Shown here: piece after piece, positions 1 to 64,000 of the stretch
Numbering within the stretch: the first letter of the stretch is position 1
How the letters are laid out: each line of letters starts with the position of its first letter
Source: an uncultured Chloroflexia bacterium
GTDB taxonomy: Bacteria > Chloroflexota > Dehalococcoidia > UBA2979
Assembly: GCA_963728205.1 (NCBI GenBank)
Contig: CAVSIV010000006.1
Coordinates: forward strand, 768,001-832,000
DNA: 64,000 nt
Direction of reading: 5' to 3'
Translations under genes and position numbers: made by a program
The notes under the pieces: generated by a model
Databases searched by the model: none
What the model was told of the DNA's origin: nothing
What the model saw: only the letters and a program-made list of their open reading frames with translations

Positions 1-3000
1 CGCGCTGGCGACGATGGTCGACCCGCACGCCGCGGCCGCACAACTTCGCGCGCCTCGCCGATGCCGGCGCGCGCGGCCGCTACGGGTTCTACGAGGCCCT
101 GGACTTCACGCCGGTCCGGCTCCCGGAGGGCGCAGCGCGTCGCGATCGTGCGAGCCTTCATGGCCCACCACCAGGGCATGACGATCGTCGCCATCGCGGA
201 CGCGCTGCTCGACGGCGCCATGCGCACGCGCTTCCACGCCGAGCCCATCGTCCAGGCGACGGAGCTCCTGCTGCAGGAGCGCATCCCGCGGGACGTCGCG
301 ATCGCCGCGTCCCCGGCCGACGGAGGCGGAGTCGAGCGCCAGGATCCGCGAGAGCGGACCGCGCGGCGACCGTCGGTTCCGCTCCGCGCACGACGCGACG
401 CCTGCCACGCAACTGCTGTCGAACGGGCGCTACGCGGTGATGCTCACCGCCGCCGGCTCCGGCTACAGCCGCTGGCGGGACCTGGCCGTGACCCGGTGGC
501 GCGAGGACGCGACCTGCGACGACTGGGGTTCGTACGTGTTCCTCAGGGACGTGCGCAGCGGCCACGTCTGGTCGGCGGGCTTCCAGCCCGCCGGCGTGGA
601 GCCCGACGACTACGAGGTCGCGTTCAGCGAGGATCGCGCCGAGTTCACGCGGCGCGACGGCGCGCTGACCACGACGATGGAGGTGCTGGTCTCGCCCGAA
701 GACGACGCCGAGGTGCGCCGCGTCACGATCGTCAACTCCGGCAGCGGCGTGCGCGAGATCGACGTCACGTCCTACGCCGAGGTCGTGCTGGCGCCGCAGG
801 CCGCCGACGTGGCCGCATCCGGCGTTCTCGAAGCTGTTCGTCGCAGACCGAGTACGTCCCCGACCTCGGCGCCATCGTGGCGACCCGCCGACGTCGCGGG
901 CCCGCTGAGCCCGAGATCTGGGCCGCGCACCTGGCGGTCGTCGTCGGCGATGCCGTGGGCAAGCCGCAGGTCGAGACCGACCGGGTCCGATTCCTCGGCC
1001 GCGGCCGCGGCGTCCGCAGCCCGATCGCGATGGTCGACGGCCGGCCGCTCTCGAACACGGTCGGCAGCGTGCTCGATCCCGTCTTCGCGCTGCGGTACCG
1101 CATGCGGATCGCGCCCGGCGCGACCGCGCAGGTTGCGTTCTGGACGGTGGTCGCGTCGTCGCGGCGACGCGCTGCTCGAACTCGTCGACAAGCACCGGGA
1201 CACGGCCGCGTTCGAGCGCGTCTGCCACGCTGGCCTGGACGCAGGCGCAGGTCCAGCTCCATCACCTCGGCATCGGCCCGGGCGAAGCCGCCCTGTTCCA
1301 GCGTCTCGCGGGACACGTCCTCTATGCCGCGCCGACGCTGCGGCCCTCCTCCGACGCCATCCGGCGCGGCGCCGGCGGACAGCCCGGCCTGTGGCCGCAG
1401 GGCATCTCCGGCGACCTGCCGATCGTGCTTCTGCGCATCGCCGACAGCGGGAGCCTCGACGTCGCCCGCCAGCTGCTGCAGGCGCACGAGTACTGGCGGA
1501 TGAAGCAGCTCGCCGTCGACCTCGTGATCCTGAACGAGCGCGCGTCTTCCTACACGCAGGACCTGCAGGTGGCGCTCGAGGCCCTGGTCCGCGCGAGCCA
1601 GTCTCGGCCGCAGGTCGGCGCGGAGCAGCTGCCGCGGCCGCGTCTTCGTGCTCCGCGCGGACCTGCTCTCGGCCGAGACGCGCGCCCTGCTCACGTCGGT
1701 CGCGCGGGTGGTGCTCGTCGCCGAGCGCGGGCGCCTCTCCGATCAGCTCGACCGCGTCACCGACCACGGCGTGAGCGAGCGGCCGGTGACGCGGCGCGCC
1801 GCTGCCGCACCGCCGCCGGAGGTCGCGCCGCCGGTGCCGGACCTCGAGTTCTTCAACGGGCTCGGTGGCTTCGCCGACGGCGGACGGGAGTACGTGACGA
1901 TCCTCGGCCCGGGCCAGTCGACGCCCGCGCCGTGGATCAACGTCGTCGCCAACCCCACCTTCGGGTTCCAGGTCGCGGCGGAAGGCGGCGGGTCCACCTG
2001 GTCGGTCAACAGCCGCGAGCACCAGCTCACCCCCTGGTCGAACGACCCGGTCTCCGACCAGCCGGGCGAGGCGTTCTACCTGCGCGACGACGACACCGGC
2101 GATCTCTGGAGCCCGACGGCTCTGCCGATCCGCGAGGAGGCCGGCGACCTACGTCGCCCGCCACGGCCGGGGATACAGCCGCTTCGAGCACACGTCGCAC
2201 GGGATCGCGGCGCGACCTCCTGCAGTACGTGCCGATCGACGACCCGATCAAGATCTCGCGCCTCGCGCTGCGCAACACGTCGAGCCGCTCGCGGCGTCTC
2301 TCGGTGACCGCCTACGCGGAATGGGTGCTCGGACCGTCGCGGGCATCGTCGGCTCCCTTCGTCACCACCGAGATCGATCCGGCCACCGGCGCGATGTTCG
2401 CCCGCAACCGTGGAACCCGGCCTTCGGGTCGCGCGTCGCCTTCGCCGACTTCGGCGGGCGCCAGACGGACTGGACGGGCGACCGGCGCGAGTTCATCGGC
2501 CGCAACGGAACGCTCGCCGCGCCGCGCGGCGCTCGCGCGATGCGACGCCGCTGTCCGGCGCCGTCGGCGCCGGGCTCGATCCCTGCGGCGCGCTGCGGAC
2601 GACGGTCGAGCTGCCGCCGAACGGGAGCGTCGAGCTCGTCTTCTTCCTCGGCGAGGCCGAGAGCGCCGAAGCGCGCGCGAGACGCTGATCGCGCAGCTAC
2701 CGCGCCGCCGACCTCGACGCCGTGCGGTCCGAGGTCGGCCGAGTACTGGGACGACGTCCTCGGGACGGTCCAGGTGAAGACGCCCGACCGGGCGATGGAC
2801 ATCATGCTGAACGGCTGGCTGCTCTACCAGACGCTCGCCTGCCGCATCTGGGCCCGCTCCGCCTTCTACCAGGCGAGCGGCGCCTACGGCTTCCGCGACC
2901 AGCTGCAGGACGGCATGGCGCTCGCCACCGCGCGCCCGCCGCTGACCCGCGAGCACCTGCTGCGGGCGGCGGCGCGGCAGTTCGTCGAAGGCGACGTCCA

Positions 3001-4271
3001 GCACTGGTGGCTGCCGCAGCTCCGGCCAGGGCGTGCGCACCCGGATCTCCGACGACCGTGCGTGGCTCGCCTACGCCGTCGCCCACTACGTCGGCGCCAC
3101 CGGCGACGCCGCTGTTCTCGACGAGTTGGTCCCCTTCCTCGAAGGGCCAGAGCCTCGCGGCGGGCGAGCACGACAGCGTTCTTCCAGCCGGCGGTCGCCG
3201 ACGAGACCGGCACGCTCTTCGAGCACTGCGCCCGCGCCCTCGACCAGAGCCTGGCGCTCGGCCGCCACGGCCTGCCGCTGATCGGCACCGGCGACTGGAA
3301 CGACGGCATGAACCGCGTCGGCGAGCGAGGGCCAGGGCGAGAGCGTCTGGCTCGGCTGGTTCCTGCACGCGACGCTCTCGGCCTTTGCATCCCGCTCGCC
3401 GATCGCGCGCGGCGAGACGGCCCGCGCCGCGATCATGGCGCGCGCACGTCGCCGCGCTGCAGGCATCGCTCGAGCGCGAGGCGTGGGACGGCGACTGGTA
3501 CCGGCGCGCGCTACTTCGACGACGGCACGCCGCTCGGCTCGGCGACGAGCGACGAGTGCCGGATCGACTCGATCGCGCAGTCCTGGGCGGTGATCTCGGG
3601 CGCGGCGCGACCCGAGCGCGCTGCCCGCGCGATGGCGGCGGTCGAGCGTGAGCTGATCCGTCCCGCGGATGGGTTGGCGCTGCTGTTCGCGCCGCCGTTC
3701 GACAGGACGCCGCTCGATCCCGGCTACATCAAGGGCTATCCGCCCGGCATCCGCGAGAACGGCGGCCAGTACACCCACGCCGCCCTGTGGTCGCGTGATG
3801 GCGTTCGCCGCGCTCGGCGAGGGCGACAAGGCGGTCGACCTGTTCGCGCTCCTCAATCCGATCAACCACACCCGGACGCGCGCGGACGTGCACCGCTACA
3901 AGGTGGAGCCCTATGTCGTGGCCGCCGACGTCTACGCCGCGCCGCCGCACGTCGGGCGCGGCGGCTGGACCTGGTACACCGGGCTCGGCCGGCTGGATGC
4001 AGCGCGCCGGCGTCGAGAGCATCCTCGGGACTGCGCCTGCGGGGCGGCGTCCTGCATCTCGATCCCTGCATCCCGAAGACGTGGCCGGGGTTCGAGATCG
4101 CGCTTCGGTACGGCTCGGCGCGCTACGAGATCCGCGGTCGAGAACCCGGACGGCGTCGGCCGCGGGATCGCGAGCGCGCGCCTGGACGGGACGACGCTCG
4201 TGGAGCGGCCGCTCCGGGTCCCCCTCGCCGACGATGGCGCCACCCACTTGCTTCTCATTGAGCTGGGGTAG
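1..4271 (+). CDS. ndvB: Cyclic beta-1,2-glucan synthase/phosphorylase (NdvB/Cgs-like), C-terminal GH94 portion; 5'-truncated by the window edge and multiply frameshifted
   Basis: Successive ORF fragments carry Cgs/GH94 motifs: [96 protein letters not shown]. The frame switches many times; final stop at 4271. Confidence 0.9.
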
Positions 4272-4461
4272 CCGTGCGCTGCGATGAGCGGCGGCTTCGC
4301 TCGCACTCGTTGCAATGCCGTGTGCTGATTATGACAATGGCGATGCGGTGCGGGACGAGCGGTCCTCGCCGCCGGGAGCCGGCGCTCGCAGGGCACATGC
4401 CGCGAGCGGTCATGGTGGGCCCTGCGCGCATCGGTCGCGCCGGGTGGGGGGGAGGCGACCC

Positions 4462-5205
4462 GTGAGCAACCGTTCGCATGCGGCGACGGTGGTGGGTTCC
4501 GAGGATCTGCACATCTCGCTCCTCGGAACCTTTCGACTGATGATCGGCACCGAACCGGTCGCGCTGCCCGTCGCGTCGCAGCACCTGCTCGCCTTCCTCG
4601 CGCTGCGCGACCGCGCCGTAACGCGCCAGACGATCGCAGGGACCCTCTGGTCGGACGCCTCGGAGATCCACGCGCTCGCGAGCCTGCGGTCGACGCTCTC
4701 CCGCCTCGATGACCTCGCGCGACGCGCCGTGGACGTGAGTTCCGCCGATCTGGCGCTCGCACCGGCGGTGGCGGTGGACATGCGCGAGACGCGCGCCCTC
4801 GCGCACCGGTTGCTCGCGCTCGCTCCCCTGCGATCCGGGGATCTGAGCGCCGAGGCGATCGCCGGGCTCTCCGCAGATCTGCTCCCGGATTGGTACGACG
4901 ACTGGGCGGTCGCGGAGGCCGAGGAGTGGCGTCAGCTCCGCCTGCACGCGCTGGAGGCGCTGGCGAACCGGCTGCTGGAAGCCCGTCGTTTCGGGGATGC
5001 GTCGGCCGCCGCGCTGGCTGCGATGAAGGCGGACCCGCTCCGGGAGAGCGCGCATGTCCTGCTCGTCCGCGTGCACCTCGCGGAAGGGAACCAGGCCGAG
5101 GCGCTCGGCGCGTACCACCGCTACGCCGCCCTGCTCCGGCACGAGCTCGGTCTGAGTCCGACGCCCCTGCTCCGGGCGCTCGTGCGCGATCTCCTGCGCG
5201 AGTAA
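4462..5205 (+). CDS. SARP-family transcriptional activator (wHTH + BTAD)
   Basis: GGAGG RBS then GTG at 4462; ISLLGTFRL..LLAFLAL..IAGTLW..LRSTLSRL, DLLPDWYDDW, ADPLRESAH..LVRVHLAEGN..LRHELGLSP are typical of BTAD proteins. Confidence 0.88.
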   Translation: MSNRSHAATVVGSEDLHISLLGTFRLMIGTEPVALPVASQHLLAFLALRDRAVTRQTIAGTLWSDASEIHALASLRSTLSRLDDLARRAVDVSSADLALAPAVAVDMRETRALAHRLLALAPLRSGDLSAEAIAGLSADLLPDWYDDWAVAEAEEWRQLRLHALEALANRLLEARRFGDASAAALAAMKADPLRESAHVLLVRVHLAEGNQAEALGAYHRYAALLRHELGLSPTPLLRALVRDLLRE

Positions 5206-5218
5206 CGCGCGCGTGACG
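5202..5218. promoter_or_regulatory. Putative SARP binding site, GTAACG-N5-GTGACG (11-bp period)
   Basis: Hexamers at 5202 and 5213, upstream of the 74-aa ORF; same phasing as the array at 5544-5571. Confidence 0.4.
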
Positions 5219-5239
5219 ACGCACGCATAGCGTGAAGGC

Positions 5240-5464
5240 ATGCCTGAAGATCGCACCGGCATCCTGATCATTCGAGCGTGGCTGGAACGCGAGTCGACCG
5301 CGCCGCTCCGCGCGCACATCCGCCAGACCACCGACATCGCCGGCGGCCTGCGGGACGGCACCACCGTGACGAACGAGGATGCCGTCGCGACGATCGTCCG
5401 CACGTGGCTGCACGACGTCCTGCTGGATACCGCCCCACCCCCGGATCCCGAGCCCGCGTCCTGA
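5240..5464 (+). CDS. Small hypothetical protein (74 aa) next to the BTAD regulator
   Basis: Non-shadow, protein-like composition (GILIIRAWLE..PLRAHIRQTTDI..VRTWLHDVL) in operon-like position. Confidence 0.7.
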   Translation: MPEDRTGILIIRAWLERESTAPLRAHIRQTTDIAGGLRDGTTVTNEDAVATIVRTWLHDVLLDTAPPPDPEPAS

Positions 5465-5543
5465 CCCGTCACCCCCGCGCCGACCGCGCAAGCCGAGCCA
5501 GGTGACGCGGAGCTCCCGGCTGCCGCCACGGCCCTTGGCGGCT

Positions 5544-5571
5544 GTCACGGTGTGGTGACGGCCGCGTCACG
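5544..5571. promoter_or_regulatory. Putative SARP operator: GTCACG/GTGACG/GTCACG at 11-bp period
   Basis: Hexamers at 5544, 5555 and 5566, upstream of the kinase gene. OmpR-like wHTH SARPs are known to bind direct repeats one helical turn apart. Confidence 0.5.
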
Positions 5572-5627
5572 GCGGAAACCGCAGAATCTCCCGGCCCCTC
5601 ATGGGGGCTCACCGGTTGGAGGCACCC

Positions 5628-6896
5628 ATGCGCTACCCCCGTCGCCCGAGACTTCCCGTGCTGGTGGACGGCCGGCGTGACGGGCAGTGCGCCGCATCCG
5701 AAGCAGCCGAACGCACGCCGGTGGAGGACGGGACCGAGCGACAGCAGCGCGAGCTTTCGGATCTCGTCCGTCGAAACGCTGCGTTCCTCGCGATTCTCTC
5801 CCATGAGCTGCGCAATTCCCTCGCTCCGATCTTGAACGCCGCGCGCTTCCTGGGACGGCAGCCGAACCAGAGCGAGGTGCAGCGGCAGGCCGGCGGAATC
5901 ATCGAGCACCAGGTGCTCCAGCTGTCGTACCTGGTCGGGGACCTCCTGGACGTCTCGCGCCTGGCGACCGGGAAGATCTCTCTGCGGCTCGAACGCGTCG
6001 CGCTCGACGCGGTGCTCGCCCACGCCGCCGATGCCGTCCGGCCGGAGATGGAGCGTCGCGGCCACCTACTGCGCGTCGACCTGCCGGGCACGCCCGTCTG
6101 GGTCACGGCCGACGCGGCCCGGATCGAAGAGATCCTCGTGAACCTGCTGCTCAACGCGGCGAAGTACACCGAGAACGGCGGCCGGATCTCCGCGACCCTC
6201 GACCAGGCAGGGAGCGATGCCCGGATCAGCGTGCGCGACAACGGGGCGGGGATCCCGCCCGAGCTGCTGTCCGCCGTCTTCGATCTCTTCGCGCAGGCCG
6301 AGCGCACATACGACCGTGCGGAAGGTGGGCTCGGCATCGGCCTCGCGCTCGTCAAGCAGATTGCCGAGCTCCACGGGGGCTCCGTCGCGGTGCGGAGCGT
6401 CCAGGGTGAGGGCAGCGAATTTGTCGTGCGCATCCCGCTGGCGTCTCGGTCGCCGGAAGCCGACGTGCCGACGAGGCACGATCGCGCCCCGTCCACCTCC
6501 GCCCCGGGCCTGCGGATCCTGGTCGTCGACGACAGCAACGAGCTCGCCACCACGTTCCGGATGTGGCTCGAAGACTTCGGCCACGTGGTCCGCACCGCGC
6601 TCGACGGACCCGCCGCCCTGGATGTCGCGGTCGCGTTTCGCCCGGAGGTCGTCATGATGGACATCGGGCTGCCCGGGAGCAGCGGGCTGGAGGTCGCGCA
6701 GCGGATGCGTGCCGAGCCTGCCCTCCGGGACGTGGTGCTCATCGCGATGACCGGGTACGGGAGCGATCGCGTCCGGGAGGCGTCACGCCGGGCGGGCTTC
6801 GACCATCACTTCGTCAAGCCGCCGGACTTCGCGCGCCTCGAGGAGCTGCTGGGCGAGATCGCCGGCGAGCTCGCGACGATGCCGGTTACGGGATGA
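5628..6896 (+). CDS. Hybrid histidine kinase (HisKA-HATPase-REC), no obvious sensor domain
   Basis: H-box LSHELRNSLAP, N-box NLLLNAAKY, DNGAG, GGLGIGL; receiver ILVVDD..DIGLPG..KP. Confidence 0.92.
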   Translation: MRYPRRPRLPVLVDGRRDGQCAASEAAERTPVEDGTERQQRELSDLVRRNAAFLAILSHELRNSLAPILNAARFLGRQPNQSEVQRQAGGIIEHQVLQLSYLVGDLLDVSRLATGKISLRLERVALDAVLAHAADAVRPEMERRGHLLRVDLPGTPVWVTADAARIEEILVNLLLNAAKYTENGGRISATLDQAGSDARISVRDNGAGIPPELLSAVFDLFAQAERTYDRAEGGLGIGLALVKQIAELHGGSVAVRSVQGEGSEFVVRIPLASRSPEADVPTRHDRAPSTSAPGLRILVVDDSNELATTFRMWLEDFGHVVRTALDGPAALDVAVAFRPEVVMMDIGLPGSSGLEVAQRMRAEPALRDVVLIAMTGYGSDRVREASRRAGFDHHFVKPPDFARLEELLGEIAGELATMPVTG

Positions 6897-7981
6897 CGGC
6901 TCCGAGGGCCCCGGGGCCGGAAAAGCTTCTACGCATCGCGCGCACGCGGGCGGAGACGCCCGACGAGTTCCGGCTGTCGCTGCTCGGGGCGTTCGATCTC
7001 CGAGAGGGCGCGGTCCCGATCGCCCTGCCCGGGAGTTCGCAACGGCTCCTGGCCTTCCTCAGCATCCGGGAGCGGAGCGTGACGCGCGCGGCCGTGGCGG
7101 GAACGCTGTGGCCGGAGGCGACCGAAGAGCACGCGCACGCGAGCCTGCGCACGCTGCTCGCGCGACTCGACGCCCGCACCCGCAAGGCACTGCGCGTGAA
7201 CGTGCTCGATCTCAGCCTGAGCGGCGGCGCGCGGGTCGACCTGCGCGACTCCCAGGCGCTCGCGCACCGGTTGCTGATCGTGGATCCCGACTCGGACGAC
7301 CGCGACCTCAGCCAGGCCGCGATCGCGGCGCTGTCGTCCGATCTCCTGCCGGACTGGTACGAGGACTGGCTGGCTCCCGCCGCGGCGGAGTGGCACGAGC
7401 TGCGCCTGCGCGCGCTCGAAGCGCTTGCCGGCAGGCTGACGGCCGTCGGCCGCTACGAGGACGCCGTGCAGGCGGCCGGCCGCGTGATCGCCGCCGAGCC
7501 GTTGCGCGAGACCGCGCAGGCGGCCCTGATCCGCGCCTACCAGGCGGAGGGAGACCGCATCTCCGCACGCGCGGCCTTCGAGCGCTACCGCACGGCCCTG
7601 CGCATCGACGCCGCGACCGAACCGACGCCCGAGCTGCACGCGCTGCTCTCCGCTCCGCCTCCGTCCCCCGACGTCCCGTCCGTCCTGCGCGAGGTCCAGA
7701 CCGCCGCGGCCGGGGAGGACACCCGCGCGTTCGAGGTTGTCGCCTCGGGCATCAGCATGGAGCCATCGATCCGGCACGGCGACAAGCTGCTCGTCAGCCA
7801 GGACATCGACCTCGTCGCGGGCCGCATCGTCGTCGCGGTGCACGGCGGCGTGTGGATCGTCAAGCGCCTCGCGGGGCGCGAAGGCGCACTGGTGCTGCGC
7901 AGCGACAACGTCGACGAGGAAGTCGCGCTCAAGGACGTCGAGGTGAAGGGCATCGTCGTGGAGTTGCGGCGAACGCTGTAA
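6893..7981 (+). CDS. SARP/BTAD activator fused to a C-terminal LexA-type S24 peptidase
   Basis: ATG overlaps the kinase stop (ATGA). The N-terminus is a paralog of 4462-5205; the C-terminus has GISMEP..GDKLLV..GRIVVA..IVKRL..LRSDN..VKGIVV. Confidence 0.85.
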   Translation: MTAPRAPGPEKLLRIARTRAETPDEFRLSLLGAFDLREGAVPIALPGSSQRLLAFLSIRERSVTRAAVAGTLWPEATEEHAHASLRTLLARLDARTRKALRVNVLDLSLSGGARVDLRDSQALAHRLLIVDPDSDDRDLSQAAIAALSSDLLPDWYEDWLAPAAAEWHELRLRALEALAGRLTAVGRYEDAVQAAGRVIAAEPLRETAQAALIRAYQAEGDRISARAAFERYRTALRIDAATEPTPELHALLSAPPPSPDVPSVLREVQTAAAGEDTRAFEVVASGISMEPSIRHGDKLLVSQDIDLVAGRIVVAVHGGVWIVKRLAGREGALVLRSDNVDEEVALKDVEVKGIVVELRRTL

Positions 7982-8494
7982 ACCGCGGCCCGTCCTTCGA
8001 GCGTGCTGGCACTTCCGGCCTGCCGATGCGCCGGCGTCGGCAGCCGAGCGCGCCGCCTGTGTGCGCGGTCGACGCCATCGCGATCACGCCAGAGCACGGA
8101 CCGGGCGCGTCACATCGGCCATGCGAGGCGGCCGCCCGCTTGAACCGGAGGGGGCAGCGACGGCGGTGACGCGCTGGGCGACAGGCCGGCCTGCCACGCA
8201 GGTCGCTCGCTCGAACTGACGGCGGGAGGAGCGAGGGCGCTCGAGACCTTCGGCGCCGATGCGCCGGTTTCGATCCACATCCGCACGCGCCAGTTCTTCA
8301 CGAACCGGTACCACCATGGTGTCTGCATCTCGGACTTCGCCATCCTTCTGTGCGGCGCGCACCCAGTGCGCCTGTCCGCCCGTCGCTGCGCGCTTGCCAC
8401 TGCACAACGGCGTCTGCGTGATCCCGTAGTACCGCGTCGACCATCACCGGCGCGTCACGCGTGCAGTGCAACCGCGTGAGTGCACGGGACCCCG

Positions 8495-8590
8495 ATCACC
8501 GAACTCCGGCCCTCCCGGAACTTCGGGGCCACGGAGCGCCTCTGGCTCCACCTGCAGGCGCGATACGATCTCGATGCGGAGCGCGGCCGT
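8495..8590 (+). pseudogene. Possible C-terminal remnant of a HigA-type antitoxin
   Basis: ELRPSRNFGATERLWLHLQARYDLD resembles the HigA tail (LRL.R.FG.S..FWLNLQ..YDL); no N-terminal HTH is visible. Confidence 0.5.
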
Positions 8591-8641
8591 CTCCTCCGGC
8601 CGGCCGATCCCTGCCTGCGCAGAATCCGCGGCGTGGTGGGA

Positions 8642-9166
8642 GTGCTGCAGCTGATCCTCCCGAACGTCCGAGATCCTCGGCTCGTGACGGTGCGCCGCGG
8701 TGGGACCCTCACCGATGCCGATCACCGGCTCCTCGCCCTGTGGGCGGCATCGTGCGCGGCGCATGTCCTCGACCGCTTCGAGTCGGCGCAGCCCGGGGAC
8801 CAGCGACCGCGACGGGCGATCGAGCAGGCCCGCGCCTGGGTGCGCGGCGAGGCCACGATGACCCAGGCGCGCACGGCGGCCGGCCATGCGAACGCCGCTG
8901 CCAGGAACCTGACCGGGGCGGGACGGCATGCCGCGTACGCGGCCGGCCAGGCGGCGGCCGTCGCACACGTCGCCGCGCACGAGCTCGGTGCAGCCGCCTA
9001 TGCGATCAAGGCCGCGCGTGCTGCCGCGCCGAACGGGGAGGGCGAGAGCGCGGGGCGACTCGAGTGTCGGTGGCAGCGGGACCGGCTCCCGGGGGCGATT
9101 CGCGAGCTCGTACTCGACGACGAGCGGTTGCGGAACGAGCTCTGCTGGTTGGTGTTCGACTGCTGA
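8642..9166 (+). CDS. Imm5-like putative immunity protein
   Basis: ILPNVRDPRLVTVRRGGTLTDADHRLLALWAA.CA.HVL..D.RPR.AIE.ARAW..AAYAAGQAAAVAHVAAH.LGAAAYA pattern; start uncertain. Confidence 0.7.
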   Translation: MLQLILPNVRDPRLVTVRRGGTLTDADHRLLALWAASCAAHVLDRFESAQPGDQRPRRAIEQARAWVRGEATMTQARTAAGHANAAARNLTGAGRHAAYAAGQAAAVAHVAAHELGAAAYAIKAARAAAPNGEGESAGRLECRWQRDRLPGAIRELVLDDERLRNELCWLVFDC

Positions 9167-9231
9167 GAGCGCCCGGCGGCGCCGGCAGGGTCGGGGACGG
9201 GGAGTCGGACGGGGCTCGCGCCCCGGCCGAT

Positions 9232-9327
9232 ATCGGCGGCGTGTCTGCCGCCGCTTGACGGGCGTGTCGCGGCGCGTCCGGGGCGCTGCCGCGCCGTCCG
9301 TCGGCGGCATGTCTGCCGCCGCTGTGG
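9232..9327. repeat. Two REP-A copies in direct orientation (9232-9255, 9300-9323)
   Basis: atcggcggcgtgtctgccgccgcttgacg and gtcggcggcatgtctgccgccgctgtgg, between convergent genes. Confidence 0.9.
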
Positions 9328-9338
9328 GCGGCGCTTGC

Positions 9339-9456
9339 GCGCGGCCGGTACGCGTGCCGCCGGCGTGTGCGCGGCCGGTACGCGCGCCGCCGGCGTGTGC
9401 GCGGCCGGTACGCGCGCCGCCGGCGTGTGCGCGGCCGGTGCGCGCGCGGCCGGCGC
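9339..9456. repeat. 30-bp tandem repeat x4 (last copy degenerate)
   Basis: gcgcggccggtacgcgYgccgccggcgtgt at 9339, 9369, 9399 and 9429. Confidence 0.92.
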
Positions 9457-9459
9457 GCC

Positions 9460-12084
9460 CTACCGCCGGCGACGCGTCCGCGGCTTCGGCGGCGCCGGCT
9501 CCGTGCCGTTCAGCCGCGCCTCGACCGCGGCCATGCGGTCCTTGAGGCGCTGGTTCTCGTCGCGCAGCTTCTCGACCTCCGTGCCGAGGTTGCGCACGTC
9601 CGCCTGCCGGTCCGCGTGCTCGCGGATGTCGCGCGCGGCGACGCGCGCGGAGCGCGCGAGCCGTCCGTCGAGCGTGCGCTCGCGCACGCGGTCGAGCGTG
9701 GCGATCGCGGCGGGGTCGGCGAGCTTCGCCAGCGCGTCGATCGCGGTGAGCTGCACGCGCAGCGGGTCGCCCTCCGCCAGCTCCTCGAGCCGCTCGCGCA
9801 CGCGCACCCGCTCCGCCGGCTCGCAGTACGGCGCGAGCTCGCCGAGCGCGGCCGCCGCCGCGCGGCGCGCGTTCGGGTGCACGCCCCAGCGCGTGTGCTC
9901 GAGCAGCACCGGCAGCACCGCGATGTCGCGCAGCGCGCCCAGCCCGGCGAGCGCCCCGGCGGTGATCACGTCGTTGTGCGCCGGCCGCCCCAGGACCTGC
10001 CGCAGCCGCCGGTCCACCCCCGGCTGCAGCGTCTTGCCGAGCGCCGTCGCTGCCGCGGCCTGCACGTAGTACGAGCGATCGCCGCGCACCGCCAGCAGCG
10101 CGTCGAGCGCGCGCGCCGCACGCGCGTCGCGGAAGTTGCCCAGCGCCGACGCCACCGCGCGCCGCACCCGCGCCGGCTCCACGGCCACGGCCTCGACGAG
10201 CGCGTCGAGCGCGCCTTCCGCCTTCGTACCGCCCAGCGCCGCCGCGATCTCGGCCCGCACGAACGGCGCCTCGCGGTCGTTCAGCAGCGCCGCCCGCAGC
10301 GCCTCGAACGCGCGCGGCGTGCCGACCTTCGCCAGCGCCTTCGCCGCGTCGATCCGCCCGACCGCCTCCGGGTCGCCGGCCAGCCGCGCGCGCAACTGCC
10401 CCTCGCCCGGCTCGAAGTCGAGCGTCTTCAGCACGCGCCCGGCGGGATCGATCGAGACAAACGCCGGCTCCTCGGCCAGCTCGAACACGAACGCGTGCGA
10501 CGCCTCCGTGACCTGCCGCGTGAACCGCCGGAAGTCGCCGCCGACCATGAAGCCGATCTCGATCGGCGTGCGATAGATCGACGTCAGCGCGTCCGGCTGC
10601 TGCGTCTGCGCGAGGTGCACGGTCGCGAGCCGGTGGTCGCGGTCCCACTCGTACGTCGCCTTGAACTCCGGGTGGCCGGCCTTCCACACCCACTGGTCGA
10701 AGAACCAGTCCATGTTGCGGCCGGTCGCCTCCTCCACCGCGCGCTGCAGGTCGTGCGTGAGGACGTCGCGCTCGCGATGCGTCTCCACGTAGTGGTGGAT
10801 CGCACGCCACCACAGGTCGTCGCCCAGGTTGTAGCGAAGCATGTCGAGCACGACCGACCCGCGCTCGTAGAGGTGGCGGTCGAAGATGTCGATCGGGTCG
10901 CGGTAGACGTTCTCGACGATCGGGCGGCGGTAGTGCTTCGCGTCCTCGTCGAGGTACTGGTTCGCCTTCTCCATCACGTCGTGGCGGAACGCGTCCCAGC
11001 CGCGATGGTGCTCGACGAAGAGCGCGTCGAAGTACGTCGCGAAGCTCTCGTTCAGCCAGCCGTGCGACCACTCGCGGCACGTCAGCAGGTCGCCGAACCA
11101 CTGGTGCGCGAGCTCGTGCGCCGAGAGCGAGTCGCACATCTCGACGACGTCCTCGTGGGCGCGCTCGTCGTGCAGCACGGTGTCGGTCATCGTCGTCGCC
11201 GACGTGTTCTCCATGCCGCCGAAGATGAAGTCGGCGATGGCGATGGTGGCGTACTTCGCCCACGGGTAGTCGACGCCAATCGCGTCCGAGAAGAAGCGCA
11301 CCATCTCGGGCGTGCGGCCGAATGCGCGGCGCAGGGCGGCGGCGGTGCCCGTGGCGCCGTAGTACGGGGTCGGCACGCTCCGCGCGCGGTCCTCGACCGC
11401 GTCGAACTCGCCGGCGGTGAGCGTGACGAGGTAGGCGGGGTGCGGCAGGTCCTGCACCCAGTGGAACGTCGAGCGGCGGCGACGGCGGTCGTCGCGCTGC
11501 GACTCGAGCCGGCCGTTCGAGACGGCGGTCCAGCCGAGCGGGACGGTGGCAACGACCTCCGTGGTGAACTTCTCGCCGGGGAAGTCGAGGCACGGGAAGT
11601 AGTGCGGGCTGTCCTCGGGCTGGCCCTGCGTCCAGATCTGCGTCGGGCGATCGGGGTAGCCCGGGTCGGGCGCGTTGAAGTAGAGGCCCCGGCGGGGGCG
11701 GCAGCGATAGCGGACGACCGTCGTGATCGGCTCGTCGGCCGGGCACGCGCCGCCGAGGTGCACGCTCAGCGTGCGGTCGCCCACCGCGAACTCCAGGCGC
11801 TCGCCCTCGCCGTCCGTCACCGACTCGACGTCGAGATCGACGGCGTCGAAGACCGCCGTGTCGAGCTCGTCGATGCGCGGGTGGAAGGTGGTCGTCGCGA
11901 TGCCGTGGACCTCGCGGTTGCGCAGGTCGAAGTCGAACTCGAGCTTGAGGTGCTCGACCTTGAAGAAGCGGTCGCGGCCCCACACCGGCGCGTCGCCCGG
12001 CAGTGGGAACGGGCGGTGGCGAGGGGTGGCGGCGGCGGGCGACGGCTGCAGGCCGTGGCAGTGCTCGAGTTCGAATTCGCTCAC
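9460..12084 (-). CDS. pepN: M1 family aminopeptidase N with C-terminal HEAT repeats and coiled coil
   Basis: GGMEN exopeptidase motif, HELAHQWFG..WLNESFA zinc motif, YERG; HEAT-like helical tail. Confidence 0.92.
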   Translation of the reverse strand: MSEFELEHCHGLQPSPAAATPRHRPFPLPGDAPVWGRDRFFKVEHLKLEFDFDLRNREVHGIATTTFHPRIDELDTAVFDAVDLDVESVTDGEGERLEFAVGDRTLSVHLGGACPADEPITTVVRYRCRPRRGLYFNAPDPGYPDRPTQIWTQGQPEDSPHYFPCLDFPGEKFTTEVVATVPLGWTAVSNGRLESQRDDRRRRRSTFHWVQDLPHPAYLVTLTAGEFDAVEDRARSVPTPYYGATGTAAALRRAFGRTPEMVRFFSDAIGVDYPWAKYATIAIADFIFGGMENTSATTMTDTVLHDERAHEDVVEMCDSLSAHELAHQWFGDLLTCREWSHGWLNESFATYFDALFVEHHRGWDAFRHDVMEKANQYLDEDAKHYRRPIVENVYRDPIDIFDRHLYERGSVVLDMLRYNLGDDLWWRAIHHYVETHRERDVLTHDLQRAVEEATGRNMDWFFDQWVWKAGHPEFKATYEWDRDHRLATVHLAQTQQPDALTSIYRTPIEIGFMVGGDFRRFTRQVTEASHAFVFELAEEPAFVSIDPAGRVLKTLDFEPGEGQLRARLAGDPEAVGRIDAAKALAKVGTPRAFEALRAALLNDREAPFVRAEIAAALGGTKAEGALDALVEAVAVEPARVRRAVASALGNFRDARAARALDALLAVRGDRSYYVQAAAATALGKTLQPGVDRRLRQVLGRPAHNDVITAGALAGLGALRDIAVLPVLLEHTRWGVHPNARRAAAAALGELAPYCEPAERVRVRERLEELAEGDPLRVQLTAIDALAKLADPAAIATLDRVRERTLDGRLARSARVAARDIREHADRQADVRNLGTEVEKLRDENQRLKDRMAAVEARLNGTEPAPPKPRTRRRR

Positions 12085-12216
12085 GTGGCATCCCTCATCT
12101 CCGCGCGCGGTCGTGCACGCCGTGGCGGTCGGAGGATTGTGCGCCGGCGGCCGGAAGCGCAACACGGCCCGGGGTGGCGCGGCCCCGGCGCGCGGCGTCG
12201 CGGCTCGCCGCACGGC

Positions 12217-12304
12217 AAGCGGCGGCAGACATGCCGCCGACAGATGCGCGGCGCCAGCCGCGGACTGCGTCCGCGTCCTGTCGGCGGCATGTCTGCCGCC
12301 GCTT
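12217..12304. repeat. REP-A inverted doublet (REPIN-like), 27-bp arms
   Basis: aagcggcggcagacatgccgccgacag (12217-12243) and its exact reverse complement (12278-12304). Confidence 0.93.
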
Positions 12305-12361
12305 TGGCGACGGCGGCAGGCGTGACGTCTGCCGCGCGCAGCGACCCGCGTGCGACCGTTC

Positions 12362-12928
12362 CTACCGCGGCAGGCGGTCGAGGTACGCAAGCACCAGGCG
12401 CAGCGCCTCCTGCGCGGCGGCCATCTTCGTCGCCTCGCGGTCGCCCGGGAACTGGCACCGCGTGACGCGGTCCTCACCGTCCGCGACAATCCCGATGTAG
12501 TACAGCCCGCCCGGGCGGTCCGGGTTGCCGGTCGGGCCGGCGATGCCGGACTCCGCGACCACCACGTCGGCGTGCATCGCCGCCCGCACGCCGCGCGCCA
12601 TCGCGCGCACCGCCTCCTCGGAGACCGAGCCGTGCGTGCGCAGCGTCTCCGCGTCGACGCCCATCACCTCGACCTTCGCCGGGCCGCGGTACGCGGTGAC
12701 GCCGCCGATGAAGACCTTTGACGACCCCGGCACGTTGGTGAGCAGGTGACCGATCAGCCCGCCCACCGTCGACTCCGCGGTCGCGATCGTGAGACCGCGC
12801 TCGGTCATGCGCTCGACGACCGCGAACTCGCGGCCGTGCGGTGGGGCGCCGCCGGGGTTCGGGCCGGCGGCGGCGGACGTTGCGGCCGGGCGTTCGGGGT
12901 CGGGGTTCGGCGTGGGGGTTGTCGTCAT
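12362..12928 (-). CDS. CinA C-terminal domain protein (PncC-like NMN deamidase)
   Basis: IATAESTVGGLIG..PGSS..HGSVSEE..AMARG..SGIAGPTG. Confidence 0.88.
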   Translation of the reverse strand: MTTTPTPNPDPERPAATSAAAGPNPGGAPPHGREFAVVERMTERGLTIATAESTVGGLIGHLLTNVPGSSKVFIGGVTAYRGPAKVEVMGVDAETLRTHGSVSEEAVRAMARGVRAAMHADVVVAESGIAGPTGNPDRPGGLYYIGIVADGEDRVTRCQFPGDREATKMAAAQEALRLVLAYLDRLPR

Positions 12929-12969
12929 GCGGGGCTCCTCGCGACGTGCCGGCCCGCCGCGCGGGCCGG

Positions 12970-13515
12970 TCAGCGCGCAGGATAGCCCGGCGCCGCGACG
13001 ATCTTGCCGATCTGCCCGATGTGATCGCGGTCGTGGACCTCCTGGAAGAGAAACCAGCCGCGGCAGTTGAGGTCGCCGAAGAACGCATGCGCGGCGGCCC
13101 CGACGAGGTCCGGCTGCGCGGGCAGGCGCGTCGGCAGCGCGGCGAAGTCCACGGAGTGCTCGGTGAGCTGGCGGCGCAGCGCGGCAATGTCGTACGGGGC
13201 GCTCTCCGGCTGGGCGCCCGGCCCCGTCGAGCGCGCGGCCGGCGCGCCGGAGGCGAGCGCCTCGATCACGCGCAGCACATCGCGCGACGCGTTCAGCGCG
13301 TGGCGTGCGACCTCGACGATGCTCCACCCTTCGCCGGCCGGCTTCCACTCGGCCTGCCCCTGCGAGACCGGCTCGAGCAGCGCGAGCAGCTCGAGGCGCG
13401 CGCGCACGACCGTGGGCCAGAGCGCGATGAAGTCGCGCTCCGCGGACTCGGTGGTGAGGTAGTCGCGCAGGCGAGCGATCTGTCGCGTGCGGGCGTCGTC
13501 CGCCTCGGCGGTCAC
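12970..13515 (-). CDS. DinB-superfamily protein
   Basis: WKPAGEGWSIVEVARH..HAFFGDLN..W..F..HDRDHIGQI; GTG overlaps the upstream stop. Confidence 0.82.
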   Translation of the reverse strand: MTAEADDARTRQIARLRDYLTTESAERDFIALWPTVVRARLELLALLEPVSQGQAEWKPAGEGWSIVEVARHALNASRDVLRVIEALASGAPAARSTGPGAQPESAPYDIAALRRQLTEHSVDFAALPTRLPAQPDLVGAAAHAFFGDLNCRGWFLFQEVHDRDHIGQIGKIVAAPGYPAR

Positions 13516-14267
13516 GAGGCGGCGCCGCCGCGGCCCGTCACGCGCTGCGTCGCGCGGCCGAAGCGCGTGCGGTTGTCGTCGCCGCCGCGCAGCACGAGGT
13601 CCGACTGCGCCTCGAGCGCGGCCGCGTTGCCGGGCGCCGCCGCGTCGATCACGCGCTTCGCCCACGACATCGCCAGCGGCGAGCCCGACGCGATCTGCGC
13701 CGCGATCTCGGCGACCGTGGCGTCGAGCGCATCCGGCGCCACGACGCGGTTCACGAGCCCGATGCGCGCGGCCTCCTCGGCGTCCACGACGCGCGACGTG
13801 TAGATCAGCTCCTTCGCGAGCGCAGGCGCGATCAGCTTCGCCAGCCCGGCCGCTCCGACCACGAGCCCGTAGTCGGCGCCGGGAAAGCGGAACCGCGTGC
13901 GGTCGGTCACGACCCGCAGGTCGCACGCGCACGCCAGCAGCGCGCCGGCGCCGTACGCCGGCCCGTCGACCGCCGCGATGGTCGGCTTCGGCGACGCCCC
14001 GACACGCGCCGCGGCGTCCGCGGAGGGGTTGAAGCGGCGCTGGCCGCCCTCGTACGCGGCGAGCGACTCCGTCATGTCGGCGCCGGCGCTGAACGCGCCG
14101 TCGGTGCCCTCGACGACGATCACGACGACAGAGTCGTCCGCGTCGAGCCGCGCCATCGCGTCCTGGATCTCGGCGGCCATCGCCGCGCTGATCGCGTTGC
14201 GCTTGTCCGGGCGCTCGAGGCGCATGCGGCCGATGCCGTCGTCCACGCGTACCGCGATCAGTGACAT
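13512..14267 (-). CDS. Enoyl-CoA hydratase/isomerase family protein
   Basis: RPDKRNAIS, AFSAGADM, PKPTIAAVDGPAYGAG, IGLVNRVV; GGAGG RBS 6 nt before the ATG. Confidence 0.92.
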   Translation of the reverse strand: MSLIAVRVDDGIGRMRLERPDKRNAISAAMAAEIQDAMARLDADDSVVVIVVEGTDGAFSAGADMTESLAAYEGGQRRFNPSADAAARVGASPKPTIAAVDGPAYGAGALLACACDLRVVTDRTRFRFPGADYGLVVGAAGLAKLIAPALAKELIYTSRVVDAEEAARIGLVNRVVAPDALDATVAEIAAQIASGSPLAMSWAKRVIDAAAPGNAAALEAQSDLVLRGGDDNRTRFGRATQRVTGRGGAAS

Positions 14268-14279
14268 GTTCATCCTCCA

Positions 14280-14329
14280 AGCGGCGGCAGAGATGCCGCC
14301 GACGGGTCGGCGGCATCTCTGCCGCCGCT
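14280..14329. repeat. REP-A variant doublet: perfect 24-bp inverted repeat with a 2-nt spacer
   Basis: agcggcggcagagatgccgccgac-gg-gtcggcggcatctctgccgccgct. Confidence 0.95.
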
Positions 14330-14364
14330 CTGCTTCGTTCGCGGGCGCCTGCCGCCGGGCTTCG

Positions 14365-15636
14365 CTACCGAATGGCGCCCGCGTCGCGGAGCGCGCCAAT
14401 CTCCTCGGTGGAGTATCCGACACCCGCGAGGATGTCGTCGTTGTCGCGACCCAGCGGGGGCGCCGCGCCCTGCACCGCCGGCGGCGAGGCCGTCATCTTC
14501 CACGCCGGCGCAACCATCACCTGCGGACCCGTGATGTCGTGGTCGAGCGCGACCGTGTACTCGTTCGCCTCGACCTGTGGGTGGTCGAGCAGCTCCTGCG
14601 TGAAGAGGACCGGGCTCACCGGCACCCCGCCGCGCTCGAACGCCTCGACCCACTCGTCGCTCGTCTTCGCGTGGATCTGCTCCTCGACATACGCCATCAC
14701 CTCGGCGTCGCGCTGCTGCTGCTCGGGGCTCATCGGGTCGTAGTCGGAGTCGTCGCGGTTGTGCTCGAAGCCGACGACGGCGCGCACCTTCGCGCGCAGC
14801 GACGCCGACAGCGCGCCGACCGCGATGGCGCCGTCCTTCGTGAGGAAGCAGCGGTAGTAGACGTTCCCGCCGGCGGCGCGACGCAGGATCGCGTTGCGCT
14901 CGTCGAGGAACTCGGCGTACGGCGTGCCGTCCGCGCGCGCCCGCTCGAGCGCCTCCATGAAGCCGGCGCGCTGCGCGGCGTCGGCGGCCGGCAGCGACAT
15001 GAACGAGCTGGTCTGCACGGTGAGCGCGTTCGCCAGCAGCGACGTCTCCACCATCTGGCCCTTGCCGGTCATCGCCCGGTAGAAGAGGGCGGCGCAGGTG
15101 CCGAGCGCGAGGGAGTAGCCGGTGCTCCAGTCGGCGAACGGGGGCGGCACCAGCGGCACGCCCCTGTCGTCGACCTTGCCGACGGCCGACATCAGCCCCG
15201 ACGCCGCCTGGACGACGATGTCGTAGCCCGGCCGGTTCGCCCACGGGCCGTTGCGCCCGAAGGCCGTGTTGTCGACGTAGATCAGGTCGGGCTTGATCGC
15301 GCGCAGGGTGTCGTAGTCGATGCGGAGCCGCGCCGCGACGTCGGGCCGGTAGTTGATCACGACGACGTCGATGTCGCGCACGATGCGGTGGATCGCCTCC
15401 TGCGCGCGCGGGTCGGCGACATCGATCGCGAGCGAGCGCTTCCCGCGGTTGAGCGACTGGAACATCTTCGACTCGAGCGGGATGAATTGCGCCTGCAGGC
15501 GCCACGGCTCGCCCTGCGGCGGCTCCACCTTGATCACGTCGGCGCCGAGGTCGGAGAGGATCTGGCACCCGAGGGGTCCGGCGATGATCTGGGTGAATTC
15601 CAGCACCTTGATGCCGGCGAGCGGTCCGGATGCCAT
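14365..15636 (-). CDS. CaiB/BaiF family (class III) CoA-transferase
   Basis: GPLAGIKVLEFTQIIAGP..LSDLGADVIKVEPP, LNRGKRS, NYRP, PGYDIVVQAASGLM. Confidence 0.93.
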   Translation of the reverse strand: MASGPLAGIKVLEFTQIIAGPLGCQILSDLGADVIKVEPPQGEPWRLQAQFIPLESKMFQSLNRGKRSLAIDVADPRAQEAIHRIVRDIDVVVINYRPDVAARLRIDYDTLRAIKPDLIYVDNTAFGRNGPWANRPGYDIVVQAASGLMSAVGKVDDRGVPLVPPPFADWSTGYSLALGTCAALFYRAMTGKGQMVETSLLANALTVQTSSFMSLPAADAAQRAGFMEALERARADGTPYAEFLDERNAILRRAAGGNVYYRCFLTKDGAIAVGALSASLRAKVRAVVGFEHNRDDSDYDPMSPEQQQRDAEVMAYVEEQIHAKTSDEWVEAFERGGVPVSPVLFTQELLDHPQVEANEYTVALDHDITGPQVMVAPAWKMTASPPAVQGAAPPLGRDNDDILAGVGYSTEEIGALRDAGAIR

Positions 15637-15735
15637 GCGGGGCGTACCTTCCAGCGTGCGTGAGAGTCGGGGCCGCGGGGATAGTACGAGGCGCGTCCGC
15701 GGGGGCCAAATTCGATGACCGGGCGGCGTGCCACC

Positions 15736-15846
15736 CGCGCCCTCCCGGACGCGGCCGTGCGCACTTCCGGACGGAACGACGCGCCCTCCCGGACGCGACC
15801 GTGCGCGCTTCCGGACGGAACGACGCGCCCTTCGGACGCGGTCGTG
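15736..15846. repeat. 44-bp tandem repeat x~2.5 abutting the left arm of the RAYT1 element
   Basis: cgcgccctcccggacgcgRccgtgcgcRcttccggacggaacga at 15736 and 15780, partial at 15824. Confidence 0.88.
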
Positions 15847-15847
15847 T

Positions 15848-16619
15848 GTCGTCAAGCGGCGGCAGCATGCCGCCGATGCCACCGACGGCGCGAGCCGTCG
15901 CGGTCACCGGCGCGTCCCGCAATGCCGCGGGGCCCCGAAACCCTCCGGGTGTCCGTCGCCCTCGCGCGGCCGACACTTCACCCCATGCCCCCAGCACCGG
16001 TCGACCGTACGTGGCTCCTGACGTGGACGACCTACGGCACCTGGCTGCCCGGCGACGCACGAGGTTCGAAGATCCGCGTGCGCGACGGCCGAGGCGCGCG
16101 TGCGACGGAGCTCGTTCCCGGGGGGACCCGCAACGCGAATGCGCTCCGAGACGCCGCGCGTGCACGTCTCAAGCAGGACCCGATCCGCTTGACGAGCAAG
16201 CAGGCGGAGGTGGCCGCCGACGCGATCCAAGAGGAGGCGGAGCGGAGAGGATGGACCGCGTTTGCGATCGCCGTGATGGCGAACCACGCACACGTCACCG
16301 TCGGCGTCGCGGGTGACCCCGCCGGCGGATCCCTCCTGCACGCGCTGAAGTCGCACGCCTCTCGCGTGCTCAACATGGAGTGGCGTCGGCCTGCCGCGGG
16401 GACGTGGTGGACTCAGGGAGGCTCGACGAGGGTGCTGAGGTCGGAACCGGCGGTGATCGCAGCCGTTCGATACGTCCGCGATCAGGAGTATCCGCTCGTG
16501 GTGCGGCTCGACACGCGCATGTGGGGTGGCGCCGTGTGAGGTCGTGTCGGGGCGCGGTCGACGGAGCGGCGGCCCTGGCCGCCGCTCGCATCGGCGGCAT
16601 GCTGCCGCCGCTTGACGAC
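15848..16619. mobile_element. REPtron 1: RAYT gene flanked by perfect 32-bp inverted REP-A variant arms
   Basis: gtcgtcaagcggcggcagcatgccgccgatgc (15848-15879) is the reverse complement of 16588-16619. Confidence 0.88.
15985..16539 (+). CDS. REP-associated tyrosine transposase (RAYT/TnpA-REP, HUH Y1)
   Basis: WLLTWTTYGTWLPGD.RG, HUH motif VMANHAHV, LK..ASR.LN, WWTQGGS, catalytic AAVRYV..Q. Confidence 0.88.
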   Translation: MPPAPVDRTWLLTWTTYGTWLPGDARGSKIRVRDGRGARATELVPGGTRNANALRDAARARLKQDPIRLTSKQAEVAADAIQEEAERRGWTAFAIAVMANHAHVTVGVAGDPAGGSLLHALKSHASRVLNMEWRRPAAGTWWTQGGSTRVLRSEPAVIAAVRYVRDQEYPLVVRLDTRMWGGAV

Positions 16620-16690
16620 GGGCGTCGCGGTCGCGCGCGGCGGACGGGGGCGCCGCTTGACGACGGGCGCGGGGGCGCCGGGCCAACCCG

Positions 16691-17965
16691 CTACGCAATC
16701 ACCCCCTGCTCGCGCAGCTTCGCGATCTCCGCGTCGCCGTACCCGGCGCGACGCACGTACTCGTCGGTGTCGGCGCCCAGCCGCGGCGACGGGCCCTGCG
16801 CGGCGAGCGGCGTCTTCGCCATGCCGAGGATCGGCCCCACCTGCCGCTGCGGCCCGCTCAGCTCATGCTCGAGCGACACGATCATCTCGTTCGCCTGCAC
16901 CTGCGGGTCGTCGAGCAGGTCCTCCGGGAACGTCACCGGCCCGGCCGGCACGCCCTCGCGGTCGAAGATCTCCATCCACTCGTCGGTCGTCTTCGACCGC
17001 AGGATTGCCTCGACCTCCGCCACCGCGCCGGCGGCCTTCTGCTGCCACGCGGGGTCGAGCGGGTTGAACTCCGGGTCCGCCATGCCGAGGAACTCGGTGC
17101 CGATCGCCTTGCGCACCTTCGCCCACAGCGACGCCGACAGCGCGCCGACCGCCAGCGCCCCGTCCTTCGTCGAGTACGCGCGGTAGTAGATGTTGCCGGC
17201 GGCCAGCGCACGCATCGGGTTGTGCGCGGCGACGAGCTCCGGGTACGTCGCGCCCTGTGCCTCCAGCTCGTGCACCCGCGCCATCCGCGCGTGCACCATC
17301 TCGTCCGCCACCGGGAGGTCGAACACGATGCTGCCCTGGAAGGCGAGCGCCGTGTTCAGCAGCGTCGACGTGATCAGCTGCCCCTCGCCGGTGCGCTCGC
17401 GGTGGTACAGCGCCGCGCACACGCCCCACGCGATCGCGAGCCCGGTGCCGTAGTCGGCGATCGGCGTCGACCGGATGGGGTCGGGCGCGCCCTTCGGGTC
17501 GACCTTGCCCTCGCCGGCCATCAGGCCGGACACCGCCTGCACGACCACGTCGTAGCCCGGCCGGTGCGACCACGGTCCGCGCCGCCCGAACGCGGTGTTG
17601 TCGACGTAGATCAGGTCCGGCCGGATCGCGCTCAGCGTGTCGTAGTCGATGCGCAGCCGCGCCGGCACGTCCGGCCGGTAGTTCACGACCACGACGTCGA
17701 TCTCCGGCATCAGCCGGTGGACGATCTCTTGCGCCGCCGGGTCCTGCAGCGATAGCACCAGCGACTTCTTGCCGCGGTTGAGCGACTGGAAGTACTTCGC
17801 CTCGCCGGGCATGAACTGCGAGAACTGCCGCCATGGCTCGCCCTCGGGCGGCTCGACCTTGATCACCTCCGCGCCCATGTCGGACAGGTTCTGACAGCCG
17901 AACGGCCCGGCGATGATCTGCGTGAACTCCAGGACCTTGATGCCGTCGAGCGGGCCGCTGGCCAT
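16691..17965 (-). CDS. CaiB/BaiF family CoA-transferase (paralog of 14365-15636)
   Basis: Same motifs; near-identical N-terminus MASGPL.GIKVLEFTQIIAGP. Confidence 0.93.
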   Translation of the reverse strand: MASGPLDGIKVLEFTQIIAGPFGCQNLSDMGAEVIKVEPPEGEPWRQFSQFMPGEAKYFQSLNRGKKSLVLSLQDPAAQEIVHRLMPEIDVVVVNYRPDVPARLRIDYDTLSAIRPDLIYVDNTAFGRRGPWSHRPGYDVVVQAVSGLMAGEGKVDPKGAPDPIRSTPIADYGTGLAIAWGVCAALYHRERTGEGQLITSTLLNTALAFQGSIVFDLPVADEMVHARMARVHELEAQGATYPELVAAHNPMRALAAGNIYYRAYSTKDGALAVGALSASLWAKVRKAIGTEFLGMADPEFNPLDPAWQQKAAGAVAEVEAILRSKTTDEWMEIFDREGVPAGPVTFPEDLLDDPQVQANEMIVSLEHELSGPQRQVGPILGMAKTPLAAQGPSPRLGADTDEYVRRAGYGDAEIAKLREQGVIA

Positions 17966-18171
17966 CGGATCGCCTCCATCTGTGTTCGTCACGCGTCGTC
18001 CACACGAACGTCGGCGGGGCGCGGGGGGCGTGCGCGAGTCCCGGAGCCGTGCCAGCGGATACTAGGACATCGCGACGCAGGGCCGGGAATCACCGCCGCC
18101 CCATCGCGCCGGCGACGCCGCCGGGGCGCGCTCTTGTCGGCGTCCGACCCCCTGCATACGCTGACGCGACC

Positions 18172-19447
18172 GTGCGCACGAACGCCGACCCCGACGACGG
18201 CTCTGGCTTTGCCGGCCTGCCTTTCGGCGCGGAGGCGATCGCTTCGCTGCTCGCGCCCGCCGTCGGCGCGCTGACGCCGCCGACCTCGCTCTCGCCGCTC
18301 CCCTACGACCTCAACGCCGGCGTGCCCGACCGCAGCAGCCTCCCCGCGCGCGACCTCGCCTACGCGGCGCAGGCGGTGCTCGCCGAGGACGCGGCGGGCG
18401 CGCTCACCTACGGCGGCGCCCAGGGCTACGAGCCGCTGCGCGCATGGATCGCCCGCCGCCAGGCCGCCGAGACCGGACTCGACCTCACGCCCGCACAGGT
18501 CACGATCACGCTCCGGCAGCGCGCACGCGCTGGACAACATCGCCGCCACGTTCCTCGGCCCGGGCGACGTCGCGATCGTGGGCGCGCCGTCCTACCCCGG
18601 CGCGATCCGCACCTTCCGCGCGCGCGGCGCGCGCGTCGCGACCGTCCCGCAGGACGACGACGGCATGCGCATGGACGCGCTGGCCGCCGCGCTCGAGGAG
18701 CAGCGCGCGGCCGGCACGCCGGCGAAGCTCGTGTACGTCGTCAGCAACTATGACAACCCCTCGGGGGCGACGCTGCCGGAGGCGCGCCGCGCGGAGCTGG
18801 TCGCGCTCGCCCGCCGCCACGGCGCGCTGATCGTCGAGGACGACGCCTACACGGGCATCGACCTCGACGGGCCGCCGCCGCCGTCGGTCTTCCAGGTCGC
18901 CGAGGGCCGCGGCGTGATGCGGGTGGGCAGCTTCTCGAAGACCGTCGCCACCGGGCTGCGCGTCGGCTGGGTGCTCGCCAGCCCCGAGATCGTCGAGCGG
19001 CTGGTGTTCATGCGCTTCGACAACGGGGCGTCGCCGTTCGTGCAGCGCGTGCTGATGCACTACCTGGCGTCGGGCGGCTTCGAGCCGCACGTGCGGGGCC
19101 TGCAGGCGATCTACCGCGAGCGGCGCGACGTCTCAGCCGCGGCGCTCGTCGAGCACTGCGAGCCCTACCTCACCTTCCGCAAGCCGGCGGGCGGCTTCTT
19201 CCACTGGCTGCGCCTGCGCGACGGGCTGCACGCCGCCGACGTGACCGCGGCCGCGGCGCGCCGCGGCGTCGCCGTCACGCCGGGCACCGGCTACTTCGCC
19301 TCCGGCGGCGGGGACGACCGCCTGCGCCTCGTCTACTCCGCGCTCCCCCCGCGTCACCTGCGCGAGGCCATCACGCGTTTCGCCGCCGCGCTCGAGGAGG
19401 TGGCAAGCTCTTCGCCCGGGGGCACGGCGGCGAACGGCACGGCGTGA
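18172..19447 (+). CDS. PLP-dependent class I aminotransferase (MocR/LysN-like), one frameshift near 18510
   Basis: LTYGGAQGYEPLR before the shift; then PSYPGA, YDNPSG, EDDAY, GSFSKTVATGLRVGW. Confidence 0.88.
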
Positions 19448-19658
19448 GCCGGCTGAGCCGCCACTCTGACCGCCCGACTGCTCAACCGGCTGACACCGCG
19501 CCGTTCCTCCGGCGGCGGGCGGCGGGCGGCGGCATCGGGGTACACCCCACATTGAAGGCTGACATCACGAGACATAGGATGACTGGAATACGCACGTTCT
19601 GACCGGTCCGTGCGTTCGAACACACGTCCAGCAGTGATCAGCCCTACGGAGCCCCCCA

Positions 19659-20948
19659 GTGACGGTGGAATCAGCCCAAGGCCTGGCCGAGGAACTCGCG
19701 CAGCTCTGGTCGCACTACGACCTCGACGCTCTCACCAGCGATGCTGCCCAGTACCTGAGCGCCGGCACGGCTACCGACTGGGGACTGTCGTCGCGCGACG
19801 GCATGTCGGCTTCCATCATCTCGCTCGGCGGCGGCATCCCGGATCCGGCGAGCCTGCCCCGTCGCGAGCTCGTCGACGCCATGAACCGCGCGCTCTCCGT
19901 CCCGGACGACGGCCCGCTGCGCTACGGCGGCGGCGTCGGCTACGAGCCGCTGCGCGTCGCGCTGGCCGAGCGCTACACGCGCGACCGCGGCCTGCCCGTC
20001 GGCCCCGAGCACTTCACGCTCACGAACGGCAGCGCCGGCGCGATCGACCTCGTGTGCGCGGCGTTCATCTCGCCCGGCGACGTCGTGATCGCCGAGGCGC
20101 CCACCTTCTCCGGCTCGCTGCGCACCTTCCGCGGTCACCAGGCGGAGGTCGTCACCGTCGGTATGGACCACCAGGGCATGCACACCGACGAGCTCGAGGC
20201 GACCGTCGAACGCCTGCTCGCGCAGGGCAAGCGCGTCAAGCTCATCTACACGATCACGAACTTCCACAACCCCATGGGCGCCGCGATGACGATGGCGCGC
20301 CGGGAGCACCTGCTCCGCATCGCCGCGCGCCACGGCATCCTCGTGCTCGACGACGACGCGTACGGCGACATCTACTTCGGCGAGGCGGCCCCGCGCGCGC
20401 TCTCGGCGCTGTCGGGCGGCCACGGCGTGATCACCGCCGGGACGTTCTCGAAGATGATCGCCACCGGCATCCGCGTCGGCTGGATCCACGCGAACCCCGA
20501 GATCATCGAGCGCTGCACGCGCATGCGCTTCGAGATGGGCAACAGCCCGCTGCTCCACCGCATGCTGTTCGAGTACATGAAGGACGGCGCGCTGGACCAG
20601 CACCTCGAGACGGTGCGCGCGCTGTACGCCGAGAAGCTCGACATCCTCACGACCGCACTCCACGAGTACTGCGAGCCCTACCTCTCCTGGAAGAAGCCGC
20701 AGGGCGGGTTCTTCCTCTGGGTCTCGCTGCGCGACGGCTTGAAGGCCGACCGCCTGCAGGAGATCGGGCTCGAGGAGGGCATCTCGTTCCCGCTCGGCTA
20801 CGCGTTCTTCCCGGACCGCATCGACACGACCGGCGAGCACATCCGCCTCGCCTTCTCGTGGACGGCGAAAGAGGATCTCCGCGAGGCCGCCCGGCGCCTC
20901 GGTCGCGCCTGCGAGCGGGCGATGAACGCCGCGGAGGCCGGGAAGTAG
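19659..20948 (+). CDS. PLP-dependent class I aminotransferase (paralog of the upstream gene)
   Basis: ISLGGGIPDP, NFHNPMG, DDDAYG, GTFSKMIATGIRVGW, PQGGFFLW. Confidence 0.93.
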   Translation: MTVESAQGLAEELAQLWSHYDLDALTSDAAQYLSAGTATDWGLSSRDGMSASIISLGGGIPDPASLPRRELVDAMNRALSVPDDGPLRYGGGVGYEPLRVALAERYTRDRGLPVGPEHFTLTNGSAGAIDLVCAAFISPGDVVIAEAPTFSGSLRTFRGHQAEVVTVGMDHQGMHTDELEATVERLLAQGKRVKLIYTITNFHNPMGAAMTMARREHLLRIAARHGILVLDDDAYGDIYFGEAAPRALSALSGGHGVITAGTFSKMIATGIRVGWIHANPEIIERCTRMRFEMGNSPLLHRMLFEYMKDGALDQHLETVRALYAEKLDILTTALHEYCEPYLSWKKPQGGFFLWVSLRDGLKADRLQEIGLEEGISFPLGYAFFPDRIDTTGEHIRLAFSWTAKEDLREAARRLGRACERAMNAAEAGK

Positions 20949-21078
20949 CGCCGGCGCGGGCGCGTCCCCCATCCCCCCTCGGCCCTCCCGGCGCAGCCTC
21001 GCCGAGCGATCGGCTACAGTGCGCCGCGTCACCGCGCCCGGCCTCGCCGCGCGTGCCGCACCGCTGAAGGAGGGGACG

Positions 21079-21366
21079 ATGCCGCAGCGCCGTGTGCCGC
21101 GCGCATTCACGCTGCCGTGGGGCAGCGGACAGGTCGTCGAGGAGGCCGCGATCGAGGGCGGACTGCACGCGCCGTCGCTGCAGCTCCTCAACTACGAGCG
21201 CGGCGAGAAGAAGGGCCAGGCGGCGATCCGCTTCGCGGCCTACAGCCAGGACGGCGAGCTCGAGCACCGCGCGCTGATCGTGAACGAGCGCGAATTTCAG
21301 GCGCTGCGCCGCGAGATCGCGCGGTCGCCCCGCCTCAAGGCGCTGCTCCGGCGGCTCGTCGACTGA
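21079..21366 (+). CDS. Hypothetical protein (95 aa)
   Basis: Strong AAGGAGG RBS; coding-like composition (FTLPWGSGQVVEEA..IRFAAY). Confidence 0.75.
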   Translation: MPQRRVPRAFTLPWGSGQVVEEAAIEGGLHAPSLQLLNYERGEKKGQAAIRFAAYSQDGELEHRALIVNEREFQALRREIARSPRLKALLRRLVD

Positions 21367-21846
21367 CCGGAACCCCGCCACCCGCCATCCGCGACGCGCG
21401 CCGCGGCGACCGCCGCGCGCTGCGCGACCTCAGCCGGCGCGCACTCGCCGGCAGCGGCGGCGAGGTCGCCGACCCGCGCTGGGATCGCGACCTCCTCGAC
21501 GTCGACGCCGCCTACATGCGCGACGGCGGCGCATTCCTCGTCGCGGTCGAACGCGGACGCATCGTCGCGATGGGCGGCCTGCGCCGGCTCGACGCCGGCC
21601 GCTTCGAGGTCGTGCGCATGCGGGTCGCACCCGACCGCCGGCGCCGCGGACTCGCGCGCGTGGTCCTCGCGGCGCTCGAGACGCGCCGCGCGGGCCGGCG
21701 CCCGCGAGCTCGTGCTCGAGACCACCGTCGCCCAGCGCCCCGCCCGCGCGCTCTACGCGCACGCCGGCTACCGCGTCGCGCGACGCCGCCGCCGCCGGAT
21801 CGGCGACGCGGTGTTCGACGTCATGGAGTACGCAAAGCCGCTCTGA
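21363..21846 (+). CDS. GNAT acetyltransferase, frameshifted near 21685; start uncertain
   Basis: FLVAVERGRIVAMGG..RMRVAPDRRRRGLAR (acetyl-CoA motif A); continues in another frame as LETTVAQRPARALYAHAGY. Confidence 0.78.
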
Positions 21847-21971
21847 CCGCCGCACGCGCGGCGCGGCGGCCCGCCAAATTTCCACAGCCTCTGTGTATGC
21901 TGGCGTACGGTACATAGTGTTATGTTGGTGCCTATACTTCGCGCGCGGCCGGTTACGGATGGACGCGCGTT

Positions 21972-23186
21972 ATGCCCGACTCCCCACGGGCCACGCCGGC
22001 GTCGCCGGTGGGCCTCGGCCAGCCCCGGCAACGCCTGCGTGAGCTCTCCCACCTCATCCGCTCGTTCAGCGAACTCGTCATCGTCGTCGACGAACACCTG
22101 CACGTCGTCGAGTGCGACGGCCCCGTCGAGCGCCTGTGGGGGATCGAGCGCGCGGAGCTCCTCGGCGAGACCATCCCGACGATGACGCGGCGGCTGGCGT
22201 TGCTGGACGGCGAGGGTGGAGCCATCCCGATCGATCATGCCCCCACCGCCCGTGCCCTCGCGGCCGGGCATGCCCAGGTCGACCCGATCATCGGCATCCG
22301 GCGCCCCGATGGCAGCGTGCGCTGGGCGCACGTCGTCGCGACGCCAACGCCCGCCGCGGACGGGCGGCCCGGGGGCGTGACCAGCATCTGGACCGACCTC
22401 ACCCCCATCGTCGAGCACGACACGTCCGAGGAGCGCGTTCGCGAGCGGACGGCCGTCCTCGAGTCGACGGTCGCCGAGCTCGAGGCGTTCAGCTACACGG
22501 TCTCGCACGACCTGCGCGGTCCGTCGCGCGCCATCGGCACGATGGTCGACGTGCTGCTGGAGCAGTCGGGCGAGCGCCTGGACGACGACGGCCGCGAGCT
22601 GCTGGGCCGCATCCGCGACACGGCCTCGCGGATGGACGCGCTGACGAGCGTGCTGCTCGAGCTCGCCGCGGTCGCCCGCGCCGAACCGCGCCGCGTGCCG
22701 CTCGACCTCGGCGCGATCGCGCGGGAGGAGCTCGCGGCGCTGCAGGCTGCGCAGCGCGATCGCGTCGTACGGTGCGACGTCGACGACGCGCTCTGCGCCA
22801 GCGCCGACGAGTCGCTCGTCCGCGTCGTCCTCCACAATCTGCTGAGCAACGCCTGGAAGTTCACGGCGCCGCGGCACGCCGGCCACATCCACGTGGGAGC
22901 GCGCGACGTCGACGGCGAGCCGGTGTTCTTCGTCCACGACAACGGCGTGGGGTTCGACCCGGCCGATGCCGATCGGCTGTTCCTCCCGTTCGAGCGGCTG
23001 CATCGCGAGCACGCGTTCGAAGGCACCGGCGTCGGCCTGGCCACGGTGCGACGCGTGATCGCGCGCCACGACGGGCGCGTGTGGGCGGAGGGCGTGCCGG
23101 GCCGGGGTGCGACCTTCTTCTTCACGCTCGCGCCGCCACCCGTCACGACGGCCTGCGCGTTGCTGGCGGACGGCGCGGAGCGGTAG
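21972..23186 (+). CDS. PAS-domain sensor histidine kinase
   Basis: RRPDGSVRW PAC motif; ELEAFSYTVSHDLRGP; NLLSNAWKF; DNGVGF; GTGVGLA. Confidence 0.92.
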   Translation: MPDSPRATPASPVGLGQPRQRLRELSHLIRSFSELVIVVDEHLHVVECDGPVERLWGIERAELLGETIPTMTRRLALLDGEGGAIPIDHAPTARALAAGHAQVDPIIGIRRPDGSVRWAHVVATPTPAADGRPGGVTSIWTDLTPIVEHDTSEERVRERTAVLESTVAELEAFSYTVSHDLRGPSRAIGTMVDVLLEQSGERLDDDGRELLGRIRDTASRMDALTSVLLELAAVARAEPRRVPLDLGAIAREELAALQAAQRDRVVRCDVDDALCASADESLVRVVLHNLLSNAWKFTAPRHAGHIHVGARDVDGEPVFFVHDNGVGFDPADADRLFLPFERLHREHAFEGTGVGLATVRRVIARHDGRVWAEGVPGRGATFFFTLAPPPVTTACALLADGAER

Positions 23187-23232
23187 CCTCGATCCGAACC
23201 CGTTTCGCCCCCGCAACACCCCGGAGGCCGGC

Positions 23233-24078
23233 ATGACGAGCCAGGTCGTCGTCGACGCGTCGGATACCACGTTTCAGCAGGATGTCATTGAGCGTTCGCG
23301 GCACGTCCCGGTCGTGGTCGACTTCTGGGCGCCGTGGTGCGGGCCGTGCCGGACGCTTGGGCCGCTGATCGAGCGCGTGGCCGCCGAGTCGGGCGGCGCG
23401 GTGCAGCTCGTGAAGGTGAACATCGACGAGAACCCGGGCGTCGCGACGACGTTCGGCATTCAGAGCATCCCCAACGTGATCGCGTTCCGCGACGGGGCGC
23501 CGGCGGCGCAGTTCGTGGGCGCGCAGCCCGAGCCCGCGGTGCGCCAGTTCTTCCAGGGACTCGTCCCGACGCAGGCCGACCGGCTCGCCGAACAGGGCGC
23601 GCGCGCGCTCGGCGCCGGCGACCTCGACGCCGCGCGCGCGGCGTTCGAGCAGGCGCTCGGCGTCGACGCGGAGCACCGCGGCGCTTCCATCGGGCTCGCG
23701 GCAATCCTGCTCGAGACGGGCGACCTCGACCGGGCCGAAGAGCTGTCGGCGCGCTGGCCGCGCGACGTCAACGCGAAGCGCATCCTCGGCCACGTGCACT
23801 TCCGGCGCGCGGCGGGCGGCGCCGATCGCGCCGCGCTGGAAGCGCGCCTCGCGGCCGACGACAACGATGCCGACGCGCACTATCGCCTCGGCGCGCTGCT
23901 CGCGCTCGACGGCGAGTGGGAGCCGGCACTCGAGCACCTGCTGACGACGGTCATGCTCGACCGCAAGCTCGACGACGATGGCGGCCGCCTGCGCATGCTC
24001 GACGCGTTCTCGCTCATGGGCGACGACCACGAACTGACGCAGGAGTTCCGGCGCCGCCTCGCGAACGTGCTGTTCTAG
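23233..24078 (+). CDS. Thioredoxin-TPR protein (YbbN/CnoX-like)
   Basis: VVVDFWAPWCGPC, then TPR helices and the C-terminal FRRRLANVLF. Confidence 0.92.
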   Translation: MTSQVVVDASDTTFQQDVIERSRHVPVVVDFWAPWCGPCRTLGPLIERVAAESGGAVQLVKVNIDENPGVATTFGIQSIPNVIAFRDGAPAAQFVGAQPEPAVRQFFQGLVPTQADRLAEQGARALGAGDLDAARAAFEQALGVDAEHRGASIGLAAILLETGDLDRAEELSARWPRDVNAKRILGHVHFRRAAGGADRAALEARLAADDNDADAHYRLGALLALDGEWEPALEHLLTTVMLDRKLDDDGGRLRMLDAFSLMGDDHELTQEFRRRLANVLF

Positions 24079-24086
24079 GCACGCTG

Positions 24087-24974
24087 GTGAGCGCGCGGCA
24101 GGTCGCCTTCAAACAGGTCGACGTCTTCACGGACCGGCCGTTCTTCGGCAACCCCGTAGCGGTAGTGCTCGACGCGCGCGACCTCGCGGATGGCGACATG
24201 CAGCGCATCGCGGCGTGGACGAACCTCTCCGAGACGACCTTCGTCCTGCCGTCGGACCGCGCCGACTACCGGCTACGCATCTTCTCGCCGCGCGGCGAGC
24301 TGCCGTTCGCGGGGCACCCGACGGTCGGGTCGGCGCACGCCGTGATCGAGGCCGGCATCGCTGTGCCACGCGGTCCGGGCGACGGCACGGGGATGCTCAC
24401 GCAGGAGTGCGCCGCGGGGCTGATCGCGCTGCGCGCCGAGGGTGCGCGCATCGTCGCGACGGTGCCGCCACCGAAGGTCGTGCGCGAGGCCGCGGTCGTC
24501 GCGGCCGACGTGGCGAGCGCGCTGGGCGCGCCGCTCGCGGCGCAACCGGCGCCGCTCGCGATCGACGTCGGGCCGGTGTGGCTGATCGCACAGGTGGCGT
24601 CGGCGGAGGCGTTGAGCCGCGCGGCGCCGGACCTCGGCGCCGTCGAGGCGCTGAGCCGCGCGCTGGGCGTGACGGGTGTCACGGCGTTCGCCTTCGAGCA
24701 GGGCGCCGAGCCGGGCGCGCCCCGCCTGCGCGTGCGTTCCTTCGCGCCCGTGGCGGGCGTGCCCGAGGATCCGGTATGCGGCAGCGGCAACGCCGCCGTC
24801 GGCGCCTACCTCGGCGCGACCGGGTTGCTCGCCCGCACCGGTGCCGCCTACGTGGCGTCGCAGGGCCGCGAGCTGGGCCGCGACGGCGCGGTGGCCGTCG
24901 AGGTCCGCGGCCACGAGGTGTCAATCGGCGGCGCGGCGGTCACGGTGATCGAGGGCACGATCCGGCTCGCGTAA
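24087..24974 (+). CDS. PhzF family isomerase/epimerase
   Basis: QVDVFT..GNPVAV, NLSETTF, ELPFAGHPT, EDPVCGSGN. Confidence 0.92.
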   Translation: MSARQVAFKQVDVFTDRPFFGNPVAVVLDARDLADGDMQRIAAWTNLSETTFVLPSDRADYRLRIFSPRGELPFAGHPTVGSAHAVIEAGIAVPRGPGDGTGMLTQECAAGLIALRAEGARIVATVPPPKVVREAAVVAADVASALGAPLAAQPAPLAIDVGPVWLIAQVASAEALSRAAPDLGAVEALSRALGVTGVTAFAFEQGAEPGAPRLRVRSFAPVAGVPEDPVCGSGNAAVGAYLGATGLLARTGAAYVASQGRELGRDGAVAVEVRGHEVSIGGAAVTVIEGTIRLA

Positions 24975-25002
24975 CCGGCCACGCGCGATACGCGTCGCCC
25001 CG

Positions 25003-25891
25003 CGTCGAGCGGCAGTTGGCAGACTGCCGATCTCTCCCAACCCTGCGCACGCCGCGAAGCGTGTCGGCGCGCCCTCACCGTCCGCCCGACAATCTCAGAG
25101 CCGCCCGAGAAGCTCCTTCCACTCCGCTTCGACCCACAGCGCGAGGCACCCCTTCTGCTCCGCCACGTACCGCACGCCCGCGCCCACCGCGAGTTCGCTC
25201 CGCAACACGCGTCGCGACCCGCCCTGCGTCCACCAGGCGACGCGCCGCCCGTACGCGCGGTTCAGCTCGCGGGCCCCGAACGCCTTGAACCGTCCCAGCG
25301 CAGCGAGCGCTTCCTCGGTGTCGCCCGGCGGCGGCAGCCCGACGACGAGGTGAACGTGGTTCGCCATCACCGCGGCCACGAGGAGAGGCCAGCGCTGGAT
25401 CCGCGCGGTCGCGCGTATTTCACCGAGCACCGTGTGCGCCTGGGAAGCCGTCAGCAGCACCGGCGGCTCTCGCAGCGCGTCGAGGGCCGCCCGCCGCAAC
25501 GCGGGGTTGTCGCGGTCGAGCGGCGTACCCGGCGTGTTGTGCCGCGTGCGTTCGCCGGAGGGTCGGCGGACCGTGCTCACGAAGCCGCGCCGGTCGCCGG
25601 GGAGGCGCGTCGCGTTGGTGGTCCAGGTGAGCAGCCAGTAGCGGTGTTCCACGACGACGGGTATGCACCGACGAGGTGCGGGCGAACAGGGGGGCCATCA
25701 GATTTCGGGGGCAACATTCGAGCGGCAGCCGGGAGGGTGCCGATCGCCCCCGCGGCAGCCCCGACGCACCGTTCGCCCGCGCGGCAGCCGCGACGCGCCG
25801 ATCGCCCCGCGACGGCCGGGGCGCGCCGACACGCTCGGCGGTTCAGCACGCGGTTGGGAGAGATCGGCAGTCTGCCAACTGCCGCTCGACG
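25003..25891. mobile_element. REPtron 2: RAYT gene flanked by perfect 40-bp inverted REP-B arms, plus an internal REP-B copy (~25718-25745)
   Basis: cgtcgagcggcagttggcagactgccgatctctcccaacc (25003-25042) is the reverse complement of 25852-25891; a sub-terminal IR agcgtgtcggcgcgc / gcgcgccgacacgct is also present. Confidence 0.88.
25095..25652 (-). CDS. Second REP-associated tyrosine transposase (RAYT, HUH Y1)
   Basis: WLLTWTT..LPGDRRG, VMANHVHL, FK..GAR.LN, WWTQGGSRR, GVRYVAEQ; homologous to RAYT1. Confidence 0.88.
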   Translation of the reverse strand: MEHRYWLLTWTTNATRLPGDRRGFVSTVRRPSGERTRHNTPGTPLDRDNPALRRAALDALREPPVLLTASQAHTVLGEIRATARIQRWPLLVAAVMANHVHLVVGLPPPGDTEEALAALGRFKAFGARELNRAYGRRVAWWTQGGSRRVLRSELAVGAGVRYVAEQKGCLALWVEAEWKELLGRL

Positions 25892-25985
25892 TGCGGCGAT
25901 GTGCGGCGATGTGCGGCGATGTGGGCATGTGCGGCGATGTGCGGCGATGTGCGGCGATGTGCGGCGATGTGCGGCGATGTGCGGC
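25891..25985. repeat. 10-bp tandem repeat (gtgcggcgat): 8 perfect copies, 1 variant, 1 partial
   Basis: Runs from the outer end of the REP-B arm to the rnhA stop codon. Confidence 0.95.
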
Positions 25986-26566
25986 TACACCTCTGCGCGC
26001 AGGTACGCCGTCGCGAGCGAGTCGGCGTACTCGTTCCATCGCGAACCGTCGTGCGCGCGGATCCACTGGATGCGCACGTGCGGGCGCTCGCGGAAGAGCG
26101 CGTAGGCGCGCTGCACGAGCTCGAGGTTCTTCACCTCGCCGTCGCGACGACGCCACCCGTTGCGCGCCCAGCCCGCCGCCCACTTCGTCAGGGTGTCGAC
26201 GACCAGCCGGCTGTCGGTGTAGACGTCGAGCGCCTCGTCGGGCGCGATCATCGAGAGCCCCGCGATCATCGCCGTCAGCTCCATGCGGTTGTTCGTCGTG
26301 CTCGGGTCGGCGCCGTGCTGCGCATCGACGACCTCGCCGTCGCGCACGCGCACCGCTCCCCAGCCGCCGGGGCCGGGATTGCCCGAGCACGAGCCGTCCG
26401 TGAAGACGCCGGTGGAGGGGCCGTCGTGGAAGCGCGAGAGGACCTGCGCGGTTGTGAGCAACTGGCCGTACGACGCCGACGCGCCGGGACGTCCGCCGCG
26501 CGGCCGCCCGGCGGGGCGCGCTGCCGGGCGCGGCCGCGCCGACCAGCCGCCGCCGCGGCTACTCAA
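25985..26566 (-). CDS. rnhA: Ribonuclease HI
   Basis: FTDGSCSGNPGPGGWG, TTNNRMEL, YTDS, W..NGW, VKNLEL, WIRAH..WNEYADSLA. Confidence 0.93.
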   Translation of the reverse strand: MSSRGGGWSARPRPAARPAGRPRGGRPGASASYGQLLTTAQVLSRFHDGPSTGVFTDGSCSGNPGPGGWGAVRVRDGEVVDAQHGADPSTTNNRMELTAMIAGLSMIAPDEALDVYTDSRLVVDTLTKWAAGWARNGWRRRDGEVKNLELVQRAYALFRERPHVRIQWIRAHDGSRWNEYADSLATAYLRAEV

Positions 26567-28103
26567 GGCTGATCCCGTTGTAGAGCATCGCGGGATCCCC
26601 CTTGAACACGTCGCTTTCGAGGTTCGCCAGCACCACCACCGGCCGGTCCGAGACGATCACCGCGCTCCCCACCCAGCCGTCCGGCAGCCGGTGATCCTCC
26701 CACTGCCGGAACGTCGCCTGGCCCGGGACGATCTCCGGGTCGCCGATCAGCCCCGTCGGGAACTGCTTCGAGTAGTAGACGACGTGGACGTGCGCCGTGG
26801 AGCCGTCGAACGTGAGGACGCGGAACCACGAGTTCCAGCCCTTGCTCGCCCCGAACGGACCGTAGTTCTTGTCCATCACCGGCAGCACGACCTGCTTCGA
26901 CGCCTCCGCCGCGGAGAAGCCGCGGTACGTCGAGAACGCCCCGCTGGGCGACACGCGCTCCACGACCACCGCGATCGGCTCCACCGCCTGCATGCGCACG
27001 TGGCCGATGAACGTGCTGGGCAGCGACTTGTCGGCGGACAGGCAGCCGGCGGCGGCGTCCCGCGCCTGGTCGCAGGTGAGCGAGCCGTCGACCGTCACCG
27101 TGTTCTCGATCTCCACCGCGTTGCCCTGGCCGTCCGTGCCCTCGAAGCGCAGCGTCACCTGGTTGGGGACGCTCGGGTCGCCGCTCATGATGCGGAACCG
27201 CGTCGTCCAGCTCGACTGCCCCTCGGTGCCGTTGCGGTCGACCATCGGCAGGACGATGACGCGGTTCACCTCGTCGCTGTTGATGCCGCGGTACGTGCCG
27301 ATGCCGGCGCGGTTGCGGTCACGCGTGTCGACCATGAGCGATGGCAGCTGATCGTTCGCGGCGACGCCGCTGTCCGTGGGGAAGGTCTTCACCACCGCGG
27401 CGCCGTCGAAGCCGACCGGGACCGGCAGCGACTTCTCGTCGCGCAGCAGCGTGGCGTGGGGCGCGAGCAGCGTGCCGCCCTGCGCACAGCCCGGCGTGCC
27501 CGCCGGCGGGTCCTGCGCCGCCGGGGCCATCTTGCCCTCGGGGTAGTAGCGCAGCTGCACGCACGCCGCCTTGTCCGCGCTCGTGTTCTCGATGGTGAGA
27601 CGCGAGACGTAGTCCTTCGTGTTCACGACGAGCGGGGCGTACTGCGACGGCGTCGGCGAGCCGAGCCGCAGGCTGTCGCCGCTGATCTCGAAGGTGCCGT
27701 CCGTGCGCATCACGTCGCGCGCCATCAACGTGACGAACGGCTGGTCGACGGTGATGTGCCCGGAGCCGCGGTACCCGGTGGGAAGCTCGGTGTTCGTCTG
27801 CTGGAAGAAGGTCCAGCCAAAGCCGGGCTGGAGCGCGGGGCAGGCGTCGTTGTCGGGACAGGTGTCGCCGCTGACGCGATGGCCGGCCATGTCGTAGTAG
27901 TCGACCTGGATGTTCGCGGGCGAGTTGCCGACGTTCTGGACGCGCACCCACGAGTTCTCGTCGCCGAGGTCGATGGCCTGCGACGCGGAGCGGGAGGTGT
28001 CCGAGATCAGCGCGGCGAGCACCACCGCCAGCGCGAGCATCGCGGCCACGCCCACGCGCGGCGAGACGCGGGGCAGGCGCTGAAGCAGTCCGGGCACGGG
28101 CAA
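26559..28103 (-). CDS. Large secreted/surface hypothetical protein with internal beta-rich repeats
   Basis: N-terminal hydrophobic signal; recurring modules (WVRVQNVG..QVDYYD / SRLTIENT..QLRYY / WFRVL..HVVYY; ..GSAVIVSD.PV). Confidence 0.75.
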   Translation of the reverse strand: MPVPGLLQRLPRVSPRVGVAAMLALAVVLAALISDTSRSASQAIDLGDENSWVRVQNVGNSPANIQVDYYDMAGHRVSGDTCPDNDACPALQPGFGWTFFQQTNTELPTGYRGSGHITVDQPFVTLMARDVMRTDGTFEISGDSLRLGSPTPSQYAPLVVNTKDYVSRLTIENTSADKAACVQLRYYPEGKMAPAAQDPPAGTPGCAQGGTLLAPHATLLRDEKSLPVPVGFDGAAVVKTFPTDSGVAANDQLPSLMVDTRDRNRAGIGTYRGINSDEVNRVIVLPMVDRNGTEGQSSWTTRFRIMSGDPSVPNQVTLRFEGTDGQGNAVEIENTVTVDGSLTCDQARDAAAGCLSADKSLPSTFIGHVRMQAVEPIAVVVERVSPSGAFSTYRGFSAAEASKQVVLPVMDKNYGPFGASKGWNSWFRVLTFDGSTAHVHVVYYSKQFPTGLIGDPEIVPGQATFRQWEDHRLPDGWVGSAVIVSDRPVVVLANLESDVFKGDPAMLYNGISLE

Positions 28104-28414
28104 CGCAGCCTCTCCCCCCGCCGCCGCGGATCATAGGGGATGGGTCCGCTTCGGGCCCCCGCACGATGACGTGAGAATCCCCGCATCTCTCTCGGCACGA
28201 CATCTCCACGGACCCGGCATCTTCACGGGCAAGCTGGGCGACTCCGCTGATGCGGGCTCGGCCGCCGCCGGCGGCTCTCGGATGCGTCGCCGGTGGCACG
28301 GCGTCGCGCATGCCGGCGCCCCGGGTCGGCCCGCCGCGTCGCTCCGGAGCGTCGATGGCGCGCTGATTGCCCCGCTGCTACAATCGCCGTCCCGGTCGCA
28401 CCGCGACCCGCGCG

Positions 28415-28491
28415 CGGGGTGTAGCTCAGCCTGGCAGAGCGCTTCGTTCGGGACGAAGAGGCCCCCAGTTCAAATCTGGGCACCCCGACCA
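28415..28491 (+). tRNA. tRNA-Pro(CGG)
   Basis: cggggtg acceptor stem pairing with caccccg-acca; anticodon arm cttcg-TT CGG GA-cgaag; GTTCAAAT T-loop. Confidence 0.96.
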
Positions 28492-28816
28492 TTCTTCACC
28501 GTCTTCCCCCTGCTTTCGTCCCTGTGCGTTACGTGCCGCGCACCGTATTCTCGCGGGCCTTCGTGCCGGAAGGGCGCGGGATCGGGGATCCTCCCAGCGT
28601 GGCAGGCGTGGCGCCGGGCCACGATAGCGAGGCGTTCTTTATGCCGTGCTGACGGCCTGACACGCACACTGTGGCGCCACGCGCGTTGACAGGGACAGGG
28701 CGCAACAACAGGGAAACCTTTTCAGGCAACAATCGTTCTTCGAGGAAAGCCCCGCGGCCCCCGGGCCGGCGAGGCGTGCCGGGGTCATCAGGACGCCGGG
28801 GTCTAGGATCAAATCA

Positions 28817-29746
28817 ATGGTGCAGAACGCAGAGCGGGCGGCGATCGTGGTCAGGAGTCGGAAGCAACGGGTCGAGGCGGCGATCGCTGCCGCGCTCGAG
28901 GGCGACTGGAAGCAGGCGGCCGCCGAGAACCGCGGCCTGCTCAACGAGAACCCGCGCGACGTCGAGGCGGCCAACCGTCTCGGCAAGGCGCTCACCGAGC
29001 TCGGGCAGAAGAAGCAGGCGATCGAGGCGTACCGCGCTGCCCTCGCGGCGGACCCGTCGAACGCGATCGCGCGCAAGAACATCGCGCGGCTCGAGGACAC
29101 GAAGGCGGTGAAGCCCCCGCGTGCCCGCCCCGCGGCGCCGCGCGAGATCGCGAAGGTCACGACCTCACTGATCGAGGCGTCCGACCGCGCGGCCGAGTTC
29201 GTGCTGCAGCAGGCCAACGGCCCGGCCCTGGCGAAGCTCGACCCGGGCGACGCCGCGCAGCTCGAGCCGAACGCGCGCGGGATCGCGGTGAAGAGCCTGA
29301 CGGGCGAGTTGCTCGGGTACATCGAGCCGCGCGCCGGCCTGCGCCTCCGCCGCATGATCGAGGGCGGCAACAAGTACGCCGCCGTGATCCGCGCGATCAC
29401 GAGCGACCACGGCGCCATCGTCCACGTGCGCGAGACCTACAAGCACCCGTCGCTCGTCGGCCAGGCCTCGTTCCTGCAGTCGCCGAACGCGCGCAAGCGG
29501 GTCTTCCGCGCGTACACGAAGAGCTCCGTCGTGCGCTATGACCGCGACACGGAGTTCGACGTGGACGAGTCCGAGGGACCCTCCGCCGACGCCTGGCGCC
29601 CGCGCGGCCGCGCACTCGCGGAGTCCGACGACGACGAGCAGGAGTCGACCCCGTTCTCCGACGACACGTTCGAGTCGGACGACGATGAGATCGAGCTCGA
29701 GGAGGACGACGACTCGGGCGCGGACGACGACGAGGAGGAGGAGTAG
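28817..29746 (+). CDS. TPR-domain protein with acidic C-terminal tail
   Basis: N-terminal TPR (DVEAANRLGKALTELG..AIEAYRAAL..DPSNAIARKN); D/E-rich tail. Confidence 0.82.
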   Translation: MVQNAERAAIVVRSRKQRVEAAIAAALEGDWKQAAAENRGLLNENPRDVEAANRLGKALTELGQKKQAIEAYRAALAADPSNAIARKNIARLEDTKAVKPPRARPAAPREIAKVTTSLIEASDRAAEFVLQQANGPALAKLDPGDAAQLEPNARGIAVKSLTGELLGYIEPRAGLRLRRMIEGGNKYAAVIRAITSDHGAIVHVRETYKHPSLVGQASFLQSPNARKRVFRAYTKSSVVRYDRDTEFDVDESEGPSADAWRPRGRALAESDDDEQESTPFSDDTFESDDDEIELEEDDDSGADDDEEEE

Positions 29747-29851
29747 CCGCGCGGCCGCTCCTTCGACGGCGCACACCACGGGCGGCCGGGCGATGAGCCC
29801 GGCCGCTGCAATCCCGGCTCCGGCGCGCGCCCGCCGCGTTACGATGCGGCG

Positions 29852-30620
29852 ATGAACAGCTCGCGCCCTCGCATCCTGGTCACGCGCGCGGAGGACGTCG
29901 CCGGCGAGCGCTGGGACGACTACGCCGCCTGCGTGCACGAGGTCGGCGGCGAGCCGGTCGCCGGCGACCTCGCCGAATTCAGCGGGTCGCCGACGCTCGC
30001 TGCATGGGACGGGCTGCTCGTCACCGCCGGTGTCGACGTCGACCCGGCGCGCTACGGCGAGCCCCGCTCCGCGCGTGTGAGCGACGTCAACCCCGAGCGC
30101 GACGCGTTCGAGTCGGCACTGCTCGCGGAGGCCGCGCGGCGGCGCGTGCCCGTCTTCGCGATCTGTCGCGGAGCGCAGAATCCTGAACGTCGCGCGCGGC
30201 GGGTCGCTGGTCCAGCACCTGGAGGCGCGCGAGCCGCATCGCGCGCGCCGCGGCGAGGACGGCGTGAGCATCGCATCGGGGTGGCACGCGGTCGCCGTCG
30301 CACCCGGGTCACTGCTCGCCCGCGCCGCCGGCGGCGCGGAGTCGCTGCGCGTGAACTCGCGGCACCACCAGGCGATCACGCGCGAGCGGATCGCGCCCGG
30401 CCTCGTCGCGACCGGCGTCGCGCCCGACGGCGTGGTCGAGGCGATCGAGGACCCGGCGCAGCCGTGGACGCTCGGCGTGCAGTGGCATCCCGAGCGCGAC
30501 GAGATGGCGCGCGACCCGACGCTCGCCGCCGGCTCGGCGCGGCTGTTCGCCGCGTTCGTCGACGCCTGCGCCGGGCGGGACTCAGCGGCGGCGCACCCCG
30601 CCCGCGAGGAGGCACGATGA
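29852..30620 (+). CDS. Peptidase C26 / gamma-glutamyl-gamma-aminobutyrate hydrolase family (class I GATase), frameshift near 30180
   Basis: DVDPARYG, RDAFE, ICRGAQ nucleophile elbow; VNSRHHQAI and GVQWHPE in the next frame. Confidence 0.88.
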
Positions 30621-31117
30621 ACGACGCCGCGGCGCCATTCCTCTATTTCGGCTACGGCTCGAACCTCGACGCCGACCGGCTGCACATCCACTGCCCGTCC
30701 GCGCGGCTCGTGACGATCGCGCGTCTCGCGGACCACCGGCTGGCCTTCAGCATCGAGAGCAAGCGCAACTGGCACGGCGGTGTCGGCGACGTGCGCGCCA
30801 CGCCCGGCGACGAGGTGTGGGGCGCCGTCTGGCTGATCGACGGCGCGGAGAGCCACCCGCTCGACGAGCAGGAGGGCGTCTTCCGCGACCCGCCCGCCTA
30901 CCGCCGCATCACGGTCGCGGTGGAGACCCCGGCCGGCGACGTGATCCGCTGCCGCTCCTACCAGGTCGTCGCCCCCGATCCCGAGGGCTTCGCCCCGTCG
31001 CCCGCCTACCGCGAGACGATCCTGCGCGGCGCGCGGTCGCTCGGCCTGCCGGCGTCGTACCTCGCGCGCCTGGAAGCGATCGCGGACAACGGCTACGAAG
31101 GCGGCGGGCCGGCGTAG
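30617..31117 (+). CDS. Gamma-glutamylcyclotransferase family protein
   Basis: YFGYGSNL, VWGAVW, LDEQEG, PSPAYRETILRGA; GAGGAGG RBS. Confidence 0.88.
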   Translation: MNDAAAPFLYFGYGSNLDADRLHIHCPSARLVTIARLADHRLAFSIESKRNWHGGVGDVRATPGDEVWGAVWLIDGAESHPLDEQEGVFRDPPAYRRITVAVETPAGDVIRCRSYQVVAPDPEGFAPSPAYRETILRGARSLGLPASYLARLEAIADNGYEGGGPA

Positions 31118-31142
31118 GGCTGCCGGAGGAACGAACGTCGCG

Positions 31143-31805
31143 TCAGGCCGCCGAGGCGCGACTCATCGCCCGCTCGACCGCCCAGCGGACGAACTCCCGG
31201 GCCTCGGCGGTCGCCGCCTCGTCCACGGTGGTGTCGGCGCGCCAGGCGCGAGCGCGCTCGACCGTCGAGCGCCATGGCTCCGGCAGCCGGCGCTGCGCCC
31301 ACTCCACCGCCTCCTCCTCCGTGCGGCCCAGCCCCGCCTCCAGCATGTCGAGGCAGTGGCAGAGCGCGGTGACTGCGTAGGCCATGTCGCTGCGGCGGGG
31401 GGGCGGCTGGCCGGGCGCCGACGCCTTCTCAATCCACGCGGTCCACTCGGGCAGGCGCTCCCTGAGCGCTGCGCGCAGCGCCTCGTCCGCGCTCGCTCCC
31501 CCGTCCGCCGGCAGGTCCGGCGCGGCGGGAGAGCCCGGTCGGTCGCCGGCCGCGTGATCGGCATCGGGGGCGAGATCGGCCCGGGATTCCGCGTCTGCCG
31601 GCACGTCCGCGGGTCCGGGGTCGAGCGGCGGCTGCGCGTACGCCGCCAGCATCGAGCGGAACGCCCGCAGCTCCTCGATGCGCCGCTCGAGCGTCGCGAG
31701 CTCATCGCGCAGCACCGCCGCGCGTCGCCCGGCCGCCGCCTCGTCCGCCTCGATCCGAAGCCACACCGAGCCATCGAGGGCCGGCAACGCCGTCGCGGAT
31801 GTCAT
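31143..31805 (-). CDS. Hypothetical protein: N-terminal coiled coil plus C-terminal DUF4111-like domain
   Basis: AGGAGG RBS; the C-terminus AYAVTALC..A.EWA..RLPEPWR..VERA.AWR..EAREFV resembles the aminoglycoside nucleotidyltransferase C-terminal domain. Confidence 0.55.
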   Translation of the reverse strand: MTSATALPALDGSVWLRIEADEAAAGRRAAVLRDELATLERRIEELRAFRSMLAAYAQPPLDPGPADVPADAESRADLAPDADHAAGDRPGSPAAPDLPADGGASADEALRAALRERLPEWTAWIEKASAPGQPPPRRSDMAYAVTALCHCLDMLEAGLGRTEEEAVEWAQRRLPEPWRSTVERARAWRADTTVDEAATAEAREFVRWAVERAMSRASAA

Positions 31806-32126
31806 CGGGCACCTCCTGCGCCAGGCGCGCACCGTCTGCGCGCAACGCGATCCTGCGAGATCGAAGCGCGCACCGCGTCCCGGCAATCGTGGATGTTCTG
31901 TAAACAAACGTGGTCACGGCGCCCACTGCGCGCTCGAGGGCGCCGACGCGGTGCGCGGCCGGTCCGCGGCCGCCTGCCGACAGGTTCGACGCCGCTCGCC
32001 TCGTCAGTTTCCGGGCCGGCGGGCGAGACGTAGAACGGCGTACGCGCGTACCATGGAAGGGCTCATCCCGGCACTCGGCTTGACCCTTCCCCAGTCGAGC
32101 ACGCGCATCGCGTGAAGGACGTCTGC

Positions 32127-34720
<2,594 letters not shown>

Positions 34721-34778
34721 GCGCGCCCGCCCGCCTCGCGGAGATGCTCACGACCCGCGTGCGTGCGACAATCGGCAC

Positions 34779-35789
34779 ATGCCACTCGACGACCTCGGCG
34801 AGTTCGGGCTGATCGACCGCATCGTTGCGCGGCTCGGCGACGCCGCCGCGCGCGACATCCTCGTGCCACCCGGCGACGACGCCGCCGCGTGGGCCGTCGA
34901 GCGCGGCGCGGCGGTCGCCACGATCGACGCGCTCGCCGAGGGCACCCACTGGCGCGCCGACACGATGACCTACTTCGACGTCGGCTGGCGGACCGTCGCC
35001 TGCAACGTCTCGGATCTGGCGGCGATGGGCGCGCGTCCCGGCCACCTGCTCGTCGCAGCGATGCTCGGGCCCGCGCTCACGCTCGACGACCTCGACGCGT
35101 TCATCGACGGCATGGCCGCCGCCTGCCGCCGCCACGGCGTACACGTCGCCGGCGGCAACATCGTGCGGGCCGCCTCGACCGCCTTCACGATCGCCGCGTA
35201 CGGCAGCGCGGCCGTCGACGCCGACGGGCAGGCGCGTGTGCTGCGCCGCAACGGCGCGCGTCCCGGCGACGCGGTCGCCGTCTCCGGCACCCTCGGCGCA
35301 TCCGGCGCCGGCCTCGCCCTGATCCGCGCCGGCAGGGCGGACGAGGCGGCCGCGGCGCCGCTCGTCGAAGTGCATCGCCGGCCCCTCGCGCGCCCCGAGC
35401 TCGGTCTGCGCGCGGTCGCCGCCGGCGTGCGCTGCGGGATCGACGTCTCCGACGGGCTGGCCCAGGACGCCGGTCACCTCGCCGAGCGCTCGCAGGTCGG
35501 CATCGAGATCGCAGCCGCGCAGGTGCCCGTCGCGCCGGGCGCGGCAGCCCTCCTCGGGGACACGGCCGCGCTCGACCAGGCGCTCGGCGGCGGCGAGGAC
35601 TACGAGCTCATCCTCACGGGTCCGCGCGACGTGCTGCGCGCGCTCGAGACGCCCGCGCTGCCGGTCACGCTGATCGGCCGGGTGGTCGCCGACCACCCGG
35701 GGGAAGTGGTGATCTGGACCGACGACGGCCAGCCGTACCATCCGCCCACCGCGGGGTGGGACCAGGTGCGATCGGCGGCCGCGCCATGA
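34779..35789 (+). CDS. thiL: Thiamine-monophosphate kinase
   Basis: [46 protein letters not shown]. Confidence 0.93.
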
Positions 35790-36256
35790 GCACCGCCACC
35801 CGCCTCACGCTGACCACCACGGGCGTCGCGAAGACGCGCGCCCTCGGCCGCCGGATGGCGCGGCTGCTGCGACCCGGCGACGTCCTGCTGCTCCAGGGGC
35901 CGCTCGGCGCCGGCAAAACCGCGCTGGCCCAGGGCATCGGAGCGGGGCTCAAGGTGGAGAGCATCGTGAACAGCCCCACCTTCGTGCTGATGGCACGCCA
36001 CGAGGGCAACGTGCCGCTCTACCACGCCGACCTCTACCGGCTGACCGAGCCGGAGGAGGTCGCGGAGCTGGCACTCGGCGAGCAGGCCGCGGACGGCGTC
36101 CTGCTGGTCGAGTGGCCCGAGCGGGGGCTCGACGCGCTCCCCGCCGAGCACCTCCTCGTCGCCCTCGAGCCGCAGCCGGACCACGAGCATGGGCGTCGCA
36201 TCACCCTCGTCGCGGTAGGCGAGCGCTACCGCCGCGTGCTCGACGGGTTGCAGTAG
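35786..36256 (+). CDS. tsaE: t6A biosynthesis ATPase TsaE
   Basis: [29 protein letters not shown]. Confidence 0.95.
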
Positions 36257-36521
36257 CCGCGCGTACCCGGGCGTCTCACGCATCCCTCGCCCGCTGCGGT
36301 CCAGCTCAGTCACGCGACCGCGCGGCCCGCATCAGGCATGTCATTCCCGCAGCAGAAGGCGTCGGCATGGCGTCTGCACCGGCCCGGACCGTCGTGATCG
36401 AGATCAACAGCCTGAGCCGTGAGAAGTCCTCGACGCGGCAGGACGAAGGCCCCACGCAGCGAGCGGGCTCACGGGGTATCGTGCCACGGGCGGACTTCGA
36501 ACCCTGACTCCCCCGGGGGGG

Positions 36522-39500
36522 ATGTCTGTGTCTTTCGATACGTCACACCACGACGCGCCTGTGGGCGACTTTCTCGCTGGCGACAGCGAAATGGCGGCAC
36601 TGACGCGCGCCTTCGACTGGTCGCGCACCCCGGTCGGGCCGATTGCGCGGTGGTCGCGAAGTCTGCGCACGCTGATCCATATGATCGTGTCCTCACCCCA
36701 TCCCATGTTTCTGTGGTGGGGTCCGGAGCTCATCCAGTTCTACAACGATGGCTATCGACCGAGCCTGGGCGATCGCCACCCGAGGGCCCTCGGAGCGCGC
36801 GGGCCAGAGTTCTGGGATGACATCTGGCCGATCATCGGCCCCGACATCGCGGCGGTGACGCAGCGGGGCGAGTCCGTGTGGCACACGGACCGCCTGGTAC
36901 CAATCATCCGCAACGGCCGGCTGCAGGAAGTCTATTGGACCTATAGCTACAGCCCCGTGCTCGACGACGACGGCAGCGTCGGCGGGGCACTGGTCACGGT
37001 CCAGGAGACGACACCCCGGGTCCTCACGGAACGTCGCATGTCGATGCTGTGGCGCATCGCCGAGCGCACCGCTGCCGAAGCGAGAAACGTCGCCGACGCA
37101 TTCCGCATTACCGCCGACGTGCTCGTCGAGAACGATGCCGACATTACGTTCACACTGCTCTATTTCCTCGATCGGGATGCGCAGACGTTGCGCCTGGCCA
37201 GCCGCGGGAACGACGTGCCGCCCGCCGCTGCTCCGGAGTCCGTCGACCTCGCCGAGGCAGCCCCCGATCGGGGTGGCTGGCCGCTCGCGGAAGTCGCACG
37301 ATCCGGCAGGGCGGTGCTCGTCACCGACCTCCCGTCACGAGGGGTCGCCCTCCCGGGCGGACGCTGGCCGGAACCGACTGACAGCGCGATGGTCATTCCG
37401 ATCGCGAGCCAGGGCGAGTTGGATGGCGTGCTGGTCGCCGGGCTGAGCCCCCGTCTCGGCATCGACGAGCACTATCGGAACTTCCTGGATCTGGTCGCGA
37501 ACCAGATCGCCGGAGCGATCAACAACGGCCGGAGCCACGAGGTTGAGCGCGCGCGCGCCCAGGCGCTCGCGGAACTGGATCGAGCCAAGACGGCGTTCTT
37601 CGCCAACGTCAGCCATGAGTTCCGGACGCCGCTGACCCTCATGCTGGGTCCGCTCGAGGACCTGCTCGCGCGGCCTGCTTCAACACTGGCGCCCGAGGAC
37701 CATGAGGCGCTGATGGTGATGCATCGCAACGGACGCCGCCTGCTCAAGCTCGTGAACACGCTGCTCGACTTCTCCCGGATCGAAGCCGGCCGCGCTCACG
37801 CCGCCTATGAGGCGACGGACATCGCCACCTACACCGCGAATCTCGCGAGCGTGTTCCGGGCGGCCATCGAACGAGCGGGGATGAGGCTGACGGTGACGTG
37901 CCCGCCCCTCGCCGAACCCGTCTTCGTCGACCGGGATATGTGGGAGAAGATCGTTCTGAATCTCGTATCGAACGCCTTCAAGTACACGTTCGCGGGCGAG
38001 ATCACGGTGACGGTCGGTCTCGAGGACGGACGCGCGGTGCTCACGGTGCGTGACACCGGTATCGGCATCCCCGCCCATGAGCTCCCCAACCTCTTCAACC
38101 GTTTCCATCGCGTCGAAGGCGCGCAGGGCCGAACCCAGGAGGGGACGGGGATCGGGCTGGCGATGGTGCAGGAGCTGGTTCACCTGCACGGCGGGACCGT
38201 CACGGTCGAGAGCGTGCTCAACGAGGGCAGCAGCTTCCAGGTGGCGATTCCGCTGGGCACCGCCCATCTCCCCGCCGAACACATCACCACCGAACGGGCT
38301 GGTGCCGCCCCGCTGCCCGCCACCGACTTCGTCGAAGAGGCGCTGCGATGGCTCCCCGACCCCGAGGCTGAAGCGCAGCCGTCCGAGCTGCTGCCAGTCG
38401 AAGCCTCACCACATCCTGGACGATCGGGCCCCAGACCGACGGTGCTGCTCGCCGACGACAACGCGGACATGCGTGCGTACGTCACTCGTCTGCTCGCCGA
38501 CCAGTACAACGTGATCGCGGTGTCGGATGGCCAGGAAGCCCTCCGCAGCGCGCAGGAGGTCCAGCTCGACATCGTCGTCAGTGACGTGATGATGCCTCGC
38601 CTCGATGGGTTCTCCTTGCTGCAGGCCTTACGAATGAACCCGGCGACGAGCTCGATCCCCGTCATCCTGCTCTCTGCGCGTGCAGGGGAGGAGGCGCGGA
38701 TCGATGGCCTCAGGGCCGGCGCCGACGATTACCTCACGAAGCCGTTCAGCGCGCGAGAGCTCGTTGCCCGGGTGGAAGCTCACCTCAAGCTCGCCGCCAT
38801 GCGTGCGGAGGGGATCCGTCTCGCCGCCGCAGCACGCGAGCGCATGGAATCCGCGATGGAGCAGGCGCCGGCGGCGCTCTGCCTGCTCACCGGGCCAGAC
38901 CATGTCTTCGTGCTCGCCAACCCGCCCTATCTCGAACTCATGCGTGTGCACTCCGTGATCGGCAAACCCATGCGCGAGGCGCTGCCGGACGCTGAGGGCC
39001 AGGGCCAAATCGAGCTGCTCGACCGGGTGTACCAGACCGGCGAGCCATATGTAGGGACTGAGCATCATCTCGAACTCGATCGCAACGGCGACGGGACGTA
39101 TGAATCGCTGTACATGAACTTCGTCTACGCCCCGACCCGGGATACGCGGGGCGTCATCGACGGCATCTTCATCCACCTCTATGACGTCACTCAGCAGGTT
39201 GAGGCGCGCGTGGCCGCGGAGGATGCTGCGCGAGCGAGGGACCAATTCCTCTCGATCGCTTCGCACGAGCTGCGCAGCCCCGTCACGGCATTGAAGGGGA
39301 CCGCCCAGTTCCTGCGACGGGCACAGGCAAATGGACGGCTGACGGAGGAACGGCTCGACACGCTGCTGGCGACGCTTGAAGCGAGTGCCAATCGTCTCGC
39401 GACGCTGATCGACGACCTGCTCGACGTCGCGAGGCTGCAGCGCGGCGATTTGCCCCTTCGACGAACGCCCACGGACATGTCGCATCTGGTGCGCGAGCTC

Positions 39501-39923
39501 GTACGCCACGGGGAGTGGGGTGAGGCCCAGTTCGTGATGGACGCGGAACCTGACCTCGAGGTGACGATCGATCCGGACCGGATCGGCCAGGTGGTATCGA
39601 ACCTCCTGGATAATGCGGTGAAATACTCGCCCCCCGGCGAGCCAATCAGCGTGCGCCTTCGGACGCGCGATGAGGGTGTCCTGCTCGAGATTCAGGACTC
39701 GGGGATCGGTCTCCCGGCTGACTCCCTCGAGTCGATCTTCATCCCGTTCGGGCGCGCCGCCAATGCCCAGCGTACGAATATTCCGGGGCTGGGCCTCGGC
39801 CTCCATGTATCCAGGCGCATCGCCGAGCAACACGGCGGCAGGCTCTGGGCCGAGAGCGACGGCGAGGGTATGGGCACGCTGATGTCGTTGTGGCTTCCCT
39901 CCGGGGAGGACGTGGAGGTGTAA
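36522..39923 (+). CDS. Multidomain hybrid sensor kinase (PAS-GAF-HK-REC-PAS-HK)
   Basis: FDWSRTPVGP..W N-terminus; two H-boxes (VSHEFRTPL, ASHELRSP); receiver LLADDNADMR..SDVMMP..KPF. Confidence 0.93.
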   Translation: MSVSFDTSHHDAPVGDFLAGDSEMAALTRAFDWSRTPVGPIARWSRSLRTLIHMIVSSPHPMFLWWGPELIQFYNDGYRPSLGDRHPRALGARGPEFWDDIWPIIGPDIAAVTQRGESVWHTDRLVPIIRNGRLQEVYWTYSYSPVLDDDGSVGGALVTVQETTPRVLTERRMSMLWRIAERTAAEARNVADAFRITADVLVENDADITFTLLYFLDRDAQTLRLASRGNDVPPAAAPESVDLAEAAPDRGGWPLAEVARSGRAVLVTDLPSRGVALPGGRWPEPTDSAMVIPIASQGELDGVLVAGLSPRLGIDEHYRNFLDLVANQIAGAINNGRSHEVERARAQALAELDRAKTAFFANVSHEFRTPLTLMLGPLEDLLARPASTLAPEDHEALMVMHRNGRRLLKLVNTLLDFSRIEAGRAHAAYEATDIATYTANLASVFRAAIERAGMRLTVTCPPLAEPVFVDRDMWEKIVLNLVSNAFKYTFAGEITVTVGLEDGRAVLTVRDTGIGIPAHELPNLFNRFHRVEGAQGRTQEGTGIGLAMVQELVHLHGGTVTVESVLNEGSSFQVAIPLGTAHLPAEHITTERAGAAPLPATDFVEEALRWLPDPEAEAQPSELLPVEASPHPGRSGPRPTVLLADDNADMRAYVTRLLADQYNVIAVSDGQEALRSAQEVQLDIVVSDVMMPRLDGFSLLQALRMNPATSSIPVILLSARAGEEARIDGLRAGADDYLTKPFSARELVARVEAHLKLAAMRAEGIRLAAAARERMESAMEQAPAALCLLTGPDHVFVLANPPYLELMRVHSVIGKPMREALPDAEGQGQIELLDRVYQTGEPYVGTEHHLELDRNGDGTYESLYMNFVYAPTRDTRGVIDGIFIHLYDVTQQVEARVAAEDAARARDQFLSIASHELRSPVTALKGTAQFLRRAQANGRLTEERLDTLLATLEASANRLATLIDDLLDVARLQRGDLPLRRTPTDMSHLVRELVRHGEWGEAQFVMDAEPDLEVTIDPDRIGQVVSNLLDNAVKYSPPGEPISVRLRTRDEGVLLEIQDSGIGLPADSLESIFIPFGRAANAQRTNIPGLGLGLHVSRRIAEQHGGRLWAESDGEGMGTLMSLWLPSGEDVEV

Positions 39924-40173
39924 CGCCGCCCCGGTCGCGAATCGACAACCGGCGGAGCGCCCTGCCGAGCTGCGACTCCACCCCGACATCGTCGCGGAGA
40001 CGACGCCGGGTGGTGAGCTGCCGGGGCGCGGCCTTCGAGCTCTGTGGCCTGTGGCCGAAATCGCGATGCGCACGTCTGACCCTGCGGGCGCGCGGCCGAT
40101 TCTGTGGGTCGGCCCGACTGCCACGCCGGGCTCGTACGGGGATTTGCAACCACTCGCGAGATATGCCCGGCGG

Positions 40174-40242
40174 CTAGAGGAGGACGCGGAGGAGCACGAT
40201 GACCAGAATGATCACCAGAACGGTGCCTATACCGATATACAT
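40174..40242 (-). CDS. 22-aa hydrophobic small membrane protein MYIGIGTVLVIILVIVLLRVLL
   Basis: GAGAGGAG RBS; single TM helix; a related copy lies near 46152. Confidence 0.7.
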   Translation of the reverse strand: MYIGIGTVLVIILVIVLLRVLL

Positions 40243-40583
40243 GCCGATATCTCCTCTCGCCGCAGCTATTTCGCAGAGGTTTGCAGGCGCCGCATGCTGC
40301 GAGTGCAACGCGCTGGCGAAATGCGTCGGGATTCCATGCCAGTTTTCTGTGTCACCTGGATGATCGGCGCCTGGCGGCCGAGCCCGCTCGCCCGTCCTGT
40401 CCGTCAGGGATGATCGCGTCCGCGCGCTCCGAGCGGCATCCCGCCACGATCCGCTCGTCCGCCCACTCGAGCAGCCCGGTGTTGTCGCGCCGATGACCAT
40501 GTCCCCGTTCGCGGCGACTGCCGCCCGGCCGACCCTGCCTGGCGCCGCTCGCCTGCGGGCGGGACAGACCGTAGCCTCCTCAC

Positions 40584-41309
40584 ATGGGCATCGACCTCGC
40601 GATCGACACCGCCGGCGACGACGCCTCGCTCGCGCTCCTCGACGGCGACCGCGTGGTCGCCGAGCGCGCCTGGCACATCGAGACGAACGTCACGCAGGAA
40701 CTGCTCGGCGCGCTCGATGCGCTCTTCGTCGAGGCAGGCGTGGCGCGCGACGCCGTCGCACGGATCGCCGTCGACGTCGGGCCGGGCGGCTACAGCGGGC
40801 TGCGCTCCGGCGTCGCCGCCGCGCAGGGCATCGCGCTCGCGCTCGGCGTGCCGCTCGCCGGCGTCTCGCGCCTCGAGGCCGACGCGTACCCGCACCTGCT
40901 CGCCCGCCCGCGCGGCACCCCCGTCGTCGCCGCGCACGACGCCGGACGCTCCGGCATCGCGTGGGCCGCCTACACGCTGCCGCCCGCGCCGGAGGCGCTC
41001 GAGGCGGAGGGACGGAGCGCGCCGCCCGACGCCCTCGTCGCCGCGCGGCTCGATCCCGCCGTCGACGCCGTGGCCGCGGCGCCCGCCGGCGCCCCCTGGT
41101 GCGGGGAGGCGAGCGACGAGCTGCGTGCCGCCCTCGCCGACCGCGCCGCGCGAGACGCTGAGCCGGGGAACGGCGACACTGTGCCACGGCTCGAGGCGCG
41201 TGCGGTCACGATCGTCCGGCTCGCGCGCCTGCACGACGCCTTCGGCGACCCCGCGCTCGTGGACGTCGTCTACCTCCGACCGCCGTCGATCACGAAGCCA
41301 AAGCGCTAG
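40584..41309 (+). CDS. tsaB: t6A biosynthesis protein TsaB
   Basis: LAIDTA, IAVDVGPGGYSGLRSG..AQGIA..GVSRLEA, YLRPP. Confidence 0.9.
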   Translation: MGIDLAIDTAGDDASLALLDGDRVVAERAWHIETNVTQELLGALDALFVEAGVARDAVARIAVDVGPGGYSGLRSGVAAAQGIALALGVPLAGVSRLEADAYPHLLARPRGTPVVAAHDAGRSGIAWAAYTLPPAPEALEAEGRSAPPDALVAARLDPAVDAVAAAPAGAPWCGEASDELRAALADRAARDAEPGNGDTVPRLEARAVTIVRLARLHDAFGDPALVDVVYLRPPSITKPKR

Positions 41310-41339
41310 CCAACGCGCACAGCAGAGAGGACCCGATTC

Positions 41340-41789
41340 GTGGAGCGCACCCTGATCCTGGTGAAGCCCGACGCCATGCAGCGCGGCCTGGCGTTCGAAG
41401 TGCTCGGCCGGCTCGAGCGCCGCGGCCTGCGGCTCGCCGGCCTGCGCCTGCTCCAGGTCGACGAGGCGATGGCGAAGCGCCACTACGGCGAGCACGAGGG
41501 CAAGCCGTTCTTCCAGGGGCTCGTGAGCTACATCACGTCGTCGCCGATCATCGCCGCCGTCTTCGAGGGCACGAACGCCGTCGCCGCCGCGCGCCAGACC
41601 ATGGGCGCGACGAAGCCCACCGAGTCCGCGCCCGGCACCATCCGCGGCGACCTCGGCCTGGAGATCGGCCGCAACCTCGTGCACGGCTCCGACAGCCCGC
41701 AGAGCGCGGAGCGCGAGATCGGCATCTTCTTCGAAGGCCAGCCCGTGCTCGACTGGAAGCGCGACACCGACCGCTGGGTGTTCGAGTAG
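41340..41789 (+). CDS. ndk: Nucleoside diphosphate kinase
   Basis: ERTLILVKPDA, HYGEHEGKPFF, PGTIRGD, NLVHGSDS. Confidence 0.97.
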   Translation: MERTLILVKPDAMQRGLAFEVLGRLERRGLRLAGLRLLQVDEAMAKRHYGEHEGKPFFQGLVSYITSSPIIAAVFEGTNAVAAARQTMGATKPTESAPGTIRGDLGLEIGRNLVHGSDSPQSAEREIGIFFEGQPVLDWKRDTDRWVFE

Positions 41790-42271
41790 CGATGCCGGCC
41801 GGTCGCCGACACGCTCGGCGGCCCATCGAAGCTCGTGCCCACGCGATGCATGCGATCAGCCATCGGTAGTCACCACATGACGAAGGTCCCACGCGCGGCT
41901 GCGATCGCCCCCGAACGCCCGCATCTGAACATCTAGCGGTCCGGACGGTCTCGGACCGTCGGAGCGCGAGAGTCCCTCGACCGAGGCCCTACTATTGTCA
42001 GGTCGCACCCACGCCCGATGAACGCCGCGCTGGTCATGCTCGAATGCTCGGCAGGCGTCTTGCCCGTGATCATCGTGCGGGCGCCGGCCGGTCGGGGACT
42101 CGAATATTGGAGAATGCCATCAGGCTGCGTCGCTCGGCTGACCGTGGCGGAACGCGGACAACGCTTCGCTCTGCGATGGCGCGAACTGACGGTGCGAAGT
42201 TCGCGACCCCTCTGAGCAGCAAGCCCATCGCCTGTTCGCGCCTCCCTCGCGGGACGCGGGGGTCCTGAGCG

Positions 42272-44323
42272 GTGCCGCGAGACCTGACGCTCGGCAACGG
42301 ACGGATGCTCGTCACTTTTGATTCGAGGTATTCCCTCAGCGACATCTACTACCCGCACATCGGTACTGAGAACCATGCGTATCAGCGGCACTCTCGGCTT
42401 GGTGTATGGGCAGATGGGGATTTCGCGTGGCTCGATGACTCGAGTTGGGAGCGCTCACTGCGTTACGCCGACCACACGCTTGTCACGCGCGTGGAGGCAC
42501 GCAACGCGCGCCTGGGTCTCCACCTTACGCTCGCCGACGCCGTGGACTTCGATCGCAATGTGCTATTGCGAAGATTCACCGTCATAAACACCTCCCCCAC
42601 CCCGGCCGAGGTGCGACTTTTCCTGCACCTCGACATCGCACTCGGTGGAAATTCTGTCGGAGATACGGTGTTCTATCATCCCGAATATGGCGCGCTCGTC
42701 GCCTACAAGAACGTGCACTATTTGTTGCTGAGCGGGCAGACCTCCGAGCGAACAGGACTCGATGGCTGGACAGCGTCTCCAAAGGGTGCCGGCTACGGAA
42801 GCTGGGTCGATGCCGAAGATGGCGCGCTGAACGGAACGCCACTAGCGTTCGGGGCGGTCGACTGCGTCGGCGAGCTGCGCCTGGGCACAGTGCTGCCCGA
42901 CCGCCCGACAGTCGCCCACGGATGGCTGGCAGCGGCGTCGAGCCTCGAGGATGTGGGAGAGCTCCACGCGAGCGTGCTCGGACGCGGCCCCGATAGTTAC
43001 ATCGAGCGGACACGGCACTACTGGCACGGTTGGGTCGCGAAGGAGGGTGAGCGACTCTCCGGACTCGAGATCTTGCCGAAAGCGGTCCAGGAGCTCTACG
43101 TACGAAGCCTGTTGCTCGCCCGCGCGCAGACAGATGCGGCCGGCGCGATCGTGGCGTCCCCGGACTCTGACATCTCCGGCGCGTACAGCCCGACCGGCAA
43201 GTCCGTGGCGCCGGTGACCGATCTGTTCCGCGGACACGAGAACTATGCGTACTGCTGGCCGCGTGACGGGTCGTTCGTGGCGATCGCCCTCAATGACGCC
43301 GGGTACGACCCCGCCGCCCGGCGCTTTCTTGAGTTCTGCGCGCGCAACATGAGCCAGAGCAGGGACGGTCGTCACGCATACATGTTGCAGAAGTACCTCT
43401 CGAACGGATCGGTGGCCAGCAACGTCATTGCCTGGATCGATGACCGGGGCGCTTCACGACTCCCCATCCAGGAGGACGAGACTGCACTTGTGCTCATCGC
43501 GCTACGCAACCACTACGAACGAACGCATGACTGGGAGTTCGTCGCATCGCTTTACCACGGGATGATGACGAAGATGGCGAATTTCCTGGCTGATTTCCGC
43601 GATCCCGCGACGGGACTGCCCCTCCCCAGCCAGGACCTCTGGGAGGAGGGCGAAGGCGTCCACGCGTTCACTGTGGCGACCGTCTGGCGGGCGTTGCGTG
43701 ACGTCGCGTATTTCACGGAGTTATTCAGCGAGCCGGCGCTGACTGAGCTGTACCTGCGGGCGGCAGACGAAATCAAGCGCGGCGTCGAGGAGCACATCTA
43801 TGATGACGCTGCAGGGCGGTTTGCCCGCGCTCTCCGTCGTGACCACCTCGGGCGCTACCAGCGCGACTCGACGGTCGATGCGAGTCTCTGGGCCCTTTCG
43901 TACTTTGGCATGTTCGACGCCGACGATCCGCGCATGGTCGCGACGATGGCAAGCGTGGAATCCACGCTTACAGTCGCCGGCGAGCATGGTGGGCTCGCAC
44001 GCTACGAGGGTGACCGCTACCAACAGCGGCAGCGGGCCGCCGACATGGGCGTCGCCGGCAACCCGTGGTTCTTGTGCACCCTCTGGCTCGCGCAGTACAA
44101 GGTGCAGCGCGCGAAGCACCTGGCTGATCTCGAGCCGGCGCTCCGCTTGATCGAGCGCGTGGCCGCCGGTGCACTCCCCAGCGGCGCCCTGCCGGAGCAG
44201 ATCGATCCGGCGTCCGGCGAGCCGGCGGGCGCCACGCCGCTGACATGGGCGCATGGGACCGTCGTCTTGACCGTACTTCAGTACCTTGCAACGAGGGCTG
44301 GCCTCGTGACCCGCTCGGAATGA
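42272..44323 (+). CDS. GH15 glucoamylase/trehalase-like glycoside hydrolase
   Basis: LGNGRMLV..YYPHIG.ENH, YAYCWPRDG, QEDETA, DLWEE, LPEQ..PLTWAH. Confidence 0.9.
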   Translation: MPRDLTLGNGRMLVTFDSRYSLSDIYYPHIGTENHAYQRHSRLGVWADGDFAWLDDSSWERSLRYADHTLVTRVEARNARLGLHLTLADAVDFDRNVLLRRFTVINTSPTPAEVRLFLHLDIALGGNSVGDTVFYHPEYGALVAYKNVHYLLLSGQTSERTGLDGWTASPKGAGYGSWVDAEDGALNGTPLAFGAVDCVGELRLGTVLPDRPTVAHGWLAAASSLEDVGELHASVLGRGPDSYIERTRHYWHGWVAKEGERLSGLEILPKAVQELYVRSLLLARAQTDAAGAIVASPDSDISGAYSPTGKSVAPVTDLFRGHENYAYCWPRDGSFVAIALNDAGYDPAARRFLEFCARNMSQSRDGRHAYMLQKYLSNGSVASNVIAWIDDRGASRLPIQEDETALVLIALRNHYERTHDWEFVASLYHGMMTKMANFLADFRDPATGLPLPSQDLWEEGEGVHAFTVATVWRALRDVAYFTELFSEPALTELYLRAADEIKRGVEEHIYDDAAGRFARALRRDHLGRYQRDSTVDASLWALSYFGMFDADDPRMVATMASVESTLTVAGEHGGLARYEGDRYQQRQRAADMGVAGNPWFLCTLWLAQYKVQRAKHLADLEPALRLIERVAAGALPSGALPEQIDPASGEPAGATPLTWAHGTVVLTVLQYLATRAGLVTRSE

Positions 44324-44420
44324 CGCCGGCACTCGAACGCGGTGGTTGCCCGGGCCCGGCAGGACCGGTGGGTCGAGGCGATGCCGCCGCGTAGCACGAT
44401 TGCCGCCGACAAGGGAAGCG

Positions 44421-46010
44421 ATGATGTCTTCACTCCGATGGTGGCAGTCGAGCATGATCTACCAGGTTCTCGCTTCGTCCTTCATGGACACCAATGGCGA
44501 CGGCGAAGGTGACCTCCAAGGGATAATCGAACGGCTGGACTATCTCCAGTGGCTGGGTGCCACGGCGATTTGGCTCACGCCGATCTATCCGTCGCCGATG
44601 GCCGACCTCGGCTACGACGTGAGTGACTACACCGGGGTCGGCTCCCGGTTCGGATCGCTCGAGGACTTCGATCGCCTCGTGAGCGACGCGCACGCACGCG
44701 GTATCAAGATCATCATGGATTGGGTCCCGAACCACACATCCGACCAGCATCCGTGGTTCGTAGAGTCACGCTCCAGCCGCGATAGTCGGCGACGTGACTG
44801 GTACATCTGGCGACCTGCGACAGGCACCAACTCCCCGCCAACCAACTGGCGCGCGGTGTTTGGCGGCAGCGCCTGGGAGTGGGACGAAGCGACTGGAGAG
44901 TTTTACTATCACTCGTTCCTCGAGTCGCAACCGGACTTGAATTGGCGGAACCCGGAGGTTCAAGCGGCTGTCTTGGACGCGATGCGGTTCTGGCTACGGA
45001 TCGGCGTCGACGGCTTTCGTGTCGATGCGGCCTCGTGGCTCATCAAGGATGAACAGTTCCGCGACAATCCGCCCAATCCAAACTATCACCCCGAGAGCGA
45101 TGGCCCGGATCAAGAAGTCATACCTCTGTACACATGGGACCAGCCGGGCGTGCATGAGGTATTAGCGAACATGCGCCGAGTGGTTGATGAGTTCGACGAT
45201 CGGCTGCTTGCGGGGGAACTGGTGTTACCCATCGAGAGCATGGTGCAGTACTACGGAAGACAGCATCCGGAATTGCACCTGCCGCTGAACATGCACCCGA
45301 TATGGGCAAACTGGAGCGCTGAGGACCTCGGCACAGTCATCGAAACCTACGAACGAGAGCGGCCCGCGAGCGGCTGGCCAACCTGGACGCTCAGTACTCA
45401 CGATTTCTCGCGTATCGCCTCGCGTCTTCCTGGCGACCAGACGCGGGTCGCAGCCATGCTACTGCTCACCCTGGGGGGAACGCCGACGCACTACTACGGC
45501 GAAGAGGTCGGGATGCGAGGAGTCGCCATCGCGCCGGAAGACGCCAAGGACCCCCAGGGACGGCGCATCGGTCGAAACCGCGATCCCGCGCGCACGCCGA
45601 TGCAGTGGGACGCGAGTCCTACGGCAGGATTCACGACGGGCGATCCATGGCTCCCCATCGGGGACGACGTGCGAGCAGCCAACGTAGCGGCGCAGAAAGA
45701 GGACCCGCACTCCCTGCTCACGCTCTATCGTCGCCTGATCGAGCTGCGCGCGCGACACCCGACGTTGGTGGCGGGTTCCCTTGAAGTTGTCTCGCGGCAG
45801 AATCCGCTGCTGGTCTACCGGCGTGCGAGCGAGGATGGGCACTATCTCGTCGTGCTCAACATGAGTGACGACCCGCAATCCTACGATATCTGGCAGGCTC
45901 GCGGCCAACTCTTGCTGTCAACGTTTCTGGACCGGCAAAACGAGGAGATCAGGGACAGGCTCGAGTTGCGAGCGAACGAGGGAATACTCGTGCGAATGTC
46001 ATACGTATAA
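44421..46010 (+). CDS. GH13 alpha-glucosidase
   Basis: WWQ..YQV..SFMDTNGDGEGDL, DWVPNHTS, QPDLNW, DGFRVDA, GE, STHD, RDPARTPMQW. Confidence 0.93.
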   Translation: MMSSLRWWQSSMIYQVLASSFMDTNGDGEGDLQGIIERLDYLQWLGATAIWLTPIYPSPMADLGYDVSDYTGVGSRFGSLEDFDRLVSDAHARGIKIIMDWVPNHTSDQHPWFVESRSSRDSRRRDWYIWRPATGTNSPPTNWRAVFGGSAWEWDEATGEFYYHSFLESQPDLNWRNPEVQAAVLDAMRFWLRIGVDGFRVDAASWLIKDEQFRDNPPNPNYHPESDGPDQEVIPLYTWDQPGVHEVLANMRRVVDEFDDRLLAGELVLPIESMVQYYGRQHPELHLPLNMHPIWANWSAEDLGTVIETYERERPASGWPTWTLSTHDFSRIASRLPGDQTRVAAMLLLTLGGTPTHYYGEEVGMRGVAIAPEDAKDPQGRRIGRNRDPARTPMQWDASPTAGFTTGDPWLPIGDDVRAANVAAQKEDPHSLLTLYRRLIELRARHPTLVAGSLEVVSRQNPLLVYRRASEDGHYLVVLNMSDDPQSYDIWQARGQLLLSTFLDRQNEEIRDRLELRANEGILVRMSYV

Positions 46011-46079
46011 CCCCGGAGCTCGTCGACGGTTGTCGACCCGCATCTGTTGAGACTCGGGCCGCGGGTGTCGCCACGAGAA

Positions 46080-46152
46080 CTCTCGGCGCGGCCCGGCAAA
46101 CGAAACCGCGATGAAGATCAGAATGATAACGAGGACCGTCCCAATACCGCAT
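46080..46152 (-). pseudogene. Frameshifted paralog of the 22-aa membrane peptide at 40174-40242
   Basis: Same GAGAGGAGA RBS and ATG, then an out-of-frame GIGTVLVIILIFIAV (5 nt missing after the ATG relative to the first copy). Confidence 0.55.
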
Positions 46153-46645
46153 GGGCTCTCTCCTCTCCCAGCGTTCATCTCGAAGAGAATTGCACGAATC
46201 GCATCCTGCAATAGTTCTTACGCGCTGGCCACGTGCGTCTGAATTCCATGCCAGATTTGTGCTGTGTCACCACAGGCGATAGGTGGCCCGCCAGGCTGAG
46301 CCGCGACTCGCCGGTCCTCGTCAGGCAGGACTCGCGGCGCGCGTCTTCGCGGACGATGCGGGTTGTTCGCCATCGCGCACTGCGGACCTCCCCGGCGTCG
46401 ACCCAGTCGCCTACGTGCGGCGCCACGGTGGCGCGGTCATGGCGGGGCGTGGACGCGCAACCACCTCAAGCACTTCGCGGTGTTCCTGCGGGCCCGCAGG
46501 CGCCGGACTGAGCGGTGATGCGTTTGCCCATACGTGGGCACCCGCGGGTCGCATGGCGAATCCCGGCCAAGGGGCGAGCCGACATTCGCCATGCGACCGG
46601 CGCTGCGGGCGGGCGGGCGCCGATCGAACTGAAGACGACGGGCAG

Positions 46646-46951
46646 CTAGCGCTTGTCGCGGATCGCCGAGATCAGCTCGCCTTTGCTCATCTTGCTGCGG
46701 CCGCCGACGTCGAGCTTCTTCGCGACGTTGTAGAGCTCGTCCTTCGTCCGGCTCTCGAGCTCCGCGTTCGGATTGCCGGTGCCCGACGTCGTCTTCTTGC
46801 CGCTCTTCGTGCGGCCTTCCTCGCGGCGGGCCTTGTTCACGGTGCGCGCCGCGATCTCCTCGGCGCGCGACGTCGAGCGGCCGCGATCCATCTGCGACTC
46901 TTTGATCGACTCGTACTTCTTTTCGTCTTTCTTCGACCATGCGCGTGGCAT
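46646..46951 (-). CDS. Small basic protein with C-terminal Rho-N-like HeH domain
   Basis: MPRAWSKKDEKKYESIKES..AEEIAARTVNK..TKDELYNVAKKLDVGGRSKMSKGELISAI. Confidence 0.8.
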   Translation of the reverse strand: MPRAWSKKDEKKYESIKESQMDRGRSTSRAEEIAARTVNKARREEGRTKSGKKTTSGTGNPNAELESRTKDELYNVAKKLDVGGRSKMSKGELISAIRDKR

Positions 46952-47086
46952 CAGAAGTACCTCCTGAAACCAACGTACCGGGTAGGCGAAAGGGACACGT
47001 TTGCAACGGGGAGGGGCGGGGGGACGGGGGGCGGAGGGGGGCGGACGGACGGGGGACTGGAGACGGACGGACGTGCGTCCGCCCTA

Positions 47087-47162
47087 CTGTCGGCGGCATG
47101 TCTGCCGCCGCTGTGGCGGCGACGGCGGGGGCCCAAAGCGGCGGCAGATATGCCGCCGACAG
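47087..47162. repeat. REP-A inverted doublet (tail-to-tail orientation)
   Basis: ctgtcggcggcatgtctgccgccgct (47087-47112) and agcggcggcagatatgccgccgacag (47137-47162). Confidence 0.9.
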
Positions 47163-47202
47163 AAGGGAGGCGCGCGCCTCCCTTCCCCCCATCCCCCTTC
47201 TT

Positions 47203-47551
47203 CTACTGGATGCGCACGACTTCCTGCGCGCGGTTCCACAGCCCCTCGAGGTTGTAGTAGACGCGCCGCTCGGGCGAGAACAGGTGCACGATCACGCCGC
47301 CGCCGGCGTCGACCAGGACCCAGCCGCCCTCGGCGTCACCCTCCGCGTGCGGACGGCTCCCGCCGCGCAGCAGCACGGTCTCCTCGAGCGCGTCGATCAC
47401 CGCGCGCGACTGCCGGACGTTGTCGATGGTCGCGATGATGAAGTAGTCGGCCCAGGTCGTGAGCCCCTTGAGGTCCAGCAGGACGACGTCCGCCGCCTGG
47501 CGGTCGACGAGAGTGTCGACGAGCGCGTGTGCGAGAATCGGTGCTCTGCAG
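47203..47551 (-). CDS. rsfS: Ribosomal silencing factor RsfS (probable CTG start, 1-nt indel near 47537)
   Basis: DRQAADVVLLDL..ADYFIIAT..RQ, EG..GWVLVDAG.VIVHLF..R.YYNLEGLW; GGAGG RBS 5 nt before the CTG. Confidence 0.9.
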
Positions 47552-47729
47552 TTGGGCCTCCCTGCCGCGTCGCCAGTATAGGTGACCTCCCGGGCGAACG
47601 GCTCGGCGTCGGCGGGCTGAGGGGTTGGCGCGGATCGCCGGTCCCGTCGCGAGCGCCACGGGGCGGCGCGGGCTGCTCAGCCCGCTCACGCGATGCCGTT
47701 CGCCGTGGCGGCTGCCTACACTGGTCGGC

Positions 47730-48809
47730 ATGACCGAACGGGTGCTCGTCGCCATGTCCGGCGGCGTCGACTCCGCCGTCGCCGCAGCGCTGCTGCACGC
47801 GCAGGGGTACGACGTCGTCGGCGTCACGCTGCGGCTGTACACGGAGGCGGACGACACCGCCCTGTCGTCCGGGCGCACCTGCTGCGGCATCGAGGACGTC
47901 GGCGACGCCCGCGCCGCCGCGCAGCGCATCGGGATCCCGCACTACGTCCTCAACATGGAGCGCGAGTTCGAGCGCGACGTCATCGGCGCCTTCGTCGACG
48001 CCTACCGCGACGGCCGCACGCCGAACCCCTGCCTCGCCTGCAACCAGCACGTGAAGTTCTCGACGCTGCTCGACCGCGCGCTGGCCATGGGCGTCGACCG
48101 CCTCGCGACCGGCCACTACGCCCGCGTCGTGCCCGCGCCCGACGGCGACGGCCACCGCCTGCATCGCGCCGTCGACGACGCGAAGGACCAGTCGTACGTG
48201 CTGTACACGCTCGGCCAGGAGGCGCTCGCGCGGACGCTCTTCCCGCTCGGCGGGCTGACGAAGACCGAGACGCGCCGCATCGCGCGCGAGTGGGGACTGC
48301 CGCTCGCCGACAAGCCGGACAGCGTCGACATCTGCTTCGTCCCCGGCGGCGACTATCGCGAGCTGCTGCGCGCCCGCGGCGTCGGCGACGCGCCCGGCGC
48401 GATCGTCACCGCCGACGGCGTCGAGGTCGGCCGCCACGACGGCGTCGCGAACTTCACGGTCGGCCAGCGCCGCGGGCTCGGGCTCGGCGGCGGCGGCGGC
48501 GGCCGGCGCTTCGTCACCGCGCTCGAGCCGTCGCGCAACGTCGTGGTCGTCGGCGGCGAAGACGCGCTCGCGCGCGACGCGCTCGTCGCCACCGACCCGC
48601 GCTGGGTCGCCGCGCCGCCCGTCGTCGGCGAACGGCTGCACGCGCGCATCCGCTACCACGCCGAGGACCTCCCCGCGCGCGTCGCCGCGCTGGACGCGAC
48701 GTCGTTCCGCCTGGAGTTCGAGCGCCCGGTGCGCGCCGTCGCCCCCGGCCAGGCGGCCGTGCTGTATCGCGGCACCGAGGTCGTCGGCGGCGGCGTGATC
48801 GCGCGCTGA
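47730..48809 (+). CDS. mnmA: tRNA 2-thiouridylase MnmA
   Basis: VAMSGGVDS, GRTPNPCLACN, ATGHYAR, KDQSY, KPDSVDICF, TVGQRRG, PGQAAVLY. Confidence 0.96.
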   Translation: MTERVLVAMSGGVDSAVAAALLHAQGYDVVGVTLRLYTEADDTALSSGRTCCGIEDVGDARAAAQRIGIPHYVLNMEREFERDVIGAFVDAYRDGRTPNPCLACNQHVKFSTLLDRALAMGVDRLATGHYARVVPAPDGDGHRLHRAVDDAKDQSYVLYTLGQEALARTLFPLGGLTKTETRRIAREWGLPLADKPDSVDICFVPGGDYRELLRARGVGDAPGAIVTADGVEVGRHDGVANFTVGQRRGLGLGGGGGGRRFVTALEPSRNVVVVGGEDALARDALVATDPRWVAAPPVVGERLHARIRYHAEDLPARVAALDATSFRLEFERPVRAVAPGQAAVLYRGTEVVGGGVIAR

Positions 48810-48842
48810 CGAGGGTGTGCGCGGAACGCCGAATGTCGAATG

Positions 48843-49007
48843 TCGAGCGGCAGCTGGAAGGCTGCCGATCTCCCCAATCCCGTCGCTCACCGCGACGCTC
48901 TGCGGGCGCATCGGGGGCGGGCGGACGATGGGCATCGCCGTCCCCGGGGAAGCACGACGGCCCGCCTGTCGCGCACCGTGATCGGCAGCCTTCCAGCTGC
49001 CGCTCGA
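48843..49007. repeat. REP-B inverted doublet, perfect 28-bp arms
   Basis: tcgagcggcagctggaaggctgccgatc (48843-48870) and its reverse complement (48980-49007); preceded by a 7-bp duplication cgaatgt x2. Confidence 0.92.
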
Positions 49008-49095
49008 TCGGCCCGCTTCGCGCGGCGGGACAGACCCCGGTAGGATGGGGGAACGCACTGCGCGAACGAGCGACGAGGGGAGCCCTCCACCGACC

Positions 49096-49416
49096 ATGAA
49101 CCTCGCCGACCTGCGCGACATCGTCATCATCGTCTACGGCGTGCTCGGGATCTTGCTCTTCCTGATCCTGATCGCCGTGGCGGTTGGCGTGTTCATCATC
49201 GCCCGCCAGCTGAACCGCATGGTTCACGAACTGGTCAACGACCCGCTCAATCCGACCCTCGAGGAAGTGCACAAGACCGTGCAGAACGTGCGCGGGGCGA
49301 GCGAGTTCATGGTCGACCGCGCCGTGCACCCGGTGATCCGCACGATCGCCGTCGTGCGCGGCGTGCGTCGCGGGGTCGGCGTGCTCACCGGCCTGCCCTC
49401 GCGGCTGCGGAGGTAG
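49096..49416 (+). CDS. Hypothetical membrane protein (one TM plus amphipathic helix)
   Basis: Long hydrophobic N-terminal segment; coding-like codon usage. Confidence 0.75.
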   Translation: MNLADLRDIVIIVYGVLGILLFLILIAVAVGVFIIARQLNRMVHELVNDPLNPTLEEVHKTVQNVRGASEFMVDRAVHPVIRTIAVVRGVRRGVGVLTGLPSRLRR

Positions 49417-49423
49417 GACCCGC

Positions 49424-49753
49424 ATGAAGCTGCTCACGTTCGCCGGCTTCGCCGGCGCCGCCGCGGCCGGCTTCTTCGCCGCGAAGACGCTGCTGGAGCG
49501 CGAGGATCTCCTCGACCGCGTGCCCGCGCCGGCGCGACCACCGATCGCGGCCGCGCGTGCGCGCCTGCTCGCCGCGCGGCGACGCGCGTCCACGGTCGTC
49601 GCCGAGGCGAAGCGCGAGCGGGATGCCGCCGAGATCGAGCTCACCGCCGACTACTACCGTCGCGTCGGCCGTCCCGTGCCCACGGGGCTCGGCGGCGCCG
49701 CGCCCGCTGCCTCGCAACGGCAGCCGGTCTGGCGTCCCGGCGACCCAATCTAG
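49424..49753 (+). CDS. Hypothetical protein with N-terminal membrane anchor
   Basis: GGAGG/AGGA RBS; MKLLTFAGFAGAAAAGFFAAK then helical; operonic with the upstream gene. Confidence 0.68.
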   Translation: MKLLTFAGFAGAAAAGFFAAKTLLEREDLLDRVPAPARPPIAAARARLLAARRRASTVVAEAKRERDAAEIELTADYYRRVGRPVPTGLGGAAPAASQRQPVWRPGDPI

Positions 49754-49791
49754 CGCGCCTCCACCGTCTCGGCCTTAGGGCCACCCTTCCC

Positions 49792-49797
49792 TATACT
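49792..49797 (+). promoter_or_regulatory. -10 box TATACT of the tRNA-Ser promoter
   Basis: TATACT ends 7 nt before the tRNA 5' end. Confidence 0.65.
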
Positions 49798-49804
49798 GAC
49801 CGGC

Positions 49805-49891
49805 GGAGAGGTGGCCGAGTGGTTGAAGGCGCGTGTCTCGAAAACACGTAGACGATGAGTCTCGCGGGTTCGAATCCCGCCCTCTCCGCCA
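49805..49891 (+). tRNA. tRNA-Ser(CGA)
   Basis: ggagagg/cctctcc-gcca acceptor; anticodon arm cgtgt-CT CGA AA-acacg; long variable arm; GTTCGAAT. Confidence 0.96.
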
Positions 49892-49897
49892 TGATCT

Positions 49898-50257
49898 GCC
49901 GCGCTCTGATCCTCCTCCGGCCGCGTCAGCTCGCGCTGGGCACGGCCTCCGTCGGCGCGCGGTCGGGGTGAGGAGCGAAGGTCCCCACGCGGCCGCGTCG
50001 GCTTGCGCCGGGCACGGCCACCGTCGGCGCGCGATCGGGCTGAGGTGCGCAGTCGCCGGCGCGGTCTCGCGTCGGCGGCAGCTGGAAGGCTGCCGATCTC
50101 AGCGCGATCCGCGCAGTCGCCGGCGAGACACGAGCCGCGCGGGACGGATCGGCACCCTGCCGGGTGCCGCTCGAGGCACACCTCCGCGGCGACCGCGCGC
50201 CGACGGAGCCCGCGACCGGCGCAAGCCGACGCAGGCGGAGGAGGATGAGAGCGCGGC
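49898..50257. repeat. Composite palindromic element between the two tRNA-Ser genes: 68-bp outer IR enclosing a REP-B doublet
   Basis: 49898-49965 versus the reverse complement of 50190-50257 match at 59/68 by hand count; REP-B arms at 50071-50100 and 50147-50174; ~47-bp direct duplication at 49919/49990. Confidence 0.85.
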
Positions 50258-50264
50258 GAAACAC

Positions 50265-50356
50265 GGAGAGGTGCTGGAGTGGTTGAACAGGCTCGCCTGG
50301 AAAGCGGGTAGAGGGCGAAAGCTCTCTCGTGGGTTCGAATCCCACCCTCTCCGCCA
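50265..50356 (+). tRNA. tRNA-Ser(GGA)
   Basis: ggagagg/cctctcc-gcca; anticodon loop CT GGA AA; long variable arm agagggcgaaagctctct. Confidence 0.96.
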
Positions 50357-50365
50357 GCAAGATCA

Positions 50366-50391
50366 CACGCCGCGCCCCGTGCGCGGCGTGT
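50366..50391. terminator. Putative terminator hairpin between the tRNA and the convergent kinase gene
   Basis: cacgccgcgc-cccgt-gcgcggcgtg followed by a short T tract. Confidence 0.55.
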
Positions 50392-50412
50392 TCGTCTCCG
50401 CTCGGCGCGTCG

Positions 50413-53400
50413 TCACTCCCCGCGGAGCAGGGGGAGGTGCATCGTGAACGTCGAGCCGACCGCGGGCTTGCTGCGCACCTCGATGCGCCCACCGTGCGCG
50501 GTCACGATCCCGTTCGCCAGGTAGAGGCCGAGGCCGAGCCCGTCGGACTGCGCCGAGCGCTGCGCCTGGTAGAAGCGCTCGAAGATGTGCTGCAGATCCC
50601 GGGACGGGATGCCCTCGCCGACGTCGGTCACCGCGACCGTCGCGTCGCCATCCGCGCGCCCGACGCGCACCGTCACCGGCGTGTCCTCCGGCGAGTGCTT
50701 GAGCGCGTTCGTCAGCAGGTTCTCGACGACCTCGATCAGCCGGTCGCCGTCGCCGCGCACCACGAGCCGCGACGCGCCCTCGCCCACGCCCTCCATTTCG
50801 ATCACGCGTCCCACGTAGGCCGCGCGCGCCAGCGCCACGGCCTGGTCCACCACGCCGCCGATCTCGACCGGCTCCAGCGTGAGATCGAGCGCGCCGCGCT
50901 CCAGGCGGCTGACGTCGAGCAGCTCGCCGACCATCCGCGCCATGCGCTGCGTCTGCTCGAACGCCTCCGTCGCGCTGCGGCGGACGGCGTCGCTGGCGCC
51001 CTCGCTGCGCAGCAGCCGCAGCAGCCGCTGCTCGTAGCCGAGCACCGCCGTCAGCGGCGTGCGCAGCTCGTGGCTCGCGACCGAGATCAGGTGCTCGCGC
51101 GCCCGCTGCGACATGCGCTCGCCGATGTCGCGGACGATCAGCAGGCCGGCCGCGCGACCCTCCGTCGTGATCGGCCGCCCGGTCGCGTCGAACCACCCGC
51201 GCGCCCCGTCCGGCGCGACCAGTCGGAAGTCCTGCGTGAACGTCTCGCCGCGGGCCAGCCGCGCGTACGGCGTGTCCGCGCTCGCCAGCGGCTCCTCGCG
51301 GTCGTCGCGGAACTCGAGCGTTCCGTCGTGCCCCATCCGCGCGAGCAGCGCGTCGAACGCCGGGTTCGACCGGGTCACCTCGCCCGACTCGTCCAGCACC
51401 GCGACGGCATCCGACATGCTCTCGAGGATCACCGCCAGTTCCGCGTGCGCCGTCTCCGCCGCCTCTCGCTGCTCGGCGAGCTCGCGGCTGCGCGCGTCCA
51501 GGTCGGCATTGCTCAGCTCGAGCTCCTCCACCGTCGCGCGCATCTCCTCGTTGACCGTCTCGAACTCCTCGTTGCTCGCCTGCAGCTCCTCGCTGTAGGT
51601 CTCGAGCTCCTCGTTCGCCGCCTCCGCCTGCGCGGTCGCCTCGCGCAGCGACTCCTCGAGGTTGGCGAGGTCGCTGTTCGCGGCGAGCAGCCGCTCGTTC
51701 GTCTCCGTGAGCCCACGCATCATCGCGCTGAGGCGCTCCATCTCCGCGCGCTGCTGCTCGAGCGCCTCGTCGGCGGCCATGCGCCGGCGCAGCGTGGTCG
51801 TCACGTCGACCACGCTGATCAGCACCATCGCCGGCTGACCGCCGCCCTCCGCGCCGTCGCCCCGCGGGACACACGAGATCTGGAGAAAGCGCTCCTCGCC
51901 CATCCCGACCTCGGCCGTGACCGTCGCCTCGATGGTCTGCAGCGCCTGCTCCTGGAACGCCGCGTCGATCGCCGATCGGAGGTCGTCCGTGGGCATGCTC
52001 GCGAGCAGGTGCAGCAGGTCCTCGCCGAGCGCCAGCCCGTGGATCCCGAGCAGCGTCCGCGCGGCGGCGTTGATGTGCCGGATGTCGTAGCGGCGGTCCA
52101 CCAGCAGCACGCCGACCGGCAGCCGCTGCACGACGTCGTCGTACTCGCCGCGCCGCCACGAGGGGCCGGCGGGATCGGACAGCGCGCCCCGCGGCAGCAC
52201 GGGCGACAGGCGTGACGACGCGTACGGCTGATCGCTCGCCGTCCGCGCCGCCCGGTCGAACGCGACGCGCTCCTCCGTCCGACGAAAGATGCGGAAGCGG
52301 CTCGCCTCCGCGGCGAAGGCCTCGGCCAGCGGCCGCACGTTCTCGGCGCTGCCCAGCACGAGGCAGCCGCCGGGGCGCAGCGAGAACGCCAGCGACTGCA
52401 GCACGCGGCGCTGCAGATCGGTCGTGAAGTACATCAGCACGTTGCGGCACAGCACCATGTCGATCTGCGGGAACGGGGCCCGCGCGCTGAGGTCGTGCTC
52501 GCCGAAGACGATGCGGTCGCGCACCGACTCGCGCACGTCGCACTCGCCGTCGGTCCCCGTGAAGTAGCGGTCGCGGACCGCCGGCTCCAGGTGCGCGAGC
52601 GCCGCCGCCGGGTAGACCCCGCGCCGCGCGAACTCGATCGACGGGGTGTCGACGTCGGTCGCGAAGATGCGCAGCGGCAGCTCGGGGTCGAGCTCGAGCG
52701 TGAGGATGGCGAGCGAGTAGGCCTCCTCGCCCGTCGCGCAGCCCGCGGACCACAGGCGGAGCGGCTCGCCGCGCTCGCGCGCGCGCGTCATGAGCCCGGG
52801 CAGGACGCGCTCGCGCAGGTAGTCGAAGGCCTCCGGGTCGCGGAAGAACTGCGTGACCTTGATCAGCAGGCCGCGGACAAGCTGCTCTTCCTCGTCGGGG
52901 TGGTCGCGCAGGTGCTCGCGGTATGCCGCCAGGTCGCGGGCGCCGACGGCGAGCATGCGCCGCTGCAGGCGACGCGTGACGGTCCCCTCGCGGTAGTCGC
53001 TGAAGTCGAGCCCGCGCCGCTCGCGCACGTCGGCGAGCAGGCCGCGCATGCCGTCCTCGTCCGCAGCGCGCGTCGGCAGGCCGACCTCCGTCACAATCGC
53101 CTGCAGCAGCGGGCCGATGTCGTCCAGCTCCGCGACGAAGTCAATCGTCGGCGGCTGCAGCGAGCGCGGCATGCCCGGGAACGCCGCCGTCGCCGGGTTC
53201 TGCACGACGACCGTGCCGCCGGCCTCGTGGACGAGCCGCGCGCCGGCCGCGCCGTCGGAGCCGGTGCCGGTGAGCACGACGGCGACCAGCCGCTCGCCGA
53301 ACACCTCGGCGGCGCTCGCGAACAGCGCGTCCACCGACGGTGTCGACGGCGCGGAGGCCGGCCGCAGCGCGACCACGTGATCGGTGATCGCGATGTCGCG

Positions 53401-53652
53401 GTTGGAGGGGACGACGAAGATCTCGCCGTCGACGAGCGAGCACTCGTCGGAGACCATGCGCACGGGCAGCGAGGTGTGGCGCTCGAGGATCTCCTGCAGG
53501 CGGCTCGGCCGCCCGGGAGAGAGATGCTGCGCGATGACGACGGCCGCCGGCAGATCGATCGGCACGGTCGCCACCACGCGCGAGAGGGCTTCGATGCCTC
53601 CCGCCGATGCGCCGATGACCACGAGATGTGACGAGGCCGCAGCCGCCGTCAT
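50413..53652 (-). CDS. CheB-CheR-PAS-histidine kinase fusion
   Basis: CheB triad GASAGG / QHLSP / GSDGA; CheR VTQFFRDP, WSAGCATGEEAYS, LCRNVLMYF; coiled coil EELQASNEEFETVNEE; ASHELRTPL kinase. Confidence 0.93.
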   Translation of the reverse strand: MTAAAASSHLVVIGASAGGIEALSRVVATVPIDLPAAVVIAQHLSPGRPSRLQEILERHTSLPVRMVSDECSLVDGEIFVVPSNRDIAITDHVVALRPASAPSTPSVDALFASAAEVFGERLVAVVLTGTGSDGAAGARLVHEAGGTVVVQNPATAAFPGMPRSLQPPTIDFVAELDDIGPLLQAIVTEVGLPTRAADEDGMRGLLADVRERRGLDFSDYREGTVTRRLQRRMLAVGARDLAAYREHLRDHPDEEEQLVRGLLIKVTQFFRDPEAFDYLRERVLPGLMTRARERGEPLRLWSAGCATGEEAYSLAILTLELDPELPLRIFATDVDTPSIEFARRGVYPAAALAHLEPAVRDRYFTGTDGECDVRESVRDRIVFGEHDLSARAPFPQIDMVLCRNVLMYFTTDLQRRVLQSLAFSLRPGGCLVLGSAENVRPLAEAFAAEASRFRIFRRTEERVAFDRAARTASDQPYASSRLSPVLPRGALSDPAGPSWRRGEYDDVVQRLPVGVLLVDRRYDIRHINAAARTLLGIHGLALGEDLLHLLASMPTDDLRSAIDAAFQEQALQTIEATVTAEVGMGEERFLQISCVPRGDGAEGGGQPAMVLISVVDVTTTLRRRMAADEALEQQRAEMERLSAMMRGLTETNERLLAANSDLANLEESLREATAQAEAANEELETYSEELQASNEEFETVNEEMRATVEELELSNADLDARSRELAEQREAAETAHAELAVILESMSDAVAVLDESGEVTRSNPAFDALLARMGHDGTLEFRDDREEPLASADTPYARLARGETFTQDFRLVAPDGARGWFDATGRPITTEGRAAGLLIVRDIGERMSQRAREHLISVASHELRTPLTAVLGYEQRLLRLLRSEGASDAVRRSATEAFEQTQRMARMVGELLDVSRLERGALDLTLEPVEIGGVVDQAVALARAAYVGRVIEMEGVGEGASRLVVRGDGDRLIEVVENLLTNALKHSPEDTPVTVRVGRADGDATVAVTDVGEGIPSRDLQHIFERFYQAQRSAQSDGLGLGLYLANGIVTAHGGRIEVRSKPAVGSTFTMHLPLLRGE

Positions 53653-53782
53653 GCCATGCAATCCCCCCACCGCCGGAGGCGAGGATACGCCCCGCGCGAG
53701 GCTGCGACGGCAATGTGATGCGCGCGCGGCAGGCGGCGGCGGGGACGGCGCCAATCTCAACGCGGCCTTCCGGCCGCGACCT

Positions 53783-54660
53783 GTCGGCGGCATGTCTGCC
53801 GCCGCTTTGGTCGGCGGCGTGTCTGCCGCCGCTTTGGTCGGCGGCATGTCTGCCGCCGCTTTGGTCGGCGGCATGTCTGCCGCCGCTTTGGTCGGCGGCG
53901 TGTCTGCCGCCGCTTTGGTCGGCGGCATGTCTGCCGCCGCTTTGGTCGGCGGCATGTCTGCCGCCGCTTTGGTCGGCGGCGTGTCTGCCGCCGCTTTGGT
54001 CGGCGGCATGTCTGCCGCCGCTTTGGTCGGCGGCATGTCTGCCGCCGCTTTGGTCGGCGGCATGTCTGCCGCCGCTTTGGTCGGCGGCGTGTCTGCCGCC
54101 GCTTTGGTCGGCGGCGTGTCTGCCGCCGCTTTGGTCGGCGGCGTGTCTGCCGCCGCTTTGGTCGGCGGCGTGTCTGCCGCCGCTTTGGTCGGCGGCGTGT
54201 CTGCCGCCGCTTTGGTCGGCGGCGTGTCTGCCGCCGCTTTGGTCGGCGGCGTGTCTGCCGCCGCTTTGGTCGGCGGCGTGTCTGCCGCCGCTTTGGTCGG
54301 CGGCATGTCTGCCGCCGCTTTGGTCGGCGGCGTGTCTGCCGCCGCTTTGGTCGGCGGCGTGTCTGCCGCCGCTTTGGTCGGCGGCGTGTCTGCCGCCGCT
54401 TTGGTCGGCGGCGTGTCTGCCGCCGCTTTGGTCGGCGGCGTGTCTGCCGCCGCTTTGGTCGGCGGCATGTCTGCCGCCGCTTTGGTCGGCGGCGTGTCTG
54501 CCGCCGCTTTGGTCGGCGGCATGTCTGCCGCCGCTTTGGTCGGCGGCGTGTCTGCCGCCGCGTTGGTCGGCGGCGTGTCTGCCGCCGCTTTGGTCGGCGG
54601 CGTGTCTGCCGCCGCTTTGGTCGGCGGCATGTCTGCCGCCGCGCTGGTCGGCGGTGTGTC
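53783..54660. repeat. 27-bp tandem array of REP-A hairpins, 32 full units plus a partial unit
   Basis: Unit gtcggcggcRtgtctgccgccgctttg; 32x27=864 bp from 53783 to 54646; the partial unit runs into the SNF2 stop codon; no unique spacers. Confidence 0.97.
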
Positions 54661-57600
54661 AGTCCGCGGCAAACAGCTCCTCGACGTCGGACTCGCTCAG
54701 GTCGAACGCGGCGCCGGCCTCCGCGTCGAAGATGCCGGCGGCGAGGTGGCGCTTGCGGTCCTTCAGCGACTCGATCTTCTCCTCGATCGAGTCGGCGGCG
54801 ACGAGCCGGTAGACGAAGACGGGCTTGTCCTGGCCGATGCGGTGCGCGCGGTTCGTCGCCTGCTCCTCGGCGGCCGGGTTCCACCACGGGTCGTAGTGGA
54901 TCACCGTGTCGGCGGCGGTGAGGTTCAGGCCTACGCCGCCGGCCTTCAGGCTGACCAGGAACACCGGCACCGCGCCCGACTGGAACGCGCGGATCGCCGC
55001 CTCGCGGTCGCGCGTGTCGCCCGTGAGCAGCGCGTACCGCAGGCCGACCGCGTCGAGCGCCTCCTCGATCAGCGCCAGCATCGAGGTGAACTGCGAGAAC
55101 ACGAGCACGCGCCGGCCGTCCTCGACGAGATCCGGCAGCATCTCCAGCAGCCGGTCGAGCTTCGCCGATCGCGCGCGCGTCGCCTTCGCCGTCTCCAGCC
55201 GCAGCAGCCGCGGGTCGCAGCAGGCCTGGCGCATCTTCAGCAGCGCGTCGAGCACCACGATGTGGCTGCGCGCGAGGCCGTGCCCGGCGATCGCCCGGCG
55301 CACGCGCTCGTCCATCGCGAGGCGGACGCTCTCGTAGAGGTCGCGCTGCGCCGGCGCCATCTCCACGCGCTCCACCATCTCGGTGTTCGGCGGCAGCTCG
55401 CTCGGCGACCTCGCCCTTCGTGCGGCGCAGCAGGAACGGCCGCAGCCGCCGCGCGAGCCGGCGGCGACGGTCGACGTCGCCGTCGCGCTCGATCGGGCGC
55501 GCGCCACTGCTGGTTGAAGTGCTGGCGGTCCCCGAGGAAGCCCGGCGAGACGAACGCGAAGAGCGACCAGAGGTCGCCGAGGTGGTTCTCCATCGGCGTG
55601 CCGGTGAGGCAGAAGCGCTGGCGGGCCCGCAGCTCGCGCGCCGCCCGCGACACCGCCGCGTTCGGGTTCTTGATCGTCTGCGCCTCGTCCAGCACCACCG
55701 CGTGCCACTCACGCGCGCCCAGCACCGCCGCGTCGCGCGACAGCAGCGGGTAGGTGGTGACGACGACGTCGTGCTCGGCGATCGCGTCGAAGCGCGCGGC
55801 GCGGTCGGGGCCGTGCAGCACGAGCACGCGCAGCCCGGGCGCGAAGCGCGCCGCCTCGTCGCGCCACACCGACGCCACGCTCGTCGGCGCCACGATCAGC
55901 GACGGCCGGTCCGCGCGACCGCACTCCCGCTCGATCGCCAGGTGCGCCAGCGTCTGGACGGTCTTCCCCAGCCCCATGTCGTCCGCGAGCACCCCGCCGA
56001 GCCCCGCCGCCCCGAGCAGCTGGAGCCAGTCGACCCCGCGCGCCTGGTAGTCGCGGAGCGTCGCCCCGAACCACGCCGGCGGCTCGACGTGCGGGATCCC
56101 GTCCGCGCCGCGCAGCGTCGCGCCGAGCGACCGCAGCCGCTCGCCGCCCTGCCACTCGACGCCGGCGCCGGCCTCCTCCTCCGCCAGCGCCAGCTCGGCG
56201 GCGCTGCGCGTCGAGAGCCGCACCGTGCCGTCGCCGGCGTCCACCAGCCCGGCGTCGAACAGCTCGCGCAGCGCGCGGGCGATCGCCCACAGCCGGCGCG
56301 CCGGCAGCGCGAGCGTGCGGCCGTCGGGCAGCGGCACGAAGCTCAGGGCGTCGTCCTCGGGCGGGTCGCCGGCCAGCAGCGCGTCGAAGCGGCGCGTCGC
56401 GATCAGCTGCACCAGCGGCTCGGTCAGATCCACGCGCTCGCCGTCGACCACGACGCCCAGGTCGAGGTCGAACCAGTCGATGCCCGTCGTCTCGTCGAGG
56501 CGCGCCTCGAGCGGCCCGTCCGCGCGGACGACGTGCACCGGGAAGTCGGGCGCGACCGCGACCTCCCACCCCTCCGCGCGGAGGACCGGCGCGTCCCGCG
56601 CGAGGAAGCGCAGCCAGGCGTCATCGCCGCCGCCGCGGACGGTCATGTCCCCGGGCTCGACGCCCGCGGCCGCGTACGGTCCGGGCTCGGGAAGCGGCTG
56701 CAGGCCGAGGCGGCGCAGGCGCTGGTGCGCCGCGCGCTCGGCCGCCGTGTCGCGCTCGACCTCGATCATGCGCTGGTCGCGCACGAAGCGATCGCGGTCG
56801 CGGCTCTCGTGCGCCGGGATCGTCGCCGCGCCGTACCGGAACGCCAGGCGCGCGACCGGGACCGGGCCGGGACGCCACGCCGCCCACGCGGGGGCGAACG
56901 GCGGCGGCTGCACCGTCAGCAGCAGCTGCGGCGCCGGCGGTCCCGCGACGTGCTCCATCGGCTGCAGCGGCGGCGGCTGCAGCGCGGCCAGCGTCGGCAG
57001 CCGGGCGGCCAGCGCCGAGCCCAGGAGCTGCTCGCGTCCGGCCGGCACCGGCGGCGCCGCGAAGAGCGCCTCCGCGACGCGCGGCGAGAGCCCGGTGTCG
57101 AGCGGCCCCGCCAGCCCGGCGCCCGCGTCGACGTACCACGGCGGCGCGAGGCACACCGCCTCGACGCGCGGCCGCGCCGTCTCCGCCGCAGCGCGGCGCG
57201 TGCCGTGCGCGCCGCGGTCAGTGGCAGCGTCCCCGCCGCGGTCATCGCCGGCCGGCTCGCCGTCGTGCGCGCCGCGCGCATCGCCGGCCGGCTCGCCGTC
57301 GACGACGTCGAACTCCAGGTGCTGCGCCGCGTCGTCGCCCAGCCGCCAGCGCGGCCGCGCCGTCCGCGGCTCGCCGCGGGCGAGCGCGGGGCCGGCCAGG
57401 TCGCCCCACCGCGCGCGCCCCGTCGCGAGGATCGCGTCGAGCACGCGCGCGCCCTCCTCGCCGGCGAGTGCGATCGCGTCGGTGCCGTAGTAGACGCGGC
57501 GCGCGATCCCGTCGAGCCCGGCGAGGATGGCGTGATCCGAGCGCCGCAGGAACCGCGCCGGCGTGCCCTGGACCGCCTGCACCGGGCGGTAGGGCGTGAC

Positions 57601-58257
57601 GCGATCGGAGAACGTCCCGTCCTTGAGCAGCCGCACCGACAGCGGCCGCACGACGAGCCGCGGGGTGCCGCGCGGCGCGGGCCGCCGCAGCTCGAGGACG
57701 TAGATCAGCCGCTGCCGGATCTCCGGCGGGTACGCCTCGCCCTCGGACGCGGACGCCGCCGTGACCTCGTCGAGCCAGGCCGCGAGGTCCGCGCCCAGCG
57801 CCGGCGTCTCGCGGCGCGCCGCCGGCTCGCGGTCGGCCGCGTCGTCCGCCGGCTGCTCGCCGGACGGCGGCGGCGTTCGCGGCGGGACGGCACTCGCGTC
57901 GGGCTCCCCCGCGTCCCGGATCGACGCCAGCAGCGTCGCCGCGATGTGCTTGCAGTCGAGCTGCATCGGGCAGGTGCACGACCCGCGAATCAGCCACCCG
58001 CCGACGCGCCGCGGCCGCACCACGATCGAGACGTTGTACGGCGCCCGCCGGCTGCCCTGCACCTCCGCGTCGACGAACGTCGCGTCGTCGACGTCCTTCA
58101 CCCGGACCCGCGAGACGCGCCCGTCGCGCCGGTAGGCTTCGCCGCGCTCGACGGCCGACCGCGGCAGCGCGCGCTCCACGTCCTCGCGCGACAGCGGCGC
58201 GGGGCCGGAGGGCGGCGTGTCACGGCGCGAGTACCCGCGGCGGCGAGCGGGGGTCAT
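54659..58257 (-). CDS. SWIM zinc-finger SNF2-family helicase/ATPase (frameshifts near 55500 and 55400)
   Basis: [15 protein letters not shown]; [58 protein letters not shown]. Confidence 0.92.
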
Positions 58258-58351
58258 CAGGCACAGTCCGGAGCAGGGGCGGCGAGTCGGATCCCGGGCA
58301 TACACGAGCAGCCTAGCGGATCGGCGCGCGGCGGGATGAAGAGGCGGCCGG

Positions 58352-58762
58352 CTACTCCGGCAACAGCCGGTACGGCCGTCCGTCGCGCGACCGCAGCGTA
58401 GAGAAGTGGCGGCGGTCGAGCGTGACGATCAACTCCGTCCCAAGCCGATCGGCGAGCACGGCGACGGATGCGTCGGTGCCACCCAGCGGGAAATCCCCGG
58501 AACGCTCCACGAGAGCCGCGATCATCTCCCACTCACCGGACGCCGGCGGCTCGACCTCGAGGCGCGCCAGACCGCGCAGGAATGCCCCCTCCACCGATGG
58601 ACCGAGTCGCCGCCCGACGAGGTACGTGACCTCGGCGATGACCAGCGCCGGGACGACGAGGTCGAGGTCCGCGCGCTGCAGCACCTCGACACAACGGCGG
58701 TGATCCTGGTCGTCCGCGTCGACCGCCGCGTAGAGCGGTCCGGCATCAACGACCGCGATCAT
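58352..58762 (-). CDS. vapC: PIN-domain toxin (VapC)
   Basis: VVDAGPLYA..D.DH, VIAEV, GGTDAS, TLDRRHF; overlaps the antitoxin. Confidence 0.9.
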   Translation of the reverse strand: MIAVVDAGPLYAAVDADDQDHRRCVEVLQRADLDLVVPALVIAEVTYLVGRRLGPSVEGAFLRGLARLEVEPPASGEWEMIAALVERSGDFPLGGTDASVAVLADRLGTELIVTLDRRHFSTLRSRDGRPYRLLPE

Positions 58763-58985
58763 TCCCGACCCACTCGGCGTCGAGAATCGCCTCGATGTCG
58801 CGCGCCGTGGAGTGATGACCGCTGCGACCGAGGGCGATAAACGGGAGATCGCGGTGCTTGCCGCGGCTCAGTCGGGCCTCGATCGCTTCGCGCGCAACCT
58901 GCGAGACGCCGACGCCGCGCCGTCTCGCCTCACGCTCGAGTGCGGCGGCGAGGTCATCGGGCAGACTGATCGTGGTGCGCTTCAT
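58746..58985 (-). CDS. vapB: CopG/RHH antitoxin (VapB)
   Basis: MKRTTISLPDDLAAALEREARRRG..VSQVAREAIE. Confidence 0.9.
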   Translation of the reverse strand: MKRTTISLPDDLAAALEREARRRGVGVSQVAREAIEARLSRGKHRDLPFIALGRSGHHSTARDIEAILDAEWVGNDRGR

Positions 58986-59105
58986 ACACGCATACTAGCA
59001 CACGATGGCCCGTGTCCCCGCGGCAGGTGTCGAAGCGTGCCGGGACAGCGGCTGCTCAGGGGCCGGGGGTCGCCACCTCGTGGTGGCTGAGGCGCCCACT
59101 GCACA

Positions 59106-59210
59106 CGGCGGGCCTGAAGCCCGCCGCGCGCCCAGGCGGCGGCGGATACGCCGCCGACGGGTCGCGGCCAGAAGGCCGCGTCGATGTCGGCGGCGTGTCT
59201 GCCGCCGCTT
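59106..59210. repeat. Hairpin cggcgggc-ctgaa-gcccgccg followed by a REP-A inverted doublet (59135-59158 / 59186-59210)
   Basis: Direct reading; the right arm overlaps the sortase stop codon. Confidence 0.85.
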
Positions 59211-60039
59211 AGCTCACGCGCTCCGCGCGCACGACCACGCGGTCGCTGTACGAGTGCGTCTGGAAGTCGAAGTCGCCGCCGCAGGTGTAGAGCGTGATCG
59301 AGTCGACCGACACGTCGCTGCTCCAGATCGACGCCCAGTCGTTGTAGGACTCGCTCAGCTTCTTCGTCCACGCCACCGCGTACTTCAGCTGCTGGCCGTT
59401 GTAGTCGACCTCGATGATGTCGCCGGGCGACAGCAGCCGCAGGCCCGAGAAGATGCCGGGGCCGCGGTAGTACGAGTTGTCCGCGTAGGGCACGTGCGCC
59501 GCGTAGTCGACGTGGCCCGAGAAGATCGCGTTGCCGCCGGAGCCCGGCGCGCCGCCCATGCCGGGGAAGAGGCGCAGGTCGTACCAGGTCACCTCGACCG
59601 GGTTGTAGGGCGCCGTCATCACCGCGTCGGAGCCGACCAGTGCCGACCGCACCGGGCCGTCCACCCCGAGCACCGGGATCTTGAGGCGCGCGTAGCCGGC
59701 GTCGGGCGGGTCGCCGAACTGCTTCACCAGCGCGTCGAGCGTCGTGATCGTGCCCGGGTCCTGCGTGGCGTCGGCCGCCGGCGTGGCGCTGCCGGTCCCC
59801 GACGGGGTCGCCGTCCCGGTCCCGCCCGCCGTGGCCGACGGGCTGCCCGACGCCGCCGGCGTCGCGGTCGCCGTGCGGACGCTCACGCCGTCGGCGGAGC
59901 CCTTCGAGCACGCCGCCGCGAGCAGCGCGACGGCCGCGAGCGCCGCCAGCGCCGCGACGAGCGGCAGGCGGCCAAGACGACGGCGAAGGGGGGCGGGGTC
60001 GGTGTCCTGCGCATCCTGCCGCGGCGTGACGGGCGCCAT
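59209..60039 (-). CDS. Class F sortase, probable lipoprotein
   Basis: Lipobox-like LAAAC; LKIP.LGVD, VTWY, PG..GNAIFSGHVD (His), ITLYTCGG.F (Cys), DRVVVRA (Arg). Confidence 0.9.
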   Translation of the reverse strand: MAPVTPRQDAQDTDPAPLRRRLGRLPLVAALAALAAVALLAAACSKGSADGVSVRTATATPAASGSPSATAGGTGTATPSGTGSATPAADATQDPGTITTLDALVKQFGDPPDAGYARLKIPVLGVDGPVRSALVGSDAVMTAPYNPVEVTWYDLRLFPGMGGAPGSGGNAIFSGHVDYAAHVPYADNSYYRGPGIFSGLRLLSPGDIIEVDYNGQQLKYAVAWTKKLSESYNDWASIWSSDVSVDSITLYTCGGDFDFQTHSYSDRVVVRAERVS

Positions 60040-60216
60040 CGACGATCCTCCTGTGCGACGCCCCCGCCACCCGGCGACCGGGTCATCGACCGGGCGCACG
60101 GAGCGGCGCGCGGGTCGGCTGGTCGATGCCCTCGGGGCGACTCTATCGGGTCTATCGGGAATACGGTCGTTCCATCCTAGCGCGGGTCGCGGGTTGGTTC
60201 ACCGGGCGCCTGCGCC

Positions 60217-60333
60217 TCCGCCCACAGCGGCGGCAGACATGCCGCCGACAGGCCGCGGGCGTCGGCCCGCGTCCGGTGCGCGCCTCGCGGCCCGCAGTCC
60301 GTCGGCGGCATGTCTGCCGCCGCTGTGGGCGGA
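60217..60333. repeat. REP-A inverted doublet, perfect 33-bp arms
   Basis: tccgcccacagcggcggcagacatgccgccgac (60217-60249) and its reverse complement (60301-60333). Confidence 0.94.
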
Positions 60334-60346
60334 AGCGCTGCCTGCA

Positions 60347-61060
60347 TCACCGCGCCACGAACACGATCGTCCCGGCGAGCACCATCTGCGACGGGTACGC
60401 CGCGTCGAACGCCGCGCGCGCGAACGGGGGCGCCCCCGGGATCAGCACGTTCGCCTTGCCGCCGTCGAACGTCGTCACCGACATCCCGCCGGCGGCCAGC
60501 GTCGCCGCGGCGAGCTGAGCGACCGTGCCGCCCGTCCACACCGCGGGGTTGATCCCGCGCGCGGTGAGCGGCCGGTCGAACGTCGCCAGGCCGCCCGAGG
60601 CGGGCAGGTACACCGTGACCGTCGCCGGCGCCGACGTCACGCCGCCGTTCGAGAAGGCGTAGGTGAAGGCGTCGAGCCCCGCCGCCCCGACGTTCGGCGT
60701 GTAGTCGACGCTCGCCGTGCACACCACCAGCACCGGCGGCTGCCCCGTCGGCGGCTGCGCCGGCACCGTGCAGCTCGGCGCGCCCATGCCCGAGAGCGTG
60801 CCGAAGTGCGGACCGGCGACGATGGCGAACGCCGGGTGGTCGGCGGGCACGGCCGAGTCGGAGCCGTCGAACGTGACCGTCACCGGCTGCGGCGGCGTCG
60901 TGGACGCGATGGTCAGCTGGGCGTCGTGAGCGACCGGCGCGGGCGTCGGGGTGACGGCGAGGGCGGCGGACGGCCCGCCGGCGCCCGCGAGCAGCAGCAG
61001 CGCCGCGACCACCGCGCCGGCCGCGAGGGCGATTCGGATGACGGGGAAGCCGTGCCGCAC
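60347..61060 (-). CDS. Secreted protein: signal peptide, Big_9-like Ig domain, conserved ~75-aa C-terminal domain
   Basis: FAIVAGPHFGTL..YTPN...G.DAFTY..SNGG.TS.PATVTV; C-terminus TFDRPLT..G.N.A.W.GGTV..PGAPPF..AF. Confidence 0.78.
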   Translation of the reverse strand: MRHGFPVIRIALAAGAVVAALLLLAGAGGPSAALAVTPTPAPVAHDAQLTIASTTPPQPVTVTFDGSDSAVPADHPAFAIVAGPHFGTLSGMGAPSCTVPAQPPTGQPPVLVVCTASVDYTPNVGAAGLDAFTYAFSNGGVTSAPATVTVYLPASGGLATFDRPLTARGINPAVWTGGTVAQLAAATLAAGGMSVTTFDGGKANVLIPGAPPFARAAFDAAYPSQMVLAGTIVFVAR

Positions 61061-61167
61061 CTGGACCTCCGCCCGTGCAGGTCGAACCGTATCAGCCTAA
61101 CGCGCGAACCGGGCGATCCGTTCCGGCGGGCACGGGATTGGGTGGGCGGCCCGGCCGCCGGTCGCCG

Positions 61168-61323
61168 CAGCGGCGGCAGACATGCCGCCGACAGCCCGGC
61201 GGCGCGCGCCGCCGGCGCGCGGGACGCGCCCGCGTTCCGACGAGCCCCTCGTGTGAGAGAGGCTGCGACGCGAATCGCGGCCCAGCGGGCCGCGATTTGT
61301 CGGCGGCATGTCTGCCGCCGCTG
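61168..61323. repeat. REP-A inverted doublet (26-bp arms) with internal hairpin
   Basis: 61168-61193 / 61298-61323; inner aatcgcggccc-agc-gggccgcgatt. Confidence 0.92.
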
Positions 61324-61375
61324 TGGGTTGCGCGAGCAGACCGCGGATTGCGCCGCGATGTGCCATGGGTGCGAT

Positions 61376-61392
61376 ATTCTGATTTTCAGAAT
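61376..61392. promoter_or_regulatory. AT-rich palindrome ATTCTGA-TTT-TCAGAAT, likely antitoxin operator/promoter
   Basis: Perfect 7-bp IR about 30 nt upstream of the AbrB gene in otherwise GC-rich DNA. Confidence 0.6.
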
Positions 61393-61423
61393 TACCAGCA
61401 GACACGCGCCGCGGAGGCCCCGC

Positions 61424-61699
61424 ATGCCAGACGCTCCGGCCCGACACAAAGTGGTCAGAACCCTCGCGCGAGGGCAGGTCACCATCCCCAACGAATTCCG
61501 CCGCGCACTCGGGATCGAAGCCGAGACGATGCTCAGCGTCACGCTCGTCGGCGACCACCTCGAGATCGCCCCCGTGCGGGTCCCGAGCGACCTGCGCCGG
61601 TACACGGACGAGGACATCGCCCGCTTCCTCGAAGAGGATCGCCTCGACGAAGAGACGGCGAGGCGCGTCCGCAAGCTCATCGAGCGCGGCTCCAGCTAG
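61424..61699 (+). CDS. AbrB/MazE/SpoVT-family antitoxin
   Basis: RGQVTIPNEFRRALGIE..L.V..LEIAP; GGAGG RBS. Confidence 0.88.
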   Translation: MPDAPARHKVVRTLARGQVTIPNEFRRALGIEAETMLSVTLVGDHLEIAPVRVPSDLRRYTDEDIARFLEEDRLDEETARRVRKLIERGSS

Positions 61700-61700
61700 C

Positions 61701-62141
61701 GTGGCGCCGGCACGGGGACTCGTCTTCCTCGACGCGAGCGTCCTCGTCGCCGCCGCGCACTCCCCCACCGGCGGCTCCGCCGCCGCGCTGCTGGTGTGCG
61801 GAGGGCCGCGCTTTCGCGGCGCTGTCACGATGCGCGTGCTCGAGGAGGCGCGCCTGAACGTCGCCGAGAAGTTCCCCGGCGGGGATCTCGCGCGGTTCTA
61901 CCAGCAGCTCGCGGCGCTCGAGCCGGAGATCGTTCCGCCGCCGCCGGCGGAACTCCTCGCCGAGTGCGTTCCGCTGACCACGGAGAAGGACGCCCACGTG
62001 CTCGCCGGCGCGCTCGGCTGCCGCGCCGCGTACCTGCTCACGCTCGACCGCCGCCACCTGCTGACGCGCGCGGTGGGCGAGGCGGCCCTGTCGACGCGCG
62101 TGCTCACGCCGGGCACGTTTCTGCAGGAGCTGCTGGCGTAA
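61701..62141 (+). CDS. PIN-domain toxin
   Basis: VFLDASVLVAA..SPTG, VLEEARLN, KDAHVLA.A, LLTLDRRH, LTPG.F. Confidence 0.88.
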   Translation: MAPARGLVFLDASVLVAAAHSPTGGSAAALLVCGGPRFRGAVTMRVLEEARLNVAEKFPGGDLARFYQQLAALEPEIVPPPPAELLAECVPLTTEKDAHVLAGALGCRAAYLLTLDRRHLLTRAVGEAALSTRVLTPGTFLQELLA

Positions 62142-62152
62142 GCCCGGCGCCG

Positions 62153-62619
62153 CACAGCGGCGGCAGACATGACGCCGGCAGGTGCACGGCGCGAGCCGCG
62201 CGGTGGCCTGCGGTTGCGTCGGCGGCGGACGCCGCCCGTCTGTCGGCGGCATGTCTGCCGCCGCTGTGGACGGAACGGTGACCGCCGCGGCGGCCTGCGG
62301 TTGCGTCGGTGGCGGACGCCGTCCGTCTGTCGGCGGCATGTCTGCCGCCGCTGTGGACGGAACGGTGACCGCCGCGGTGGCCTGCGGTTGCGTCGGTGGC
62401 GGACGCCGCCCGTCTGTCGGCGGCATGTCTGCCGCCGCTTTGGACGGAACGGTGACCGCCGCGGCGGCCTGCGGTTGCGCCGGCGGCGGACGCCGCCCGT
62501 CTGTCGGCGGCATGTCTGCCGCCGCTGTGGACGGAACGATGACCGCCGCGGCCGCCTGCGGTTGCGTCGGTGGCGGACGCCGTCCGTCTGTCGGCGGCAC
62601 ATGTCTGCCGCCGCTGTGG
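62153..62619. repeat. REP-A left arm (62153-62180) followed by an 87-bp tandem array x~5, each unit containing a REP-A
   Basis: REP starts at 62242, 62329, 62416, 62503 and 62590 (period 87). Confidence 0.95.
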
Positions 62620-62647
62620 GCGGCCGCCGCGGCGCGCGTGCCGGCAG

Positions 62648-63478
62648 CTACAGGATCGTGACGAGCACCACCGTGTTCGCCGGCACGTCGTCGCCGGGGA
62701 ACGCGAGCGCGAAGCCCTGGTTCACGAACGCCGGCGCGCCGACCACCAGCACCACCGGCACGCCGTTCACGTACGCCGTCACCGACGTCGCCCCGGCGGC
62801 GGCGGCCGCGGACTCCACCTGCTCCACCGTCCCGCCCTGCCAGATGGCCGCGTTCACGCCGGTCAGCGTCAGCGGCCGGTCGAACGTGCCGGGGCCGCCG
62901 GTCGGCGCCGGCGTCCCCGTGGCGGTCGCGGTGGGCGTGGCCGTGGCGGTCGCCGACGGGGTCGGCGTGGCCGTCGCCACCGTCGACGGCAGCGTGATCG
63001 AGATCGTCGCGAAGTTCGAGGTCAGCCCGCCGTTGGTGAACGTGAAGCCGAACGCGTCGGTGCCGATGGCGTTCGCCACCGGCGTGTACTTCACCTCGGC
63101 CGTGCAGGAGATCGACGTCGACGCGCCGCTCTGCGGCACGTTCTGCGTGCACGTCACCGCCGCGATCGGCGCGAGCGTGCCCTTCGCCGGGAAGCTCGCG
63201 ATCGCGAACGACGGGTCGTTCGCCGCCGCCTGCTGCGACGCGTTCAGCACCACCGTGACCGGCGCCGGCGGATACGTCGACCCGATCGTGATCGACCCGT
63301 CCTGCGCGACCGGTGAGCCCGGCGCCGGCGTCGCGGTCGGGGTCGCCGTCGGCGTCGCGGTGGCGGTGGCGGTCGGAGTCGGCGTGGGTGTCGGCGTCTG
63401 CGCGCCGGTCAGCGCGGGCAGCGCGACGAGCAGCGCCAGCGCGACCACGGCGCCGGCGAACGGGATGCGATAGCGCAT
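62648..63478 (-). CDS. Secreted protein, paralog of 60347-61060, with Thr/Pro linkers
   Basis: Signal peptide, TP/TA linkers, FAIASFPAKGTL..YTP...GTDAF.F..TNGGLTS, C-terminus TFDRPLTLTGVNAAIWQGGTV..VGAPAFVN.GF...FP. Confidence 0.8.
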   Translation of the reverse strand: MRYRIPFAGAVVALALLVALPALTGAQTPTPTPTPTATATATPTATPTATPAPGSPVAQDGSITIGSTYPPAPVTVVLNASQQAAANDPSFAIASFPAKGTLAPIAAVTCTQNVPQSGASTSISCTAEVKYTPVANAIGTDAFGFTFTNGGLTSNFATISITLPSTVATATPTPSATATATPTATATGTPAPTGGPGTFDRPLTLTGVNAAIWQGGTVEQVESAAAAAGATSVTAYVNGVPVVLVVGAPAFVNQGFALAFPGDDVPANTVVLVTIL

Positions 63479-63575
63479 GAGCGACTCCGAACGGCTGCCC
63501 CCGCCGAGGCAATCCTACACCCACAACGGATCAGGTTCCCGATCCGTTCCGCCTGGCGTGGCTCCGCGGCAGCCA

Positions 63576-63604
63576 CAGCGGCGTCAGACAGCCGCCACAG
63601 GCCG
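63576..63604. repeat. Degenerate REP-A arm
   Basis: cacagcggcgtcagacagccgccacaggccg versus cacagcggcggcagacatgccgccgacaggccg at 60223. Confidence 0.6.
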
Positions 63605-64000
63605 GCGCCCGCAAGGCGCCGCGGGTCGCGGCCGCTCCCGTCGCCCATCTGTCGGTGCCCCTTCGGCTCCGCTCAGGGCAGGCTGAGTCTCACGCCGCTC
63701 TGGCGAATCAGGCGTCGACGGCTACCGCCGACCGCGATCGCGCAGTCCCTGAGATCAACCCCGCTGCGTCTGCCTGCTCGTGAAGGCGGTCGTGGCGGCG
63801 ATCCGGACACCGAGCCGAGAAAGTCGTCCGGCCCCGGACGCGATGTGGCCAGAGGATGATCGAGCGCTTGCACAGGGCGCCCAGGTCTGACGCCTCGTTG
63901 GGCCGCGAGATGGTACACTGCGAGCGTGGCACTGATGCCACGCTCCGATCGAAGGGCTCACAAGATGCCGAAACGATCAGCCGCCAACTTCCACAAGCGC

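Follow-up and report, generated by a model that had tools for sequence, protein, structure and literature searches.

The closest described relatives of the locus reported here are the class 3 TnpA_Y1 proteins (Quentin et al. 2018, PMC6006769), which combine an HUH motif with Y----Q, occur as several paralogues per genome, possess a longer conserved N-terminus (their profile is about 155 aa) and are flanked by hairpins dispersed in hundreds of copies. The word "tandem" is absent from the main text of that paper. Local tandem amplification at REPs is known from BIME-2 (Nunvar 2010, PMC2817692; Ton-Hoang 2012, PMC3333891). These papers attribute it to nicking by RAYT followed by copying that resembles a rolling circle, and they propose capture of flanking DNA, so that RAYT-driven rolling-circle-like amplification of REP-containing units was already proposed in print in 2010 and 2012. 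REP singlets and pairs that are tandemly repeated with flanking segments, in clusters beside RAYT genes, have also been described (Bertels & Rainey 2011, PMC3116915; Di Nocera 2013, PMC3733652), and minisatellites that lack a REP, or hold half of one, next to a lone intact REP do not appear in the accessible parts of these two papers.

The DNA stretch analysed here, 64,000 nucleotides long and called the window below, contains two RAYT-like genes for class 3 Y1 HUH nucleases. RAYT 1 lies at 15985..16539 on the plus strand (184 aa from the ATG at 15985) and RAYT 2 at 25095..25652 on the minus strand (185 aa). The HUH motif reads HAH in RAYT 1 and HVH in RAYT 2, and the Y1 fold is assigned by structure match, where the predicted structure of RAYT 1 (pLDDT 86) matches ISDra2/IS200 TnpA and TnpA-REP 4ER8. 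The tyrosine motif is Y-x-x-x-Q (YVRDQ and YVAEQ, respectively), whose spacing could not be aligned exactly with the "Y- - - -Q" printed in PMC6006769 and which is clearly not the Y---NP of class 2, as NP does not follow the tyrosine in either protein. Both proteins also score below the cut-off of 80 bits for NF047646 (class 2 RAYT/REPtron), at 31.9 and 28.3 bits. As in class 3, the N-terminus is conserved from residue 1, across a 167-position profile of which PF01797 spans residues 62-159 only; relatives are mostly from Planctomycetota, and one of them (L177) has the hairpin type of Table S1 in PMC6006769. Genome-wide, REPs lie within 400 bp of six of eight RAYT-like genes. The two window genes are class 3 RAYT/REP loci, and the new system that the earlier note had put forward as a candidate is not supported, considering that the class 3 Y1/REP system was already described (PMC6006769) and the amplification already proposed (PMC2817692 and PMC3333891).

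The REPs are hairpins of the form AGCGG-stem-loop-CYGA, present in about 840 copies in the genome. Their feet (CACAG, CAAAG, GCAAG, TCGAG and others) follow the general form nnAG, compared with CnGA for class 3 in PMC6006769, and are not the GT[AG]G of class 2; CnGAG was found in just 9 of the 840 REPs, while relatives carry CCGAGC and similar feet, with AGC as the common core. When stems are read along the AGCGG strand, their mismatches comprise 91 G-T and 21 A-C, indicating that the AGCGG strand is the one that folds. A second dispersed repeat family, distinct from the AGCGG family, is also present.

Two window arrays hold a whole REP and flank in their unit, and these resemble the tandem clusters described in PMC3116915 and PMC3733652. 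The first, on the minus strand at 53783..54660, has a 27-bp unit (a REP plus 4 bp) with two interspersed loop variants and is repeated 32.5 times, where copy numbers are as assembled throughout and this one above all. It runs up to the stop codon of an ORF for a helicase C-terminus, which had one weak match across three congeners. A tRNA-Gln called by ARAGORN at 54557-54634 was taken as false since it sits within this array, and a CRISPR-like reading of the array was rejected because spacers are absent. The second follows a REP at 62156 (62156..62623); its 87-bp unit, repeated 4.9 times at 62199-62623, contains the partner REP together with flank and some of the spacer.

The arrays at 9339, 15736 and 25887 hold no REP. 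The first (30 bp x3.9, 96%, 9339..9455) lies 15 bp off the 5' end of the REP at 9301-9323, within a locus of two direct-orientation REPs on the minus strand (9233..9323) that shows a 68-bp imperfect duplication reaching 9360. The second (44 bp x2.4, 15736..15840) lies 14 bp off the REP upstream of RAYT 1 (15855..15876, plus strand). The third (10 bp x10.1, 25887..25985) starts 0 bp off the REP at 25864-25886 and fills the gap between that REP and the rnhA stop codon; downstream of rnhA in two other genomes (G001 and G003) lies a different gene, with neither REP nor array. That REP belongs to an inverted pair upstream of RAYT 2 (25721..25886) with a 29 bp x3.8 array (79%) in between, and another REP lies downstream of the gene (25008..25030, plus strand). 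Further arrays were a G-rich 25 bp x2.7 array (76%; 47006..47159) 16 bp off the tail-to-tail REPs 47090-47112 and 47137-47159, and a weak array of 21 bp x1.9 that lies 13 bp beyond an inverted REP pair (12218-12240 and 12281-12303; locus 12165..12303). Inverted REP pairs without an array were found at 14280..14329, 59135..59209 and 60226..60324, and another inverted pair at 61169..61322.

Among the tandem repeats listed in the earlier note, those at 9339, 15736, 25891, 53783 and 62199 are solid. The 7-bp repeat at 48830 (x2.4; 48830..49004) does abut inverted REPs (48846-48868 and 48982-49004) but is weak alone, with a TRF score of 34. The pair 16606/16651 is no head-to-tail array: TRF lists nothing there, and the 19-bp match at 45-bp spacing is a copy of the foot and flank of the REP downstream of RAYT 1 (16591-16612; 16591..16669, minus strand). 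The pair 49919/49990, taken as amplified local flank, proved to be two copies of the second dispersed family 3' of a tRNA-Ser (49919..50038), as its 48-mer has 40 BLAST matches spread over three contigs, and many of these are clustered in tandem; the nearest REP of the set is more than 100 bp off (50149), with a degenerate copy at about 50073. The units were also said to be unrelated in sequence, which holds in part: two of eight contain a REP and, among the arrays listed near REPs in the genome, 15 of 50 run at least 3 bp into it.

The proposal that every intergenic tandem repeat sits at a REP holds in the window for arrays with a TRF score of at least 50: all eight merged non-coding ones have a REP no more than 16 bp away, whereas for an array of score 45 the distance is 583 bp. 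It fails genome-wide, because 51 of 153 non-coding arrays touch no repeat family, against 77 at the AGCGG family and 25 at other dispersed families. The association itself is real. Genome-wide, 35 of 111 REP-free arrays lay within 30 bp of a REP against 3.6 expected. Arrays abutted 30 of 552 REP flanks (5.4%) compared with 31 of 6602 random non-coding flanks and 15 of 1251 flanks of single-copy hairpins. REPs are local hotspots of tandem duplication, where arrays are more concentrated than GC content, the space between genes and ordinary hairpins would account for. The units are of local origin, with 23 of 28 absent elsewhere in the genome. Solo and paired REPs carry arrays at equal rates (11/199 and 14/273), so long cruciforms are unnecessary. 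A bias toward the 5' side, hinted at by the window, was rejected, since per-flank rates are equal (22/399 on the 5' and 8/153 on the 3' side); the apparent bias arises because inverted pairs face their 5' ends outward. A strand-specific enzyme need not give such a bias, and GC skew with gene orientation gave no clear replichores.

Arrays are in excess beside RAYT genes, at 7 of only 12 RAYT-flanking REP loci compared with 30 of 393 others (p=1.7e-5). This fits the preferential action of RAYTs on flanking REPs proposed in PMC3686654. Beyond 400 bp from RAYT genes no distance gradient was found, with 0 of 11 loci carrying arrays at 0.4-5 kb. Judged by their position, the arrays may depend on RAYT. 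Arrays near Y1 genes are no more frequent for class 3 (48 of 155) than for class 2 (14 of 39) or class 1 (4 of 14) (three of the last more than 400 bp off), a coarse comparison in which classes were called by motif and 5 of 59 were unclassified. Specificity for class 3 was rejected, as half-REP arrays were found at class 2 loci (L272, L279 and L288). Against RAYT dependence, 9 non-triplet arrays were counted over 400 kb in a family member that lacks a class 3 RAYT.

Our leading reading, to which we give a probability of roughly 45%, is that the arrays arise from re-copying by slippage at RAYT-bound or nicked hairpins and are by-products of REP turnover rather than the output of a programmed generator. 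The RAYT would bind the hairpin formed by the AGCGG strand and nick close by; E. coli TnpA-REP, according to PMC3333891, cuts at a distance and at many positions on each side, and joins strands. Host repair or replication synthesis might then stall at the bound hairpin, whereupon the 3' end would slip back briefly on GC-rich microhomology and re-copy the flank, or the flank and one arm. Further growth of the array, over several rounds, could come from ordinary slippage and unequal exchange. This reading is favoured by the counts at REP flanks and beside RAYT genes, by the spread array ends and mostly imperfect copies given below, and by half-REP units in relatives, which stop inside the arm or loop and also occur near class 2 RAYTs.

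It is somewhat unlikely that the hairpin suffices, with the REP stalling the polymerase or being cut by host nucleases and the RAYT having merely placed the REPs. Hairpins accompanied by short direct repeats make polymerases slip, through stalling and primer misalignment on the repeats (PMC4134008), although in vitro, with archaeal polymerases and without REP or RAYT, which leaves REP specificity unexplained. The lack of both a side bias and a fixed junction also agrees with it, as do long single hairpins (stem of at least 11), which are enriched for arrays over random points (9/394); the excess of REPs away from RAYT genes (24/531) over these hairpins was not significant (p=0.075). However, single hairpins with REP-like stems of 8-10 bp are at background (4 of 886 flanks, 0.5%), other multi-copy hairpins have arrays at 1 of 191 flanks, and the excess beside RAYT genes is left unexplained.

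An unlikely explanation is that the RAYT cuts twice and rejoins the strands while the DNA is copied much as in a rolling circle, as modelled in PMC2817692 and PMC3333891, and that this extends to REP-free flank. It draws on the distant two-sided cutting and strand joining of E. coli TnpA-REP, and accommodates the REP-containing units of 27 and 87 bp as well as the RAYT-proximal excess. However, BIME-2 units in those accounts hold whole REPs, whereas many units here hold none or half and their junctions lack a cut motif. Array ends lie anywhere between 30 bp outside the REP and 17 bp inside it (-30 to +17), and among 62 arrays no junction dinucleotide exceeded expectation; CT is missing from 39 of the 62 units and both CT and AG from 21, and a fixed nick position or CT junction was sought at array ends and not found. 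Arrays of at least 3.5 copies are imperfect in 17 of 20 cases and have periods of at most 13 bp in 7 of 20. The site-directed rolling circle of the earlier note is not supported, given the spread ends, the lack of a common junction dinucleotide and the mostly non-identical copies, and rolling circle fits REP-free arrays poorly, given short units (6-13 bp, with units of 6-10 bp among them) with mixed copies and no fixed junction. In a mobilome study (10.1101/2024.07.17.603846), 8 REP regions of E. coli yielded no circles, with a library method said there to be unsuited to single-stranded DNA.

That REPs and arrays merely gather at shared sites where a change in length is harmless is improbable. 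While the 51 arrays at no repeat family and the roomy flanks at RAYT loci would agree with this, arrays lie nearer to a REP than chance inside their own intergenic region (35 of 44 against 24.7 expected in a within-region shuffle, p=1e-4), and many units contain REP bases. An artefact of long-contig metagenome assembly is very improbable: several genes, including two RAYTs, look frameshifted, and completeness is 89% with 5.6% contamination, but like structures occur in other assemblies, in two congeners (260-310 contigs), where 5 of the 26 REP loci have them, and at L037, L089 and L101, whose contig names carry k127/k141 tags of the short-read type.

Slippage at RAYT-bound or nicked hairpins may have a wider meaning, though we hold this to be doubtful: in bacteria generally, RAYT nicking could be a site-anchored origin of new mini- and microsatellites. 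The enzyme would act mostly on REPs that neighbour its own gene and make variable arrays from arbitrary flank or half-hairpins; these arrays would record RAYT activity in vivo and, at hundreds of sites between genes, give rise to local variation in regulation. To our knowledge, RAYT activity in cells has never been directly watched. If REP-free and half-REP arrays are enzyme-dependent, array gain would be a cheap read-out of that activity, for which PMC3333891 ends with a call for an in vivo assay, and RAYTs would be an unrecognised source of bacterial VNTRs. If not, REPs would still be measurable slippage hotspots that are relevant to repeat typing and assembly breaks. In a literature search that largely excluded subscription journals, no paper that links "minisatellite" to RAYT or tyrosine transposase was found. 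The other repeat families were also inspected for enzyme genes between their copies; three inverted pairs surround genes for a methyltransferase, an epimerase and an enoyl-CoA hydratase. Two GIY-YIG matches were also observed, both within long frames.

Tandem arrays at REPs, the hairpins of the AGCGG-stem-loop-CYGA family, are real, enriched and widespread. An earlier note had listed eight tandem repeats at REPs in the window, of which five stand as solid arrays, three of them REP-free and two with REPs inside; the others are a partial copy, a weak repeat and a member of another family. The source genome assembly has a length of 4.13 Mb, 72% GC, six contigs and 89% completeness, with the window on contig C6. 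Its DNA was divided into coding and non-coding parts by a purpose-made Markov-model segmentation, on which every non-coding count rests. The main array set was defined by a Tandem Repeats Finder (TRF) score ≥70, identity ≥80% and period ≥5. In the genome-wide TRF check that the note had proposed, the enrichment at REPs persisted after intergenic control: 35 of 111 REP-free arrays lay ≤30 bp from a REP, whereas placing arrays in intergenic regions of the same class would give 3.6. Three other thresholds also gave enrichment (44/226 vs 10.0, 27/130 vs 5.9 and 24/87 vs 3.3 expected), while shuffled flanks used as a control yielded 0-5 arrays per 1680. The claim that every array lies at a REP failed, as 51 of 153 non-coding arrays in this genome adjoin no repeat family defined here. 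Along the window array at 53783-54660, REP loops switch back and forth between the two commonest variants, beginning with an A,G,A triplet three times over, which is either a sign of stepwise growth or consensus noise.

The grammar AGCGG-stem-loop-C[CT]GA matched 760 times in the genome, 703 of them in non-coding DNA, and near matches raised the REP count to 840. The stems, 8-9 bp in most, vary in sequence by subfamily with pairing kept, and mismatches on the AGCGG strand were G-T in 91 cases vs A-C in 21. One Y1 family has eight paralogues in the genome, of which two are broken, and six of the eight genes have REPs of the set at ≤400 bp. Both Y1 proteins of the window (genes at 15985-16539, plus strand, and 25095-25652, minus strand) score well under the RAYT cut-off and retain HUH plus a Y-x-x-x-Q motif. 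The predicted structure of a window Y1 protein (pLDDT 86) matches IS200/IS605 transposases and E. coli TnpA-REP. The proteins fit class 3 of PMC6006769 in the passages available, where the catalytic motif is printed as Y----Q.

Per-flank frequencies were compared on outer flanks having 40 bp of room. Abutting arrays were found on 30/552 REP flanks vs 31/6602 random points, on 15/1251 flanks of single-copy hairpins, and at other multi-copy hairpins on 1/191 without the REP foot (a short motif beside the hairpin) and 3/67 with a similar foot. Single hairpins away from other families gave 4/886 for stems of 8-10 bp and 6/322 for stems ≥11 bp. REP flanks exceeded all long single hairpins (9/394) 2.5-fold (p=0.02), and the excess was not significant once RAYT-flanking REPs were taken out (p=0.075). 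There was no difference per flank between the 5' and 3' sides of REPs, nor between solo and paired REPs. Arrays with score ≥50 abutted 7 of 12 REP loci ≤400 bp from a RAYT gene vs 30 of 393 other REP loci. The arrays are of interest because this RAYT-proximal excess offers a direct way to test RAYT activity in vivo. On the best reading, tentative with a probability of about 0.45, arrays would arise by slippage at RAYT-engaged REP hairpins. An origin from the hairpin only ranks second and seems rather unlikely.

Array units are local: 23 of 28 with period ≥14 occur nowhere else in the genome. Beside one intact REP, many units combine flank with the foot and left arm, or the right arm with flank. 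Among arrays of ≥3.5 copies (n=20), three are perfect and seven have a period ≤13. The junction set drew on both this genome and relatives and comprised 62 arrays, after 38 of 100 were removed as duplicates or whole-REP units. Their ends spread from 30 bp outside the REP to 17 bp inside, no dinucleotide was over-represented at them (CG 40 vs 37.1 expected; CT 9 vs 11.4), and CT is absent from 39 of the 62 units. Cleavage on each side of the REP, at dinucleotides, is shown in the available part of PMC8266576. Two-cut rolling copying as the source of the arrays is improbable and ranks third. The available parts of PMC2817692 and PMC3333891 already propose RAYT-driven, rolling-circle-like amplification of BIMEs (E. 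coli tandem REP mosaics) with flank capture, so the arrays are a feature of known REP/RAYT systems rather than the new system the note had suggested. REPs tandemly repeated along with flanking DNA, and clusters next to RAYT genes, are described in the portions available of PMC3116915 and PMC3733652. REP-free or half-REP arrays were described nowhere in the literature searched, which covered the main texts of these REP/RAYT papers in part. That arrays merely mark tolerant sites ranks fourth and is quite improbable; 35 of 44 arrays lay ≤30 bp from a REP vs 24.7 expected from shuffling inside their own intergenic region.

Relatives of the Y1 family were present in 3/3 congeners, and none above E 1e-5 in the 37 other genomes searched. 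The best 80 genome loci with relatives were Planctomycetota for the most part, and 1615 cluster representatives scored E≤1e-10. From relatives, 160 loci were taken, 159 mapped and four duplicates removed. These held 69 arrays ≤400 bp from the Y1 gene (112 kb) vs 44 at >600 bp (363 kb), a contrast overstated by the mostly coding far zone. In two congeners, 5 of 26 REP loci had an abutting REP-free or partial array. Half-REP arrays, with 11-24 bp units and up to 10 copies, are common in relatives, occur at class 2 loci also, and are found on contigs with k127/k141 names as well, presumably short-read assembler tags; assembly artefact ranks last as an explanation and is very improbable. Two family members without a Y1 match had no non-triplet arrays in the 400 kb searched in each. 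A third, whose sole Y1 match is of the dead type, had nine in 400 kb, none ≤45 bp from its frequent repeats; these repeats resemble IS ends. The source genome has 110 in 4.1 Mb, 54 of them at REPs. In genome G003, 7 of 29 REP copies lie ≤150 bases from a contig start and further ones near contig ends, so a fragmented assembly probably misses some of its REPs and arrays.

At least five more hairpin families occur genome-wide. With abutting arrays on 5/40 and 3/27 flanks, two of these (F and G) may be REPs that belong to other class 3 paralogues. A second dispersed family, with a unit of ~48 bp, forms tandem clusters at window 49919-50038 and, elsewhere in the genome, at C6:564k, 1525k and 175k and C1:352k and 184k, with one cluster directly behind the possibly dead TnpA gene L299. 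Besides the eight paralogues, the genome encodes one IS200-like protein without catalytic residues. IS200-like Y1 proteins resembling each other occur in two genera, at C6:175961-176416 of the source genome (L299) and C1:2648674-2649018 of a further compared genome, G007 (L365). Their HUH motif is degenerate (DYV, DYL) and Phe replaces the catalytic Tyr, and they are possibly a domesticated, catalytically dead TnpA. A Snf2-type helicase at window 54659-58305 is split across two frames near 55400-55500, and window 1-4000 has repeated frame switches; these breaks are either pseudogenes or indel errors. A 380-kb region (C6:900000-1280000) holds one REP of the set, with 20-70 per 100 kb in neighbouring regions, and is either a recent acquisition or a mis-joined piece. 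At L306:9073-10194, in G007, two long arrays of short units flank 370 bp of purine/pyrimidine-patterned DNA in which no gene is obvious.

Follow-up and report, generated by a model that had tools for sequence, protein, structure and literature searches.

A 27-nt tandem array in a Chloroflexota chromosome is very probably the amplified arm of a REP doublet

Introduction

How REP sequences multiply is unsettled, and copying of the doublet as a unit, transposase-catalysed addition and slippage each have published support. Tandem amplification of REPs as such is already published. In P. fluorescens SBW25, tandem arrays of up to 12 REPs were described with a spacing of 72–112 bp, flanking DNA included (Bertels and Rainey, 2011; PMC3116915). 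In E. coli, the copy number of BIME-2, whose units are inverted REP pairs, differs between strains, and a transposase-based amplification model was proposed (Ton-Hoang et al., 2012; PMC3333891). The superfamily of REPs tagged CGTC or TGTC has, according to the text of Di Nocera et al. (2013), stems of 8–9 bp starting with A/T pairs, dimers that are mostly tags-outward and only to a negligible extent head-to-tail, and no transposase linked to it. That text already describes the spacers of tags-inward dimers as variable and structured. For Chloroflexota, one text mention of GTAG repeats was found (PMC3733652), and a literature search on RAYT and Chloroflexi gave no title about such a system among the matches listed.

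Here we analysed a window of 64 kb (the whole stretch of DNA under study, 64,000 nt) from a Chloroflexota chromosome, in which a 27-nt array built from a repeat that we call REP-A sits between two minus-strand genes. Published REP families were compared by their text descriptions, not by the consensus sequences shown in figures. As far as PMC3116915 and PMC3333891 describe the REP/REPIN-RAYT systems of P. fluorescens SBW25 and of E. coli (REP/BIME and TnpA-REP), REP-A shares with them a short imperfect palindrome that is GC-rich and has conserved nucleotides on its flanks, what appear to be many extragenic copies, most of them in inverted pairs, and a Y1 HUH gene between inverted copies. Unlike them, REP-A lacks the GTAG tag, its spacers are unrelated with one exception, the transposase scores below curated cut-offs and the host belongs to the Chloroflexota. 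Like the arrays described in SBW25, the 27-nt array consists of REP copies that follow each other evenly spaced and in the same orientation; unlike them, it is made of 32 abutting units without flanking DNA, and the 87-bp and 68-bp arrays of the window are closer to the SBW25 type. With BIME-2, as described for E. coli, it shares the locus-specific tandem multiplication of REP-containing units, but a single arm rather than an inverted pair is repeated head-to-tail. The 27-bp array is a limiting case of tandem REP amplification, in that its units carry no flanking DNA and their number is unusually high.

In common with the superfamily in the text of Di Nocera et al. (2013), REP-A has a YGTC tag beside the stem, a loop of 4 nt and a short tail, as well as tags-inward dimers whose spacers are structured and vary, and REPs that are "reiterated in tandem"; it differs from that description in its all-GC-footed stem of 7 bp, its long head-to-tail array and its linked transposase. 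Membership of REP-A in the CGTC-tagged superfamily was rejected when measured against the text of that paper, as the stem starts with GG and 6/7 inverted pairs are tags-inward.

Results

The window has a G+C content of 72.2% and is chromosomal, with gyrA, ndk, tsaB, mnmA, rsfS and three tRNAs present. Its MnmA, apart from self-matches, is closest to proteins at 73–80% identity which, where they are named, belong to Chloroflexi or Dehalococcoidia MAGs, and on this basis the organism is placed in Chloroflexota. The GC skew across it is weakly negative, and neither origin nor terminus lies within it. At 53783–54660, Tandem Repeats Finder (TRF) reported an array with a period of 27, 32.5 copies, 97% matches, 0% indels and a score of 1644. 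Cut in register, the array comprises 19 G-type units, 11 A-type units and two tail variants near its right end (Table 1), the G-type and the A-type being one base apart, at the top pair of the stem. Each unit consists of the tag GTC, an 18-nt hairpin GGCGGC-R-TGTC-TGCCGCC and the tail GCTTTG, which is exactly the conserved REP-A module without spacer or flanking DNA. Its left border falls sharply at the tag; at its right end stands a partial unit of 12–16 nt, inside which lies the stop of the helicase gene (TCA at 54659–54661, TGA on the minus strand). All 32 units of the array share one orientation, both in a covariance model and in a core search. Along the array the unit types follow the order AGAAGAAGAA, then A, then long G runs. 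A three-unit period is seen in units 1–10, and the A-type is concentrated towards the spacer, with 8 A-type units among the first 11 and 4 among the last 21 (Fisher p = 0.006).

Bacterial VNTRs or minisatellites are composed of head-to-tail units of tens of bases, with a homogenised interior, diverged edge units and block-wise variants. The 27-nt array resembles them in its head-to-tail units, which fall within the 10–100 bp range, its homogenised interior, its diverged edges and its block-wise variants; unlike in a typical VNTR, what is repeated is the hairpin of a mobile element that has a transposase system of its own. A CRISPR array was ruled out, as the 27-nt units abut and the 60-bp stretches between the REPs in the 87-bp array are mutual copies, not unique spacers. 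A BIME-2 type cluster of alternating inverted REP pairs was ruled out by the common orientation of the units (32/32). Scanning 53400–54900 for promoters and terminators gave 0 and 0. At the gathering threshold, Rfam found the three tRNAs in the window and no match on the array. A search of a plasmid collection gave no match to the array either; only the coding part of the helicase gene was matched, by 2 records at 80–85%.

The array is non-coding. It is hardly credible that it is translated as an N-terminal extension of the CheB-CheR kinase made of nine-residue repeats, in frame, stop-free and with ATG in the A-type units. The frame is open from 54672 to the CheB start, but so are all six frames across the array, because a 27-bp unit at 72% GC contains no stop. 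In the kinase gene, GC content by codon position shows a coding signal up to 53640 and not beyond, and the Pfam CheB domain begins at residue 11 counted from the ATG of the short form at 53652. When the minus frame in phase with CheB-CheR was compared with 1.84 billion representatives, 545 matches at E ≤ 0.001 were obtained, the best with no more than 53% identity, and the five of them that were inspected were unrelated low-complexity repeats. The plus frame gave no match in a word-indexed search of 158–504-aa proteins only.

On the other side of the array, the helicase gene contains two one-base frame breaks within ~120 nt of a conserved motif. These are either the mark of a pseudogene or a sign of indel errors; if they are assembly errors, the length of the array and its A/G calls need confirming. 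That the array as a whole is an assembly artefact, with far fewer or some other number of units at the true locus, appears very improbable. Assembly across 880 bp of nearly identical 27-bp repeats is difficult, and the frame breaks may point the same way, but the unit variants are ordered and non-random and the edge units diverged, as in real arrays, other arrays in the window show the same biology, and the source contig is 1.87 Mb long.

The conserved module of REP-A spans ~27–31 nt, with a YGTC tag, a 7-bp stem, the 4-nt loop TGTC and a GCTKTGG tail, and its mean column identity is 90% over 19 aligned copies; it is thus an imperfect palindrome of 20–40 nt with conserved flanking nucleotides, as REPs are. 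The 18-nt core occurs 51 times in the window at up to 2 mismatches, against 0.13 occurrences expected from shuffles, and the exact core was not found by a literature text search. Across the 64 kb, the covariance model, which was built from the 19 aligned copies, gave 54 matches at 27 bits or more; 32 of them fall in the array, and the other 22 are spread over 11 loci. In 1.26 Mb from 80 unrelated loci no match reached 20 bits (best, 18.7 bits). These loci, from unrelated phyla, came from a contig scan with the CheB-CheR-kinase protein and served solely as a negative control for the model; they match only kinase residues ~650 to 1079 at 24–42% identity (the generic histidine-kinase end), and no orthologue is among them.

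All REP-A loci are extragenic, between ORFs with coding signal, and several abut stop codons. Apart from the decayed pair at the 27-nt array, seven intact inverted pairs were found, six of them tags-inward (12221/12283, 14283/14309, 59138/59189, 60229/60304, 61172/61302, and 62159/62245) and one tags-outward (47092/47140); two further pairs are head-to-tail (9235/9303) or bracket the RAYT-like gene. In structure, inverted pairs whose two REPs are set close together and could fold into a single hairpin correspond to a REPIN, and fold prediction pairs the left arm at 53 kb with an array unit. The doublet spacers are 8–112 nt long and unrelated in sequence, with the exception of the spacer common to the loci at 53 and 59 kb; copying at the level of the doublet is therefore visible for one pair only. 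Outside the array the G-type stem variant is rare, being present in 3/19 copies (9235 and the two arms at 59 kb). Of the aligned copies, 11/19 have a CT dinucleotide before GTC, and there is one CT in each tail.

A strong hairpin was present within 30 nt 5' of the tag in 20/20 REP-A copies examined, although these are not independent, because the 87-bp array contributes four of them and the two arms of a pair may have a hairpin in common. The pre-tag 30-mers had a mean of −9.7 kcal/mol, compared to −4.9 kcal/mol for ~3,000 random 30-mers from the window (p = 5e-10) and −6.9 kcal/mol for the 3' flanks. The foot of the hairpin is usually ~4 nt from the tag, and its sequence differs from locus to locus. 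Doublets with long spacers have one hairpin per arm, and in the doublet with the 8-nt spacer the arms serve each other. A locus-specific hairpin before each copy argues that the units placed in this lineage are single arms, not doublets.

The sequence between the left arm and the array had been noted in the first-pass annotation as matching the reverse complement of the spacer at 59 kb, and the two 32-mers compared there indeed differ at 2/32 positions. The alignment of 53725–53812 with the reverse complement of 59130–59217 is ungapped; in forward orientation gaps are needed and the loop is mismatched. Identity amounts to 24/26 in hairpin and linker, 15/18 in the core of the amplified arm, 14/18 in the opposite arm and 56/69 overall, and the flanks beyond the doublet are unrelated. 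A 21-nt hairpin pattern (with one Y) was matched without mismatch at exactly two sites, 53760–53780 (+) and 59161–59181 (−). The doublet at 59 kb, 5.4 kb from the array locus, is made up of an arm at 59138–59155 (−), a 33-nt spacer with the same hairpin as at 53 kb and an arm at 59189–59206 (+). The 53-kb locus is inverted relative to it, the amplified arm corresponding to the minus arm at 59138, and the G-type variant is common to the array (19–20/32 units) and to both arms at 59 kb.

A decayed left arm, first placed at 53731–53755, was recovered with a slightly shorter extent (Table 1). It has 4 mismatches to the REP-A consensus and keeps the REP stem GGCGGC...GCC; the REP-A covariance model did not report it at E ≤ 1. 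Outside the known copies, 25 other 4-mismatch matches were counted in 128,000 strand positions (~2e-4 per position), which makes the exact register of the arm unlikely by chance. The arm also resembles a REP-stem-like hairpin inside the 87-bp unit and could be a mere hairpin, not a former arm.

It seems improbable that the locus was never a doublet and that amplification started from a single REP-A copy inserted next to a GC hairpin already in place, the left arm being another GC-rich hairpin and the likeness to 59 kb that of a small hairpin family. Such a course would fit the strong, locus-specific hairpins before the tags, the silence of the covariance model on the left arm and a TTCC-loop hairpin, related to the spacer hairpin at 53 and 59 kb, that is tandemly repeated at 15736–15840. 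Against it, the left arm stands in exact ungapped register with the 59-kb arm, rarely expected by chance, and retains its REP stem. The first-pass proposal that the array is an amplified arm of a REP doublet is upheld by the in-register homology, the REP family and the RAYT-like gene. With high confidence, we take the array for one arm, now amplified, of a doublet that belongs to a REP/RAYT system of this Chloroflexota chromosome.

The 87-bp array had been said to have the same layout, and it does: a minus-strand arm (1 mismatch), directly after a PIN-domain gene, is followed by a multiplied plus-strand arm, with five REP-A copies spaced 87 bp apart, the last of which has 2 nt inserted in its loop. 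The expectation that an opposite arm accompanies the other arrays held there and failed at 9233–9360, the 68-bp pair, where no convincing arm was found; the best candidate for it in the covariance model was 9170–9188 (−), with 12.7 bits and E = 0.27. The 30-bp units that follow this pair are degenerate and REP-A-like (14/18). In a survey of arm polarity, the amplified copy was plus-oriented in 3/3 REP-A arrays, but n = 3 is too few, and the transcription contexts differ.

Tandem arrays with a TRF score of at least 100 lay within 50 bp of a REP in 7/8 cases, compared to 6% of the window. This association is partly trivial, because arrays and REPs are both confined to intergenic DNA and 3/7 of the arrays are made of REPs. 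The REP-adjoining arrays include a 10-bp × 10 array, which continues the tail of the right-hand copy of REP-B (a second family, see below), and a 44-bp array adjoins the left REP-A of the RAYT-like gene.

Table 1. Coordinates of the array locus, its neighbouring genes and related features in the window.
Feature	Position	Strand	Remarks
REP-A copies in tandem, second array with opposite arm	62159..62623		arm 62159-62176 (-), 87-bp array 62199-62623
Third REP-A cluster	9230..9458	+	two plus copies 68 bp apart, then 30-bp x 3.9 array
REP-A copy, left flank of RAYT-like gene	15850..15879	-	1-nt loop deletion; 29.1 bits
RAYT-like Y1 (HUH) transposase gene, 184 aa	15985..16539	+	likely cognate enzyme of REP-A
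REP-A copy, right flank of RAYT-like gene	16588..16617	+	1-nt loop deletion; 29.1 bits
CheB-CheR-PAS-histidine kinase gene, 1079 aa, downstream of array	50413..53652	-	ATG at 53652
Decayed opposite (left) arm	53735..53752	-	14/18 identical to counterpart arm, 6/7 stem pairs
Spacer hairpin, 7-bp stem, TTCC loop	53761..53778		4 nt before first unit; common to 59-kb doublet
32 full head-to-tail REP-A units, 27 nt each	53783..54646	+	
Partial, diverged 33rd unit	54647..54662	+	contains stop codon of helicase gene
SWIM/SNF2-type helicase gene, upstream of array	54659..58428	-	frame broken twice, 55.4-55.5 kb
Paralogous unamplified doublet	59138..59206		both arms G-type

The label REP, used from the start for these repeats, is backed by a RAYT-like gene that lies between inverted REP-A copies (15985–16539), the arrangement expected of a RAYT gene and its REP. 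Its protein matched the NCBIfam model REP_Tyr_transpos with E = 4e-8 and 33.2 bits, below the cut-off of 80, and Pfam Y1_Tnp with 21.7 bits, below the cut-off of 23. By its sequence, the protein represents a divergent branch rather than the equivalog. At E ≤ 0.001 there are 797 relatives of it, one of them at 68% identity; many were named "REP element-mobilizing transposase RayT" by JGI, and those named by NCBI come from Planctomycetes. The HUH histidines H101 and H103 and the residues Y163 and Q167 of the Y...Q motif are invariant in 32 aligned sequences, so that both the HUH motif and the catalytic tyrosine of a RAYT or TnpA-Y1 are in place. The AlphaFold model (pLDDT 92.4) has a Y1 transposase fold: in a fold search all 30 PDB matches at E ≤ 0.001 were IS200/IS605 transposases or the E. 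coli RAYT 4er8, the latter with an rmsd of 3.8 over 162 columns. A sequence search against PDB gave only matches at E = 0.22, to IS200-type transposases. The protein is likely the cognate transposase of REP-A, to judge from its gene's position and motifs.

A paralogue with 44% identity is encoded at 25.1–25.7 kb, where its gene is bracketed by 48-nt inverted repeats of the second family, REP-B; another pair of REP-B copies is found at 48845/48980. As a lead only, based on description and not on protein sequence, the Y1 proteins of the window look like class 3 TnpA-Y1 in the account of Quentin et al. (2018; PMC6006769), with which they share an extended conserved N-terminus, the Y...Q motif, several paralogues per genome, homologues that, where named, are mostly from Planctomycetes, and atypical multi-copy hairpins on either side of the genes. 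The class 3 hairpins listed in that account are unlike REP-A and REP-B, having a CnGA foot, weak bulged stems and another sequence.

Discussion

From the paralogues of one genome, we infer that the loci at 59 and 53 kb stand in a before-and-after relation. The starting state would have been an old tags-inward doublet (arm, spacer hairpin, arm) at 53.7 kb, paralogous to the doublet at 59.1 kb; one of its arms would have multiplied head-to-tail to ~32 copies, and the other would have decayed. Units may have been gained one to three at a time, mostly through slippage during replication or through unequal exchange between units, from a seed that could be the short direct repeat formed by the unit start and the similar 12–16 nt after the array. 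Hairpin-forming repeats would be expected to favour such slippage. The unit number, its variability and the ancestral state are all deduced from a single genome's sequence.

The sharp start at the tag together with the partial end unit is a signature of duplication between short direct repeats. The partial-unit end, the three-unit period, the long G runs and the clustering of A-type units argue for slippage or unequal exchange in blocks, and on balance we prefer this over the transposase as the amplifier. The complete reading, a REP-derived minisatellite that came from one doublet arm and grew mainly by slippage or unequal exchange, is held with a similarly modest preference. Slippage would also fit the other tandem arrays that abut REPs in the window. 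It does not explain that amplification is plus-oriented in 3/3 cases, nor that the unit borders are those of the conserved module; a strand-specific enzyme would naturally give both.

A serious rival, although one to which we give clearly less credence, is that the RAYT-like transposase built the array, by one-site cleavage of ssDNA per unit and strand transfer, or by rolling-circle copying of a 27-nt circle. Its strand and orientation specificity would then explain the one-sided growth. This has to be taken seriously because the unit is the conserved module, free of flanking DNA, and all three REP-A arrays are plus-oriented. A gene of the cognate type is present with catalytic motifs and fold intact, CT dinucleotides stand before GTC in 11/19 copies and in every tail, and the long identical G-type runs fit repeated copying of one unit. 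For E. coli TnpA-REP, the text of PMC3333891 gives cleavage between C and T, strand transfer in vitro and two amplification models, with transposase-catalysed addition of units or rolling-circle copying proposed for BIMEs. However, the AGA-AGA-AGA block of three-unit period fits slippage or exchange of several units better than addition of single units, and three arrays are too few to establish polarity. Furthermore, non-REP units (the 10-bp and 44-bp arrays) are amplified next to REPs too, so a REP-specific enzyme is not required.

We also considered, as a doubtful possibility, that REP-A is placed by its transposase ~7 nt 3' of any GC-rich hairpin in ssDNA. As the REP-A unit is itself a GC-rich hairpin, each insertion would create the next target, and head-to-tail growth would be self-seeding. 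If this were true, the 27-nt period would be the minimal mobile unit with a single cleavage site per unit, and doublets would be two independent landings flanking one hairpin, not copied as a whole. The strand-specific arm would grow without spacers, and its partner arm would be left to decay.

Whether enlarged by slippage or unequal exchange, as we prefer, or by an enzyme, the 27-nt array shows that the conserved module alone can be the amplified unit. Within 64 kb, the window brings together an unamplified doublet, its amplified paralogue and two further arrays of other unit sizes, and the same 64 kb also contain the gene for the presumed enzyme and a paralogue that has a separate REP family. 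For practical use, the locus may provide a ready-made variable-number marker and a set of substrates for testing a divergent RAYT. The system would extend REP/RAYT biology to the Chloroflexota.

REP-A copies and neighboring genes

Copies of REP-A, the dispersed REP family that builds the main array, closely abut the stop codons of several genes. The stop codon of the sortase-domain gene lies inside a REP-A tail (59189-59211), and that of the SNF2-type helicase gene falls within the final partial unit of the main array (54647-54662); the stop codon of the PIN-domain gene is located 17 nt before the 18-nt core of a REP-A copy and 9 nt before the full module (62139-62176). The sortase-domain ORF is arranged in tandem with an ORF carrying a bacterial Ig-like (Big_9) domain, and REP-A doublets were found before, between and after the two. 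The helicase gene, encoded on the minus strand, contains two changes of reading frame in an interval of about 120 nt (~55380-55520), and the conserved stretch at this place is legible in a third frame only. These frame changes reflect either a pseudogene or indel errors of the assembly.

Between ~36000 and 47000 the G+C content drops to 64-69%, compared to ~73% in the rest of the window. Few ORFs in this region passed the codon-position test, and it contains a weak REP-A-like match (20.2 bits, 44020-44046).

Additional REP-like arrays

The coordinates of the features described here are summarized in the table. The units of the 30-bp array in the 9.2-kb cluster, the third REP-A cluster, resemble REP-A and are plus-oriented; the intergenic region at 9.2-9.46 kb therefore comprises six REP-like units of the same orientation and mixed period. 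Immediately upstream of this cluster is an ORF that encodes an Imm5-like immunity-protein domain.

A tandem array of TTCC-loop hairpins is situated 10 bp away from a REP-A copy flanking the RAYT-like gene, the likely cognate transposase gene of REP-A. One of its units matches 18 of 21 positions of the spacer hairpin shared by the 53-kb doublet (the array locus) and its unamplified 59-kb paralogue.

Location of the features in the window
Feature	Position	Strand	Remark
Imm5-like ORF	8480-9166	+	Pfam PF21805, E = 8e-37
30-bp x 3.9 array	9337-9458	+	14/18 like REP-A core
TTCC-loop hairpin array	15736-15840		22/44-bp tandem units
Second RAYT-like gene	25095-25697	-	44% identity to RAYT-like gene at 15985-16539
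REP-B inverted repeats	24995-25042 and 25852-25899		around second RAYT-like gene
29-bp x 3.8 array	25722-25829		REP-B-like pieces; between second RAYT-like gene and right-hand REP-B copy
10-bp x 10 array	25887-25985		extends 3' tail of right-hand REP-B copy
Further REP-B pair	48845-48870 / 48980-49005		
Sortase-domain and Big_9 ORFs	59209-61096	-	in tandem

A second RAYT-like gene and its REP family

The second RAYT-like gene is flanked on both sides by inverted repeats of 48 nt (96% complementary) that belong to REP-B, a REP family different from REP-A. While the left copy carries one tail only, the right copy continues into the 10-bp array, which is a further case of one-sided amplification, the multiplication of a single side of a pair.
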